This document shows, piece by piece, positions 1 to 64,000 of a DNA stretch of 64,000 bases. The translations under genes were made by a program, and so were the position numbers. Source of the DNA: an uncultured Candidatus Rokubacteria bacterium (GTDB taxonomy: Bacteria; Methylomirabilota; Methylomirabilia; Rokubacteriales; CSP1-6). Under the pieces are notes generated by a model. The model did not search any database, had not been told where the DNA came from, and saw nothing but the letters and a program-made list of their open reading frames with translations. Location of the stretch: positions 1 through 64,000 of the forward strand of contig CAWBMV010000020.1 in the NCBI GenBank assembly GCA_963789955.1, written 5' to 3'. The stretch's first letter is position 1, and each line of letters begins with the position of its first letter.

Positions 1-1805
1 CGGTACTGGTACGAGCCTATGACGCGCTCCTCGGCCTGGGGATGAAGCTGCGCGGTCTCCTCCGTCACGTTCGAGCGAGCGTCGTAGCGCCGACGCAGGG
101 CGCTGCCGTCCGACCTACGAAGCACGATGAGCCGCCCGGCCAGATCGTATTCGTATTCCTCGACGCGGCCGTCGAAGAACTGCCGACGGATGAGGCGGCC
201 AATGGCATCGTAGGCTTCTCGGAGCTCTTCGTTGCGCGGATTCACGAGGGCGATCCGCCGACCCTCAGTGTCGTAGCGGTATGTAATCGTCCCGCCATCG
301 GGCTCGATCACACGCGTCACGTTCCCGAAGAGATCGTATTCGAAGCTCCACGTGGAGCCGTTGAGGTACTGAAAGCGCACGGGCTGGCCGTCGGCGTTGA
401 AGGTGTAGCTGACCTGGCTGCCGTCCGGCAGTCGATCGACGGTGATCCGGCCGTCGAAATCGGTCTCGAAGGACTCGCGCAAACCTTCTGGATCAGAGAT
501 CAGGACCGGGCGACCCCACGGGTCGAACTCGGCCCGGAAGTGGCCGAGCTCGTCGGCCACCTCGAGCCACCGCATGCCGTCATCGTTCCGGCGCCTGACG
601 ACACGCCCCTCCGCGTCGGTCTGTCTGAGGATCTCACCGTGGGGGGCGCGCTCGAACGTCGCTCGCTCCCCGAGCGGGCTCTGGTACGCGACGACACGGG
701 ATCGTTCGTCGTAGTCCCAGGTGAAGGTATGGCCGTCCGGATCGACGATGCGCACGCAGCGGTCGTTCTCATCGTACGTGTACTTGTGCTCCCCGGCCAT
801 CGGGTCGACTGCGGTGAGGAGGTTGCCTCGTGCATCGAACTCTCGACGCGACGTGTGTCCCATGGGATCGATGGACAGGCGGATGCCCCCGAGCGATCGG
901 GTCTCCCAGACGCCGCCGAGCGGATCCACGGTCTTGGAGATCCCGCCGCCGAGACCCAAGAAATACGTCGTGGTCGCACCAACGCTATCGGTGACGCGCG
1001 TGATGCGCCGGACCGGGTCATATTCGAGCGTGCGCTCGAGGTAGCGGCCGTCACCCCAGCTCTTCGTGCACCGCCCCTGAGCGTCGTACTGGAAGTAGAA
1101 GGAGCCGCCCACGCGGTTGGTCTCGCGCACGAGCCGGTGCTGCTCGTCGTACGCGTACTGGATGGGGGCTCCTGCCGGGTTGAACGCATGAGTCATCCGG
1201 CCGAAGTCATCGTAATCGTAGCTCACCACTGTTCGCGGGTTGAAGCCGGGCACCCAGAGCTCGACGTCCCGCAGCAGGTCTTCGTTGCCGTACTTCAGCT
1301 GAAAGGTGCGGGCGAGCCTTGGCTGCTCGATGGACTGCAGCCGCCGCCGGTCGTCGTACCGCAGGACGACGGCGTTCTCCGACTCGTCCTCGATCCGTGT
1401 CAGGAGATACCGCCCGTCGGGAGCACCGTGCTCGAAGATGAGCCACTGGCGGTGATGCCAGTACCAGATCGCCCATCCCCTCCCGGAGTTGTGCAGCTCC
1501 ATCTGCGCGGCGTAGTCGATGGAGGGCTGCGCTCCGGCGGGTGGAGTGAATACGACCGGGCTGCCTTCCTCGTTGATCAGCTGGAGCGTCCCGTCCCCCG
1601 TGGTCAGCGTCATGAAATACGGGCAAGCCCAGCCGCGACCGAGGGGGGTCATCGCCAGATTGCCGGTCTGATAGAAGCGGCGCCACTGAACGGGCGGGCG
1701 CCCAGGATATTCGAAATCGTTCCAGGCCGTGAAGACGATACCGCTGGCGATATCGACCGGGTGACCGACGGATACGCGCTCGTCGTGACGAGTTAGATCG
1801 GCCAC
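1..1805 (-). CDS. RHS/YD-repeat protein, N-terminal part (3' end lies outside the window); probable T6SS effector
   Basis: Translated by hand at both ends, which share a frame (not in the ORF track because no stop lies in the window). GTG at 1805 with GGAG SD; MADLTRHDERVSVGHPVDIASG (DUF6531-like GHPVD motif); YD repeats such as YDAIGRLIRRQFFDGRVEEYEYDLAGRL at the left edge. Confidence 0.88.
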   Translation of the reverse strand, partial: MADLTRHDERVSVGHPVDIASGIVFTAWNDFEYPGRPPVQWRRFYQTGNLAMTPLGRGWACPYFMTLTTGDGTLQLINEEGSPVVFTPPAGAQPSIDYAAQMELHNSGRGWAIWYWHHRQWLIFEHGAPDGRYLLTRIEDESENAVVLRYDDRRRLQSIEQPRLARTFQLKYGNEDLLRDVELWVPGFNPRTVVSYDYDDFGRMTHAFNPAGAPIQYAYDEQHRLVRETNRVGGSFYFQYDAQGRCTKSWGDGRYLERTLEYDPVRRITRVTDSVGATTTYFLGLGGGISKTVDPLGGVWETRSLGGIRLSIDPMGHTSRREFDARGNLLTAVDPMAGEHKYTYDENDRCVRIVDPDGHTFTWDYDERSRVVAYQSPLGERATFERAPHGEILRQTDAEGRVVRRRNDDGMRWLEVADELGHFRAEFDPWGRPVLISDPEGLRESFETDFDGRITVDRLPDGSQVSYTFNADGQPVRFQYLNGSTWSFEYDLFGNVTRVIEPDGGTITYRYDTEGRRIALVNPRNEELREAYDAIGRLIRRQFFDGRVEEYEYDLAGRLIVLRRSDGSALRRRYDARSNVTEETAQLHPQAEERVIGSYQY

Positions 1806-1806
1806 G

Positions 1807-2598
1807 CTATTCTCCATGGCTCGACGGGGTGGGCTTGCGATCTTCCTTCGAGGTGAGCTTCGACACGCCGGAGCTAACTCCTGCGGACACGGCACCTTGC
1901 GCGGCGTTCACGGCGAGGCCGCGCGCGATCGCCGCGAAGCTCACGCCGACCAGCACGTTGCTGAATCCGATTGTCATCGCGTTGGGCACGATCGGGATGT
2001 CGCTGCAGGAGGTCGCCACCAGCGGCGCCACGAACGCCAGCGGGCCGCCGTTGACGGTTACGTTCGGGCTGCCGACGGCGGTCGAGCCCTGGGAGCCACA
2101 ATAGGGAATCGGTGGCATCAGGAGCTTGACCCACGTCTGCCACTGCGTGAACGACGAGAAGGCGCCCTTCATCGATTCCCACGTCGCGGCTTTGCTCGAC
2201 GTATCGATGCCCGTGACGTCCTTGAGGAAGTCCTCGGCCGCGTTCGGCTTTGGAATCAGCGAGGCGATCCCGGCGATCGCGATGTTCGCCAGTGTCGTCA
2301 ACCCCATGAGCACCAGCGCCATCGGGATGTTCGTCAGGTAGCGCTTCCAGTACGAGGTGTTGGTCGGCGTCGGGGGAACGGGGACGCCCTGCGGGATGTG
2401 GCACGAGTACCCCATCGCGCCGACCGTGCAGGCCGGCATGCCGTTGATCATGACATTGGCGCTCGGAAACGTCGGCTGGTACCAGAGGAAGATCACGCCG
2501 AAGTACGGGTGAATCGGAATACCGGGAAGCGGCGCGACGGCGTGCACGTCGATGCCGACGACCATGTCTGTCAGCTTGACCGCGGGCCAGTTCGGCAT
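1807..2598 (-). CDS. PAAR-like spike-tip protein with hydrophobic segments
   Basis: PAAR-type motifs NVMINGMPACTVG, GSPNVTVNGGPLA and GFSNVLVG; hydrophobic stretch IPMALVLMGLTTLANIAIAGIASLI; lies between DUF2169 and RHS genes. Confidence 0.72.
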   Translation of the reverse strand: MPNWPAVKLTDMVVGIDVHAVAPLPGIPIHPYFGVIFLWYQPTFPSANVMINGMPACTVGAMGYSCHIPQGVPVPPTPTNTSYWKRYLTNIPMALVLMGLTTLANIAIAGIASLIPKPNAAEDFLKDVTGIDTSSKAATWESMKGAFSSFTQWQTWVKLLMPPIPYCGSQGSTAVGSPNVTVNGGPLAFVAPLVATSCSDIPIVPNAMTIGFSNVLVGVSFAAIARGLAVNAAQGAVSAGVSSGVSKLTSKEDRKPTPSSHGE

Positions 2599-3729
2599 CT
2601 AGACGAAGACCTCCATCTTCCGCATCTGGGGCAGCCAGTCCGGGCCGGGATACGGCACGGCGCCGCGCCAGACCAGATCGACCTGGCCGTCGGCCCCGCG
2701 GATCATCACCGTGTGCAGGCACGTGGCGGGCTCCTGCACGCCCTCACCGATGTCGAGTCCGATCTTCGGCCGATCCCCGGGCAGCTGGAACCGGCAGTCA
2801 CCGTCGGGAGTCAGGTTCGTCAGCCGGATCCATTCCGTGCCGGACAGGAACGGCAGCACGAGCCCCGGCGAGGCACCGTTGAAGAATCGGAAGTCCATGT
2901 CGGGCAGCTCCGTCTGGGCGTACATCTCGCGCTGAGCCGGTGGAACGATGGTCGCGTAGGCGCGCCGCATCTCGCGCTCAATCGCGCGATCGGCCGGCAT
3001 CACGCCGGCGAGCTCGGCCCGGGGACGCCAGTGCTTGGGGAACCATCCCAAGCCCTGCGGCATCGGCTGTCGCTCCCAGTGCATGAAGTGGCCCAGGCAG
3101 AGACGCTCGGGCGTCAAGCGATCGTTGGGATCCTCGAAGTTCGGCAGCTCGAGCCCGTCGACGGCGCGCTTGGTGTTGGCGATCACGTAGCCCCGCCCCA
3201 GCGGATTCCTTCCATAGGGAGCCGACAGCTTCGGGTCGGAGTAGATGTCCACGCCGCCGTAGGCGCGATCGTAGCGGACCTCGAGGCTGGTCAGGGGCTC
3301 CGGGTCGCTGAAGACGGGCGTCTGGCCCTCCCGGAAGCGACACACACGATCGCCGATGACGAGGAGGTCCTTGCGCACGTCACCGACCTGCACCGACGAC
3401 GTGAAGGACGCGGTCGGCGCTCCATTCGGCGCGTGAGCGGTGGCGTTCACGACGACGTCGGTCGCGAGCTTGAACGGGATGAAGTCGCTCTCGAGCTTCA
3501 CGGGCGAGTTCATCGGATCGTCGAAGTAGACGTCGCCGGAGATCGGCTTGCCGTCCGCGGCGGCGCGCTGGCACATCGTCCCGGGCTTGATGTCATACGT
3601 GCGCTTCACGAGGACGCTCAGGATGTACTGGCCCGACGGCGTCTGGCCGGGCAGCACGATCTTCTGGATCGGCCGCGCGGTGTCGCGCGGCGCATCGCGG
3701 CTCGGCGGCGGCGTGACGTTCGTCGCCAT
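2599..3729 (-). CDS. DUF2169 family T6SS adaptor (copy 2)
   Basis: VKRTY, ESDFIPFKLATDVVV, YDRAYGG, NPLGRG, PNFEDP, FFNGASPGL and LHTVMI..VDLVWRG motifs; downstream of vgrG. Confidence 0.88.
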   Translation of the reverse strand: MATNVTPPPSRDAPRDTARPIQKIVLPGQTPSGQYILSVLVKRTYDIKPGTMCQRAAADGKPISGDVYFDDPMNSPVKLESDFIPFKLATDVVVNATAHAPNGAPTASFTSSVQVGDVRKDLLVIGDRVCRFREGQTPVFSDPEPLTSLEVRYDRAYGGVDIYSDPKLSAPYGRNPLGRGYVIANTKRAVDGLELPNFEDPNDRLTPERLCLGHFMHWERQPMPQGLGWFPKHWRPRAELAGVMPADRAIEREMRRAYATIVPPAQREMYAQTELPDMDFRFFNGASPGLVLPFLSGTEWIRLTNLTPDGDCRFQLPGDRPKIGLDIGEGVQEPATCLHTVMIRGADGQVDLVWRGAVPYPGPDWLPQMRKMEVFV

Positions 3730-3732
3730 CGC

Positions 3733-4833
3733 TCAGGTCACCACCGCCGTGAGGCGCTTCATCTCCGGGAGCCAGTCGACGCCCGGAAACGGATGCGCCC
3801 CCCGCCAGACCAGATCCACCTCCATCTCGTCGACCCTGATGCATACGGTGTGCAGGACCGGCTTCAGCGGGCGCTCGCCCAGGCCGATGTCGAGCGTCAT
3901 CCCGGGCGTCTCGCTCGGAAGCGAGAAGTCCAGCGAGCCTTCCGGCGTCAGGTTTCGCAGCCGGACGAGCTCTCCGCCCGTCAGGTACGGGAGAGCCAGC
4001 CCCAGCGACGCGCCGTTGTTGAAGCGGACGTCGAAGCCGGGCAGCTTGAAGCGCCGGGCGAGCGCGATCTGTCCGGCCGGAACGAGGCCCAAGATCTCCT
4101 CGCGCATGACTTCGTCCGGATCGACGAACCCGGGGACCGCCCCGACGAACGAGCACCGTGGATACCACGTCCGCTGGAACCAGCCGAACCCCTGGGGCAG
4201 CGGCTGCCCGTTCCACCGCTCCGGCTCGCCGAGGATGATCCGCTCCGGCGTGAGCAGATCGTCGGGGTCCTCGAGGTTGGGCAGCGTGAGACCATCAACG
4301 GTCTCGCGAGTGTTGGTCAATACGAATCCGGCGCCGTGATGGTTCCGTGGATACGGCCACATCCGCGCCGGGTCGTCCCGCAGGTAGATGCCCCCGTACG
4401 CGCGTTCGTATCGGATCGGCATTCTGGTGAACGGCTCCGGATCGGTGAACGCCGGCGGCCGGTCGGCGCGGTAGACACAGCGCCGGTCGCCGATCACGCG
4501 AATGACCTTCCGGTGGTCGCCGACCGCGAGCCCGACCGCCGTCTGCGTGGTCGGCGTCTCAGCGGGCGCGTGCGCGTGCCCGATCAGCACGACATCGGTC
4601 TTGAGCTTGTAGGGCGCCAGGTCGTTCTCGAACTTCACCGTCGACGATTCCGGGTCGCCCTGGTCGTAGTACACATCCGTCCGCGCGAGAGGATTCGCAT
4701 TGGGCTTTCGCTGGGCCGCGCGCCCCGGATGGATCTGATACGTCCGCTTGGCCAGCACCGAAAAGATCGGCGTCCGGGTTTCGGTCTCGCCGACCACGAC
4801 GATGAATTCTTCCTTGGTCTCGACCGTCGCCAC
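3733..4833 (-). CDS. DUF2169 family T6SS adaptor (copy 1)
   Basis: ENDLAPYKLKTDVVLIG, YERAYGG, PNLEDP, FNNGASLGL and VDLVWRG motifs; aligns along its length with 2599-3729. Confidence 0.88.
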   Translation of the reverse strand: MATVETKEEFIVVVGETETRTPIFSVLAKRTYQIHPGRAAQRKPNANPLARTDVYYDQGDPESSTVKFENDLAPYKLKTDVVLIGHAHAPAETPTTQTAVGLAVGDHRKVIRVIGDRRCVYRADRPPAFTDPEPFTRMPIRYERAYGGIYLRDDPARMWPYPRNHHGAGFVLTNTRETVDGLTLPNLEDPDDLLTPERIILGEPERWNGQPLPQGFGWFQRTWYPRCSFVGAVPGFVDPDEVMREEILGLVPAGQIALARRFKLPGFDVRFNNGASLGLALPYLTGGELVRLRNLTPEGSLDFSLPSETPGMTLDIGLGERPLKPVLHTVCIRVDEMEVDLVWRGAHPFPGVDWLPEMKRLTAVVT

Positions 4834-4851
4834 GCAGTCCTCGGTTCAGTG

Positions 4852-6789
4852 CTACGGGTTCAGCATGACCATGCCGCCCTTGACCGTATTCGTCGCGCTG
4901 CCCTCGGAGATGACGATCGAGCCCTTCGTCTGGTGCTGGCTGTCCGCCTCCGACGTCACCTCGCCGCCATGCGTCCGCACCTTCGAGCTGCCATCGATCG
5001 CGATGTTCACACCGCTCAGCTCGATCCGGCCGTCCGAGAACATGTGCAAGGTGCTGGAGCCGACCTTCAGCTTGATCTCCGTCGAGGCCGTGATGTAGAC
5101 GTGGCCGGTCTGCGACGTGATGTCGATGTCCTTGTTGACGGTGACCACCTCTTTGCCCTGGGTCACGCTAATCGTCGTGTCCTTCTTGATCGTCTCGGTG
5201 TGCGTGCCGTCCACGGTGATCTTGCGGTCGTTCTTGATCGTGTCGGTCTGGTCGTGCTCGATGGTGGTGTTCATGTCGTACTGCCCGTGGATGGTGATCT
5301 TCTCCTTGCCGGCGGTGTCGTCAGCGGAGATCTCGTTGTAGCCGGTGCCTTTGTGGGTCTTGGACTTGATGCCGCTGACGACCGCGGCGCCCGGCAGCGA
5401 CGTAGGGCGGCATCTTGTCGCCGTTGTAGACGCGCCCGATGATGATGCGGCTGATCGGGATCGCCCTCCAGGAAGTCGACGATCACCTCCTGGCCGATGC
5501 GCGGGATCGAGATCGATGCCCCAGCCCTTGCCGGCCCACGGCTGCGACGACGCGGATCCAGCAGCTCGAGTTCTCGTCGCCCTTGCCGTAGCGGTCCCAG
5601 TGGAACTGCACCTTGACCCGGCCGTACTTGTCGCACCAGATCTCCTCGCCGCCGGGCCCGACGACGATCGCGGTCTGGGGGCCCTCCACGATGGGCCGCG
5701 GCGTGGTCCGGGCGGGCCGGAACTGCTGCTCGGTCTGCAGCACGGTGAACGCGCACCCGTAGCAGGCGCGTCCTCGCGCCGACGATCTCGTAGGCGTTGT
5801 CCCGCAGATCGTACGCGGCGCTGACGATCAGGTACTCGCGCTCCTGGTCGCCGCGCGGCGCGTTGGTCAGGGTGAAGAGGCGGCCGACGGCGATGTCCGC
5901 GCACGTTGCACTCGGCGTCGACGCGGTCGAACTCGGTGTGGAGCTCGTCGACGCGGATCTGCACGTAGTGCTCGCCGTCACCCGCCTCGCGGTACTCGCC
6001 GGGCCAGTCGAAGATCTCGTAGTTCGCGCGCTCGTGCGGCTGGACCAGCCGCGCCTTCGACATCAGCTCGGCCTTGGGCTTGGTCGAAGTCGTAGTCGTC
6101 GTAGCACCGACGTCGCCGGCCTGGATGTCCTGGGCGAACGTCCAGGCGTGGATGTGCTCCTCGTCAGCCCGGATCTCCTTGCCCGGCGGATAGTACGGCG
6201 ATGGTCGCCTCGTTCTCGAGCGGCTTGTGCCCGGAGTCGGAGTCGACCAGCTTCAGCACGTGCCGGCCCTCGTGGTGCTCGAAGTAGTAGTAGATCCCTT
6301 CCTCTTCCATCAGACGGCTCACGAAGTCGAAGTCGGTCTCGCGGTACTGGACGCAGTACTCGCGCTTGCGTAGGTCCCGGTGAGCCGCTCCTCGAACACC
6401 GCCACCGGGTGATCGGCGAAGACCTCCTTGATGATCTCGGGCAGCGTCTTGTCCTGGAAGATGCGGCAGTCGGTGGTCCGCGTGAGGAACCAGAGCCACG
6501 ACCGCACGCGTCATCCGGTACTCGTAGTAGCGCCCGACCAGTCCCGCCCTGGGCGAAGCGCGTGACGTAGCCGTTGAAGTAGCGGAAGCCGCCCTTCAGC
6601 TGCTCGAGCTTCACGGTGACGTTCTTGCCGAGCAGATCGCTCGGGTTGATGTCGGGCGCGCCGACACCGCCGACGAGCTCGAACTCCGACGAGCCGCCCC
6701 AGCTCCTCGCGCCCGCGCAGCGCGCGGAAGAGCAGGTCCTTCCCGACCGGGGTGGTCAGCTCGATCATCCGCGCCATCATGGCGCTCAT
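4852..6789 (-). CDS. vgrG: T6SS spike VgrG/TssI (several frameshifts, probably read errors)
   Basis: Fragments in successive frames: LLFRALRGREELGRL, WLWFLTRTTDCRIFQDKT, REYCVQYRETDFDFVSRLMEEEGIYYYFEH, EIFDWPGEY, GPQTAIVVGPGGEEIWCDKYGRVKVQFHWDR, IPRIGQEVIVDFLEGDPD, then gp5-like C-terminal repeats. ATGA overlap with the tssH stop. Confidence 0.93.
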
Positions 6790-9440
6790 GCCAGATCGAA
6801 CGAGAAGTCGCCGTTCCTGACCCCGAGCGTGATGGCACCCAACGGGCGCCCGGCGACCATGCGGGACAGATACTCCTCGCTGATCCGCGGCAGGATCGTG
6901 TTGGTCAGGATCGCGTCGATCATGCGGCCTCCGCTCTCCACCTCGGTGCACCGCGAGACCACCAGCTTGACGACCGCGTCGTCGTAGGTGAAGGGCACCT
7001 TGTGATGTTCGGCGATGCGCCGCGCGATGCGATCGAGCTGCAGCCGGACGATGGCGCCCAGGATCGTGTCGGGCAGCGGGTAGTACGGAATGACCACGAG
7101 ACGTCCCAGCAGCGCCGGCGGGAACACCTTCAGCAACGGCTCCCGCACCGCGCGGGCCAGCGCTTCGGGATCGGGCAAGAGATCGGGATCCTTGCAGAGC
7201 GCCATCATCCGATCGGTCCCGGTGTTGGAGGTCAGGAGGATCACCGTGTTCTTGAAATCGATGTAGCGGCCGTCGCTGTCCTCCATGAAGCCCTTGTCGA
7301 AGACCTGGAAGAAGATCTCGTGGACGTCGGGATGCGCCTTCTCGACCTCGTCCAGCAGCACCACGCTGTAGGGCCGACGGCGGACCGCCTCGGTCAGCAC
7401 CCCGCCGCGCTCGTAGCCGACGTAGCCGGGAGGCGCGCCCTTGAGCGTGGAGACCGTGTGCGCCTCCTGGAACTCGCTCATGTTGATCGTGATCACGTTC
7501 TCCTGGCCGCCGTAGAGCGACTCGGCCAGCGCCAGCGCCGTCTCGGTCTTCCCGACGCCCGACGGCCCCACCAGGAGGAACACGCCGATGGGCTTCTCGG
7601 GGTTGTCCAGGCGCGCGCGCGAGGTCTGGATACGCTTGGCGATCATCTCGAGACCGTGGCGCTGGCCCACGACGCGCCCGGCAAGCGTGTCGACGAGCTT
7701 CAGGACGGCCTCCACCTCGTTCTTGACCATCCGGCCCACCGGGACACCCGTCCAGTCGGACACCACCGCCGCCACGGCCTGGGCGTCGACGCTGGGCAGG
7801 ATCAGGGGCGCGTCGCCTTGCGCCTTGGCGAGCGTCGACTGCAGCCCGCGCAGCTCGGTCAGCCGCGCCTCACGTACCGCGGGCTCCTTGGCCTCGGTGT
7901 CCTCGCGCAGCTGACGGCGCAGCTCGAGAATCCGGTCGACCAGGGTCCGCTCCTCCGCCCAGCGCTGCTCGAGCCCGGCCAGCCGCTCCTTCTCGGTCCC
8001 GAGCAGGCCCTCGGCGTCGGTGCGGCGCGAGCCGATCGCGAATCCCGCCGCTTCTTCGCGCGCGATGATGTCGAGCTCGGTCTGCAACGCCTCGATCCGC
8101 CGGCGCGAGTCCTCGACCTCGGGCGGCGTGGCGTGCTGGCTCACCGCCACGCGGGCGCAGGTCGTGTCCAGCAGGCTCACCGCCTTGTCCGGGAGCTGGC
8201 GTGCGGGAATGTAGCGATGCGAGAGCTTCACCGCCGCGTCGAGCGCTTCGTCGAGGAGCTGGACGCGATGGTGCTTCTCGAGCGTCGAGGCGACGCCGCG
8301 CAGCATCAGCAGCGCCTTCGACTCGGTCGGCTCGAGCACCTGCACCACCTGGAAGCGGCGGGTGAGCGCGGGATCCTTCTCGATGTACTTCTTGTATTCG
8401 GCCCACGTCGTCGCGGCGATGGTTCTCAGAGTCCCGCGCGCCAGCGCCGGCTTCAGGAGATTGGCCGCGTCGCCCGTGCCGGCGGCGCCGCCGGCGCCGA
8501 TCAGGGTGTGCGCTTCGTCGATGAAGAGGATGATCGGCTTCGCGGAGGCCTGCACCTCGTCGATCACGGAGCGCAGCCGGTTCTCGAACTCCCCTTTCAT
8601 GCTGGCGCCGGCCTGCAGCAATCCGATGTCGAGCACCCAGAGCTGCACGTCCTTGAGCGAGGGCGGCACGTCGCCGTTGGCGATGCGGAGCGCGAAGCCT
8701 TCGGCCACCGCGGTCTTGCCGACTCCGGCTTCGCCCGTCAGGATCGGATTGTTCTGGCGCCGGCGCATCAGGATGTCGATGACCTGCCGGATCTCCTCGT
8801 CACGGCCCGTGACCGGGTCGATCTGGCCCGCGCGCGCCCGTGCCGTCAGATCGGAGGCGAAGCGCCGCAGCGCCTCCTGCTTGCCCATGGCGGCCGGCGG
8901 GATGGCGTTGCTCGCTTCACCCGGCGTCCCCGGCGCGAATCCATCGCTTGCGGTCTGTCCGTCCTCCGGCGAGCCCTTGACGATGCGCGCGAAGTCTTCG
9001 GTCAAGGTCTCCACCTTGACCTTCTCGAATTCGCCGGAGATTCTCGTCAGCACGTTGCGCAGCCGATCGTTCTTGAGAAGCCCGACCAGGAGATAGCCGC
9101 TGCGCACCTGCGATTCGCCGAACAGGAGCGTCGCGTACATCCAGCCTTCCTTGACCGCGTAGGGCAGATGCTCCGAGAAGTCCTCGATGGCCGAGGCCCC
9201 GCGCGGGAGCCGCTCGAGCGTGGTCTGGAAATCGCGCACGAGCCGCGCGGTGTCGACCTCGAAATGGCGCAGGATGCGATGCATATCCGAGTCCGGCAGG
9301 TTGACGATCTGAAAGAGCCAGTGACTCAGATCGACGTGCGGGTTGCCCCGCAGCTTGCAGAACGTCACCGCGCCTTCAGCCGACTTGAACATGAGCGGGT
9401 TGAGCTTGCCGAACAGGGTCGCACGGCTGATCTCGGCCAT
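6786..9440 (-). CDS. tssH: T6SS AAA+ ATPase ClpV/TssH
   Basis: Two Walker A motifs (GEAGVGKT, GPSGVGKT); RRRQNNPILTG; LLQAGASMKGEFENRL; ClpV-type N-terminus. Confidence 0.97.
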   Translation of the reverse strand: MAEISRATLFGKLNPLMFKSAEGAVTFCKLRGNPHVDLSHWLFQIVNLPDSDMHRILRHFEVDTARLVRDFQTTLERLPRGASAIEDFSEHLPYAVKEGWMYATLLFGESQVRSGYLLVGLLKNDRLRNVLTRISGEFEKVKVETLTEDFARIVKGSPEDGQTASDGFAPGTPGEASNAIPPAAMGKQEALRRFASDLTARARAGQIDPVTGRDEEIRQVIDILMRRRQNNPILTGEAGVGKTAVAEGFALRIANGDVPPSLKDVQLWVLDIGLLQAGASMKGEFENRLRSVIDEVQASAKPIILFIDEAHTLIGAGGAAGTGDAANLLKPALARGTLRTIAATTWAEYKKYIEKDPALTRRFQVVQVLEPTESKALLMLRGVASTLEKHHRVQLLDEALDAAVKLSHRYIPARQLPDKAVSLLDTTCARVAVSQHATPPEVEDSRRRIEALQTELDIIAREEAAGFAIGSRRTDAEGLLGTEKERLAGLEQRWAEERTLVDRILELRRQLREDTEAKEPAVREARLTELRGLQSTLAKAQGDAPLILPSVDAQAVAAVVSDWTGVPVGRMVKNEVEAVLKLVDTLAGRVVGQRHGLEMIAKRIQTSRARLDNPEKPIGVFLLVGPSGVGKTETALALAESLYGGQENVITINMSEFQEAHTVSTLKGAPPGYVGYERGGVLTEAVRRRPYSVVLLDEVEKAHPDVHEIFFQVFDKGFMEDSDGRYIDFKNTVILLTSNTGTDRMMALCKDPDLLPDPEALARAVREPLLKVFPPALLGRLVVIPYYPLPDTILGAIVRLQLDRIARRIAEHHKVPFTYDDAVVKLVVSRCTEVESGGRMIDAILTNTILPRISEEYLSRMVAGRPLGAITLGVRNGDFSFDLA

Positions 9441-9453
9441 GGGTCGTCCTCTC

Positions 9454-10510
9454 TTATGCCGCCGCTCGAGTCGTCCGAGGCGGCCGCGCGCGCTCTGGTG
9501 ACAAGGTCAGGTCGTCAGCGTCGGTCGCCGCTTGCCGGGCGCCCAGCCACGTCGTCCATCCCAGCTGGCCTTCACGCCCGAGGCGGATACCGGGCACCTC
9601 GTCGCGCGCCAGGACGAGCTGGACGTCCCAGTCGAACTCGATACCCGACGTAGTTGCGCACCCAGTGCTTGAGCCGCTCGAGGCTGCGACCACCCGGCAG
9701 GAAATCGCAGAAGCGGTCGAGATCCATCGGCCCCATCACGGCGCGGAAGCGGCTCTGAACGTCTCGCACACGCTCGCCGAGCACGGTGCCGCGACCGAGC
9801 ATCCCGCTGAGCCTCGGCGCGCCGCCGAGCACGGTCCGCTGGTCGCGCGGCAATTCGAGCCAGCCCAGCACGAACTGATCGACACGCGTCGGAAGCCGGA
9901 AGAACCCCTCCAGGATCGACGCGAGTCCCTCGGCGTTCTTTGGATTGCGCGCCAGATGCCCGACGAAGAATCGCTTCGCATGATCGGGCACGGCATCGCG
10001 CGAGACCACGCCGGGCATCCCGTGCCCGGCGAGCGAGCCCACGTACACAGTGAACCGGTCCTGCTCGGGCCGATCCTGGTGGACCGTCGGGCGCGCCTCC
10101 GCCCACGCGCGATAGAAGAGCAATCCCATCCGGTGGTGAAAGAGATCGAGGAAGCGCACCAGGGTCGGATCGCTGTGGTGGATGAGCCGTTCGCGCGCGT
10201 ACTCGGTGAGGTGGAGCGGCAGTGGTCCGTTGGCGCCGAGGAGACCAAAGAATCGTTGCTCGAGCCTCGGCGGCCGGCCGTCGCTCGTTTCGCACGCCGA
10301 CAGGGTCGACGGCGCGAAGGCGACCGACGCCTCCTGCGAGAGGCGCACCGGCTCGTCGCTCGGACGCAGAGCCTTCCCGAGTCTCGGCTTGTCGGCGAAC
10401 AGGCCTTCGATGCGCCGGAGCGCCTGGAAGAAATCGAACGTCCAGGGCGCTCGCGCGAGCGCATCGAATAGCGCTAGACGAGCTGTCGCGCGGCCATCCG
10501 TGGCGGCCAC
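9454..10510 (-). CDS. tssG: T6SS baseplate TssG (frameshift near 9640)
   Basis: FDFFQALRRIE, FFGLLGANGPLPLHLTEY and FLDLFHHRM; C-terminus EFDWDVQLVL..LGWTTWLG in another frame. Confidence 0.95.
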
Positions 10511-12363
10511 CGCTTGATCTCCCCCCGGCGCTCGGACACCAGCACGAGCTCGGTAAAGGTGTTCATCGAGGCCAGGCGCGCGAATACCTGCTCGAGCACC
10601 GCGCCCAGCAGGAAGGCGCTCGCCCCGGCGAAGGACGTCTCGTCAACGGTCAGTCGAATCTCGAGACCGCGACCGAACACGATCGGGCCGGGCGCCGGAA
10701 GCCGGCGGGTGCGCGGCGTGACGGACACCCGACGCACCCCATGCGTCTGGCGGCGCGAGATCGCGTCGGGCATGTCGGCGTCGACCAGATCGGCGTAGAG
10801 CTCGAGGAACTCGCGCAGCGCCGTCGCGCCCTGATCTTCGTCGAGGTCGGCGACCGTCAGGTAGTTGAGCGAGAGATGGCTCGTGAGCCGCCACGGGATC
10901 TCGCCGTCGAGGATCGCCGGCCGAGGTCGGCTGGGTCCGCGCAGGCATCGGATGCCGTCGACGGGCGCCGAGATGGCCAGGCTGAAATCACGATCGCTCC
11001 CTACCGGCATCAGCAGGGGCAAGTCGCGATTGGTCACCAGCACGTCGACCGCGAGCTGGCGCAAGGTCTCCGAGTACGGCGCCTCGCGCGAATCGACGAG
11101 CGACAGCGAGACCTCGCTGCCCATGTAGCTGGTGCGTGCGCCGTCGCGGCGCTGGCGCTCGGACAGCGCGCGGGGCTCGCGCCGCATCGTGAAGTAGCCG
11201 TGCGCGGGATGGATTCCGTCCGCGTCGACCGACGCGTAGAACGGGCGAAACTCCCGCTCGGCCTCCAGCCCTTCGCTGTATCCCACGACGTGCTCGACGG
11301 TGTACACCTCGAAGTCCATCGGCTTGGTGCGATCGACGACGACGTGGTGCTCGGCCTGCTGATCGCTCACGTGGATCCGGTCGGCGTGCCGCGAGAAGAG
11401 GTTGACGGCCGGGGTGCAATGGAGCGCAAAGCCGGCCTTGTCGACGAGCGCGCCCAGGGCGCCGTCCGACCGCGCGAGCGGGATCACCAGCTCGATCTCG
11501 TCTCCGCGGTGACGGGCCAGGGCCTTCCGGAGGCCCGCGAGCTCGACGAACCGGAAGCGCTCCGGGAAGGCGAAGTACTCGTGGAGCAGCCGGTAGCCGC
11601 TGAACGAGCGCGTCGTGTACGGGATCAGCGCCTGCTCGCGCGCGAAGCCCACGGGCTGAATCGCATCGCGGCCGAGCCACTCGAACCACGGCGCCGGGCG
11701 CGCCGGCGGCGCGACGAACACGCCGAGCCCGCTCCCGAGAATGAGCTCGTAGAGCTTCAGCGCCACCTCGTCGCCGGCGGAGAGGAACAGATTCAGCCGG
11801 TCCATGGCGAGCTGATCGAATGTGAAGGGCGCCGCCGCGCGCAGCTTGAGCCGCAGCACCGCCTGGACCGGCTCGGCGAGCCCCAAGGTGTTGAGCGGCA
11901 GATCCGGCGCGAACGGCGCGTAGCGCGCCTCGGCGATCTCGATCGGCCACAACGTCAGCTCGTGGGCCGTCCGGAACTGACACGCCGTCACCTCGCCGCG
12001 CGGGATCTGGCCGCGCAGCACCGTCCCTCGCGGCACCGTGAACCCGGTCGCCAGGGATCCCTCGGCCATGCTCGGCGTGAACTGGACGATGGCCATCGAC
12101 GGCGTCGGCGCGAGGTAGTGCGGGTACACGCACTCGAGCAGGTGCTGGGTGAAGCGCGGAAACTCCGCGTCGAGCTTGAGGCGGACCCGGGCCGAGAGGA
12201 AGCTGAATCCTTCCAGCAGCCGCTCGACGTACGGATCGGCGACCTCGGTCGCGTCGAGCGCCAGCCGCGCGGCGACCTTGGGAAAGGCGGCCGCGAACTC
12301 CGCGCCCATCTCGCGCATGTACGCGAGCTCCTGGTTGTAGTACCGGAGCATCCGCGCATCCAT
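10474..12363 (-). CDS. tssF: T6SS baseplate TssF
   Basis: YYNQELAYMREMGAEFAAAFPKVAARL, DPYVERLLEGFSFL, GYRLLHEYFAFPERF, WRLTSHLSLNYL. Confidence 0.97.
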   Translation of the reverse strand: MDARMLRYYNQELAYMREMGAEFAAAFPKVAARLALDATEVADPYVERLLEGFSFLSARVRLKLDAEFPRFTQHLLECVYPHYLAPTPSMAIVQFTPSMAEGSLATGFTVPRGTVLRGQIPRGEVTACQFRTAHELTLWPIEIAEARYAPFAPDLPLNTLGLAEPVQAVLRLKLRAAAPFTFDQLAMDRLNLFLSAGDEVALKLYELILGSGLGVFVAPPARPAPWFEWLGRDAIQPVGFAREQALIPYTTRSFSGYRLLHEYFAFPERFRFVELAGLRKALARHRGDEIELVIPLARSDGALGALVDKAGFALHCTPAVNLFSRHADRIHVSDQQAEHHVVVDRTKPMDFEVYTVEHVVGYSEGLEAEREFRPFYASVDADGIHPAHGYFTMRREPRALSERQRRDGARTSYMGSEVSLSLVDSREAPYSETLRQLAVDVLVTNRDLPLLMPVGSDRDFSLAISAPVDGIRCLRGPSRPRPAILDGEIPWRLTSHLSLNYLTVADLDEDQGATALREFLELYADLVDADMPDAISRRQTHGVRRVSVTPRTRRLPAPGPIVFGRGLEIRLTVDETSFAGASAFLLGAVLEQVFARLASMNTFTELVLVSERRGEIKRWPPRMAARQLV

Positions 12364-12866
12364 CAGCGCCCCTCGGCGAGCCGGATCTCGCCGCTCTCGA
12401 GATCCATGTCGGTCTTGATCAGGAGCTCGACCGGATAAGGCTGCGACCAGAGCTCCCCGGTGATCTCGAGCGTCATGATGTTGTGATGCCCCATCGGATC
12501 CGCGGCCGGGATGCTGCGCACCGCCAGGGTATGGGGAAGAATCCGCGGCTCGAAGCGCAGGATGGCTTCCTTGAGGATCCGCTCGATCTCGGCCGGCTCG
12601 AGGCCCGCCACGGTGTTCCCGGCGAGCGCGGCGAGGCCGTAGTTCAGGGTCGACTGCGCGGCGAGCTGGTGGGCCGACAGGTCGACGGAGCTCGCGAGAT
12701 TCGTCGAGTTGAAGAGCCAGGTGAGATCGCGCAGCACGGACGCCCTGAGCTGAGCGCGGCTGAGCACGCGCTCGTCCCGGCCCTCGACCTTCTTGGTAGG
12801 GTCGTGGTCCGTCAGGCGGTCGAGTAGGGCGGGCTGCAGCGCATCCCGCGCGCCGACCTCGACCAT
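12363..12866 (-). CDS. tssE: T6SS baseplate TssE (gp25-like)
   Basis: LQPALLDRLTD, SVLRDLTWLFNS, STLNYGL, AILRFEPRI. Confidence 0.95.
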   Translation of the reverse strand: MVEVGARDALQPALLDRLTDHDPTKKVEGRDERVLSRAQLRASVLRDLTWLFNSTNLASSVDLSAHQLAAQSTLNYGLAALAGNTVAGLEPAEIERILKEAILRFEPRILPHTLAVRSIPAADPMGHHNIMTLEITGELWSQPYPVELLIKTDMDLESGEIRLAEGR

Positions 12867-12867
12867 G

Positions 12868-13665
12868 TCACGCCTCCGCGCCTCCGAGTTCGATGTGCCG
12901 CACGCTCAAGAGGGCGTATTCACCTCCGGCAGTGGCGAACATCCGCTGGCCGCGGCCGTGGAACGTGTCGGGCGCCACCTCGTCCCACTCGGTCTTGCGG
13001 CCGAGTCGGACCAGGGCGTCTCCGTCAGCTTCCGACCCGGGGTACCGAGCCGGAATGAGCGCGGCGGCTTCGCCGCCGTTGGCGAGGCCGAGCTTCGCGG
13101 GCATCCACACCACGTCACGCAGATCGCTGGGCGCTTCGAGACGGATCGACCGGATTCGCTCGAACGGCACCCAGTAGTAGCGACCGTCGACAATGGCTTC
13201 GCACACCGGGCCCAATCGCGAGTCGGCGTCGGCGATCCAGTCGAACTCGTGACCGTCGATCTCGCCCGGCACGGCGCTCGCCTGCTCCAGCGCCTCCGCG
13301 CGGAGCGCGGCGGCCGCGGCCGCTCGGCCCTGCGCGGCTTCGGACAGTGCCTGGATCAGGGGCGCGACCCACGGAAGCGGCTCGCCGAGGATCAGCGGGG
13401 TCCGGGCGCCGGCGAAGACGTCGCGGCGCAGCAGCTCGCACGTGATCGCCGTGCCGTAGACGTGAACGAGCGGGAGCGAGCCGGCGCTCAGCTCACTCAG
13501 CACCTTGAGCTGAGTGCGGGCTCGCTCCCAATCCCCGATCACACACAGCAGCTGAAACAGGAACACCCGGTACTCTGCGTTGTCGGGCGCCTTGCGGACG
13601 TGATCCTGTAGCTCGGCCAAGGCATCGGCCACACGCCCCTCACGCAGACTCTGCTCTGCCAGCAT
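12868..13665 (-). CDS. tagJ: T6SS accessory TagJ/ImpE/SciE
   Basis: LFQLLCVIGDWERARTQL, WIADADSRLGPVCE, GRYYWVPFE, LRDVVW, IPARYPG; start set at ATG 13665. Confidence 0.93.
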   Translation of the reverse strand: MLAEQSLREGRVADALAELQDHVRKAPDNAEYRVFLFQLLCVIGDWERARTQLKVLSELSAGSLPLVHVYGTAITCELLRRDVFAGARTPLILGEPLPWVAPLIQALSEAAQGRAAAAAALRAEALEQASAVPGEIDGHEFDWIADADSRLGPVCEAIVDGRYYWVPFERIRSIRLEAPSDLRDVVWMPAKLGLANGGEAAALIPARYPGSEADGDALVRLGRKTEWDEVAPDTFHGRGQRMFATAGGEYALLSVRHIELGGAEA

Positions 13666-13675
13666 CAGTCGACCG

Positions 13676-14159
13676 TTAGAGCTTCTTGTTGGCGGCGATG
13701 TCCCAGCCCATCTTCGGCTTGGCCCCCGCGCCGCCCTTGTCGTCCTGAGCGGCATAGTCGACCTTGACCTTGCGCGAAGTTCAGGCTGACGTTCTCGGTC
13801 AGGCGATCCTCGCCGCCCGACCCGCCGGTCGAGACCGAGCTGATGATGACGTCTTCCATCGTGACGATCAGGTACTCGAGCGGGTTCTCGCCCGCCTTGC
13901 GCACCACCAGCTTCGCGTCCTTCAGATGCTTGCCGTTACAGCACGACAGATAGAGGTCCGGCGACGACACGTCGATGTACTTCGTGAACGAGAGGTCGTG
14001 CACGTTGACCTTCCCCGCTCCGGCGCCGCCGCCGATGTGGGCTGAGCCCGACTGCGACATGCCCCAGCTCCACGACAGCACGTCGATCTCATCCTTGTGC
14101 TTGTCGTCCTACGACTCCCCTTTGATTCCGTCCATCTTGAGGAACATATCAACGGCCAT
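13676..14159 (-). CDS. hcp: T6SS tube Hcp/TssD (in-frame TAG at codon 17, frameshift near 13770)
   Basis: MAVDMFLKMDGIKGES*DDKHKDEIDVLSWSWGMSQSG, DLSFTKYID, ENVSLNFA, GWDIAANKKL. Confidence 0.95.
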
Positions 14160-14229
14160 GGATCGTCTCCTCTTCCTCTCGCACCGCGTTCTCCGCTAGT
14201 TGAATCGTGACCTCGCCCGAATCAGTACT

Positions 14230-15722
14230 TCATTTCCCGCCCTTGACCGACGGCAGCTTGGACACCAGGCGCAGAGATACCGTCAGGCCCTCCAGCTGGT
14301 AATGCGGCCGGAGATAGAACTTCGAGCTGTAATACCCGGGGTTGCCTTCGACCTCTTCGACCGTGACCTCGGCCGCCGACAACGGATACTTGGCCTTGGT
14401 CTCCTCGCCGGCCGACGCCGGGTTGCTCAGGACGTACTGCGAGATCCACTTGTTGAGCCACGTCTCCATCTCGTTGCGCTCCTTGAAGGAGCCGATCTTG
14501 TCGCGCACGATGCACTTCAGATAGTGCGCGAACCGGCACGCCGCGAAGAGGTACGGCAGCCGGGCCGAGAGATTGGCGTTGGCGGTGGCGTCCGGATCGG
14601 TGTACTCGAACGGCTTCTGCAGCGACTGGGCACCGATGAACGCCGCGATGTCGGTGTTCTTCCGATGCAGCAGCGGCATGAAGCCGTTCTTGGCCAGCTC
14701 GGCCTCGCGCCGGTCGCTGATGGCGATCTCGGTCGGGCACTTCATGTCCACGCCGCCGTCGTCGGTCGGGAACGTGTGAACCGGGCAGGCCTTCCAGCGA
14801 CCCGCCCGACTCCACGCCGCGGATGCGCGAGCACCAGCCGTAGAGCTTGAACGACCGCGTGATGTTCACGGCCATCGCGTAGGCCGAGTTCACCCACGCG
14901 AACTTGTCGTGCCGAGCGCCTTCGGTGTCTTCCTGGAAATCGAACTCCTCGACCGGGTTCGCCTTGCCGTAGGGATAGCGGCCGAGGAACCGCGGCATGG
15001 CCAGCCCGACGTAGCGCGAGTCTTCGGACTCGCGCAGCGACCGCCACGGGGCGTATTCCGCCGTCGTGAAGATCTTGGTGAGGTCACGCGGGTTGGCCAG
15101 CTCCTGCCAGCTCTCCATCTGCATGACCGAGGGCGACACGCCGGCGATGAACGGGCAGTGCGCCGCCGCGGCGACCTGCGCCATCTGGCCGACCATCTCG
15201 ACGTCCGGCGGCGTGTGGTCGAAGATAGTAGTCGCCGACCAGGGCGCCGAACGGCTCGCCACCGAACTGGCCGTACTCCGCCTCGTAGAGCTTCTTGAAG
15301 ATCGGGCTCTGGTCCCACGCCACGCCCTTGAACCGCTTGAGCGTCCGACCCAGGTCGGCCTTCGAGATGTTCATCACGCGGATCTTCAGCATCTCGTCGG
15401 TCTCGGTGTTCGTGACGAGGTAGTTGAGCCCGCGCCAGGCGCTCTCGACTTCCTGGAACGTCCTTGTGGTGCATGATCAGATTGACCTGCTCGCTGAGCT
15501 TGCTTGTCGAGCGCGGCGATGATCGACTCGATCGTGCCGATCACGTCCGACGAGATCAGCGTGGTCTCCCCGAGCGCCTGCTCGGCCAGCGTCCGGACCG
15601 CCGTCTCGACCGCTTCCTTGGCGGCGTCCGACCTCGGCTTGAACTCCTTGTTGAGCAGCCGCCCGAAGCTCAGTGACCTCGAATCCTGCGCCCTGCCCTT
15701 CGGTCTGTTGCTCAGTCGCCAT
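14230..15722 (-). CDS. tssC: T6SS sheath large subunit TssC/VipB (frameshifted)
   Basis: EYGQFGGEPFGALVGDY, AAAAHCPFIAG, WRSLRESEDSRYVGLAMPRFL, KCPTEIAISDRREAELAKNGFMPL, LRPHYQLEGLTVSLRLVSKLP. Confidence 0.96.
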
Positions 15723-15734
15723 GGTGCGTCCTCG

Positions 15735-16273
15735 TCAATCGTGGTTTAGGACTGTGGGGGCGTCCGCCGCGGCCTCGTCGGCTTCGGCAATGGCCGCCAG
15801 CGCCTTGAGCAGCGTCGGATCCTGCAGCAGCTTCTTGATCAGCTGCTCGGCGCCGCTCTTGCCGTCCATGTAGGTCACCAGGCTCGCCAGCTGCTGTCTC
15901 GCCTCGAGGAGCTTGCTCAGCGCGTCGACCTTGCGGGCGACCGCCGCGGGCGAGAAGTCGTCCATGCTCTCGAAGGTGATGTCGACCATGATGTTGCCGT
16001 CGCCGGTCAGCGTGTTCGGCACCTGGAAGGCCGCCCGGGGCTTCATCGCCTTGAGGCGCTGGTCGAAGTTGTCGATGTCGATGTCGAGGAACTTCCGATC
16101 GGCGACGTCGGGCAGCGGCTCCGGCGGGCTTGCCGGACAGGTTCGCCATCACGCCCATGACGAACGGAAGCTGGATCTTCTTCTCCGAGCCGTAGAGCTC
16201 CACGTCGTACTCGATCTGGACTCGCGGCGCGCGGTTTCTGCGCGATGAACTTCTGGCTGCTGGCTTTTGCCAT
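15735..16273 (-). CDS. tssB: T6SS sheath small subunit TssB/VipA (frameshifted)
   Basis: MAKASSQKFIA, ELYGSEKKIQLPFVMGVMANLSG, FESMDDFSPAAVARKV, LLEARQQL, YMDGKSGAE. Confidence 0.95.
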
Positions 16274-16285
16274 GTCGGGCCTCCT

Positions 16286-17304
16286 CTACGTCTTGTCGAC
16301 GTCGCCGGCCAGCTTCTCGAGCTGCGAGAGGCTGTCGGGCATCAGATCTCGTACGATTTCCAAGAAGCTCTTCTTGATCAACCGCTGCGCGCGCCGGATG
16401 AACAGCGGCGCCGGATTGCTGGGCTCGTGTCGCTCCAGGTAGTTGCAGACCAGCTCGAGCATCTGCACCGCGTCGTCGCGGCTCCGGATCTCGCCCGTCA
16501 TGGCGCGGCCGAGCCCCGTCGCCGGCTTCCGCCTGACCTTGCTTTGGCCGTGTCGCTCTTCACGCCGAGCGCCGTATCGCAGGCCTCGAGCAGAGACGCG
16601 AGCGGCTGCACGAGGGGCGCCAGATCGAGCGCCCGGGAGGCGCCGACGCGCTCGTTGATGAGCGCCTGGATCGCCACCGCGTGTTCGTGTGCCTCGCGCA
16701 CCGCCGAGGGCACCGAGCGGTCGCTCGCGAACGCCGCGCCGATCTGGGCGTGGAGCTGGCCGAGCGGCTTGATCGTGCTCGGCGTCCGGCCGCCCGCGGC
16801 GGGGCCAGGCGCCCGAGCGCCACTTCGATATCGCGAGCCCGGATCTGTCCTTGCTCGCGGGAGCTGACGAGATAGGTGTCACGCAGGTCCTTGAGGATCA
16901 CTTCCGGGTCGACGAGCGGCGCCATCGCGTTCAGCCGCTCGGTCGGATCACCGTCACGGTCGGTCTCGAGCACCGGATGGATGCCGTCCCAGTACCGCTC
17001 GAGGAGTCCGTGGATGAGGCTGAGACCGGTCGCGAGCCCAGGGATGCCCTCGGTGCACGTGAGCCCCCGGGTCAAGTGGACCGCGACCCGAAGGTCCTTG
17101 CTCCGGTTGAGGAGCGCCTGGGCCCGAGTCGATGACCTTCGGCCAGTTCGGGTCCTCGGCGGGCTTGACGGCGTCACCGGTACGCTGCTCGGGCTTCCCT
17201 CGCGCGGCCTCCTCGAGCTCGAAGAACGAAAGGTCGTGCTCGAGATTGGGACCACAGGGAGGAAGCTCCCTGGTCTCCGCCAGCACCGTTCCGACGTCGA
17301 GCAT
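16286..17304 (-). CDS. tssA: T6SS TssA (ImpA N-terminal domain; frameshifted)
   Basis: PCGPNLEHD, SKDLRVAVHL, YWDGIHPVL; C-terminal IRSRDDAVQMLE..YLERHEPSNPAP..RAQRL; GGAG SD before ATG 17304. Confidence 0.93.
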
Positions 17305-17930
17305 CAGCGCTCCCAAATGAATGCGATCAACTGCACTCTTACTCGGCCGTTTCGCCGCTTACGTCGACCCCGAGGCGCTTTCGCAATGCAGATCCCAGGC
17401 CAGAATAGCCCAACACCCACTGGACGGCGATTCGGGCGCCGAGAAAATGCATTGAAACTATGCTTTTGAGCCCGATCTGTCAATGGCCAAATGGGCTTCC
17501 GCCGGCCGCCGGCAATCGGAGAAGCCTCGGGTACGGATCCGACTCCGACGTGACGGCGTTCCGGAAGTCATTCAATCTATGAAATAAAGCGGCAAGTCTA
17601 TGAAATCGCGAAGTCACTGAGTAGGGATACCTGTGAAGGGTGGCGACACTCGCCCGCGCTAGAGCCCGGGGGGGCTATCAGGTGTTCAATTTTCGGGCGG
17701 CCCACCACCTTGCCCGGGTCCTATGCCCGAGCAGCCTCGTCGGGGGCCGTCGAACCCGCGCGGGAGCCGGCACCGCCTGGTGGGGGCCCCGCGCACCCAA
17801 ACCGCCGTATGCCGGCATGGCCATCGCGCGAGAGCGCAGCGCGACTCCTTTCAACGAATTTACAACAGGCTTACACTCGATGTCGGCAGGGTCGGTCGCG
17901 TATCGGCGTTCACAAGGCGCGGAGGACGTC

Positions 17931-19187
17931 GTGGCAGATCAGCTCACACATCTGTGCATCATCTCCCGCGATCCGGTCCGGAGCGGGGATTTCATCGAGG
18001 CTGTCCGAGCGTCGCTTCCCCCGGAAGACAATCTCGAGATCATCACGGACCGGCGTCGCGGTGGGGCTTCCAGGGAATTCGATCTGAAACAAGATCATCG
18101 CCGGCAACCTCAGGTCGATCTGGCGCTCGCGACCAATGGCTTTGCCATCGTTCCTGCGTCCGTCAACTCAACAGCGGAGGGGACCTCGCGCTCGCTGCTC
18201 GTTCACGACGATCCGATCGAGCCACCTTACCCTCAGGATGACGAGAACGAGGCGCCCGAGAACCAGCGGTCGGCACCCATCCCGAGGCTCCTCGGGGTAT
18301 TGAGCGGCGCGGCGCTCGCCGCGCTCGTGCTCGCACTGGCGGGACAGGGTATCGGTCAGACTCTCGTGGGTCGACTTCTCAACGGGTCACTCGTAGGTGG
18401 CGGTGAGCCCGGCCAAATCAACGAGAGTTTGACCCTGGCGCACTCGCCGACAGTCGCGGAAAAGCCCGTCGCTGTTGACAGTCGGGCAGTAGACAGTGAG
18501 ATTTCTCCACGGGCCCGCCCGAACAACGACGCAACCTCCGCCGGCGGCCCAGCGAGCACGAAATCGGCATCCCTGCGCGACGCCGACAGGCTGACTCCCA
18601 AGCAGCGCGAGACGAGCGGCTCTTCTGAAGTGACCGACCCCGCGTCGCGGGAGCCTCGCACCGCGTCCGGGGAGAACACCATCTCAGCGAAAAAGGTCGG
18701 CACTTCGCCACGTGACGCTCATACATCAACAACCAATGAGACCGGCGCCTCGCCGAAAGCCGGAATCGGCGAGAGTGTGAGTGCCGGCCGATCCGGATTC
18801 AGGACCACGCCCCCACCAACTGCAAGTGTTCCGGCACCGTCCAAGCAAGTCGCCACCGATCCATCGTCTGAAACGGCGACACCGAGATCGACGCGACCGT
18901 TGGGGGGCGCGCACCGCGCGGAACTCGTGCGCATGCCGGTATCGCGGGGTTGGGGCGATTCCTACGCCGTCCGCCTCTTGGATCCCGCGGGCCGGCCCAT
19001 GGTGGTCACCGAGGTCTTGCTCGTCGCGCGCATGGCGGACGGCACTGTGGAAAGTATTGCGATGGGTGCTCTGCCCGAGCCAGGAACCTACCGTGCAACG
19101 GTGCCGACCAGTCACTCGACTCCAGTCGATCTTCACGTTCAGGTAAATACCGGTGAGAAAATCGTTGAAGTCCCCGTAAGGCCGTAG
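17931..19187 (+). CDS. Membrane-anchored hypothetical protein: DRR-motif N-domain, TM helix, low-complexity linker, YtkA/FixH-like C-domain
   Basis: GGAGG SD at 17921 before GTG 17931; IITDRRRG; TM LLGVLSGAALAALVLALAG; C-terminal YAVRLLDPAGRP..EPGTYRATV. Confidence 0.6.
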   Translation: MADQLTHLCIISRDPVRSGDFIEAVRASLPPEDNLEIITDRRRGGASREFDLKQDHRRQPQVDLALATNGFAIVPASVNSTAEGTSRSLLVHDDPIEPPYPQDDENEAPENQRSAPIPRLLGVLSGAALAALVLALAGQGIGQTLVGRLLNGSLVGGGEPGQINESLTLAHSPTVAEKPVAVDSRAVDSEISPRARPNNDATSAGGPASTKSASLRDADRLTPKQRETSGSSEVTDPASREPRTASGENTISAKKVGTSPRDAHTSTTNETGASPKAGIGESVSAGRSGFRTTPPPTASVPAPSKQVATDPSSETATPRSTRPLGGAHRAELVRMPVSRGWGDSYAVRLLDPAGRPMVVTEVLLVARMADGTVESIAMGALPEPGTYRATVPTSHSTPVDLHVQVNTGEKIVEVPVRP

Positions 19188-19744
19188 GACGGCCGCCGCT
19201 ACCCTCGTCCAGGCGTCGAGGTCCTTCGCCGCGTCGCGGCGGCGGCTCGCCTTAGTGTCGATCGCCCTTCACTTCAGGATGAGGTGGTGAGCCCGACCGG
19301 TTACGTTCGCTAGTAGCCGATCCATCCACCTACGAAATCTCTGAGGTTGTGGACGGTGAGCGTCTTTACCCCTGCTCCAGATGCTCGCCGCCGGCAAGAA
19401 GGCATTCGCGAGTCCAGCACACGGGGACCGTCGCGGTGAACGTGCCATCCAGCGCGCCACCGTCAAGCGTCGTGTTGTTTCGGGAGCACCAGAAGCCATA
19501 CGACGTCAAGCGGCCTCATGCTAGAGTCCCCGCGCTGCCGGGTGTGCCAGACAACGCCGCTGCCGCCCGGGCGGAAGGTCTGCTCGGGGCGCTGCGAGAA
19601 CGGCGCCGCGCATTGCGCGCCTACGTGGATGCCGAGCTGGACGTGATCATCACGGAGCTCGCGACGGCGCGACCCAGGCGGCGGCGTGGCGGACCAGGGC
19701 GGCACTATACACGCATATAGCCAGGAGTTATAACGTCCTCGCAC

Positions 19745-20134
19745 ATGGCGACGAAAATTCTCGCGCTCGGGGCGGAACGCGGATGGTCTCGGCCGCAGCT
19801 GGCCCGACGCGCCAAGGTGTCGCAAGCATACGTCGCCCAGCCGGAGACCGGCGCACGGCAGAACCCGTCTCTCCCGACCCTGCGGCGGATCACGAAGGCG
19901 CTCGGCGTGCCGGTGGCGGAGCTCGTTGGCTTGACGACTGGGGTTCTCATGCGCGCGACCGGAGTGGGCTTGCTTGTTTTCGGAGCGATCGTGTTGTTCA
20001 TCGGCCTTCGAATTTCGCTGCGGGCGAGCCGCTACGAGATGGCAGAGCATTGGTTCCGTTTCGGGCTGTGGGCGACAGGAACCGGCATCGCACTGCAGAC
20101 GATCGGAGTGCTGGTCACGATAAGGGCGAAGTAG
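19745..20134 (+). CDS. XRE-family HTH regulator, apparently fused or read through into a membrane segment
   Basis: RGWSRPQLARRAKVSQAYVAQPETGARQNPSLPTLRRITKALGVPVAEL. Confidence 0.7.
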   Translation: MATKILALGAERGWSRPQLARRAKVSQAYVAQPETGARQNPSLPTLRRITKALGVPVAELVGLTTGVLMRATGVGLLVFGAIVLFIGLRISLRASRYEMAEHWFRFGLWATGTGIALQTIGVLVTIRAK

Positions 20135-20203
20135 ATCTGGCATACCCACCCGGTGCCCGTCGCGCTTGTGGGGCGTTAGAGACCGACAGGCGTTCCGGTC
20201 TCC

Positions 20204-20572
20204 TCACTGCTTGACCCGTTCGTATTCTGCTTTGCCGTAGGTGGTGTCCTCCGGCATCACCGTGAGAATGGTCTTGCCTTCATCTTCGGAAAGTCTCGCC
20301 GTCCCCGTCGTTCGCGTCGATCGATATCGCAGCTTGCCGTCTTGAAGATAAAATTGACCTTCGGACGTTGAGCCACGCGTGGTCGAGGCTATGTAGCTTC
20401 CGTCCGTCTGGACGTTCATGGTTGCGCGCTCGTCTCCCATCTCCGCTGTGACCCAGCCTCGCCAAGTTCCCGCGAGTTCCTTGACGTCTACGACCTGCTT
20501 TTCTCCGGCGACTCCATCAAGCGGGGACATTGCGAACACCGCGGCAACCACTAGAGCAAGATGCATCTTCAT
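20204..20572 (-). CDS. Small secreted protein; paralog of 50494-50868
   Basis: Signal peptide MKMHLALVVAAVFAMSPLDGVA; GEKQVVDVKELAGTWRGWV..FYLQDGKLRYRS shared with the paralog. Confidence 0.75.
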   Translation of the reverse strand: MKMHLALVVAAVFAMSPLDGVAGEKQVVDVKELAGTWRGWVTAEMGDERATMNVQTDGSYIASTTRGSTSEGQFYLQDGKLRYRSTRTTGTARLSEDEGKTILTVMPEDTTYGKAEYERVKQ

Positions 20573-20718
20573 CGTTGATCTCCTTCCGCCTGCCCGGAGG
20601 AGTTGGGCTCTCCCGCCCTGTAGCGGCGACCCGCTCTCGACGTTCCTTGCCAACGCGCAGTTTAACGAGCGCTCTATGCCTTGCCAACGCGTGAACAGCG
20701 CCTTCGAGCAGGTGGCCG

Positions 20719-22641
20719 TCACCGAAAAAGAGAACAACGAGCACCTGATTCCGACCCGTTGGTCTTCGATCGGCACCCCACTGTGACTATGGAATCAGAT
20801 CCCTCGATCGCGTGGCCGTCAAAGGTCTGGCCAGTGAGAGAAGCCGAGGTATTCCCACATTGGACGCCCGGTCTTGGGTCTTGAAGTGGAGGATCAAATC
20901 GATGTCCCCGTCTCCATCCACATCGTCCAGGGCGAGTGCACCGGAGTAGCTTCAGTGCCGGTTGCACCAAAGCGGACCGTCGCCGGATTTACAGTGGTGG
21001 CATCAACAGTCTCAGTCGTTAGGATGGCCACCGGGATCAGACCTTTGCTCCTGGGGTTGATGGGGTTGGGGAACCCGCGAGCTTTGTGTCGATGGTCGCC
21101 TCAATGATGATGCTTCTCAATAGTTGGGCAATGGCCTGCCGCAAATCAGGACGCGGGCCGATATGCTCTGCAGTGTTCCCCAACTGCGCGCTTCCCGTCT
21201 TCGCGAGCAACGTCCGTGCTTCCAAAGAAGTCAGAGGCCTGCCCAACTGCTGGAGCGCGACGCCCTGCAGGTTCGCAACCGCCCCTGATACGATCGCTGA
21301 AGCACTGGACGTGCCGTTAAAACCATTCCAATACCAAAAGTCAGGGTTAGTCGGCTCATCTGGATTCCGATACAGGAAACCGTATCCTGTCGTCATGACA
21401 TTGCTTCCCCACCCTTGCAGATCAACGCGGCTACCGAAGGTGGAGAATGATAGGCGCATGCGGTCAAACCCACTAGTCGGCGGTGCTCCTGCGCCCACGA
21501 TGATCGCTCCCGAGTCCCGCACGGTCCGATCGAAAACGCCGCCGCAAGAAGCTTGATCCAGGTCCACACTCCCATTTCCGGCTGCCTCTATTACCACAAA
21601 CCCATTCGCGACCGCGGCTTGAATCGCATTGAAAACCGAGAAAAGCGATTCGATCGGCCCAAAGTTGCCCGAATTGCATACGGGGAACTGTTGCTCAAGC
21701 AGGATTACATCTCCTGCTGAACCATCAGCCACCGCTAAGAGAATGGCATTGGCTGGGTTGTAAAATGAGTTCGCAGTGTTAGCAGGAGCTAAGCCAATGT
21801 CGGCACCCCAGGAAATGCCCGTAACGCCCTTCGCATCGTTATCTGCGATCAATTCGCCGAGCACGGCTGTCCCATGGTTGTTATCACTAAACGGATCGAC
21901 GGCTGAATCGCCCGCGTTCAATAGCAAGGGAAGTCCGTGGGCCTTGCTCAGGTCCTCATGCGCTTGGTTCCAACTGTATTCAACGTCATAGATCTTGATC
22001 GCGCTGCCGTTACCTCCCGGAATCGTAAAGGAATAGCGAGCATCAATGCCCCCGGGGGCAGCATCGAGGTAACCTTGATTCGCCGTGAAGTCGGGCGTGA
22101 TCCCCGGCGGTGGAGCTGGTAGGGGTGCGGGTTCTGCAATCTCGACACTCTGCAAATGCTTCAGATTCTCAAGGAAGGCAGAAGCATCGGTACCCGGTTG
22201 CAAGGTAATCTGAAACCACAGATTCAAGTCGAACAGGGTCCTGCCCGAACGGCTTCTTCCCCTAGCCCGTATTTCGTTTAGCTTGTCCTTCGGCAAGCTA
22301 AAAAGCCTGGCGATCCTAGCCGCTGAGCTACTAAGGCCCGGGCCCAGCACTATGTGGGGGTGATCCACATTGGTGCCTTCCCGAAACTTGACGTGGATGG
22401 TCTCTGACGAGTAACCAGGAGGAATTGGCGGCGGGCCGGCAGCGGCGGAAGAACTAGCTATGGTCATCAGTACCAGAGCCAACAGAAAGACGCCGAACAC
22501 CCTGATAGGTCCCAATCTCGAGGCACGTGCGACTGTCGACTGGGAAGCCATTCGAGTTAGGGTTAAGTGCATCGGAATTCTCCGTGGTGTGCCGAGCACC
22601 CTTGTTTCGGCTCCGTCCGCCCTAGGGAGCCTCGTTTGCAT
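20719..22641 (-). CDS. S8 subtilisin-like serine protease with prodomain and frameshifted C-terminal domain
   Basis: Catalytic motifs IYDVEY (Asp), NNHGTAVLG (His), AAGNG, FNGTSSASAIVSG (Ser). Beyond 21070 other frames give NPINPRSKGLIPVAILTT and DVDGDGDIDLILHFKT, ending near 20719. Confidence 0.85.
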
Positions 22642-22650
22642 CGCGTATCC

Positions 22651-23145
22651 TTAATTGCTTTTCACCGGCGGTGGGCTTGGCAATGGCGCGTATTGCGCCG
22701 ACTCCACACTGTCCAAATGCTTAAGCTCGCCAAGAAAGCGAGCGGCGTCCACATCGGGCTTTAGCGTGATCTGGAACCAGAGATTCAAGTCTGCCAGCCT
22801 CCTACCCGAGCGGGTTTCTCCCTTGCGCCGTATGTTCTCTAGTTCTTGTTCCGGCAGGCTGAAGAGCCGCGTGATGCTCGCCACCGAGTCTCTAAGGTCA
22901 ACCGGCAGCAGCCTTTCAGGAGCATCCACCTGAATACCTTCCCGAAACTTCACGTGGATGATCTGCGACGAGTATCCTGGCGATACGCTTTTTGTTGAGG
23001 GCTCCAACGTCCCTAATTCCTCTTCGATCTGGTTCCTCGCTTCCCGCCCAATGTCCCCTATTCCAAATCGATCGGACGCAGCACGCACCCCACCACCCGG
23101 ACACATCAAGATCGTAAGCATCGCTACAAAAAAACCCGTTCGCAT
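22651..23145 (-). CDS. Secreted stand-alone homolog of the neighbouring subtilase prodomain
   Basis: PGYSSQIIHVKFREG..RLFSLP..DLNLWFQITL..LKHLDSVE..APLPSPPP aligns with the S8 N-terminus; has its own signal peptide and stop codon. Confidence 0.8.
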   Translation of the reverse strand: MRTGFFVAMLTILMCPGGGVRAASDRFGIGDIGREARNQIEEELGTLEPSTKSVSPGYSSQIIHVKFREGIQVDAPERLLPVDLRDSVASITRLFSLPEQELENIRRKGETRSGRRLADLNLWFQITLKPDVDAARFLGELKHLDSVESAQYAPLPSPPPVKSN

Positions 23146-23952
23146 GACCCGACCCTACAATGACCCGCCGGGCGCCACGATCACGCCCCGGACGCCGATG
23201 GCAATCGCCTACGCATTATTACGTATGACCGATACGGCATCATCCAGCGACACCCACGGGGCACTCGGCGCAGGTCCGTCGCAGTCGAGGTCAGCAGGTA
23301 GAACGCGATGCCCCGACGAGCGCCTGGCGATGACGAGGCGTTCGCCCTCAATCAGAGACTCTTGGCGAGTGCCATCTGACGAAATGGGGCCAGGCTTCCC
23401 GCGGCGGTAGATTCCATCGGCCGGTATCCAGACTGTTGGGTTACCGGTGAAAGCGTAAAACTTGACCTGCTTGGCCACTTGGCCCTGGTTTTCGATGAAG
23501 GCCGGCCGTCGTTCGCCACGATGAGTTAGCGATCGAGCGTCATGCAGGGATTGAGTTCCGCCCATGTTCCAGTTCCGACTTTCAGACTGCCGGTGTTGGC
23601 GATCGCAAAGGGCGTTGAACTCGACCGACACTCGAGCCAGGAAGAAGTAGCAAAAGCACCAGCCCGAGTTCTAAAGCGCTCCGAGCAGCCCCGTGGATAT
23701 GCTGACGTAACACGGAGGAGGTGAACGTGTGGCACCTCGTTCAATACTGCTCGCCGCGAAAACTACTAGAAAAGAACTTACAGCCGAACCGGCTCAGCCG
23801 CGGACTCGAACTGGTAGCTCGGCTCCTTGGCCCTCGGGTGAGGAATCTGTCGGGACAGTGGCAGGAGAATGAGCGGTCGTCGCGTGCCTGTCAAGAGGAC
23901 GATGAACACTTGATGGTTACGGGCTCGTCCTCCGATGCTGTTTGCGGAGCGA

Positions 23953-24180
23953 CTACCGAGAAGGGTGGTGTACCAGCGCCCAGCCGGATTTCTGGAGGTC
24001 CGTCATGATGTCGTGACGGCGCCGCTCGCCGTGGCGGCGCTCAGGCGTCGCCCGTTGATGGATTCGACGACGATCCCCTTTCCGGCGGTCGAGGATCACG
24101 TGGTGCTCGCTCTCGCTGACAAGTTTCATGTAGTTATAGGTGCCTGGTTTCGTACGTGACACGATCAATTGAATCTTCAC
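23953..24180 (-). CDS. Small DRR-motif hypothetical protein
   Basis: LIVSR..VILDRRKGDRRR..ERRHGERRR..GWALV; resembles the N-domain of 17931-19187. Confidence 0.55.
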   Translation of the reverse strand: MKIQLIVSRTKPGTYNYMKLVSESEHHVILDRRKGDRRRIHQRATPERRHGERRRHDIMTDLQKSGWALVHHPSR

Positions 24181-24465
24181 GCCCGCATGCTCACGGCAGC
24201 GCGAGCGGGGGCGTTGGTCGCCGTTCGACTCGCTGGCGAAGAGATGATCGTCAGGCCCGAGGACACGCTGCGCGCGGCGGGCATCAGCACTACCCGACAC
24301 GCGCGATATCTGCGGCGAATGCCGAGTCCTGTGGCGAGGCGATAGCGCGCAGCCTCTTGGCATTCCACAGCTGGAAGCATTGGACGTGCAACTCGATAGA
24401 CCCCGGACCCGCGAGAGTGCTGCCCGTCATCACGAACTGAGCCATCGTAATGCGCTCCGGCAAAT

Positions 24466-24714
24466 CTACCGCCCGCGCCGACTCTCAAACATCCCGAACA
24501 GGAGGAGGACGAGGGCGGCGTCCCTGTCACGGTCCTCGACAACGCTCCGTCGGACTTCAGCGCCCGAGCCTGACACGACCGGCTCGGCGGCCGCAGGGAG
24601 CGCCTGACCAGCGTTCTCCAGACCGATAGTGAGGCCCACAGAACTCACGCCGGAGGATACGAGCAGCACGCTCACGATGGCGAGGATCACAGCGACGACG
24701 TCAAGGAACTTCAT
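24466..24714 (-). CDS. Small membrane/secreted protein; paralog of 25038-25307
   Basis: VAVILAIVSVLLVSS..ALPAAAEPVVSGSGAEV shared with the neighbour. Confidence 0.6.
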   Translation of the reverse strand: MKFLDVVAVILAIVSVLLVSSGVSSVGLTIGLENAGQALPAAAEPVVSGSGAEVRRSVVEDRDRDAALVLLLFGMFESRRGR

Positions 24715-25037
24715 TCTTTAGTCTCCAGCCAGATGGCACGCGACAATTGCGCCCGCCGGAGCTCGAAGTCAACCGGCTAACAGTCGTACGTGCTTCGTAC
24801 CTATGACTCATGAGCATCATCCGACGTGGTAGGTGGTCCTCGTGGAGTGAGGCCGATAGGCCATGCCCCAGGACTTACGTCGCTTTTAGCGCCTCCCACG
24901 CCGCCCGCTGCGTCGCGCGCCACGGCGTACGCGCGCATCCGGTGCCGGTCGTGCTCGTCGGCGAGTGCTCCATCCCCGTCGTATAGAACGTCGCGCCGCT
25001 CAAGAAGGTCGCGGGATTGCCCTTGACCTTGACGCTC

Positions 25038-25307
25038 TCAGCGGCGCCCACCGTCTCCCAACATTTGGAGCAGGAGGAGGATGCCGAGGGCGTCCCTTTT
25101 GTCACGGTTCTCCTCGACGCTCCGTTGGACTTCAGCGCCCGAGCCTGACACGACCGGCTCGGCGGCCGCAGGGAGCGCCGGACCGGCGTTAGCCGGGTCG
25201 AGCGCGTGACCCACAGGCACCAGGTCGGAGGATACGAGCAGCACGCTCACAATGGCGAGGATCACAGCAACTCCGAGGAACCTCCGCGCTCGAGTTGTGA
25301 GGTTCAT
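25038..25307 (-). CDS. Small membrane/secreted protein; paralog of 24466-24714
   Basis: GGAGG SD; same conserved blocks as its paralog. Confidence 0.6.
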   Translation of the reverse strand: MNLTTRARRFLGVAVILAIVSVLLVSSDLVPVGHALDPANAGPALPAAAEPVVSGSGAEVQRSVEENRDKRDALGILLLLQMLGDGGRR

Positions 25308-25744
25308 GGTCGTTTCTCGCCTCCTCCCGCGCGTAAGGTAGTGCTTCTCGCATGCCAACAAGAAATCCGCTGGAAAACGCACGGCTTTCAACGAGAGCTG
25401 GCGCGTAGCGATAGGTACGGGTGGAGGCGTCGCCGCCTCAGTTGAGGCGGTTGGTCCGCTGCAGGAGTTTGCAGAAGCCGGACGCCACGGACGGGACGAC
25501 GATCTCGCGGGACGCGCCGACCTCGACTCGACCTAAGCGGGTTGTACCGAGACCCCCGCGCGTCGCGTGCCACGGCGTGCGCTCCCACGCGGTGCCCGTC
25601 GCGCTCGTCGGCGAGTGCTCCATGCCAGTCATGTAGAAGGTCGCCCGCCAGCCGCGCTCGTCGTGGCGAACGTTCGGCATCAGCCTCGGCCGGAGGCCGT
25701 CGGCTGGATGCCGTGGTTCGACCCCGTGAAGCCAGCCCCGTTTC

Positions 25745-26119
25745 CTACAACTGGCCAAAGGCCGGCTCGGTCTCCAGGAATAGGTGGTTGCGGCCCGGCA
25801 AGGCGACGAAGCGGGCGCCGGGGATGCCGGCGGCCATGCGGCGCCCGGTTTCGAAGGGGACCTGGGCATCATCGCGCGCGTGTAGCGGGTTCTCTTGGCC
25901 CCAGCCCAGGCGTAGCCCGAGCACAGTGACGGTCTGGCCCTCGATCCACCCGAGCTTCCGCAACTCCTGGCGAAACTGGTCGAGAGCTGGGAGCAGGTCC
26001 GCGGACGGCAGTCCCGCAAGGATGCCGATTCCAGGTACCTGCCGCTCCTGGGCTACGGCGACGAGCGGTGCAAGAGTAAGACAGAGAATGAGAGTGAGAA
26101 CGAGCCCGATCAGCCGCAT
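25745..26119 (-). pseudogene. Chimera of an ABC substrate-binding 5' fragment and an alpha/beta-hydrolase C-terminal fragment
   Basis: MRLIGLVLTL..FRQELRKLGWIEGQTV joined to LHARDDAQVPFETGRRMAAGIPGARFVALPGRNH. Confidence 0.65.
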
Positions 26120-26499
26120 GAGCACCTCGTGGAGGATGGCTGGCGGAGTCTAGCTGAATACGCGGTGGTGCGTCATGCAGCTTTCTTTGCCGCGTTGTCG
26201 AACTGAACGCACATGGCCCACGGCATACCGTCACGGACGTGGATTCGTATGCTCACCACGCCTGTAGCGTGATGGCTCATCACCTCGCCCAGGAGGTCGA
26301 GGAACGCACCGCCGTCGAAATTCCTTTCGTGCTCCATAACTCGCCCTCACAAGCTACTCACGTCGGACGGGCACCGCATGGTTGGGGATGGCTGGCGGGA
26401 AGTCTAGCAGACCTCTTGGCGTTCGGGCTCGGGGCCCGGAGTTGGCCGCGTCGGTCGAGCACGGGCTATTCGATCACTGGTCCGTCCGCTTGCAGTACC

Positions 26500-26893
26500 T
26501 CAGAGCCAACGCCGCACCGCCTCCGCCGTATCGCTCGGCTTCGTGTTGAAGCACAGCTTGGCTTGAGGAGCGTGTTCATGCACGACGTTGACGAGCTTCT
26601 CAAATAGCAAGAACTTGCTTGGCATCGTGCGTATGCCTGCCCCGATGAGGACGCAATCGAAGAGCTTCTGCTTGAGTTGGCTACGAACAACTGCCTCAGC
26701 AGTTTCACCGAAGTCGGTTATAACACATTTGCACGTCATAGCCGAGGCGAGACAATTCGTCCTCCGAGGACTTGAGGCCGGCTAGTACCTTGGTGGCGTC
26801 CAGGCCCAGGCCCGTGGAAGCGTAGTCGGGGTGCGAGAAGTCAATCAGTGTTGGTTCCAGACCAATCACAAGAACAGTTTTCTTGTCTGTCAC
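26500..26893 (-). CDS. Conserved hypothetical protein (one frameshift), lying between the 5' and 3' ends of an ABC SBP gene
   Basis: GGAGG SD; KTVLVIGLEP..LGYDVQMC then TDFGETAEAVV..FDCVLIGAGIR..FEKLVNVVHEHAPQAKLCFNTKPSDTAEAVRRWL. Confidence 0.7.
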
Positions 26894-27081
26894 AACTACC
26901 TCCATCTAGAGCGAGTTGACCACGACACATCATTACGCCGGGCTCCTGTGCTTCAGCAGCGAGCGGCGCGAGAACGAGGCTGAGAGCGAGAACGAGCCCG
27001 ATCAGCCGCGTGAGCCCGTCGATGGGATGGCTGGCGGAAGTCTAGCAGACCGGAATTTACCCTCGCGCGAGGGGCCAAAAA

Positions 27082-29350
<2,269 letters not shown>

Positions 29351-29437
29351 CGGTCTCCCCTTTGCCGCTTTCACGGCCGCGGCCGAGGACAGGCTAGGCG
29401 AACGCGTCCGCCTGGGCAAGTGAGCGGGCTGGAGGAT

Positions 29438-30890
29438 TGTCGGGAGTACATGATCTGTCCGCTCCCGAGAGCAAATGATCTGACCGCTCCCAGCCGGCAG
29501 CCGGGCTGTCATGCCCACCGAGGAGGTGGGGATGACCTACACCCAGGCTGCAGTGGAGCGGGCCGTGAAGGTTCACGAGGTGCTTATGCAGGCGCTCAGC
29601 GGACGGCAGCCCTGGATTCACGTGGCGGAGGTGTTGGGCGTCAGCGCTCGCACGGTGCGGCGGTTGCGCTGGCGGTACGAGCAGTACGGGTTCACCGGGC
29701 TCTACGACCACCGGCCGCGCACGCCCTCGCCGCGGGCGGTGCCGCTGGCCGAGGTGCAGCGGCTGCTCGCGCTCTACCGCGACCGCTACGGACCGCGCGA
29801 CGGGCACCCCGGGTTCAACGTGCGGCACTTCTATCAGATCGCCCGGCGGGAGCACGGCGTGCAGGTGTCCTACTCGTTCGTGAAGACGGCGCTGCAGGCG
29901 GCCGGGCTGGTCCCCAAGCGGCGGCCGCGGGGCGGCATCGGCGCGCCGCGCGCCCTGCTTCGGCGAACTGCTGCATCTCGACGGCAGCCGACATCAGTGG
30001 CTCGCGCTCGTGCCGGACACCTGGCAGACGCTCATCGTCGTCGTCGATGACGCCACCAAGCGGCTGCTCTACGCCCAGCTCGTGGAGGACGAGGGCGGGC
30101 GAGAGCACCGCGGTCATCATGACGGCGCTGTGGACGGTGCTCGAGACTCTACGGCATCCCCGGGGCGCTCTACACCGACCGCGCGGGGTGGGCCGTCTAC
30201 ACGCCGACCTCGGGCACCGCCCCCGATCGCAGCAAGCTCACCCAGGTGGGCCGCGCCCTGGCCCAGCTCGGCATCGAGCACATCGTGGGCTTCTCGCCCC
30301 AGGCGCGCGGCCGCAGCGAGCGCGCCAACGGCACCCTGCAGGGGCGCCTCGTCAACGAGCTCCGGGTGGCCGAGATCCGCACGGTGGCCGCGGCCAACCG
30401 CTATCTGCGCGACCGGTTCATCCCCGATTACAACGCCAGCTTCGCTCACGCCCCCGCCGATCCCACGAGTGCCTTCGTCCCCGTCGGCCGCCATGACCTC
30501 AATCAGATCCTGTGTCACGAAGAGGAGCGCGTGGTGGCGCGCGACAACACCGTCCGCCTCGACGGCGTGTTCTTGCAGATCGACAAGCAACGCGGCCGCC
30601 GCAGCTGCGCGAGCCTGCGCGTGCTCGTGCGCCGGCATCTCAATGGCCAGCAGTCCGTGTGGTGGGGGCCGCGGTGTCTCGGCCGTTACACCGGCGACGG
30701 CCGGCTCCTACCACCTCGTTCTGGGAGTACCGACATAGCGGCCCCCTGCGCGATCGCGCCTCCTGGGGCCAATACGCGCGTGCCCCCTCGACACGCTCGC
30801 ACGAATCGGGGCCGTCGTCGGCGCCCCGCCTCGGTTTAAGCGGACAGATCACGTGTCAAACACGAGCGGTCAGATCACTTGTCAACGACA
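29438..30890 (+). mobile_element. IS element, IS1202-like (ISNCY) DDE transposase, frameshifted
   Basis: Ends TGTCG..TGATCTGTCCGCTC and GAGCGGTCAGATCA..CGACA, each with a second internal copy of the repeat. Transposase motifs GELLHLDGS, VVDDATKR, YTDR, SPQARGRSERANGTLQGRL. Flanked by GTGAGCGGGCTGGAGGAT at 29420-29437 and 30891-30908. Confidence 0.9.
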
Positions 30891-31222
30891 GTGAGCGGGC
30901 TGGAGGATATGCTCGGGCCGGCTCTTGACCGCGGCAACGGAAAGCCGCTTTTGCCGCCCGCGCAGAAATTTTCTGGGACCCCTTTCGCGGCGGATGGGAC
31001 CCGCCCGGAGTGAGGCTCATGCCAGGGTCGATGTTACTGAGACTCCGGGGATCTTCGATCCACCCCACCGGGGGTGGGGGTGCCCCGACTAGGCACCGGT
31101 AGAGTCCGTGGCCACTTCGTTGCCATTCGATAGGGTGATTCCGGGGGATTGTGGGGGGTTTCTTGGGCGAGTGAGGACACCCGCGTATTGCGCGGGAAAT
31201 AGCGAAGTGTGCAGGACTTTGG

Positions 31223-31301
31223 TGGTGACCCCGGCGGGATTCGAACCCGCGATCTCGACCTTGAAAGGGTCGCGTCCTGGGCCAGGCTAGACGACGGGGT
31301 C
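31223..31301 (-). tRNA. tRNA-Glu (UUC)
   Basis: Reverse complement folds as a cloverleaf: acceptor GACCCCG/CGGGGTC, anticodon arm CGACC-CTTTCAA-GGTCG, T arm GCGGG-TTCGAAT-CCCGC, encoded CCA. Confidence 0.96.
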
Positions 31302-31323
31302 AGCGACCGTCAGTATACCCGAG

Positions 31324-31860
31324 CTAAGGCTGCACTCTCAGATTCGGGTGTCGCAGCCAGAAGTAGCTGCCCATCGCCGTCGCCGCCAAGAGATTGGCCA
31401 CCAGGATCGCCGGCCACGCGAGAGCGCGCAGCACGGGCTCCGCGAACAGCATCGCGGCCGCGATGAACCCGAACTCGAACAGCACGAACAGCATCAGGAT
31501 GCCGAAGCCCGCGTTGGGCTGCTGCTCGGCGATCGCCAGCAGGCGCGCGACGATGCCGCCGACCACGATGAACGCCAGGCCGTGGACCCACGTGAACATC
31601 AGCACCATCTCGAGATTCGGCACCGCGTCGAGCCATGGCGCGGCGCCGCGATGGAAGAGCGCGGCGCCGAGGACCGTCGGCGTGTAAAGGGGACGGCCCT
31701 GGATCGAGTCGATGATCAGGAACCAGAAAGCAACCGTGGCCGCGCCGACGAGTCCGGCGATCAAGCCCTCCTGGTAGAGCCGCGTGACGTCGCGCGAAGC
31801 TGGAGGAGACTCCTCGGTCTGGGAAGGACGCTCGGTGGTCGCGCCGGTTTGAGCGGTCAT
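31324..31860 (-). CDS. Integral membrane hypothetical protein
   Basis: Four to five hydrophobic segments; GGAG SD. Confidence 0.75.
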   Translation of the reverse strand: MTAQTGATTERPSQTEESPPASRDVTRLYQEGLIAGLVGAATVAFWFLIIDSIQGRPLYTPTVLGAALFHRGAAPWLDAVPNLEMVLMFTWVHGLAFIVVGGIVARLLAIAEQQPNAGFGILMLFVLFEFGFIAAAMLFAEPVLRALAWPAILVANLLAATAMGSYFWLRHPNLRVQP

Positions 31861-31974
31861 CACCCTCTCCTTTCTGGGTGGCGAACCGACCCGTTCGACG
31901 GATGGATGATTATACCGCCGGGCGTCTGTCGTCTGCTCGAGCGCCGGCCAGGCGCGCCCTGGAGGCCGCGTGGA

Positions 31975-32358
31975 TCACGGCGCGTCGCTTCCGAAGGCGA
32001 AGCGGAAGCTGTTGATGCCGACGCGGAAACTTGTCGCGCCGGGGACGACCGGCACGCGGGCCTTGAAGGGCCTGTTGCCGCGAGCGGGCACCGTGCCGAC
32101 GAACGGGATTCCTTGCGCCAGCACTTTGCCCGACTGATCGATCGCGGCGACGTTCACGTAGACGTCGATGACATCGACCGAGCCGTCGTTGTAGACGTGG
32201 CCCGAAATCTCGGTCGAGGTCGGCCCCGTCTTGTCGACGGTATGCGTCACCCGGAGATTCGACGGAGCTTGCGCCGCCACCGGAGTCGCGGCCGCGACGA
32301 CAGTGCATGCGCAGAAGAACAGGCGGCGCCACGCTGCGCGCGTCACGATACGAAACAT
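31975..32358 (-). CDS. FxLYD-domain secreted protein
   Basis: Signal peptide; ISGHVYNDGSVDVIDVYVNVAAIDQSGKVL. Confidence 0.65.
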   Translation of the reverse strand: MFRIVTRAAWRRLFFCACTVVAAATPVAAQAPSNLRVTHTVDKTGPTSTEISGHVYNDGSVDVIDVYVNVAAIDQSGKVLAQGIPFVGTVPARGNRPFKARVPVVPGATSFRVGINSFRFAFGSDAP

Positions 32359-32484
32359 CTTACGTGAGAACAGTCCCCTCTGGCGCGGCGAGCGCGCCCG
32401 CCGCATGATAGCGCAGGTCGCCCCGCGATCGCCGTGGTACGCTCAGCGGAGAACGGTCCGCGCAGTCCCGCGGGGAGAAGATTC

Positions 32485-32943
32485 ATGGCCAACGAAGAAC
32501 CGGAAGTTCTGATGCCGTTAGACGACCGGGCCGCCGGCGAGTTCGTCTCTCAGCCGGCGAAGCTCCTGCGAATCGCCGCGATGATCCGCGAGCTCCTGGA
32601 AGAAGTGCGCAAATCTTCGCCGGACGAAGCGGGGCGCAGGCGCCTGCGCTCGATTTACCAGAAGTCGTTGACCTCGCTGAAGGACGGCTTGTCGCCGGAT
32701 CTGCAAAAAGAGCTCGAGACGCTCACCTTGCCGCTCGACGGCACCTCGGGCGAATCCGAGATTCGCCTCGCACAGGCCCAGCTGGTCGGCTGGCTCGAAG
32801 GATTGTTCCACGGCATTCAGGCCGCGCTGTGGGCGCAACACGCGCAAGCGCGCGCTGGTCTCGAGGAGATGCGCCGCCGTGGTCTGCCGCCAGGCGCACC
32901 CGAGGGGCCCGGCGGGGATCATCGGCCCGGGCAGTACCTGTAG
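32485..32943 (+). CDS. bpa: Bacterial proteasome activator Bpa/PafE (DUF2587)
   Basis: QPAKLLRIAAMIRELLEEVR, LSPDLQKEL, EIRLAQAQLVGWLEGLFHGIQAAL, and the diagnostic C-terminal GQYL. Confidence 0.92.
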   Translation: MANEEPEVLMPLDDRAAGEFVSQPAKLLRIAAMIRELLEEVRKSSPDEAGRRRLRSIYQKSLTSLKDGLSPDLQKELETLTLPLDGTSGESEIRLAQAQLVGWLEGLFHGIQAALWAQHAQARAGLEEMRRRGLPPGAPEGPGGDHRPGQYL

Positions 32944-32949
32944 TTCGTC

Positions 32950-33167
32950 CACAGTAGGCCCGTGCCCCCTGTTTTCAGCACTGACGCGAGAGTCCACTCT
33001 TCCTTCGGCAGGCCCCCGCCCTGGCCCTGGAACGCGACCGTCGTCATGCCGCTGCGGTTGGGGATACGGGAGTCGCCGTAACCGAAGTCATCGGAAAGGA
33101 TGAGGATGATGTTCGGCTTCTGTTGTGCCTGCGCAGGCGACCGGCCCACCAGCATGCCGGCGAGCAC
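32950..33167 (-). pseudogene. Arylsulfatase N-terminal remnant with internal deletion
   Basis: KPNIILILSDDFGYGD joined to RIPNRSGMTTVAFQGQGGGLP..EWTLASVLK. Confidence 0.7.
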
Positions 33168-33382
33168 GGAACAGCTACCCTCGGAAAAGACCCCGGAACG
33201 ATTCCGAGACTCCGCTGACTGGCTGTTCTAGCGGGGTTGACGAGTCGTGGATCAATACGACCTTTGTCTCAGCCATACACCCTCGTCCACTCTGACGGGC
33301 AGCATTAGATAGGAAGGGTTCCGATCAATAGGGATTACCCTAGAGCTAGTGTCGATGGCCTACCCGGTCCGGTGAGTTAGTA

Positions 33383-33550
33383 GTGCGCGTGCGTGCCTGG
33401 CTTTGTGTGATCGCGGGCATCTTGCTCGTCGTCGCCGCGTTTTTCATCACGGCGAAAGCGCCCACCTTCAACCCGTGGCCAAGCCTCGTCGTAGGCTTCG
33501 GTCTGACAGCCCTCGGGATCGTCTTTCGTGCGATCCGAAAGGAATCATAA
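33383..33550 (+). CDS. Small two-TM protein (55 aa)
   Basis: Manual translation: AWLCVIAGILLVVAAFFITAKAPTFNPWPSLVVGFGLTALGIVFRAIRKES. Confidence 0.4.
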   Translation: MRVRAWLCVIAGILLVVAAFFITAKAPTFNPWPSLVVGFGLTALGIVFRAIRKES

Positions 33551-33556
33551 AGCTCA

Positions 33557-33808
33557 ATGGCTACGCCTAATCCTGGGAAGAGAAAGCGCGAATCGCAAGC
33601 GGCGGCCGACACCAAGCTCCCGACGGAGCTTCAGATCGGCGATCGCCTCGCCGACGCGACCGGTGAGTGGGAGGTCATCGCTGCGCCCTACAGCACAGCG
33701 GGCGGGAGGATCATCCACGCGCGCGTCCAGAAAATTGGAGAGCCCGACAGTTGGGAGATTCGCAGCTGGGACGCGATGAAACGCGTGGGCGTGAAACTGT
33801 CCGGCTGA
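33557..33808 (+). CDS. Small hypothetical protein; homologous fragment at 55166-55340
   Basis: ADATGEWEVIAAPYSTAGG..RVQKIG..EIRSW aligns with ADETGEWEVVGRPYTIGGG..RIQRVG..ELRTW. Confidence 0.6.
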   Translation: MATPNPGKRKRESQAAADTKLPTELQIGDRLADATGEWEVIAAPYSTAGGRIIHARVQKIGEPDSWEIRSWDAMKRVGVKLSG

Positions 33809-33890
33809 TACGCGAGTGCTGCCGATCCTCCCGTGAGAGGATGAACCGATCGTCCCCTGGCAGGTAGGGTCGCGAAACTCCTGATGAAAG

Positions 33891-34122
33891 TGGTGAGCCG
33901 TGTGGGACTCGAACCCACGACCCCCTGATTAAAAGACGAGGGTCGGCGATGAGCCGGCCCTTAGTCTTTCTGCACCGTTCCGCACAACCGCGCGTTGCGA
34001 CTCGAATTCTCTTCCCTCGCCTCAGGGACTGAGCAGGACTCTCGGCGCACTCAAAGACTGAAATCGGCGTGTTTCGCGGGTGCGTTCAGCGCAAATCAGC
34101 GCAAGCCCGGAAACGCTGAGCC
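33891..34122 (-). repeat. att-like site copy 1: tRNA-Lys(UUU) 3' half (33891-33935) plus conserved arm
   Basis: Reverse complement CTTTTAATCAGGGGGTCGTGGGTTCGAGTCCCACACGGCTCACCA; no matching 5' half; colinear direct repeat with 48154-48385. Confidence 0.9.
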
Positions 34123-34304
34123 TCGTAGTCAGTCGAACCAGCCCGCGCACCGATCTGACTCCATGAGCGCGGCCTTTACCCGCGGCGAAGCCTCAGCGGT
34201 CCATCGCGTGTGCAGCATCACGCGCAGGATGCGGTTGATGCGGAGCCGGGGATGCCAGAGCCGGGCGTCGGCGTCGGTCGCGGTTTCTTCTGCCCGCACG
34301 GCCG

Positions 34305-35168
34305 TTATCCGCTCTTCAGCTCTCGCAGAAGCGCGCGGTGGTTCTCGCTGCACGCGATGGCCTTGGGGTGGCTCGGCCCCAGCGCCGTCTCGAAGATCGC
34401 CAAGGCGCGCCGGTACAGCGGATCGGCCTCAGCGTATCGAGCCTGTGACTTGTAGAGGACGGCCAGGTTGTTCAGGGTCATAGCGATGTCGGGGTGCTCT
34501 GAGCCGAGAAGTTTCTCTTTAATGGCGAGGGCCCGTTGATAAAGCCGCTCGGCCTCCGCGGCTTCGCCCTTCGCTTGGTGGAGCGCGCCGAGATTGTTCA
34601 GGTTGACGGCGACTTCATAGTGGTGCGGCCCGTAGATGCGCTCGAAGACGGTCAAGGCACGCCGGAAGAGCGCTTCAGCCTCCTCGCGCTTGCCCTGACC
34701 GTCCAGAATCGCGGCAAGGGCCGCAGCGTCGGCGGCCACATCCGAATGATCCGGCCCGAGCACTCGCTCGCGGATCTCGAGCCCGCGTCGAGCGAAGGGC
34801 TCGCCCCGGGAATACTGGCCACGGGCGTGCTCGAGCCCGCCGAGGTTGTGGTAAAGCGCGGCGACCTCGACGGATGCCTCGTCACGCGCAGCGAGAAGGA
34901 TCGCGAGCGCGCGATGGTACACGCTCTCAGCCTCGTCGAAGCGCGCCTGATACTTGTGCAGGACCCCGAGGTTGTTCAGGAGCGTGGCGACCTCCGCGTT
35001 GCTCGGGCCGAGCGCGCGTTCGGCGATCCCCAGCGCCTGCCGAAATAACTGCTCGGCCCTCGCGTAGTATCCCTGTTCTCTCGCCGACTCAGCTAGACGG
35101 CCCAGGGCGCGCGCGCGGAGCCGCGCCACCACCCGGCCAGGGTGGAGGGAAGCTATCCAGATCATCAT
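34305..35168 (-). CDS. Tetratricopeptide-repeat protein (kinesin-light-chain/TPR_12 type)
   Basis: About six 42-aa repeats, e.g. AEQLFRQALGIAERALGPSNAEVATLLNNLGVL and ERLYQRALAIKEKLLGSEHPDIAMTLNNLAVLY. Confidence 0.9.
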   Translation of the reverse strand: MMIWIASLHPGRVVARLRARALGRLAESAREQGYYARAEQLFRQALGIAERALGPSNAEVATLLNNLGVLHKYQARFDEAESVYHRALAILLAARDEASVEVAALYHNLGGLEHARGQYSRGEPFARRGLEIRERVLGPDHSDVAADAAALAAILDGQGKREEAEALFRRALTVFERIYGPHHYEVAVNLNNLGALHQAKGEAAEAERLYQRALAIKEKLLGSEHPDIAMTLNNLAVLYKSQARYAEADPLYRRALAIFETALGPSHPKAIACSENHRALLRELKSG

Positions 35169-35209
35169 CGCTTCCTGCTCACCCCGTCTCCGCCGAACTG
35201 CGCCTTCTC

Positions 35210-35332
35210 CTACTGAGGGTCCCGGACCAGCGTCTCGTTGTGGTTGGTCGGAATGCTCGCCTCGCTGGCCATCGGGTACAGGGCGGCCATCGCCGCCGCC
35301 ATGCTGTAGAGGGCAAGGATAATCCGCTTCAT
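35210..35332 (-). CDS. 40-aa secreted peptide precursor 3 (HNET motif)
   Basis: Manual translation MKRIILALYSMAAAMAALYPMASEA-SIPTNHNETLVRDPQ; AAGGAG SD. Confidence 0.8.
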   Translation of the reverse strand: MKRIILALYSMAAAMAALYPMASEASIPTNHNETLVRDPQ

Positions 35333-35358
35333 GGTCTTCTCCTTCTTGCGCGATGCCG

Positions 35359-35481
35359 TTACCGCCGGTCCCGGACCAGCGTCTCGTTGTGTTGCATGTT
35401 CATCCCCGCCTCGGCAACCACCGGGACTAGGGCCACAGCCACTGTCGCGAGCCAGAACAGCGTTCCCATGAGCTTCTTCAT
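35359..35481 (-). CDS. 40-aa secreted peptide precursor 2 (HNET motif)
   Basis: MKKLMGTLFWLATVAVALVPVVAEA-GMNMQHNETLVRDRR; GGAGAGG SD. Confidence 0.8.
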   Translation of the reverse strand: MKKLMGTLFWLATVAVALVPVVAEAGMNMQHNETLVRDRR

Positions 35482-35528
35482 CGCCGTCGCCTCTCCGAAC
35501 TGATTCGGCCGATCCACCGTGCCTGGTT

Positions 35529-35651
35529 CTACCGGCCGTCGCAAACGCTCGTCTCGTTGTGGTTCGCCACGAGTTTCGCCTCGGCGATCATCGGGAACGC
35601 GGCCGCAGCCACCGTCGCCAGCCAGAACAGGGTGCCCGTGATCTGCCTCAT
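35529..35651 (-). CDS. 40-aa secreted peptide precursor 1 (HNET motif)
   Basis: MRQITGTLFWLATVAAAAFPMIAEA-KLVANHNETSVCDGR; GGAGGT SD. Confidence 0.8.
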   Translation of the reverse strand: MRQITGTLFWLATVAAAAFPMIAEAKLVANHNETSVCDGR

Positions 35652-35929
35652 CGCCGTCACCTCCCTTCGGGCGAACAGCGTCTGCGCATGACGTGCCAAT
35701 CTTCTGGGGAGCAGAGGCGACAAGGTTTTCGCTGAATTGCATCGGCGCCGGGGCGTTGTGCCGGACGCCGACCGGGTATCTCGCCCGACGCTCGGCGGGC
35801 CGTGCGCCCTAGCGAAGGCGGAGCCGGCCGCGACCGTTCGACGCAATTACAACCAACGCGGGCTCACGCCCCGCGCTGATCCGCCGTTGCCAGCGGTCCT
35901 CCTCGACGGTCCAGCGCCCCTCTGCTTCA

Positions 35930-36225
35930 CCTTCCGCCACCGTTGCGTCGCGCACCGCGGCGTGCGCTCCCCACGCGGTGCCGGTCGCGCTCGTTGGTGA
36001 GTGTTCCATCCCGGTCGTGTAGAAGGTCGCGCGCCAGCCGCGCTCGTCGTACTGAGTCAACTGGAGATCGTAGCCCTGGCGGTGCATCCCAACGGCGACG
36101 TGCCCGATCCCGGACCACGAGTCGAGCCAGGAGCGCAGCGCGTGGAGTGCGCGGTCGTACGAGGGCAGCGAGCAGGTAGCGAATCCGAGGGCTGCCCGGA
36201 GGAGTCGGCCGCGTTGGTCGAGCAC
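35930..36225 (-). repeat. Scaffold ORF X copy (3' frameshift)
   Basis: MLDQRGRLLRAALGF..SYDRALHALRSWLDSWSGIGHVAVGMHRQGYDLQLTQYDERGWRATFYTTGMEHSPTSATGTAW. Confidence 0.85.
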
Positions 36226-36228
36226 GCG

Positions 36229-36457
36229 CTATTCGATGACCTCATCCGCCCGCAGCAGGAGCGACTGCGGAATCGTGGGCTTCGACGCGCGGGTCGGCCG
36301 AAGAAGGCGAACCGGCTCCCAGGAACCCGATGCGCCAGACTCGGGGCGTTTCCTGCGCCTCGACGGCGAGCGGCGCAAGCGCGAGGTAGAGCGCGAGAAT
36401 GACGAGCCCGATCAGCCGCATGGACACCTCGGTTGGGATGGCTGGCGGGGAGTTTAG
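36229..36457 (-). pseudogene. Internally deleted miniature ABC SBP gene with its leader
   Basis: MRLIGLVILAL..VWRIGFLGAGS..RVEA joined directly to TIPQSLLLRADEVIE-TAG. Confidence 0.8.
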
Positions 36458-36832
36458 CCGAACGCTGCGAAGTGCACCAGCGCGGCGCCCCGCACGAGCA
36501 CCTCATCCAGATGCGGTCGCCCTCGACGCCGCCGTCCAGATCCCCGCGCCCGAGGTGCTCAATTGAACCATACCCCGCGCGCTGGACCTCGCTCCGCAGC
36601 GCGAGCGCCCGCCGGAACCCGACCCTGACCACGGACCACGCCTCCGCGCCCCATCGCGTGTGGAGCATCACGCGCTAGACGCGGTTGATGCGGAGCCAAG
36701 GGTGCCAGAGGCGGGCGTCGGGCGGCTCCTACTCGGGCTGCGCCCTTACCGATCACATATTTCGATAAGAGCGTAGACTAGTAATCGCCTTCCATCAGGC
36801 TCCAGGTTGGCGCGGCCTCGGCGTCACGCCTT

Positions 36833-37135
36833 GTGGCATCTGGCTTTGGTACCCTGCCGGACCTTGGAGACCTGACAATCCTGCGCGCAAAAGCCCGTGA
36901 AGCGATCCGTACTGGGAAACTACCATCCCGGCGACCTGACCGTACCTGGGGCGGGCCGGGTGTCGGTGCCGCCTGCGCGGTCTGCGGCGAGCCCATCAAG
37001 CGGGATCAACTGGAGTTGGAGACCCAGTTCGCCCACGACGGCGGCAACCCCGGACTGGACAAGTTCCATATCCACGTCCGCTGCTTCGCTGTGTGGGAGC
37101 TTGAACGCCGACAGGGCGGTCCCGCTCACAGTTAA
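36833..37135 (+). CDS. Small CxxC...HxxC putative zinc-binding protein (1 of 3 tandem)
   Basis: GKLP..WGGPGVGAACAVCGEPI..HIHVRCFAVWELER. Confidence 0.7.
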   Translation: MASGFGTLPDLGDLTILRAKAREAIRTGKLPSRRPDRTWGGPGVGAACAVCGEPIKRDQLELETQFAHDGGNPGLDKFHIHVRCFAVWELERRQGGPAHS

Positions 37136-37138
37136 CTC

Positions 37139-37380
37139 TTGGACCAGGAATCTCTCCGTCTTCTCATCCGGCGCAAGCTCCAGAACGGGCACCTGCCGAA
37201 CGACGGCATCCAAAAGTTTGGAGTAGTCGAAGCAACGGCGAAACGTGCGACGGTTGCGACGCGATCCTCCCGAAGGAACAGATGCTGATGGAAGGGGTGA
37301 CGATGGACCTTGGTAGAAAGCCCCTGCAGTTTCACGTCCGATGTTTCCAGGTCTGGGACCACGAACGGCGCGCCGCCTAA
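37139..37380 (+). CDS. Small CxxC...HxxC protein (2 of 3; one frameshift)
   Basis: Manual translation: DQESLRLLIRRKLQNGHLP then NGETCDGCDAIL..LQFHVRCFQVWDHERRAA. Confidence 0.6.
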
Positions 37381-37625
37381 TGGACGCGGAAGCCATCCGC
37401 GATCTCATCCGAACGAAGCTCCAAGCAGGTCGCTTGCCGCGCGACAGTACCCCGAGAGCGTTTGGGCGTCCGGGGAACTGGCAGAAGTGCGCCGCCTGCG
37501 AGGAGACTATGGCGAAGGCGCTGCGCATGATGGAGGTCTACCCGCTGACGAACGACAAGGTAGTTCGCTTTCACGCCGACTGCTACCAACTCTGGAACGA
37601 GGAGCGGCGCGCGCTGAAGTCGTAG
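37380..37625 (+). CDS. Small CxxC...HxxC protein (3 of 3)
   Basis: MDAEAIRDLIRTKLQAGRLP..QKCAACEE..RFHADCYQLWNEER; TAATG overlap with the previous gene. Confidence 0.7.
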   Translation: MDAEAIRDLIRTKLQAGRLPRDSTPRAFGRPGNWQKCAACEETMAKALRMMEVYPLTNDKVVRFHADCYQLWNEERRALKS

Positions 37626-38072
37626 CCCCACCGCGCTCACTCCGGTTTACTGACCGCCCCCCACGCGGCCCGCTGCGCCGCGCGCCAGGCGTGCGCCCCC
37701 CCACCCGGTGCCGATCGCGCTCGTGGGAGAGTGTTCCATCCCGGTCGTGTAGAACGTCGCGCGCCAGCCCTTTCCGCTCGGCTCCTCCCGGCGCAGCGTC
37801 GGATCGAGGAGACCCCGGAGCCAGCCTCCGCCATAAACGGCCATTCTCGGGAAGTCCGGCCCATCCCTCATGGCGTTACCACACACGCACAAGCTGGCTC
37901 TGCGCCGCCCATAGGTACGATCTGCCGTGGCATTCCACTTCGTTGCCCCGCGCGAGGCCAAACTACCTTAAGGGGTGACGTGCACGTGAAAACTTTTTCG
38001 TACTTGATCAGAATCCTTACCTGACTGAGACTGCTGGCCGCGCCCGCCAGGAACCCGCGGTGGGGGCCACGA

Positions 38073-41000
38073 ATGAAATTGCGATTTCATCTGCTCTGCT
38101 CTGTGATCTTGGTCGTGCTGTCACTCTCCCTTGTTGCCGGCGGCGACTCCGCCGAGCCCCTCCCGATCGTGCCGGCGTCGCTGATCCAGAAGGCGCTGGC
38201 GCAAGGGCAGATCCCCGTGATCGTGCGGCTGAGTATCGCCTGGACCCCGGAGCTGTCGCTGCCCAGTGCGGCGCACGTGGCGAATCAGCGCCAGGCGATT
38301 CAGACGCTTGCTGGCGCAGTAAAAGCCGCGCTCCGCGGGTTCAATCATCGCGTCAAACGCGAGTACGACGGACTGCCATTTCTAGCCCTCGTCATCGACG
38401 CGCAAGCGCTGCAGGCGCTCAACACTCTGCCGGGCATCGTGAGCGAGATGGTCGAGGACGAGCTCAGCAGGCCGCAGCTCGCGGAGAGCGTGCCGATCGC
38501 TTACCAGTCCGGCCCGGCATGGCCCGGCGAACTAGACGGAACCGGGACGGTGGTCGCGGTTCTCGACACCGGGGTGGACAAGACGCATGCCTTCCTCAGC
38601 GGCAAGGTCATCGCCGAGGCATGCTTTTCGACAACAGGGTCGGGCGCCACGAGTCTCTGTCCAGGGGGCGTGGATTCCACGGCTCCGGGCTCCGGCGTGA
38701 ACTGCACGGGCGCGGAAGACTGTGAGCACGGCACTCATGTGGCCGGCATCGTCGCCGGAGGCTCCACGGGGGTGTCAGGGGCGGGAGTGGCACCGGGATC
38801 GAAGCTCTGGGCGATCCAGGTCTTCTCGCGCATCGACGACCCCGTGCTCTGCGGCGGCTTCAATCCGTGCGTAGGCTCGTTCACTTCGGATCAAATCGCT
38901 GCCCTCAATTACGTCTTCAGGAATCGCGTCATGGCTGCGCTTGGCGGGCGCGCCGTCGCCGCGGTCAACATGAGCCTGGGCGCAGGCGCATTCTTGTCCA
39001 GTTGCGACGGCAATACCCGCAAACCTGCGATCGACAATCTGCGAGCGGCCGGAACTGCCACGGTCATCGCCTCGGGCAATGATGGCTCCATCAACGCAAT
39101 CTCTTCCCCGGCGTGCATCTCGACCTCGATCGCCGTCGGATCGACCGACGACGGTTCCCTGAGCACGACCCAGGACGTCGTTTCGTTCTTCTCGAACATA
39201 GGTCCGTTTGCCAACCTACTCCTCGCGCCAGGACAGTGGATTCTCTCGTCGGTGCCCGGCGGGTTCGTGAACCTCCGGGGCACGTCCATGGCCGCGCCTC
39301 ATGTGGCCGGCGCATTCGCTGTGTTGCGCCAGCACGCGCCCGATGTCAGCGTCACCACGCTGTTCGAGGCACTTCGCGACACAGGTCTCCCGATCGTCGA
39401 CACGCGCTCCGGCGGGCTCGAGACCAAGCCGCGAATCAGGATCGGCGAGGCGCTGTCGATGCTCGGCGAGGTCCGGTTCGGGACAGCCACCTTCAGCGTC
39501 GCGGAGGTCGATGGGACGGCCACCATCACGGTCGTCCGGACCGGGTCGACGGCCGGCCCGGCGACGGTGAACTTCGCGACCAGCAACGGAACAGCGATCG
39601 CGGGCACACATTACACGGCGACGAGCGGCACGCTGACATTCAATCCGGGTGAGAGCAGCAAGAGGTTCACCGTCGGCCTCGTCGACAACACTGTCGTCAA
39701 CGCCGATCGTACGGTGAAGCTGAAGCTCACGAGTCCGACGGGAGCAATGCTGGGCAATCCCTTCACCGCGGTACTGACGATCGTCAATGACGACAACGGC
39801 GGCGCCATCGCGTTCGCCGGCCCGAGTTTCTCCGTCGACGAGAACGCAGGGGTGGCGACGATCACGGTCGTCCGCAGCGGTACGAATCTGGCGAGCGGCG
39901 TCACGGTGCCGTTCAAAACGGCAAACGGCAGCGCGGTCGCGCCGGCGGACTATACCGCAACGGCGGGCACGTTGACCTTCGGGGCCGGCGAAACGAGCAA
40001 GACCTTCACCGTCCCCATCGTTAACGACACCCTCCTCGAGGGGAACAAGACGTTCCAGGTCTTGCTCGGCACGCCCGGGGGCGGCGGCGTCCTCGGCTCC
40101 CCCTCGACGGCGTCCGTGACGATCGTCGAGGACGATACGGCGGGCACCGTACAATTTTCGGCCCCGACCTTCACCGTCAACGAGGGTGCCGCCAGCGCGA
40201 TCATCACGGTCACGCGAACCGGGACGAACCTCACGGGCGGGGTGCGCGTCCGGTACGCCGCCACGAGCGGCACCGCGACGGCTGGCTCGGACTTCGGCGC
40301 CGTGTCGAACACGCTCACGTTCGGCGCCGGCGTGACGAGCATGACATTCGCCGTCCCGATAATCAACGACACGACGATGGAATCTCCCGAAACCGTGAAT
40401 CTCGCACTCACCGTGCCCGCCGGCAGTGCAGCGACGCTCGGCAGTCCGAGTACGGCCTTGCTGACCATTCAGGACAACGACGTCCTGGTCATCCAGTTCG
40501 CGGTCGCCGCGCAGAGCGTGACCGAAGGGGCCACGGCGAGTGTGGTGGTGACTCGAGCGAATAGCCTGAGCCTCGCCGTCAGTGCCGACTACCAGGTAAC
40601 GGGCGGAACCGCGACCGGCGGCGGCGTCGACTACACGCTGGCGAGCGGCACGGTGACCTTCGGCGCCGGGGTGACATCGGCGACGATCAAGATCCCGACT
40701 ATCAACGACACCCTGGCCGAGGGCCCCGAAACTATCGTACTGGGTCTCCAGAACCCGACGGGCGCCGCGACGCTGGGCGCTCGCACCCAGACGACCATCA
40801 CTATCACCGACAATGACAGCGGCGGGGTCATCCAGTTCGGCCTCGCCGCCTACAGCGTCGCCGAAAACATCTCCAGCGGCGGCTTCAACCTCACCGTCAC
40901 CCGCACCGGTACCAACCTGGCCTCCAATGTCTCCGTCGACTACGCCGTCACCGGCGGCTCCGCCACCAATGGCGTCGACTACACCCTGGCCAACGGCACG

Positions 41001-42569
41001 CTCACCTTCATCGCTGGCCAGACCTCGCTCCCCATCCCCGTCACGATCCTCGACGACCTCCTCCCCGACGGCAACAAAACCGTTGTCGTCACTCTCAGCA
41101 ACCCCTCCGCCCACGCCGCCCTCGGCACCATCAAGACCACCACCCTCACCATCCTCGATGCCGAGCAGGCGATCGGCTTCAGCTCCCCGAACTACTCCGT
41201 CACCGAGGGCAGCCCCTCCATCGCCATCCCCGTCCTCCGCGCCGGCCCCACCCCCGGCGGCGTCACCATCACCTGCCAGACCGTCGCCGGCGGCACCGCC
41301 ATCCCCGACGTCGATCACAAGTCCGTCAACACCACCCTCACCTTCGCCGCCGGTAGCCGCCTCGTGAACTGTATCGTCCCCATCCTCAACGACACCCTCG
41401 TCGACGGTTCCCGCACCGTCAACTTGGCGCTGTCCGGCGACCCCGCCCTCCTCATCCCCTCTCGGTCCACCGCCGTCCTCACCACCAGTGACAATGATCA
41501 GGGCGGCGTCCTCCGCTTCTCTGCTGCTACCGCCTCCGTCACCGAGGGCGGCACCGCCACCGTCACCGTCACCCGCACCGGCGTCAACCTCGCCAGCGAC
41601 GTCACCGTCGACTACCTCGTCACCGGCGGCTCCGCCACTGGCGATGGTGTCGACTACACCCTGGCCAACGGCACCCTGTCCTTCGGCGCCGGCGTTACCA
41701 GCCGCACCTTCACCGTCCCTACCGTCAACGACACCCTCGCTGAGGGCCCCGAGACCATCACCATCGCCCTCGCCAACCCCACCGGCGGCGCCTCCCTCGG
41801 CGCCCCGGCCACCACTACCCTCACCATCGTCGATAACGACCACGGCGGGGTCATCGCCTTCGCGCTGGCGACCTACACGGTGACCGAAGGGAATTCGGTC
41901 ACGCTGACGGTCAAGCGGATCGGGGCCAGCCTGGCGTCCAACGTCACCGTGGATTACGCCGTGACCGGAGGAACGGCAACCAACGGCAGCGACTTCAGCC
42001 TGCCGAACGGCACGTTGACGTTCAAGGATGGGGAGACGACGAAGACAATCGGCGTCGCCATCCCCGAGGACGGTATCGCCGAGGGCAGCGAGACGTTTGT
42101 GATGACCCTTGGCAACCCCGGCGGCGGCGCCACGCTTGGCTCACCGGCGAGCACGACCATCACGATTCGCGATGCCGCCCAGGTGCGGTTCTTCAACAGC
42201 CTGGTCCTCTGCAATCCCTCGTGTCAGAACTTCACGGCGCGCCTCACCACGGGCCAGGGTCACGTCTGGGAGTCGGTCAGCAGCGTTGCCTCACCGTATC
42301 AGGCGGTGCCCGAGCCGCAGCTGACGAACCGCGTCGTCGAGGCTGTAGAGTTCGGCATCAGCGTCTCGTTCCCGGGCTCATTCACGATCACCCCGGCCAG
42401 TCCCGACCTGATCGTGTTGAGCGTCGACAGCACGGGCACCCCCGTGCTCCTTCTCTTCGACGAGGGAAAGCTTGCGACGTCCGCCGAGGCCGCCCTGGAC
42501 GGCAGCCTTGGGACCCCGAGCGCGCCGTTGCCACCCGGCGCACGATTCCAGCAGCTCCGGGCGCCGTGA
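38073..42569 (+). CDS. Secreted S8 subtilase with eight Calx-beta repeats
   Basis: Signal peptide; VAVLDTGVD, HGTHVAGI, ASGNDG, GTSMAAPHVAG; eight repeats of the form F....SV.E....TV.R.G..V.Y....GTA..G.DY...GTLTF..G.T. Confidence 0.93.
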   Translation: MKLRFHLLCSVILVVLSLSLVAGGDSAEPLPIVPASLIQKALAQGQIPVIVRLSIAWTPELSLPSAAHVANQRQAIQTLAGAVKAALRGFNHRVKREYDGLPFLALVIDAQALQALNTLPGIVSEMVEDELSRPQLAESVPIAYQSGPAWPGELDGTGTVVAVLDTGVDKTHAFLSGKVIAEACFSTTGSGATSLCPGGVDSTAPGSGVNCTGAEDCEHGTHVAGIVAGGSTGVSGAGVAPGSKLWAIQVFSRIDDPVLCGGFNPCVGSFTSDQIAALNYVFRNRVMAALGGRAVAAVNMSLGAGAFLSSCDGNTRKPAIDNLRAAGTATVIASGNDGSINAISSPACISTSIAVGSTDDGSLSTTQDVVSFFSNIGPFANLLLAPGQWILSSVPGGFVNLRGTSMAAPHVAGAFAVLRQHAPDVSVTTLFEALRDTGLPIVDTRSGGLETKPRIRIGEALSMLGEVRFGTATFSVAEVDGTATITVVRTGSTAGPATVNFATSNGTAIAGTHYTATSGTLTFNPGESSKRFTVGLVDNTVVNADRTVKLKLTSPTGAMLGNPFTAVLTIVNDDNGGAIAFAGPSFSVDENAGVATITVVRSGTNLASGVTVPFKTANGSAVAPADYTATAGTLTFGAGETSKTFTVPIVNDTLLEGNKTFQVLLGTPGGGGVLGSPSTASVTIVEDDTAGTVQFSAPTFTVNEGAASAIITVTRTGTNLTGGVRVRYAATSGTATAGSDFGAVSNTLTFGAGVTSMTFAVPIINDTTMESPETVNLALTVPAGSAATLGSPSTALLTIQDNDVLVIQFAVAAQSVTEGATASVVVTRANSLSLAVSADYQVTGGTATGGGVDYTLASGTVTFGAGVTSATIKIPTINDTLAEGPETIVLGLQNPTGAATLGARTQTTITITDNDSGGVIQFGLAAYSVAENISSGGFNLTVTRTGTNLASNVSVDYAVTGGSATNGVDYTLANGTLTFIAGQTSLPIPVTILDDLLPDGNKTVVVTLSNPSAHAALGTIKTTTLTILDAEQAIGFSSPNYSVTEGSPSIAIPVLRAGPTPGGVTITCQTVAGGTAIPDVDHKSVNTTLTFAAGSRLVNCIVPILNDTLVDGSRTVNLALSGDPALLIPSRSTAVLTTSDNDQGGVLRFSAATASVTEGGTATVTVTRTGVNLASDVTVDYLVTGGSATGDGVDYTLANGTLSFGAGVTSRTFTVPTVNDTLAEGPETITIALANPTGGASLGAPATTTLTIVDNDHGGVIAFALATYTVTEGNSVTLTVKRIGASLASNVTVDYAVTGGTATNGSDFSLPNGTLTFKDGETTKTIGVAIPEDGIAEGSETFVMTLGNPGGGATLGSPASTTITIRDAAQVRFFNSLVLCNPSCQNFTARLTTGQGHVWESVSSVASPYQAVPEPQLTNRVVEAVEFGISVSFPGSFTITPASPDLIVLSVDSTGTPVLLLFDEGKLATSAEAALDGSLGTPSAPLPPGARFQQLRAP

Positions 42570-42765
42570 ACTAAGCCCGCTCTTGCGGAGTCTTGAGACT
42601 CTAGCGGGATGACCCTGGCCGTTCGCGTTGTGACTTTGCGGTCGCGCTTCGTCGTCATGCTCATCATTCTAGCGCGCTGTGGTGGCCGGCCGGCGGCGGC
42701 GAGGGCGACCGCGTCTGGATGACGCGCTCGCGCGGCGCGGTGCTGGTGCGCGTCGCGCCATTCGG

Positions 42766-42799
42766 CTAGACTCCCCGCCAGCCATCCCACACCGAGGTG
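42766..42799 (+). promoter_or_regulatory. Conserved scaffold promoter/leader (TAGACT -10-like hexamer plus GAGGTG SD)
   Basis: CTAGACTCCCCGCCAGCCATCCC..CGAGGTG. Related copies near 26123-26153, 26376-26407, 27022-27045, 36424-36457 and 52005-52039 (minus), 57390-57422 (plus), and a partial copy near 62684. Confidence 0.6.
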
Positions 42800-42803
42800 C
42801 ACC

Positions 42804-43784
42804 ATGCGGTTGATCGGGCTCGCGGTCGTGCTCGCTGTCAGTCTCACTCTTGTGCCGCTCGCCGCTGAGGCGCAGCGGGCTGGAAGGGTGTGGCGCATCG
42901 GCTGGCTCTCTCCGCCTCCGGCGGCGACAGGCGCGTCCGAATTGGAGGCGCTCCGAAAGGGCCTGCGGGAGCTGGACTACATCGAGGGACGGAACCTCGT
43001 TATAGAGGCCCGCTGGGCAGACGGTGACCCCGCGCGGCTGCCACGGCTCGCCCGCGCGTTCGTGGAACTCAAGGTGGACGTCATTTGCACCGCCGGGACC
43101 CCTGCGACCCTCGCCGCAAAACAGGCAACCACGACCATCCCGATCGTCTTCGGCCGGGCGGCGTTTCCGGACCGCACCGGCCTCGTCGGGAGTCTGGCGC
43201 GACCAGGCGGCAATCTGACCGGTGTCGCGTTCATTGGGCCCGAGTATGGCAAGCGGTTGGAGCTCCTTCGGGAAGTCTCGCCGAAAATCTCGCGGGTCGT
43301 ACTGCTCTACAACGACCAGAACACCGCAAGCGTGATGGCCATGAACGAAACCCAGGAGTGGGCCAAGGCTCTGCAGGTCGCGATTGAACCATTGGGCGTG
43401 CACGACCGTGTCAGCCTGGAGGCGGCCTTCGCCGCCATTCGCCCCGGAAGGTCTCACGCTCTCATGACGACGGCGGACCCTCTCCTGGCGTCGTTCCGCA
43501 CACTGATTGTGAAATTCGTGAACGGGCACCGCCTCATGTCGATGTATGGCGACCGAGACTACGTTGTGGCCGGCGGACTAATGTTCTATGGGACCAGCAC
43601 GGCGGACATGTGGCGTCACGCCGCCATCTACGTCGACCGGATCTTGAAGGGCGCGACGCCGGGCGACCTGCCGGTGGAGCAACCCACCAAGTTCGAGCTC
43701 GTTATCAACCTCAAGACCGCGAAGGCGCTCGGCCTGACGATTCCGCAATCACTGCTGCTGCGGGCGGACCAGGTCATCGAATAG
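42804..43784 (+). CDS. ABC transporter substrate-binding protein (ABC_sub_bind type)
   Basis: MRLIGLAVVLA.., [57 protein letters not shown]. Confidence 0.92.
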   Translation: MRLIGLAVVLAVSLTLVPLAAEAQRAGRVWRIGWLSPPPAATGASELEALRKGLRELDYIEGRNLVIEARWADGDPARLPRLARAFVELKVDVICTAGTPATLAAKQATTTIPIVFGRAAFPDRTGLVGSLARPGGNLTGVAFIGPEYGKRLELLREVSPKISRVVLLYNDQNTASVMAMNETQEWAKALQVAIEPLGVHDRVSLEAAFAAIRPGRSHALMTTADPLLASFRTLIVKFVNGHRLMSMYGDRDYVVAGGLMFYGTSTADMWRHAAIYVDRILKGATPGDLPVEQPTKFELVINLKTAKALGLTIPQSLLLRADQVIE

Positions 43785-43787
43785 CCC

Positions 43788-44111
43788 GTGCTCGACAAGC
43801 GCGGACGTCTTCTCGGAGCGGCGCTCGGATTCGCCGGGCTCCCGTTGCCCTCGTACGACCGCGCGCTCCACGCGCTGCGCTCCTGGCTCGACTCCTGGTC
43901 CGGGATAGGGCACGTCCCCGTTGGGCTGCACCGCCAGGGCTTCGATCTCCAACTGACGCAGTACGACGAGTGCGGTTGGCGGGCCACTTTCTACACGACC
44001 GGGATGGAGCACTCGCCCACGAGTGCGACGGGCACCGCGTGGGAGCGCACGCCGTGGCATGCGGTGCACCAGGCGGCGTGGGAGGCGTTGAAGAGGCCAG
44101 AGAGCGGTTAG
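43788..44111 (+). CDS. Scaffold ORF X, intact (107 aa, unknown function)
   Basis: Begins 3 nt after the SBP stop; near-identical blocks with 45876-46199 and 35930-36225. Confidence 0.75.
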   Translation: MLDKRGRLLGAALGFAGLPLPSYDRALHALRSWLDSWSGIGHVPVGLHRQGFDLQLTQYDECGWRATFYTTGMEHSPTSATGTAWERTPWHAVHQAAWEALKRPESG

Positions 44112-44176
44112 GAGGAGCCACACCAGCCGCTTCCGCGAAATTGCGGCCGCGATCTCGAAGCTGTCCTCGCGCGCCC

Positions 44177-44288
44177 TGATGCTCGCCGGCGAGGTGGCGA
44201 TCTACGACCAGTAGCTGCGCTCTCGGTTCGAGTGGCTACGCGAGCTCGATCCGGACGCCGGCGTGACGCCGCCTGTGTTCATGGCGCT
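44177..44288 (+). pseudogene. ATP-dependent DNA ligase internal fragment
   Basis: LMLAGEVAIYDQ*LRSRFEWLRE..TPPVFMA aligns with LVLDGELAVFDDQLRSRFEWLRD..TPPL near 61450-61555. Confidence 0.7.
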
Positions 44289-44466
44289 TACTCGCCGAGC
44301 TCGACGCCTTCTTCCATGCTAAGTAACACTTACTCGACCGTCCGTCTCCTGACGGTCCGCCTTCGGCCTCGAAAGCGTAAGTGCCTGGTCTTCCGGGATA
44401 CTTCGACGGTGGCATTTCGTCTGCACTCACAAACTGACAGCACGAAATCCTCGAGAGGAGCGTCAC

Positions 44467-44832
44467 ATGAACATGCGACCGCTCATCGCTGGGTTCGTCG
44501 TCGGTGAAATCGTACTGAGCGCAACGTCGCTCGTCGGGCAAACACTCGACATCAAGCCACCGACCACGGGGCCGGAGATCCGTCCGGATCACAACCAACG
44601 CCGGGGGGACAAATCCTCTGTAGCACGTCCCGGACTGAATGAGCCTCACTTCATCTCACCGTTCTCGGTGAACGCTGACGCGGGACAGCTGGGGATCGCG
44701 GGCTGGACCGCCACGAATCCGAACGTCCCGCCAGGCCATTCCCTGTCGGGGGACGGAGCCGGATCGCTCGGTTTCGGGGTCGCCGCCGAGTGGCGTGCGC
44801 GTCCGAGGAGCGAGAAGACCCTGATTCGATGA
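44467..44832 (+). CDS. Secreted hypothetical protein
   Basis: GAGGAG SD; hydrophobic N-terminus; C-terminal GSLGFGVAAEW. Confidence 0.55.
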   Translation: MNMRPLIAGFVVGEIVLSATSLVGQTLDIKPPTTGPEIRPDHNQRRGDKSSVARPGLNEPHFISPFSVNADAGQLGIAGWTATNPNVPPGHSLSGDGAGSLGFGVAAEWRARPRSEKTLIR

Positions 44833-44957
44833 CACCCGAGATGGCGGCCGGTGTCGACGTTGCCCCATCGAACGGTGAGCGCCGTCGCCCTGAGGGCAGG
44901 CATCGGTACTTTCTCGCGCAGAGACTGCGACAGTTGAAGAGCACGGCTCGGTTGAAA

Positions 44958-45872
44958 ATGCGTTGCTTCGCGGTGTGGTCGGTAATGCCCGTGACCGTGA
45001 TCCTGGTCGTGGGCGCGGAGGCGACCGGGGTCTCGGCCCGTGACGGGCGGCTCGTGCCGGGCGGCGACAGCATCGCCGAGGCGGTGACCCATCGCACATC
45101 GCTGGGGCACCTCACGCGACCGGACGGTCGCGAAGAGACGCTTGCGGCGTTGCGGTTCCGATGGCCGGTATACGGCCCGATCAGTTCCGACTTCGGCGCG
45201 CGGCGCCCATCCCGGACGGGATTTCACGCCGGCGTAGACATCGGCGCCAGCCGGGGCACATTTGTTCGCGCGCCAGCGGGCGGCACCGTGGCCTTCGTCG
45301 GGTGGCGTAGCGGCTACGGCAGGACGATTGTCATCGATCACGGTCATCTGATCAGCACCCTCTATGGACATCTCGCGAAGTCGGACGTGGTACGAGGACA
45401 GACGGTCGAGGAGGGGGCCGGGATCGGCCTGATCGGCGCGACCGGGCACGCGTCGGGGCCGCATCTGCACTATGAGGTTCTGGTGAACGGTCGGCCCGTC
45501 AACCCTCGGCTTGTATTCGCTAGGCCACAGGACATCTACGGTCGATCCCGGGTCGCGGCGCGCGAGAACCCCAGCGGTCAGCGGGAGGCCACGTCGATCC
45601 CTTCCTCGACGGACGCCACGAGCAGCTGGCAGGGTTGGCGGCGCGTCGCGCCGTTGCCGCATACCCCCGAATTCGCCGCCTCCGGCGGCTTGATCAGCTA
45701 CGGAAACAGCCTTGCCGATGCGTACCGCCTCGAGGGCAAGTATGCGGGTCGGCTCCTCAAACTGCCGGTGCAGCAGTCGGTGAAGACCGAACTGGTCATC
45801 AAGACTGCGCAGGCCCTCGGGCTGACGATCCCGCAGACGCTGCTACAGCGGCCGGATCAAGTCATCCAGTAG
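44958..45872 (+). CDS. M23 peptidase fused in frame to an ABC SBP C-terminal remnant (start uncertain)
   Basis: WPVYGPISSDFG, FHAGVDI, GYGRTIVIDH, YGHL, SGPHLHYEV; tail [26 protein letters not shown]. Confidence 0.8.
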   Translation: MRCFAVWSVMPVTVILVVGAEATGVSARDGRLVPGGDSIAEAVTHRTSLGHLTRPDGREETLAALRFRWPVYGPISSDFGARRPSRTGFHAGVDIGASRGTFVRAPAGGTVAFVGWRSGYGRTIVIDHGHLISTLYGHLAKSDVVRGQTVEEGAGIGLIGATGHASGPHLHYEVLVNGRPVNPRLVFARPQDIYGRSRVAARENPSGQREATSIPSSTDATSSWQGWRRVAPLPHTPEFAASGGLISYGNSLADAYRLEGKYAGRLLKLPVQQSVKTELVIKTAQALGLTIPQTLLQRPDQVIQ

Positions 45873-45875
45873 CGC

Positions 45876-46199
45876 GTGCTCGACCAACGCGGCCAGTTCC
45901 TCCGTGCGGTTGTCGGCTTCGCCGGATGCTCTATGCCCTCGTATGACCGCGCCCTCTGGGCTCTCCGCATCTGGCTGGACTCCTGGACTGGTATCGGACA
46001 CGTCGCTGTCGGGATGCACCGCCAAGGCTACGACCTGCGATTGACTCAGTACGATGAGCGAGGTTGGCGGGCGACGTTCTATACGACGGGGATGGAGCAC
46101 TCGCCCACCAGCGCGACGGGCACCTCATGGGAGCGTACGCCGTGGCACGCAACGCAGCGGGCGGCGTGGGACGCGCTGGACCGCGCGAGCCGCCCGTAG
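45876..46199 (+). CDS. Scaffold ORF X, intact copy
   Basis: Same 107-aa family, again 3 nt after an SBP-type stop codon. Confidence 0.75.
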   Translation: MLDQRGQFLRAVVGFAGCSMPSYDRALWALRIWLDSWTGIGHVAVGMHRQGYDLRLTQYDERGWRATFYTTGMEHSPTSATGTSWERTPWHATQRAAWDALDRASRP

Positions 46200-46327
46200 T
46201 TCGGCTCTGGTAGACTCCCGCCGACAAGGTGACGGTGTCGAAGGGCTTTGAACAGCGCACGCGAGCAGGAGCCTGCTGGCTCATGCAGAGGGAAGGAGTC
46301 GGCAGGCGTCCTGTTCGTATCGCGCGT

Positions 46328-46795
46328 CTAGAAGAATCCTCCGATGTGGATCACCATCATCGCCGCCCCATCAAGCTCGACCCTGCCGAACGCATCACGG
46401 CAGAAAAGGGTGACGCTCCCCGTGGTCCCTTCAGGCACGTTGATCCCGCCTATCACGGTGATTTCGTGCGCGTCGCGAGTGAAAGCCGAAAAGCCACCCG
46501 AGGAGCGACTCCCTCCAATCACGCCATTCTGGCCGTTGCGCAACTGGCAGTCCGTAGACATCGACTTCTCGTCTTGTACCCCCTTCCTCTGTGCGCTCGG
46601 ACGATCCAACCGCCGATGCTGTCGCAATGACAACATAATTTCCTGGCGAGAGAGGCTGGTCGATGATTTTCTCGAAGAAGCTGAGATCCCCGCTTTGGAC
46701 AATGTGCCCTGCGAACGCAAAGTGCGCCGTCGAGGCCCCGACTCCGGCTGGACCCGCCGGACCGGCTGGACCCGTGGGCCCCGCTGGCCCGACGA
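46328..46795 (-). pseudogene. Collagen-like (GPA)n protein fragment
   Basis: Manual translation GPAGPTGPAGPAGPAGVG..LSPGNYVVIATA, then a frameshift in a G run, then DCQLRNG..VTLFC. Confidence 0.5.
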
Positions 46796-46799
46796 GCCC

Positions 46800-47009
46800 G
46801 AGGGCAACCGAACTGCGCTCACCTTCGTACCGATGGAAGGGTCACTGACCGATACCCTCGGCTGGCTCTTCGGGACTAGCCGCTACCAAGACTGGATTAC
46901 ACGACGATCGAGCAACGGGGCTACCGTGCGCCTGACCGACAGTCAGACTGTTGCGTACCTCTGTGTCCCCGACACCTGGGACGGCCCAAGCGGGCCGAAG
47001 GGGAAATAA
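46800..47009 (+). pseudogene. 3' part of a DTVDPRGPKGK-family gene, followed by an ORF C fragment
   Basis: YLCVPDTWDGPSGPKGK-TAA, then GACACCGACGCCCGCCTCTGGCACCCC. Confidence 0.55.
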
Positions 47010-47182
47010 AACGACACCGACGCCCGCCTCTGGCACCCCCGGCTCCGCATCAACCGCATTCTGCGCGTGATGCTGCAGACGCGATGGAGCGCGTCGCCGT
47101 TCTGCGGGCCGAGGCGTGACGCCGATCTGCTGGGCTGTTCGGGCGCCCTCAGCGATCATGGAAGATCAGGAGGGTCGAAAGA

Positions 47183-47413
47183 ATGGCATTCGAGATTAGC
47201 TGCCCAATCTGTACATCGCTTGGCACCGAGCGCACGATTGCGGGCGCAATGAAGCTCGCCCTCGCCCACGCGCCCCAGCATTCGCCGGTGTACATAGCCG
47301 GCGACGGGGCCAGGTTCACCATCCGCCACGACGGCAAGCCGGCCATCGAGGTGCGGTTCGACGATGCTCTGCCCGACCTGCACCACCTGGCGCGACCGTG
47401 GGACGAATCCTGA
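47183..47413 (+). CDS. Small hypothetical protein with CPIC motif
   Basis: Compact ORF with AGGAGG upstream. Confidence 0.45.
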   Translation: MAFEISCPICTSLGTERTIAGAMKLALAHAPQHSPVYIAGDGARFTIRHDGKPAIEVRFDDALPDLHHLARPWDES

Positions 47414-48153
47414 GCCGGCGCCGCGCGCCGCCAACACGCACGTCCAGTTGGCCTCAGTGAGCCACGCGGCGATGCGGTCGGGGACCAAAACGGAGCTCCT
47501 CGACTGCGCCCGAGCCGTGGCGCTGCACGTAGACCTCGCCCAGCGAATTTGATAACTCGCGTTGCGCGGCGCGCTGGTGCGCCCTTCATCGTTTCTGGAA
47601 GCGATCCTCGCGCGTGATGCTCCACACGCACTGGAGCGCGGAGGCGTGGTCCGTGGTCAGGGTCGGGTTCAAGCGGCCGCTCGCGCTGCGGAGCGAGATG
47701 GGGCGCCCTCGTGGCTCGAATTAGATCACTTCACGACCAAGTGCCGAGGTGACGTCTGTCGAGGTTGCGCAAAGCCTCGACGGCATAGGTCCCAAGGTCA
47801 GGCGCGTCCACCAACTGGCCGAGGAGTTTCACCGTCTGGCGGCTCCCCACAACGCCCAGCCAGCGAATAAATATCTCGGGCGTCTCCCTGAGAGACAGCA
47901 CTCCGACTGTCCCCCCAATAAGGCTGGTGAAATTTACGAGTCCGAACTCCAGTACCGTCCGCACCTCATCCGAAAAAACTGAGCAGATCTCATCGAGCGC
48001 GGGTCGAGATTTACACCGAAGAGCGGTCATGGCCGGACGGTGGACATGAGCGAACAGCTTGCGGCTGTCCTGCGTGGTAGCAAGACTAATCCCGGCCGGT
48101 CAGCGAGGCGTTCCGCGCATCGCGGAAACGCCTGAGATCGCTGGCGAAGAACT

Positions 48154-48385
48154 TGGTGAGCCGTGTGGGACTCGAACCCACGACCCCCTGATTAAAAGAC
48201 GAGGGCCGGCGATGAGCCGGCCCTTAGTCTTTCTGCGTAGTTCCGCACAACCGTGCGCCGCTGTTCGAGTTCTCGTTGCTCGCCTCGGGGATTGAGAAGG
48301 ACTCTCGGCGCACTCGAGGACTGAAATCGTCGTGTCTCACGGGTGCGTTCAGCGCAAATCAGCGCAAGCCCGGAAATCCTGAGCC
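48154..48385 (-). repeat. att-like site copy 2: tRNA-Lys(UUU) 3' half (48154-48198) plus conserved arm
   Basis: Identical 45-bp tRNA fragment; arm colinear with 33891-34122 at an offset of 14263 bp. Confidence 0.9.
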
Positions 48386-48399
48386 CCTGGTCGCTTCAA

Positions 48400-48562
48400 C
48401 CACCCCGCGCGCCGGATCTCGCTCCGGCGGCGCGAGCGCCCGCTTGAACTCGACTCTGACCTCCGACCACGCCTCCGCGCTCCAGTGCGTGTGGAGCATC
48501 ACGCGCGGGACGCGGTTGATGCGGAGCCAGGGATGCCACAGGCGGGCGTCGGTGTCGCTCAC
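48400..48562 (-). repeat. Scaffold ORF C (MSDTDARLWHPWLRINRV..) copy
   Basis: GTGA overlap with the upstream gene. Related copies near 34129-34280 and 36559-36722 (minus), and 47011-47095, 47607-47703 and 62149-62313 (plus). Confidence 0.7.
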
Positions 48563-48924
48563 TTCCCCTTCGGCCCGCGCGGGTCCACGGTGTCGGGGAG
48601 GCAGACATAGGTGTTCATGATGAGGAGTTCGGGATGGCCTTTTGTCCGCGCCCACAGACGTGGCTGACCGGCCTGATGGTCAATCATCACTTCCGTATTC
48701 GTGTTCTTGGAGTACAAGTCTGAATCCGATCCCAACTTTTGGGTTAGCGCCTGCTCGCAAGCATCCCTCGTGTTCCACGCCGATACTGCCCGCGTCGAGC
48801 CTTCGTGAAGTGGAGGACCAGTAGACTCTTCCCAAAATACCCACGCGCACTCAGCGCAAGCCGTCGCAACAGAGGTGAGCAAGGAGAGGGCGAGGAGCCA
48901 TCGGGCCCTGCTCAGGAGTCTCAT
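48559..48924 (-). CDS. Secreted DTVDPRGPKGK-family protein
   Basis: Signal peptide; AECAWVFW..CEQA..YVCLPDTVDPRGPKGK. Confidence 0.75.
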   Translation of the reverse strand: MRLLSRARWLLALSLLTSVATACAECAWVFWEESTGPPLHEGSTRAVSAWNTRDACEQALTQKLGSDSDLYSKNTNTEVMIDHQAGQPRLWARTKGHPELLIMNTYVCLPDTVDPRGPKGK

Positions 48925-49502
48925 GATCCACCTACCTCTTCTTTGTCCTTCGAGGCGAGGTGCGTCGGGGCGCTACCTGCGGCGGATCGTCACCGGGCGT
49001 GGTTGAGTGGGCCTTGCGCATCTGATACTGCGGAACCGTTGTGCTGACGGCGGCGCACGCACGGGTATCCGTCGGTCTGCGCGGATGGGCCTCATAGGTC
49101 GAGATGGCATGCCCAAGATCACCCTTTACGAGCAAGGACTGTTTCGCGTACAGCGGTCGCGTGATCGGGACTTCTTGTCCACACTCGTAGCATCGGGCCC
49201 GCCACGCCATGGCGGGATGATAGCCCCGACGAGGTTCAGGCTCGCTTCACGCTGACCTTCTCGTATGCTCCCCACGTGTCTGACAGATCCAGCCCTGTTC
49301 CACGATTGGGTATGCCTCCAGTGCGCGGGCCCGGCCCATAACCGAAGCTAACTGGTCGGGATCTGTCTGCTACGAAATCATCCGGATCAAGGTTTCTGGA
49401 ACCGACTAGGCGCAGGAAAGAGCGGGTTCATGCCGAGTTAGGCCCCTATTCGGAGGTGGTCTCCGACTTGCTGTCACAACTTCAGCGGAGGAAGAGCTGC
49501 GC

Positions 49503-49871
49503 ATGGAGACCATTCTGGTCGTCGATGACGAGGACCATATCCTAGTCCTCGCGCGAGACATACTTCAGATGAAAGGGTACACGGTGCTCGTTACCGGCGA
49601 TCCCCAGATGGCTCTGCATTGGGTTAAATCGGGCGTTTGCTTCCACTTACTCCTCGTTGACGTTGTCATGCCCCGGATGAAGGGCACGGAATTAGCGGAC
49701 CGCGTCAAAACGCTTAGCCCTCAAACGAAGGTGCTCCTCATGTCAGGCTATTCCGTGTCGGGCGTGGCAGGACGCCCTTTGATCGCCAAGCCGTTCACAG
49801 GCGACCAGCTTGCCGAGAGAGTGCGTGAAGTGCTGACGCAACCCTCTCCGTTTGCTAGACCTCAGTCGTAG
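49503..49871 (+). CDS. Single-domain response regulator receiver
   Basis: ILVVDDE, LLLVDVVMPRMKG, VLLMSGY, KPFT. Confidence 0.9.
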   Translation: METILVVDDEDHILVLARDILQMKGYTVLVTGDPQMALHWVKSGVCFHLLLVDVVMPRMKGTELADRVKTLSPQTKVLLMSGYSVSGVAGRPLIAKPFTGDQLAERVREVLTQPSPFARPQS

Positions 49872-50116
49872 AGTCACCCCTAGTCACCACGCCTACGCCG
49901 CGTGGGCGTTCGAGCGCACCAAGGGCCGGATCGCTCCCAACTCGCTCGCTTGCGCCTTGTTGAGCGCCTCCCACGCCGCCTCGTTGTCGTCCATCGAACG
50001 GATCGGCCCGTCCGCGATTGGCAAGTCATGGGAAATCCCGATGCGCCTCATCGAGCCCTATCTTTAGGACGAAATGCCTATTGATTGGATAAACCGATAG
50101 GTGATCCTAATGGAGT

Positions 50117-50356
50117 ATGGCGCCAGATGTGGTCCGACAGCTCATTCGAGACCGGATCGACAATGGCAGCCTTCCATGTGATCGCACGATTGAGCTGTGG
50201 CACAGGCTCGGCTTCGGGCAAACCTGCGATGGTTGCGGCCTGGCGATCACGACGACTGACTGGATGCATCTAGTTTGCGCCGATGATTGGAGAGCGATCC
50301 GTCTACACGAGGACTGTTTCGTGTTCTGGGAGGAAGAAAAGCGCACAGCAGCATAG
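50117..50356 (+). CDS. Small CxxC...HxxC protein (dispersed paralog)
   Basis: RQLIRDRIDNGSLP..GQTCDGCG..LHEDCFVFWEEE. Confidence 0.7.
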   Translation: MAPDVVRQLIRDRIDNGSLPCDRTIELWHRLGFGQTCDGCGLAITTTDWMHLVCADDWRAIRLHEDCFVFWEEEKRTAA

Positions 50357-50493
50357 ATCAGTTTGTGCTGTCTTTCTGGTTCAACGCCGCCCACGCCGCC
50401 CGCCGCGTCGCGTGCCAGGGCGTGCGCTCCCACCCGGTGCCCGTCGCGCTCGTGGGCGTTGGACACGGACAAGCGTCCCGCACCGAGGAAGTC

Positions 50494-50868
50494 TCACTCT
50501 CTGACCCGTTCGTATTCGGCCCTGCCGGTCCGAAAGTTGGGGTCTTCAGGTATCAACGAGAGTACGGTCTTGCCTTTGTCTTCTGAAACGCTCGCGGTAC
50601 CTGTCGTTCGCGACGAGCGATATCGCAGCTTGCCGTCTTGAAGATAGAACGCACCCTCGGTCGTCGAGCCACGCGTGGTCGAGGCTTTGTAGCTTCCGTC
50701 CGCCGAGACAATCATCGTGGCGCGTTCGTCTCCCTGGTCTCCGGTGACCCAGCCCCGCCAACTTCCCGCGAGTTCCTTGACGTCAACGATCTGCTTCTCT
50801 CCCGCGACCCCACCAAGCGGAGACAGTACGACCACGGCAACAAGAAGTAGAGCCAGATGCATCCTCAT
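50494..50868 (-). CDS. Small secreted protein replacing the middle of an ORF X copy
   Basis: Paralog of 20204-20572; ORF X 5' half at 50900-51011 and 3' half at ~50357-50458. Confidence 0.75.
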   Translation of the reverse strand: MRMHLALLLVAVVVLSPLGGVAGEKQIVDVKELAGSWRGWVTGDQGDERATMIVSADGSYKASTTRGSTTEGAFYLQDGKLRYRSSRTTGTASVSEDKGKTVLSLIPEDPNFRTGRAEYERVRE

Positions 50869-51014
50869 CGCTGATCTCCTTATTCGTCTGGTGAAGGTTA
50901 CACGAGTCCCTCCAGGTGCGTAGGGCATGGAGAGCGCGGTCGCAGGAAGCCATGGAGTAGGTCGCGAATCCAACTACTGACCCGCAGAAGCTGGCCGCGT
51001 TGGTCAAGCACGCG

Positions 51015-52001
51015 CTATTCGATCACCTCGTCGGCGCGCAGCAGCAGCGACGGCGGGATCGTGAGGCCGAGCGCCTTGGCGGTCTTGAGATTGATCACCA
51101 GCTCGAACTTGGTCGGCTGCTCCACGGGCAGGTCGGCGGGCTTGGCGCCCTTCAGGATCTTGTCCACGTACGCGGCGCTGCGCCGGTAGAGATCGAGAAA
51201 GCTCGGCCCGTAAGACATGAGACCCCCGGCCTCCACACTCTCCCTGACGCCGTATGCTGCCGGCAGGCGGCTCCTGGCTGCGAGGTCTGCGAGCCGTGTT
51301 CGGTGGGAGTTGAATATCGCATCTGACAGTACGAGGAGGGCTCCCACGCGCTCTTTGGCCATCGCCGCGAATGCGCCGTCGAACTCGTTCGGACCTCGAG
51401 CCTCCAGGAGTTGAAGCTGCACTCCCAACGACCGGGCCGCGACGTTCACTTCTCTTATCGCGAGCTGGTGGTACGCATTGGCCGGGTTCGAGAGGATGGC
51501 CACACGGCGGATCTTGGGGACGGTCTCCTTGAGCAGCTCCAGTTGTTTGGCGACGATTTCCAGGCCGGCGTAGCCGGACACCCCTGTGACGTTCCCGCCC
51601 GGGCGCGCGAGGCTCGCGATGAGCCCGGTGCCAACAGGATCGCGAACGGCAATCATGACGATGGGGATCGTCTCGGTGGCGTTCTTGGCTGCCGTCACTC
51701 CTTGCGTCCCCAACGATACGATGAGGTCCACCTTGAGCCGGACCAGCTCGGCCGCCAGGTCGGGCAGCCGGTCGACCCGACCCTCCGCATATCGATAGTC
51801 GATGACAATATTCTGGCCCTCAACCCACCCGAGCTCGCGCAGCCCTTGCCGGAACGCGTCGAGCAGGGGCGGCCTATCGGAAGGGGACGTCACGCTAAGA
51901 AAACCTATCCGAGGCACCTTTCCCGCCTGCTGCGCGTCGGCGGCGAGCGGCGCAAGAGCGAGGCCGAGAGCGAGAACGACCGCGAGCCCGATCAGCCGCA
52001 T
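51015..52001 (-). CDS. ABC transporter substrate-binding protein (ABC_sub_bind type)
   Basis: Same family motifs: [44 protein letters not shown]. Confidence 0.92.
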   Translation of the reverse strand: MRLIGLAVVLALGLALAPLAADAQQAGKVPRIGFLSVTSPSDRPPLLDAFRQGLRELGWVEGQNIVIDYRYAEGRVDRLPDLAAELVRLKVDLIVSLGTQGVTAAKNATETIPIVMIAVRDPVGTGLIASLARPGGNVTGVSGYAGLEIVAKQLELLKETVPKIRRVAILSNPANAYHQLAIREVNVAARSLGVQLQLLEARGPNEFDGAFAAMAKERVGALLVLSDAIFNSHRTRLADLAARSRLPAAYGVRESVEAGGLMSYGPSFLDLYRRSAAYVDKILKGAKPADLPVEQPTKFELVINLKTAKALGLTIPPSLLLRADEVIE

Positions 52002-52219
52002 GGTGCACCTCGGTGGGGGATGGCTGGCGGGGAGTCTAGCCGAACGCCGCGACGCGCACCAGCAGCGCGCCGCGCGAGCGCGTCATCCAGACGCGGGCGC
52101 CGCGACGTATTCCATGCTCTCTACCGCGACGCTGAGAACAGGCAACTTCACGTCCCTAAGACAAAGAGGCGAATGCTCCCTTCGCATCGGTACTTAACCG
52201 GCCCAGAAGACAACCCTGC

Positions 52220-52426
52220 TCAACGTTTGCACAGTGGAGCAGCAGGGGTAGTGAGTTGGAACGCGCGTATCTGGAACGCGGCGAGCACGTGAGACGGTGA
52301 GCGGAACGTTAGGATCGCGTGCTGGTCGCGCTCCGTGAAGCGTGGAGCCCTCGGCCGGCCGTTCGGGTTGCCGGATTGACCCGGTTTCCAGGGCCGCAGA
52401 TTTCTGAGACTCGCCGCCGTTGGCAT
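52220..52426 (-). CDS. DUF5681-like motif protein or remnant
   Basis: NLRPWKPGQSGNPNGRP. Confidence 0.55.
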   Translation of the reverse strand: MPTAASLRNLRPWKPGQSGNPNGRPRAPRFTERDQHAILTFRSPSHVLAAFQIRAFQLTTPAAPLCKR

Positions 52427-52602
52427 CAACTCCGAGAATACGAGCGAGCGCCCTCGGGGGCGAGGAGTAACGTGCATTGCTCAGGCGGGTCCAACCCGAG
52501 CACATGGGTATGCTGAGCGCGTCAACTCAAGCTGTGCAATGGCAGGTGGCGGATCAGCCACACCCCGCATTCTTCAGACGTGTGAGTCCGCGTCCCGTTA
52601 GG

Positions 52603-53154
52603 ATGAAGCGCATGAGACCGGCGGGGTACTTGCTCGCCGTCGTGCTCGGCCTCGCGGTCGCGGGTTGTGCGACCTCGTTCACCCCAGAGCGCGTGCGGAG
52701 CGAGATCGCGGCACAGACGGGCACGGACCCGCAGTACGTCTTCGAGATCCAGCTCGGGCGGGTGACGATGCGCATCATCCAGACTGCGCTCTCCGGCGGC
52801 GGGAGCTCCCTGCCGCTGGCCGGGCTCACGGGATTCGACCTCGCCTTCTACGACGTGCCCGCGCTCAGCCCTCAGGGTGCTTCGCTCGACTTCACCAAGA
52901 TGGCAATTCGAGGCTGGGAGCCCGTGGTCCGCGCGAGACAGCCAGGGTACTCCGTGCTCGTGCTCGTGCGCGAGGGTCGCGCGACCATCGATGACCTGGT
53001 CCTGCTCGGCGCAGGCGGCTCGAGTGCGATCTATGCGCGCCTTAGAGGGACCCTGAGCCCCGACCTGCCGCGCGCCCTCGGCGACGCCTTCCAGAGCCGG
53101 GGCCCCGAGGGTCTCCGGGACGAGCTGGTGGGGGAGCTCACCCGTCCGCGCTGA
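52603..53154 (+). CDS. Lipoprotein of unknown function
   Basis: Lipobox LAVAGC after a hydrophobic core. Confidence 0.7.
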   Translation: MKRMRPAGYLLAVVLGLAVAGCATSFTPERVRSEIAAQTGTDPQYVFEIQLGRVTMRIIQTALSGGGSSLPLAGLTGFDLAFYDVPALSPQGASLDFTKMAIRGWEPVVRARQPGYSVLVLVREGRATIDDLVLLGAGGSSAIYARLRGTLSPDLPRALGDAFQSRGPEGLRDELVGELTRPR

Positions 53155-53380
53155 ACAGCCCAGTGCGACGCCCAGTGGGCTCGATCCGCTCACCCCAACC
53201 CGAGGCCCTCGCCCTTGGGTGCGTTGGTCACGGGGGAGGAGCTCGCCACAGCACAGGAACGTGCGCCGGTTCATCATTCGATGACCTGATCCGCTCGCAG
53301 GAGCACCTGCCATGAGGGCGATGCCCGCAGGAGCGTGGCCACCGTTCAGCCTCTCGCCCACGCCCGCTGGCTAACGACAG

Positions 53381-53550
53381 CGAAGAGAACTAGACTCTGT
53401 CTGGGCTGAACAAGCCATGCAGCAGCTGGCGGTACCCCGGCTCGTCTTCGGTGGAGCGGTTGCCGCGCATTGCGGTAGGGCTTCGCGTGGCGTCCCGTTC
53501 GCGGGTCGTCCTGAGCCGCAGTCCACTGAAGCCGTGGCCGTCCAGCCTCC
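53381..53550 (-). repeat. ~170-bp dispersed repeat; inverted copy at 62331-62500
   Basis: Shared core GGCTCAGGACGACCCGCGAACGGGACGCCACGCGAAGCCCTACCGCAATGCGCGGCAAC. Confidence 0.85.
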
Positions 53551-53662
53551 CGTTAACCTCGGTCGGCTCCTCAAGATCGGTCTCGGGCCAACGCTCGGGG
53601 GACTTCTTGAGCCTTCCGCTGGAGCGGTGATTACGACTTTCTGCGAGAAGGAGGTGAACTGA

Positions 53663-53914
53663 ATGAAGAACCTGATGATGGCTCTCGCGATGGTGGGCTT
53701 GGTGGCGGGGCCGGCGTTCGCCAACCAGTGCCCCAGCCTGATCAAGCAGATCACGGACGCGACCACGGGCAAGACCGACCCCGCCTCCAAGAAGGCGGTG
53801 GCTCTGGCCAAAGAGGCCCAGGCACTGCACGACGCCGGCAAGCACGCCGACTCGGTCAAGAAGGCCCAAGAGGCTGCCGCGGCGATCAAGCTGCAGTTGA
53901 AGATGAAGGAGTAA
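53663..53914 (+). CDS. Small secreted helical protein
   Basis: AAGGAGGTG SD; signal peptide ending AFA; NQCP..HDAGKHADSV. Confidence 0.8.
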   Translation: MKNLMMALAMVGLVAGPAFANQCPSLIKQITDATTGKTDPASKKAVALAKEAQALHDAGKHADSVKKAQEAAAAIKLQLKMKE

Positions 53915-53924
53915 TGCTCGAACT

Positions 53925-53967
53925 TTCCCGGGGGTTAACCCGCCCCCGGGGAACTAAATTAATTTAA
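53925..53967 (+). terminator. Probable intrinsic terminator hairpin
   Basis: CCCGGGGG..CCCCCGGG stem followed by an AT-rich tract, just after the stop codon. Confidence 0.55.
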
Positions 53968-54091
53968 TCCGTGCTCCAGGAGGGCTCGCCGTCCTGTCGG
54001 AATAATGCGCCACCAGGGGGCGCGACGGTTGCGGTGCCGCGAGCGCCTCCCGCCTAAGTCGTCGCCGCTCTTTCTTCTTCATGCCAATGAT

Positions 54092-54355
54092 TCACTTCCC
54101 CTTCGGCCCACGCGGGTCCACGGTGTCGGGGAGGCATTGCCACCTGATGTCTGCGCTTTGTCCCTGCTTCAGCACGAGACCGGTTGCCTCAAACGCGGCC
54201 TTAATCTTTGGAGTCCAAGCGCCGACGATGTTCCCATTGACCGTGGGCGAAGCTCGAACCCACAGTACCCACGCGCACTCGGCGTGGATCGTTGCGGCCG
54301 AGGTGAGCAGGGAGAGGGTGAGGAGCAGGCCAGCGTGTCGTGCGAGTGATGTCAT
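54092..54355 (-). CDS. Secreted DTVDPRGPKGK-family protein
   Basis: LLLTLSLLTSAATIHAECAWVLW..WQCLPDTVDPRGPKGK. Confidence 0.72.
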   Translation of the reverse strand: MTSLARHAGLLLTLSLLTSAATIHAECAWVLWVRASPTVNGNIVGAWTPKIKAAFEATGLVLKQGQSADIRWQCLPDTVDPRGPKGK

Positions 54356-56175
54356 GGCTTCCCTTCTTCCACCTGCTCTATCTTCCTCTTCAGCGCGTCG
54401 AGATCCTGATCCTGGAATTCGAAGATCATTTCGTTGAACTCGCCCTGACGGTATTGATAGACGCCCAGACCTCAGGACCTGCAATTGGAAAGGATGGCGG
54501 AGGGTATGGTGCTCTCGGAATTTGATGGTCATGCTGCACCTCCTCGGATTCCGGAAAGAAGGATATCGCGCGATGGTGAGCTTCGCCTACTTGACCCGCT
54601 GGTTGGTCACCCCGTCTCCCCGGGCGAGCGAGGCCGATATAACCGGCCGATTCTTCTGACCACTCACTGATGGCATCCGGATTGAAGGGTCGGTCTCTTC
54701 GGCGTCGAATGCTCCCGACATTCTCCAACGCTTCACAGGAGGAACCATAGTGCCGGTAAGTCTGAGTTTCCTCAATCGGAGAACGATCAACAAACAAGTC
54801 TGCCGAGTCTGCCACGCGTTTGCCGAGTTGAAGACCGAACGACTGTGCGGTGATTGCACTCGAATCAAAGCGCAGGTCAGCTTGCGCTTCTCCGATGCCG
54901 TCCGCGGGACAATAGCGATTCCAGCAGAGCAGCAATGTAAACGTTCTGGCTGCCTATGCGCCGCGTGCGACGGGAGAACTCTTGATCTTCACCCGCTCTA
55001 CCTATTCGATCTTGCACGAGCAGACCGACGGGAGATCCACTTGCATCCTCGATGTCACGAGTTGTGGTTAGAGGCCGCGCGATTGGGCACCCGTCCGGCA
55101 CAAGCCATCGACATTGATCTGGGGTGACAAGTCCGATACAGCCAACGGGAGCCGTAGGGGAGCGGTCATCGTTTACCCGTCTCGGTCGCTCGCTTCACGC
55201 TGACGCGCTCGTGGGCACCCCATGTCCGTAGCTCGTGGGACTCGGGACGGCCAACTCTCTGGATGCGAACGCGTGCGTTCTTGCCGCCGCCAATCGTGTA
55301 AGGTCGCCCGACCACTTCCCACTCACCAGTCTCGTCGGCAATGCTGATCACCCATCTGGAGTTGCATGGGGAGGATGCGAGATGTCCCGGGCGGCGGGGG
55401 TGGCGGCATACCGGGGAGTTGAGGCTGGACGGGCTTGGCCTTCGCTTTCTTCCCGGGCCGTGGCTTAGCCACTCCCCCGGCGGCTGGCCGGCGAGGCAAA
55501 CGGGACTCCTAGTGACTCGCGATCCATTTGAATAGTCGGATGTTTGTGGAGGGGCGGCCACTGGGCCTCGACGTCGACCGGACGCCAACCAGGGCCGAGG
55601 AAGGCTCCCTTCCTTTTTAGGAGCGTACGAAACGGCGACGAGCCCCCTCCCTGCGCTCTAACTGAAACCTGCCCTTCGTCTCTGGCACATACTGCCGCAC
55701 CATCATTGGCGCGCACCGCGCGTGCCAGGTGATCTCGCACTTCTCGAACTTGGACGGGCTGCCGCAACAAATCGTGATGATCGGATCTTCCGGCGCGATA
55801 ACCAAGTTGCATTTGCGGCACTTCAACACCATTACCCCCATCACCTTCTTCGCCGCAGGCTCGCCGTCCGTTCGTCGGGCGATACGAGGACGGCTCCGAT
55901 GACCTGCGTGGACCGACGCGAGCGTAGCCGATACCTCGCAGCGGAACCAGGGTCGCGGACGCCAAATACACAACTCCGCACGCCAGGTCGCTGCACGTGA
56001 CACGTGGACCGAGGTGCTGTCTCTCCCGGGGGCGGTGGAGGAAACTTCCGAGAGCAGCCGCTATGTTATGCCCGCGAGCAGGACTTTTGTGCTTCCTACG
56101 CGCTCGCGGCCGTCCTGCCCGCGCGAGCCCGGGCGCGATGGTATAAGCTGCTTACTCCAAGGAAGGGCAAACGCC

Positions 56176-57129
56176 ATGTTTGAGAACCTCAAGCAGCTGG
56201 TGCAAGGACGTTCGAAGTCGGCCGTCCGGCGGCGCTTCGACGAGCGCCAGCCGTACAACCAGGACGATCCGAATCGGGTGCTACAGCTGTTGTTCTTGAA
56301 GCTCCTTATGGCGGTGGCGGCATCCGACGCTCAGGTCACGCCCGAAGAGCTCAATCTGCTGAAGGACTTCGCCTTCGAATATTCGTTGACGGAGCAGGAG
56401 TGGGCGGGGATCCAGTACTACGCCAGCGCGCATCTCTCGAAGGCCGAGCTCGACGAGCTGATCAAAACGGTCGCATCGGAGATACGCAGCCGCGCGGATC
56501 GAGAGCAGTTCGAAGGAGCCATCAGGGAAATGGTGGCGGCGGACGGCATCCTCGGCGATAGAGAACAGGAGATCGGGGACATCGTCCACGCCGACGTGCA
56601 GCGCGTGCACGCATCGAGGGCCGCCTACGTCTACAAGACCCTGCGAGTCGCTTGGCGCAACACGCTGTCGCTGCCCGGGGCTGTAGCGGCCCTGGAGGAG
56701 GAGGCGAAGGAGTACGGCCGCAATCCTGTTGCCGCGCTGCTGCGTCGTGAGGCCGGCACCTCGTCGGGTGGCGAGCTTGCCGGCGCGAAGGTCGGCCTGA
56801 TGCTGATGGTCATGCGGTCCGACGAGTCGATCGATCAACGAGAGACGGCGGCATTCACCGAATACGTCGCGCAGGAATGCCGGCTCGGCCCCGAGCCCGC
56901 CGCGCGCCTCGTCAAGAGCCTCTTCGAGATCCCGGAAGGGCTGCTGCAGCTCGCGTACTTAGCCCGGACGCTGGTCGATGGACTGAGCGCGCCGGAACGG
57001 CAGGACTATTTCGCGCGGCTAGTCACGATCGCCCGGGCCGACGGCGTCCAGGTCTTCGAAGAGCGCCACACCCTGGGCATCATCGCCAAATACCTGTACG
57101 TCACGCCCGAGAGGCGGTCGCAGCCATGA
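56176..57129 (+). CDS. TerB-like tandem-domain protein
   Basis: [54 protein letters not shown]. Confidence 0.8.
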
Positions 57130-57184
57130 CGACTCCCGAGTCCGTCTACGACGTGGTGTGGCCGCTCGCCCCCTCCGCCGCGCC

Positions 57185-57344
57185 GCCATTTTGTAGACAG
57201 GACTCTCAAGGTGCCGAGCCCGCAGATTTGCCCGTCGAGCAGCCAACGAAGTTCGAGCTGGTGATCAATCTCAAGACCGCCAGGGCGCTCGGCCTGACGA
57301 TCCCGCAGTCGGTGCTGCTGCGGGCGGACCAGGTGATCCAGTAG
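57185..57344 (+). pseudogene. ABC SBP C-terminal remnant
   Basis: [44 protein letters not shown], then the first bases of ORF X. Confidence 0.8.
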
Positions 57345-57425
57345 CGCGTGCTCGTGCGGCGCGATGCTGGCGCGCGTCGTGGCGTTCAGCTAGACTCCCC
57401 GCCAGCCATCCCCACCGAGGTGCGC

Positions 57426-58406
57426 ATGCGGCTGATCGGGCTCGTGGTCGTTCTCGCCCTCAGCCTCACGCCTGCGCCGCTCGTCGCGGAGGCGCAGTTG
57501 GGGAAGGTTCCCCGCATAGGTATCCTGTGGGCCTATTCCCCGCCTGTCGTCTCGCCGTTCGCCGAGGCATTTCGGCAGGGCCTGCGCGGCCTGGGCTATG
57601 TGGAGGGACAGAACATCGTCCTGGAGGAGCGGTGGGCGGAAGGCAGGTTTGATCGCCTCCCTTCCCTCGCGGCCGAACTGGTCAGGCTCAATGTTGACAT
57701 CATCGTGACGGCGTCGACGCCAGCGGTTCAAGCTGCCCAGCAAGCAACCAGGACGATTCCCATCGTCATGACGCTCGTTGCCGATCCTGTGGAGAGCGGC
57801 ATCGTCGGCAGCCTCGCGCGACCTGGCGGGAACGTGACTGGGTTGAGTCTCATGCACCCGGAGGTCAGCGGGAAACGCTTGGCCCTGCTCAAGGAGGTCA
57901 TTCCCAAGCTCTCCCGGGTGGCTGTCTTCTCGAGTTCCTCCACGGCATCCTATCGAGTGGTGCTGCGCGAGACAGAGGCCGCGGCCCGAGCCCTGGGAAT
58001 GCAGCTTCAAGTCGTGGAAGTGCGCGGCCCTGCCGACCTCGACGGCGCATTCTCAGCTATTACCAGAGATCGTGTCGGTGCTCTCGTTGTGCTGCCGGAT
58101 CCAATGTTCCGAAATCAGCAAAGACGGGTCCTGGACCTCGCGGCGAAGAACCGGTTGCCGGCAATGTACTGGTCGAGGGACCTCGCAGAGGCGGGAGGCC
58201 TCATGGCGTACGGGGCGAACTTTCCTGACGTATGCCGGCAGGCCGCCGCCTTCGTGGACAAGATCCTGAAAGGCGCTAAGCCGGCCGAACTTCCGATCGA
58301 GCAGCCTGTGAAGTTCGAGCTGGTGATCAACTTGAGAACCGCGAAGGCGCTCGGACTGACGATTCCGCAGACACTGTTGCTACGGGCGGACCAGGTGATC
58401 GAGTAA
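57426..58406 (+). CDS. ABC transporter substrate-binding protein (ABC_sub_bind type)
   Basis: Family motifs, preceded by the conserved leader. Confidence 0.92.
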   Translation: MRLIGLVVVLALSLTPAPLVAEAQLGKVPRIGILWAYSPPVVSPFAEAFRQGLRGLGYVEGQNIVLEERWAEGRFDRLPSLAAELVRLNVDIIVTASTPAVQAAQQATRTIPIVMTLVADPVESGIVGSLARPGGNVTGLSLMHPEVSGKRLALLKEVIPKLSRVAVFSSSSTASYRVVLRETEAAARALGMQLQVVEVRGPADLDGAFSAITRDRVGALVVLPDPMFRNQQRRVLDLAAKNRLPAMYWSRDLAEAGGLMAYGANFPDVCRQAAAFVDKILKGAKPAELPIEQPVKFELVINLRTAKALGLTIPQTLLLRADQVIE

Positions 58407-58408
58407 CC

Positions 58409-59290
58409 ATGCTCGACCGACGCAGCCGGGGGCTTGTCACCGAACATCCGCGTGGCTGGGTACTTCGGCTTGCGCTTGGCTGGGTGCTTCTTGCTGCTCC
58501 GTCATCGGCCTGGGGGCAAGAGACTGCGTTCGGACAACTTCGAGGACCGAGCCTCTGGGATGATCTCAGCTATCTGGGTCACACCACCTGGGAAGATGCC
58601 AAGACGATAGCTCTCGCACCACTCGAAATCGGCAAGGTCCGGGAGGTGACGACTGAACAACTGATCATCGCCGCGCTCGTTGTCGGCAGTGTCGGCGGCA
58701 TGATCGGCCTTGATGGCAAGATTCGCGACGCGGCACAGGGCATCGATCATGGCGCGGCGCTCACGCTTGAGAACGTTGGGTTCGGCCTGTTGGGAGGGGG
58801 GATGGTCGCTCTCTACGGGACCGGCTGGTGGACGGACGACGAGCAGAAGCGACACGCCGCCCTGACCGGGCTCGAAAGTACTGCAGTAGCGTACGGTGTT
58901 GCCAACCTAATGAAGGTCACCTTCGGGCGGGAGCGGCCGGACTCGGGCCAGGGGCCTTTAGCGTGGTTTCAGGGTGGGAAATCCTTTATCTCCGGAGATG
59001 CGACCCCGGCCTTCGCGCTGGCCGAAGCCGTCGCAGCCGGGTTCGATCACAGATGGGAAGTGACCCTTCCGGCCTATCTTGCCGCTACCGCGGTTGGCGT
59101 AGGGCGCATCGGGTTGGATCGTCATTGGGCCTCGGACATTCTCGCGTCCGCATTCGTGGGGATCGGGACGACGGCGCTGTTCAACTACATCCATCGCCAT
59201 CGTGAGCGTGAGCAGGCCACTCCGCAGATAAGCATTTCCCCGGTGCTAGGGCCGCATGAGTACGGCCTCTGCGTCAATGTCGTGTATTGA
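58409..59290 (+). CDS. PAP2 (acid phosphatase/haloperoxidase) family protein; first codons derive from ORF X
   Basis: KVTFGRERP, SFISGDAT, GRIGLDRHWASDI; begins MLDRR like ORF X. Confidence 0.85.
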   Translation: MLDRRSRGLVTEHPRGWVLRLALGWVLLAAPSSAWGQETAFGQLRGPSLWDDLSYLGHTTWEDAKTIALAPLEIGKVREVTTEQLIIAALVVGSVGGMIGLDGKIRDAAQGIDHGAALTLENVGFGLLGGGMVALYGTGWWTDDEQKRHAALTGLESTAVAYGVANLMKVTFGRERPDSGQGPLAWFQGGKSFISGDATPAFALAEAVAAGFDHRWEVTLPAYLAATAVGVGRIGLDRHWASDILASAFVGIGTTALFNYIHRHREREQATPQISISPVLGPHEYGLCVNVVY

Positions 59291-59408
59291 GGGAACGCCG
59301 CGTTAGGGCTGGCTTCCACGAGTGGCCTTCGGCCCTGACTGACCAACGTGGCCAACTCTTGCGTGCGGCTGTCGGCTTCGCCGGGTGCTTCCTGCGATAG
59401 GATTCGAT

Positions 59409-59765
59409 TCAAGGGTTCTGTGGTTCGGCCGGAAACCACGGGCTCACCAGGTAGATCTCGAATGCCTGGATCCGACGGCTGGGCCGCCGAATGTAGCCTA
59501 CGATCCGAACGTACTCGTTCCCGCGAAATCCGTGGTAGTCGCTCTGGCGAATGCGGTGAAGGTCGATGGTGATGGCCGGGGTGCCGTTGGCCGGTGCCAG
59601 CGCCAACGTTTGGCTACCAAAGTCAACCCAAAGGACGCGCCCGTCGATGATCAGCGGCGGCTCTGGCACGGTCGGTGGCTGGGACGCCACGTCCGAGGCG
59701 AGGATGGCCAAGAGCAGGCCGACGATGACGACGCTCGACACACGCGCCCGATGGAAGTCGTTCAT
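59409..59765 (-). CDS. Secreted hypothetical protein
   Basis: Hydrophobic N-terminus; IDGRVLWVDFGSQTL. Confidence 0.55.
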   Translation of the reverse strand: MNDFHRARVSSVVIVGLLLAILASDVASQPPTVPEPPLIIDGRVLWVDFGSQTLALAPANGTPAITIDLHRIRQSDYHGFRGNEYVRIVGYIRRPSRRIQAFEIYLVSPWFPAEPQNP

Positions 59766-59887
59766 CGTCCCCACGCTCTCCCGGCGACAGCATTGCGAGG
59801 TTAGGCATTCCCGAGCCTGCTGCTGACGAAATCGTAGCCGATGGACTACCGTAACGGGGACGGATGGCAAATCCAGGCCATGACACC

Positions 59888-60157
59888 ATGCCCGCCTACG
59901 ACCGCGCGCTCCACGCACTGCGTTCCTGGCTCGACTCCTGGTCCGGCATCGGACACGTCGCCGTCGGCATGGCGCATCAGGGCTACGACCTCCAGCTGAC
60001 TCAGTACGACGATCGCGGCGGGCGCGCCACGTTTTACACGACCGGGATGGAGCACTCGCCGACGGGCGCGACGGGCACCGGCTGGGAACGCACGCCGTGG
60101 CACGCGACGCAGCGGGCGGCCCGGGAGGCCCTGAAGAAGGCCGCGGCTAACCCGTAG
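59888..60157 (+). repeat. Scaffold ORF X, 5'-truncated copy
   Basis: MPAYDRALHALRSWLDSW..ERTPWHATQRAAREALK. Confidence 0.85.
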
Positions 60158-60423
60158 TGGCAGGCAAGCAAGAGCTATACGCGATCTACAACCAACAACT
60201 TGACCTACTACTCTTGTCTCTCGACAAGCGGAAGCCGCTCGACGCCAGGATTGGCAGCGCAGCAAATACCCTGAATCTCGCGCTGCGAGAAGTTCGACGA
60301 GAAGTACCGTCCGCAGTGGCCGCCGGCATGTCCGACCTGTCGGAAGACAGCACCGTGACTGAACTCATCAGTCATGCCGCCACGCTGAAAGCTATCCTGT
60401 ACACGTATCTGTATGGGGGCTAG
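60157..60423 (+). CDS. Hypothetical protein
   Basis: Overlaps the ORF X stop; 8 nt from the next gene. Confidence 0.5.
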   Translation: MAGKQELYAIYNQQLDLLLLSLDKRKPLDARIGSAANTLNLALREVRREVPSAVAAGMSDLSEDSTVTELISHAATLKAILYTYLYGG

Positions 60424-60431
60424 AAACGACG

Positions 60432-61151
60432 ATGCCGGACGAACAGAACGAGATTCGATCTGAGATCTCCGATCTCCTCGACGCGATGCGACCCATCGCG
60501 CTGAGGCATCCCGACACACCGATTCGGCAAGCGTCGGATGTGTTCGAAAGCCTTCTCAAGCGCGCGAAGCGAGCGTTCCCGGAATCACGCGCGGTCGCCG
60601 ACATGACCAGCGGATTACTCGGAGGCGCTAGCCACACTTCGCTCGTGGCGAAACTCGTTGCCCTCAAGGCAGCAACGGGAGGTGGCATGGCCGTCGAAGT
60701 TCCGGCCATGAAGGTGACGCGCGAGGGTATCTTCTTCGCAGGGCAGTACTTTGATGCCTACCAGCGCATCACAGAGATCCTCGACGAGGCGGAATCGAGC
60801 GTGGTGCTTATCGACGGCTACGTCAGCCCAAAGATCCTTGATCTCTTGTCGGGCAAAGACGCTTCAGTCGCCTGTACGGTTCTGACGAAACAGGTCTCAG
60901 CTACTCCGGTTCTTCGCGTAGCCGTAGGGGCTTTCAACGGGCAGTACGGCGGCTTGGAAGTTCGAATCACCGAGGCATTCCACGATCGCTTCATCGTCAT
61001 CGACGACAAAGAGTTCTACCACTTTGGCGCGTCACTGAAAGATGCTGGCCACCGTGGCTTCATGTTCTCTCGGATAGAGGAGAACGCCGTTATCGGCCCG
61101 CTCAGGACGGCAATCCAGGCTGAGGTGGCTAGGGCACCGCGATTCAGTTAG
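60432..61151 (+). CDS. Protein with C-terminal PLD-like (HDRF) domain of the type found in ORF6N/RhuM proteins
   Basis: EGIFFAGQYFDAY, VVLIDGYV, FHDRFIVIDDKEFYHFGASLKDAG. Confidence 0.72.
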   Translation: MPDEQNEIRSEISDLLDAMRPIALRHPDTPIRQASDVFESLLKRAKRAFPESRAVADMTSGLLGGASHTSLVAKLVALKAATGGGMAVEVPAMKVTREGIFFAGQYFDAYQRITEILDEAESSVVLIDGYVSPKILDLLSGKDASVACTVLTKQVSATPVLRVAVGAFNGQYGGLEVRITEAFHDRFIVIDDKEFYHFGASLKDAGHRGFMFSRIEENAVIGPLRTAIQAEVARAPRFS

Positions 61152-61241
61152 ACTCCGGACCGCCATTCACGCGCGCGCGGGCCATCGAACCCGCGCCACC
61201 TACCTCGCGGCTACGATCCCGAGGCCTGTAAAATAACGACG

Positions 61242-61555
61242 GTGATCCGCCAGTACACTCCGATGGCCCCGACGCTCGTCCGCGCGCCCTTCCACCGCCC
61301 CGGCTGGATCTACGAGGAGAAGGTCGACGGGTACCGCATGCTGGCCTACAAGGACGGCGCCCGCGTCCGCCTGGTGAGCCGCAACGGCGTCGACCACACC
61401 CGCCGCTACCCGGACGTCGTGGCCGCATTCGCGCAGCTCAAGCCCTCGACGCTGGTCCTCGACGGCGAGCTCGCGGTGTTCGACGACCAGCTCCGGTCCC
61501 GGTTCGAGTGGCTTCGCGACCCGGACGAGTCCGTGGTCGCCACGCCGCCGCTGGC
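61242..61555 (+). pseudogene. ATP-dependent DNA ligase (LigC/LigD-like) N-terminal fragment
   Basis: PMAPTL, WIYEEKVDGYR (KxDG), LVSRNG, LVLDGEL; truncated after TPPL. Confidence 0.85.
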
Positions 61556-61595
61556 GGCGGACGATCAGCGTGGCGCCGTCGCGCGGGGCAGCGCG

Positions 61596-62138
61596 ATGAC
61601 GGAGGACCGGGCGGAGCACTGGGAACATCTCGCGCGTTCGCCAGTCGCATGGCTCATCAGCGCGGACAACATGAGGAGCTGCGCCGAACTCATCGGCCGG
61701 TGCTTCGTGGCCGATCTGATGTCTCCTCCAGCAGGGAAGATGACCAAGGATGTGGAGCCCATCTCCTTTGGCCCCATCTTCCAGATGCTCGCGGGATACA
61801 CGGTTGAAGCGCTCCTCAAGGGCATAATCGTTGCCCGGCAGCCCGGGTTTGTTGCCGGACGGCGGCGGCTGCCGAACTGGTTTACAACGCACAACCTTGA
61901 AGGTCTTCTGAGTCGAGCGGGAGTCCAACTTGACGACGCCGATCAGGCCTTCGTCCGGCGACTGGCCGTCAATGTCGTCTGGTCAGGTCGATACCCGGTG
62001 TCGACGAGCGCGGACGACATGGAACGCCATAAGTTCAGCTCTTCCGCCGATCTTGCTCGGTTCCGCCGCCTGTACGAGGAGCTAGTGCGCGTGCTCCAGA
62101 GGGAGATGCGGGCAGAAGGTCGTCCCGCCACACCATAA
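61596..62138 (+). CDS. HEPN-like hypothetical protein, in frame with the ligase fragment
   Basis: MLAGYTVEALLKG, THNLEGL, WSGRYP. Confidence 0.55.
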   Translation: MTEDRAEHWEHLARSPVAWLISADNMRSCAELIGRCFVADLMSPPAGKMTKDVEPISFGPIFQMLAGYTVEALLKGIIVARQPGFVAGRRRLPNWFTTHNLEGLLSRAGVQLDDADQAFVRRLAVNVVWSGRYPVSTSADDMERHKFSSSADLARFRRLYEELVRVLQREMRAEGRPATP

Positions 62139-62854
62139 CGGTAAGTTGAACACCGACGCCCGTCTCCGGCATCCCTGCCTCCGCACCAACCGCGTCCTGC
62201 GCGAAATCCTGCGCGAGCGATGGAGCGTGGAGGCGTGGCCGCAGGTTAAGGCCCAGTTCGTGAAGGCACTCGCGCTCAGGAGCGAGATCCGCCGCGCCGG
62301 GTGGTTCAACTAGCGATTAACGTCTTGAGGGGAGGCTGGACAACCACGACCTCAATGGACTACGGCTCAGGACGACCCGCGAACGGGACGCCACGCGAAG
62401 CCCTACCGCAATGCGCGGCAACTCCTCCATCGAAGACGAGCCGGGCTACTGCCAGCTAACTGCGTGGCTCGTCCAGCCCGGGCAGAGTCTAGCTCTCTTC
62501 GGGGTCATTCGCCAGCGGGCCTGGGCGACGGACTGGACGGCCACGCTCCTGCGGGGCATCGCCCACGTGGCAGGAGAGGCCGGTGTAGGAAGAGCCTCAT
62601 CAGATCCCCCCATTTCCGGAATGGCTCAGATTGTAATAGGAACTTTGGGTCCTAGATAGTGCTGGCGCGAGTCCGGGCGTTCGGCTAGACTCCCGAACGG
62701 TTCCGCGCCATGGCGGCTTGGTGCCATCGGGGCGGCCGCAGATCTGCAGCGGCTCAAATCACGAGCGGGGGCGGAGGTGAGGACAGAAGCGACAGCAGAT
62801 GGGGGAGGGATGCAACGGGGAGTAAGAACCCAATTCAACACGAAGGAGCCGCGT

Positions 62855-63454
62855 ATGTTCGGCAAAACAGGCCTAGGTGTCTTCATTCTTGCCGGAGTGC
62901 TCTTAGCGATTCCAGCCGCGCAGGTTATGGCCAGCGCAGGTCCCCAGGTGCAAGGGGTGTGGGCGTGCACTGTCGTCAGAGCCGGGACAATAGAACGGCC
63001 CATCATTTACACTTTCAACAGTGACGGAACCTTCAACTACTCCTCGGCCACAACGATCAACAGCACGACGCCTGGTCCGGTGCATAATTCCGGGTTCCAC
63101 AGCAGAGGTGGCGGACGTGGCGAGTGGACCAGGGTCAGTAACAACGTGTTTAACTATAAGGCTGTAGAGCTCATGTACGACGCGAATGGCAATGCCGCGG
63201 GCAGCTTCTCTGTCGACGCGACCATAGGGCTGACTTCCGCTGGTCAGCTCTGCAGCGGAAGAGCCGAATGTCCCGACCAAACGACCGCGATCAGCCTCGT
63301 CAAATATGTATTCGACCAAAACGATCCCGACGCAGACATCGTCGGCGTGAATTTCCTGTTGCCGCCGGGCACCCCGGCGAATACTCTGTGCAATCGCCTG
63401 AGCAGCGGTGCGGGTTTCCCGGGCCTGCCGACGATCCCCACGCCCGCGCCTTGA
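62855..63454 (+). CDS. Secreted beta-rich hypothetical protein
   Basis: AAGGAG SD; signal peptide; QGVWACTV..YTFNSDGT..GRGEW. Confidence 0.7.
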   Translation: MFGKTGLGVFILAGVLLAIPAAQVMASAGPQVQGVWACTVVRAGTIERPIIYTFNSDGTFNYSSATTINSTTPGPVHNSGFHSRGGGRGEWTRVSNNVFNYKAVELMYDANGNAAGSFSVDATIGLTSAGQLCSGRAECPDQTTAISLVKYVFDQNDPDADIVGVNFLLPPGTPANTLCNRLSSGAGFPGLPTIPTPAP

Positions 63455-64000
63455 TCGCGGTGCGGTCGGTCTCAGGAGTCCGGCAGGGACTCCCGCCTCA
63501 CGCGTAGCGTCGCAGCCGCCACTCGGAGCCGGTGCTCCCGCTTCAGAGCCACTGCGCCATCCCGGTGCAGCCACGGGGGCGCCGACTCCGAAGCTGTGGC
63601 ATGGCTCCCGGGGCGAAGCTCCGGGTCCTGAGTCCAGAGGAAAACAAGGTGTGAGCTTGGCCTGCCGGATCGCGGGCGGGATCGTACTCGGCTATCTAGC
63701 GATCAATGCGCTCGGCTACATCACCACAATCCCGCGGTGGTTCGCCAAGCTGAGGTGTGATGGGGCGGGCGGATTCTTTCTTGTGGCGGAGTCGAAGCGC
63801 GTCCCCGGTTGACGGCTACGTCACCGTGACCGTGGATAAGCACGGCCGCTTGGTGGACCCGAATGGGCGGATCATTCCGTAGATTGCCGATCCCGCGGGA
63901 GATCGTCCTAGCCGTACCGCTTTTCGCCGGGCTGCTGCGCGACCGCTAGGCAGCCTTCGACGCCATGACCGCGCTACGCCACCCGGTACTTGAAGTCCTG

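Follow-up and report, generated by a model that had tools for sequence, protein, structure and literature searches.

Organization of the locus

The window, a 64,000-nucleotide stretch of one contig from a Rokubacteria genome (87% complete, 5% contamination), carries a set of gene parts that recur on both strands at 70–94% identity (self-BLAST), as the initial annotation had noticed. These repeats are decayed and reshuffled copies of one small operon that is carried in soil Rokubacteria by mobile elements of a tRNA-inserting family. The features are given below in window coordinates unless the contig is named.

20145–27052, minus strand: older debris 3' of tRNA-Glu, with V and an X end, X halves and three caps
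26438–27052, minus strand: single unit of cap, cargo and SBP tail within the older debris
33557–33808, plus strand: Z copy just outside the attR of island 2
33891–48198: island 2, 14.3 kb
33891–33935, minus strand: attR core of island 2, 45 bp of the tRNA-Lys(UUU) 3' half, 100% identical to the tRNA gene
33936–34125, minus strand: right att arm of island 2, with paired TTGCGCTGA at 34104 and a hairpin before the anticodon loop
34129–34274, minus strand: copy of ORF C, ~55 aa, no family
35869–36238, minus strand: SBP stop, ORF X with its 3' end broken, last ligase codons
36242–36721, minus strand: C, W remnant, promoter/RBS cap and SBP signal peptide, the SBP body being deleted
38073–42569, plus strand: cargo between the arms of island 2, a subtilase with Calx-beta repeats (Pfam)
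42647–44313, plus strand: W remnant, cap, intact PF04392 SBP (42804–43784), intact X (43788–44111), internal ligase fragment
44790–46199, plus strand: M23 peptidase joined in frame to the C-terminal tail of an SBP, followed by intact X (45876–46199)
46955–47709, plus strand: end of G with the linker, and C interrupted by module S (a copy at contig 64394–64792 is 94% identical to S)
48154–48198, minus strand: att core between islands 1 and 2, tRNA-Lys 3' half
48199–48394, minus strand: right att arm of island 1, with arm-type repeats at 48367
48395–49210, minus strand: R, G (secreted, ending DTVDPRGPKGK), linker, C
50377–51011, minus strand: X split by gene V
51015–52160, minus strand: W remnant, cap, intact PF04392 SBP
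54092–55472, minus strand: Z (predicted EF-P domain I-like barrel) and a G copy, with cargo in between
57096–58406, plus strand: SBP tail, W stub, cap, intact PF04392 SBP, stub of the X start
59337–60157, plus strand: 5' stub of X, inserted gene on the opposite strand, remaining X
61233–62313, plus strand: OB-less ligase, interrupted and running on into unrelated sequence, followed by intact C
48154–64000: part of island 1 inside the window, running on along the same contig to the integrase and tRNA-Lys
contig 65687–66838, plus strand: tyrosine integrase of island 1, beyond the window
contig 66843–66918, minus strand: tRNA-Lys(UUU), attL of island 1, beyond the window

Between 20140 and 62500, profile searches find ten pieces of X, seven leaders, six copies of C, six SBP pieces, four of W, three of the ligase, three of G and two att arms, and motif scans add short X stubs at ~20163, 26475 and 58397. 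The resulting total of ~13 for X fits the earlier figure of about 12, while those for C and the leader agree exactly with the earlier counts. The four runs of parts (36720–33891 and 52095–48154 on the minus strand, 42690–47700 and 57350–62313 on the plus strand) lie where they had been placed, but what had been taken for four elements is actually two tandem islands with two outward-pointing arms each. The split of X by V is inherited, since L046 and L067 have the identical split.

Tandem islands at tRNA genes

The region consists of two tandem tRNA-Lys islands of 18.7 kb and 14.3 kb, with perfect att repeats of 45 bp and paired arm-type repeats. The tRNA-Lys att arm recognized earlier is confirmed, both cores (33891–33935 and 48154–48198) being 100% identical to the 3' half of tRNA-Lys(UUU). 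The earlier statement that no integrase is visible is an effect of the window edge, because a tyrosine integrase and tRNA-Lys lie 1.7–2.9 kb beyond it. The integrase matches PF00589 at contig 66227–66700 (E 1.8e-34) with its catalytic motifs present; its gene has two frameshifts in this assembly, contains arm-type repeats within its 3' end, and stops 5 bp from tRNA-Lys. Island 1 has the paired TTGCGCTGA arm-type repeats at 66796 and 48367, and island 2 has the right pair only, at 34104, with neither an integrase nor left arm repeats. The islands have a GC content of 0.64–0.66 versus 0.69, and a coding density of 0.49 versus 0.82 in the core.

A common right arm precedes the 3' halves of six tRNA types in nine arms (anticodons read by eye), and a second tandem array is found at tRNA-Ala on C37. 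The integrase is 95% identical to that of L026 for 500 nt and then ~60%, with a different tRNA target. Within one Rokubacteria genus, this family of tyrosine-integrase elements uses tRNA anticodon loops as insertion sites and builds up tandem arrays. In the genome, 68 of the 88 non-SBP part matches sit in three clusters of 86.5 kb in total, and the suspected clustering at tRNAs is borne out, as 7 of 16 clusters have a tRNA no more than 15 kb away, where 2.9 would be expected at random (p = 0.015). Parts are also found with other integrase families and at a tRNA-less site. The C34 cluster (915–934 kb, 12 matches) is more than 137 kb from the nearest tRNA, and neither an integrase nor a terminal repeat was found there. 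No att repeat was found for tRNA-Glu, the core block of which is syntenic in 9 of 10 relatives' loci; those loci are too short to reach tRNA-Lys. Other genomes have intact single X genes at core chromosomal sites, and therefore the parts exist outside islands too.

The proposal of integrative elements with a common ordered backbone is upheld by att repeats, arms, integrase and order. That these elements have no transfer functions of their own also agrees with the data, in that VirB4 is present in 0 of 17 genomes and no relaxase passes the cut-off among the island proteins scanned. No capsid or structural, terminase, primase or replication genes were found among the 26 and 44 island proteins scanned, no reverse transcriptase (PF00078) in this 87% complete genome, and no dedicated capture enzyme or attC in the elements. 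A viral parent was considered and rejected, as X, the arm repeat and the ligase family were not found in viral contigs, and likewise a plasmid parent, as X was not found in plasmids. No excised form or attP joint occurs among the joints listed, the best read run containing 0.23 of the words. Metagenome contigs pile up on the parts, mostly from other organisms, which is not evidence of excision or expression.

It is extremely improbable that chimeric assembly or mixed-strain binning made the repeats. The completeness and contamination of the genome would leave room for it, but the copies differ by 6–30%, both att cores are exact, and the same part junctions recur elsewhere, both in further genomes and in metagenome loci from separate assemblies. 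The parts, their copy numbers and their local order are found again in genomes of relatives and in metagenome contigs of independent origin, so an assembly artefact is not the explanation.

The backbone operon

The backbone has the order C-W-[promoter, RBS, signal peptide, SBP]-X-Z-(G or OB-less ligase)-C and forms a translationally coupled operon, the parts of which overlap by start and stop codons, with some insertions inside genes. A complete C-to-C cycle of 3.6 kb is found in L072. The order is non-random: outside the contig of the window, 124 consecutive same-strand pairs agree with it and 53 disagree, of which 21 are wrap-arounds from C, G or ligase to W, leader or SBP, whereas label shuffles agree in 50% of pairs and at most 60% in 2000 shuffles. 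The order of the initial annotation holds overall, except that ligase and G, given there as consecutive, are alternatives before C (order counts of 13:0 for ligase-C and 6:0 for G-C within 120 bp); no ligase-G pair was found within 1500 bp in the genome and the relatives' loci. Even in loci chosen for the ligase alone, another part is present in 53 of 80, with the order kept. The common linker before C is a shared end point for G, ligase, K and unrelated DNA.

The operon genes were under purifying selection in the past, as shown by dN/dS values of 0.17 (X), 0.26 (Z), 0.28 (ligase) and 0.40 (C). Of the near-full X copies, 19 of 39 are intact, and of the C copies 17 of 33; indel noise in the assemblies inflates the counts of broken copies. 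X has thousands of relatives but belongs to no Pfam or PHROG family, and its structural model (pLDDT 63.5) gave no fold match; the nearest named atlas cluster is Phage_ABA_S (0.85, for 16% of members), which is no more than a lead. No named family was found for C. Z has no Pfam or PDB sequence match, and modelling suggests a stand-alone barrel resembling EF-P domain I.

The operon also encodes an unusual stripped-down protein of 207 aa (PF01068), a predicted DNA ligase without an OB domain. Of the 120 proteins listed for this family, 117, 98 and 89 have motifs I, IV and V, respectively, and 108 are 190–230 aa long; the end comes a median of 20 residues past motif V, and within 30 residues in 80 of 89. 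The family profile matches residues 22–194 of 310 of Mycobacterium tuberculosis LigD (1VS0; E 2.5e-25), and phage ligases reach 32–36% only, among the matches listed. Nucleotidyltransferase motifs I, IV and V are shared with LigD and with LigC and Lig E as treated in the accessible part of PMC7470946, whereas the present family ends shortly after motif V. The same part of that article describes the OB domain as essential for DNA joining, nucleotidyltransferase and OB domains together being the minimal scaffold. All island copies of the ligase in this genome are broken, and the predicted complex of ligase and C has a score of 0.02.

Shuffling of the parts as cassettes by IntI in trans, as in an integron, is very improbable. 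Of 17 genomes of the genus, 9 have an IntI above the TIGR02249 cut-off; the one in this genome is broken and lies on another contig (C22:276412), with none near the window. Canonical attC flank some SBP genes in L157 and L158. However, a pattern-and-fold scan that recovers canonical attC at true integrons finds none between the parts from 19 to 67.5 kb, with one weak one-strand candidate inside an X fragment, and the coupled start and stop codons and the insertions within genes are unlike separate cassettes. The integron reading is largely refuted for this window.

Mosaic parts and cargo

The leader has no Rfam match as a known RNA and, from its sequence, reads as a −10 box and an RBS. The SBP genes had been noted to lack transporter partners, which is confirmed by an ABC ATPase within 3 kb of one in 40 SBP matches and a branched-chain/sugar-type permease within 7 kb of none of the 40. 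These orphan SBPs are best explained as backbone passengers. Each genome has 13–69 PF04392 matches, against one of 14 control genomes.

Third-position identity is 0.76 in the cap and 0.39 in the SBP bodies (0.35 and 0.32 at random; 35 genes, 19 of them capped). The paralogues at 42.7 kb and 52 kb share 91% identity over 187 bp in the cap and ~50% in the body, and two SBPs are 97% identical through the body and diverge inside the C-terminal block. These are mosaic products, presumably of crossover. Polyphyly of the capped SBP bodies was significant at first and was dropped at p = 0.059 on removal of 8 borderline or near-duplicate rows.

DUF3300 and NAGPA proteins are among those that carry the cap as an in-frame fusion. 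Of 38 caps, at least 4 read in frame into unrelated ORFs, and one more precedes a gene having its own start; most non-SBP caps run into short broken frames. The DUF3300 chimera, the one case with micro-homologies, has ~9 nt of them at both joins, as judged with stand-in donors at 84% and 70% identity. Such chimeras are inherited and have spread. The view of the backbone as landing pads for gene capture stands as far as these good case examples go, but it failed in one global test of cargo ends, in which 10 of 50 shared cargo segments end at parts against a background of 0.196 (p = 0.53).

Probably, then, integrative tandem islands and host recombination across a passive homology scaffold account for the region. 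Tyrosine-integrase elements insert at tRNA anticodon loops and accumulate in tandem, carrying copies of one compact operon, of which many coexist at 70–90% identity within a cell and within the population. Since such copies coexist, host homologous recombination would occur between tandem, neighbouring or incoming islands, presumably via RecA or transformation, with crossovers in the best-conserved blocks, namely the cap, the SBP C-terminal block, the linker before C and the integrase N-terminus. Rarer joins at micro-homologies would place unrelated genes into or between parts. By conserved-block crossovers and rare joins, the backbone would act like phage boundary sequences, as a passive homology scaffold and an occasional donor of a promoter and secretion tag, and not as a dedicated capture machine. 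ComEC and DprA are found in 5 of 5 genomes but carry little weight, because 10 and 11 of 14 controls have them.

Pure decay would leave the same kind of fragments: the parts would be what deletions have left of one ancestral prophage or satellite after repeated integration, with an inherited order and no capture via parts. The low share of intact X and C, the low coding density of the islands, the null result for cargo ends and the V-in-X insertion, one old event inherited three times, are consistent with this. It is nevertheless unlikely, because homogenised caps over saturated SBP bodies and in-frame cap fusions require exchange beyond loss; moreover, X has its thousands of relatives, X, arm repeat and ligase family are absent from viral contigs and X from plasmids, and the broken-copy counts are inflated.

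Selection might instead have produced a device for capture and display, in which the ligase and host Ku (two genes in this genome) join foreign DNA, the cap traps this DNA as an expressed and secreted protein, and the SBP bodies and the interiors of G vary by design. The conserved ligase linked to the operon, the in-frame caps, the micro-homology junctions and the abundance of PF04392 point that way, but every island ligase copy here is broken and lacks the OB domain described as essential (PMC7470946), non-SBP caps mostly run into short broken frames, and cargo ends are not enriched at parts, so that this is quite unlikely. Distinctly unlikely, too, is an operon evolved as a gene-trapping and diversification cassette, with a ligase completed by a small partner or Ku sealing DNA at micro-homologies.

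Relation to known systems

The region is read as tandem tRNA-targeted integrative islands with boundary-sequence mosaicism. Additive flexible genomic islands, in the available part of PMC5217437, likewise have a tyrosine integrase at the tRNA end, a duplicated tRNA 3' half, tandem accretion, variable cargo and lower GC. The present islands differ in sharing an operon that is repeated inside them in fragmented and rearranged form, in one att arm used with six tRNA types, and in having parts that turn up with other integrase families, too, and at a tRNA-less site. The island logic is already known, and a dedicated capture role beyond it is not supported by the cargo-end test. SXT/R391 ICE hybrids from tandem arrays (PMC2786100, in part) resemble them in a conserved backbone, variable cargo and recombining same-site copies, but here the conjugation ATPase is lacking, RecT is absent in this genome (2 of 17 overall), and the backbone is a 3–4 kb operon repeated within the element. 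In lambdoid phages and mycobacteriophages, according to the available parts of PMC3029335 and PMC3945230, gene boundaries carry short conserved sequences at which different neighbours are joined, with exchange between diverged copies, and illegitimate joins are used as well; in contrast, the elements examined here have no capsid, terminase or replication genes and no viral-contig relative.

Rokubacteria are abundant in soil, and their genomes are reported to be unusually heterogeneous with many integrases (PMC5712423). The available part of that article describes no such element, and its Supplemental Table 4 (integrases, phage genes) may bear on novelty; the literature searched gave no description of this system, and PMC7305173 has no relevant passage. 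If the capture reading were true, the system would be integron-like without a site-specific cassette recombinase, the cap would make trapped DNA an expressed and exported protein, and one source of the reported heterogeneity would be found. The element family, its att arms and its backbone are now defined, which ties part of the tens of orphan PF04392 proteins per genome and of the thousands of 'hypothetical' clusters to elements and offers three protein families for testing: the OB-less ligase, the stand-alone EF-P domain I-like barrel and X.

Tandem islands at tRNA-Lys

The initial annotation saw no integrase, but one lies next to a tRNA gene just outside the window.

contig 66843-66918, minus strand: tRNA-Lys(UUU), just past the window end
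just past the window end, 5 bp between its end and tRNA-Lys(UUU): tyrosine integrase

The 45 bp from the tRNA-Lys 3' end recur exactly at 48154 and 33891, which delimits two islands that stand in tandem, island 1 of 18.7 kb and island 2 of 14.3 kb. The 3' end of the integrase gene and the two right arms each contain a paired repeat of 9 bp, in keeping with arm-type sites. Neither integrase nor left arm is left in island 2. The integrase past the window shows two apparent frameshifts in this assembly, in which other window genes are broken too. The four runs of parts described earlier are present, but there are two per island, directed outward to the island ends. One right arm occurs in nine copies (this genome, relatives and metagenomes) upstream of six tRNA 3' halves, namely Lys(UUU), Lys(CUU), Leu, Arg(UCU), Arg(ACG) and Asn. 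The window integrase is 95% identical over 500 nt to that of locus L026 and about 60% identical beyond, and the L026 target is tRNA-Asn, which indicates a domain swap. L043, a 2.5-kb contig assigned to Gemmatimonadales, carries the att arm with a tRNA-Arg half, through either misbinning or transfer. On one side of the islands, at window 32485-32943, lies what we take to be a gene similar to a bacterial proteasome activator, and on the other, at contig 68033-69631, a putative AAA ATPase of the proteasome type.

The backbone operon

Self-comparison of the window bears out the repeats reported at 20140-62500. By profile search and motif scan, this region holds 10 pieces of gene X plus three short stubs, along with seven leaders, six copies of gene C, six SBP pieces, four of ORF W, three ligase pieces, three G genes and two att arms. 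The SBPs belong to PF04392 and the ligase to PF01068, while X, C, G and the further backbone gene Z matched no Pfam or PHROG family. About half of the near-full copies of the small backbone genes are broken. Nevertheless, dN/dS values of 0.17 (X), 0.28 (ligase), 0.40 (C) and 0.26 (Z) indicate genuine genes.

Neighbouring pairs were counted in the genome and 110 loci, with 15 near-duplicates dropped and own-genome and core LigD loci excluded. Neighbours at most 120 bp apart are on the same strand in 153 of 165 cases, and within this distance the order counts are 27:6 for leader-SBP, 20:0 for SBP-X, 13:0 for ligase-C, 9:0 for W-leader, 6:0 for G-C and 4:0 for C-arm. Outside the window's contig, the part order first read from the window is kept in 124/177 pairs (label-shuffle maximum, 60%). 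Ligase and G both precede C as had been read, but as alternatives rather than consecutively, and 'RGPKGK' is the translation of the linker before C, common to G, the ligase, another gene ending before C (K) and unrelated DNA. Among 80 metagenome loci selected by the ligase only, some of them near-duplicates, 53 hold another part, and C directly follows the ligase in 15 of the 64 with room. The order is cyclic or tandem; in locus L072 a whole cycle from one C to the next takes up 3.6 kb, its genes overlapping at their starts and stops.

Of 1211 candidates, 833 clusters belong to the full-length ligase family at E < 1e-20; its proteins are about 207 aa long, have motifs I, IV and V and end a median of 20 residues past motif V. 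On the LigD ligase structure 1VS0 (310 aa) the family profile reaches no further than residues 22-194, so the family lacks the OB domain, which a review calls essential (PMC7470946). All ligase copies in this genome's islands are broken. The Z model (pLDDT 63) is an SH3/KOW barrel whose six best structure matches are domain I of EF-P or eIF5A (Z 7.1-7.8, rmsd about 2, 59-63 residues); with scores below 8, the modelled likeness may reflect a common fold at most. The G proteins (window 48559-48924 and 54092-54388; L141) keep a signal peptide, an ECAW motif and a CLPD tail, with a strongly variable interior between them, and L141 has four tails in series.

Distribution

In this 6.77-Mb genome of 38 contigs, where the window is G000:C20:1-64000, 68 of 88 non-SBP part matches fall in three clusters (86.5 kb in all), and 7 of 16 part clusters lie <15 kb from a tRNA (2.9 by chance, p = 0.015). 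A second tandem array is at tRNA-Ala on contig C37. Another 19 kb of the same parts (G000:C34:915152-934276) yielded no tRNA, integrase or terminal repeat. X occurs in each of the genus's other 16 genomes, with at most 44 matches per genome, and in 26 of 41 genomes searched; its relatives come to 3184 when clustered at 90% and to 2767 when clustered at 50%. For both X and the att arm, relatives bear the label Candidatus Rokubacteria or Methylomirabilota, and the organism is accordingly taken to be a Rokubacterium. Among relatives the parts adjoin several integrase families and tRNAs, in loci selected by X or integrase matches and so giving no frequency. Some genomes carry intact lone X genes at core sites. 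At L012:9700-10250, a 430-bp stretch containing nothing but X and its own promoter-like site occupies a palindromic site, with a short motif duplicated at the ends; this genome has the site unoccupied (G000:C22:96508-96522). A separate 6.8-kb element (G000:C37:193430-200261) at a tRNA-Val 5' end combines small phage-like genes with an integrase that is intact.

Cap, cargo and capture

The backbone had been proposed to act as a gene-capture framework, and the leader, or cap, is the part that favours this. Third-position identity is 0.76 over its 120 nt versus 0.39 in the near-saturated SBP bodies, and the cap at 42.7 kb is nearer its 52-kb paralogue than the SBP bodies permit. By reading, it appears to comprise a -10-like box, an RBS and a signal peptide. 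Fifteen of 38 caps lie upstream of a full SBP body and at least four are in frame with unrelated ORFs, with fusions to DUF3300 and NAGPA confirmed; the remainder lead mostly into truncated SBPs or short frames. The DUF3300 chimera has micro-homologies of about 9 nt at both joints. One cargo gene with a constant SBP-tail anchor has the cap upstream in the window and C in locus L024. On the other hand, shared cargo segments do not end preferentially at parts (10/50 versus a background of 0.196), and the tree test of capped SBPs failed after borderline rows were dropped. The gene (V) that splits an X copy represents a single inherited event, as do other such insertions.

Other cargo includes two subtilases, one with a duplicated N-terminal module (window 21037-23145) and one with eight Calx-beta repeats (38073-42569). 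Three tandem leader-like ORFs of 40-52 aa (35210-35660, minus strand), each ending in a common HNET motif, immediately precede a TPR protein gene (34305-35168) and resemble the precursors in a modified-peptide system. A frameshifted IS-like transposase (29394-30890) has a related copy at C22:249684.

Mechanism and known systems

These elements integrate site-specifically at tRNAs, accrete in tandem, share a conserved operon and yield mosaic products. The mosaics would arise by host homologous recombination between copies inside conserved blocks, supplemented by rare joins at micro-homologies; one side of such a join may be anchored by homology, as happens in homology-facilitated illegitimate recombination during transformation. 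Transformation or a helper would be the likeliest guess for movement between cells. The host carries ComEC, DprA and Ku, the first two being common in control genomes; no attC, reverse transcriptase, RecT or conjugation ATPase serving the elements was found.

By definition the islands count as tRNA-targeted integrative islands, not as ICEs, prophages or integrons. As far as the relevant passages describe them, hybrid formation in SXT/R391 elements (PMC2786100) and boundary-sequence mosaicism in phages (PMC3029335, PMC3945230) work alike, and additive tRNA islands (PMC5217437) provide the setting. The literature searches listed no description of this element family; one Rokubacteria study notes, in part of its text, only that heterogeneity is high and that there are many integrases as well as prophage-like genes (PMC5712423). 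Nine of the genus's 17 genomes carry integron integrases (G000:C22:276412-282037; L147-L160). In several of these loci PF04392 genes lie downstream of intI on the same strand, and in L157 and L158 canonical attC sites flank PF04392 genes.
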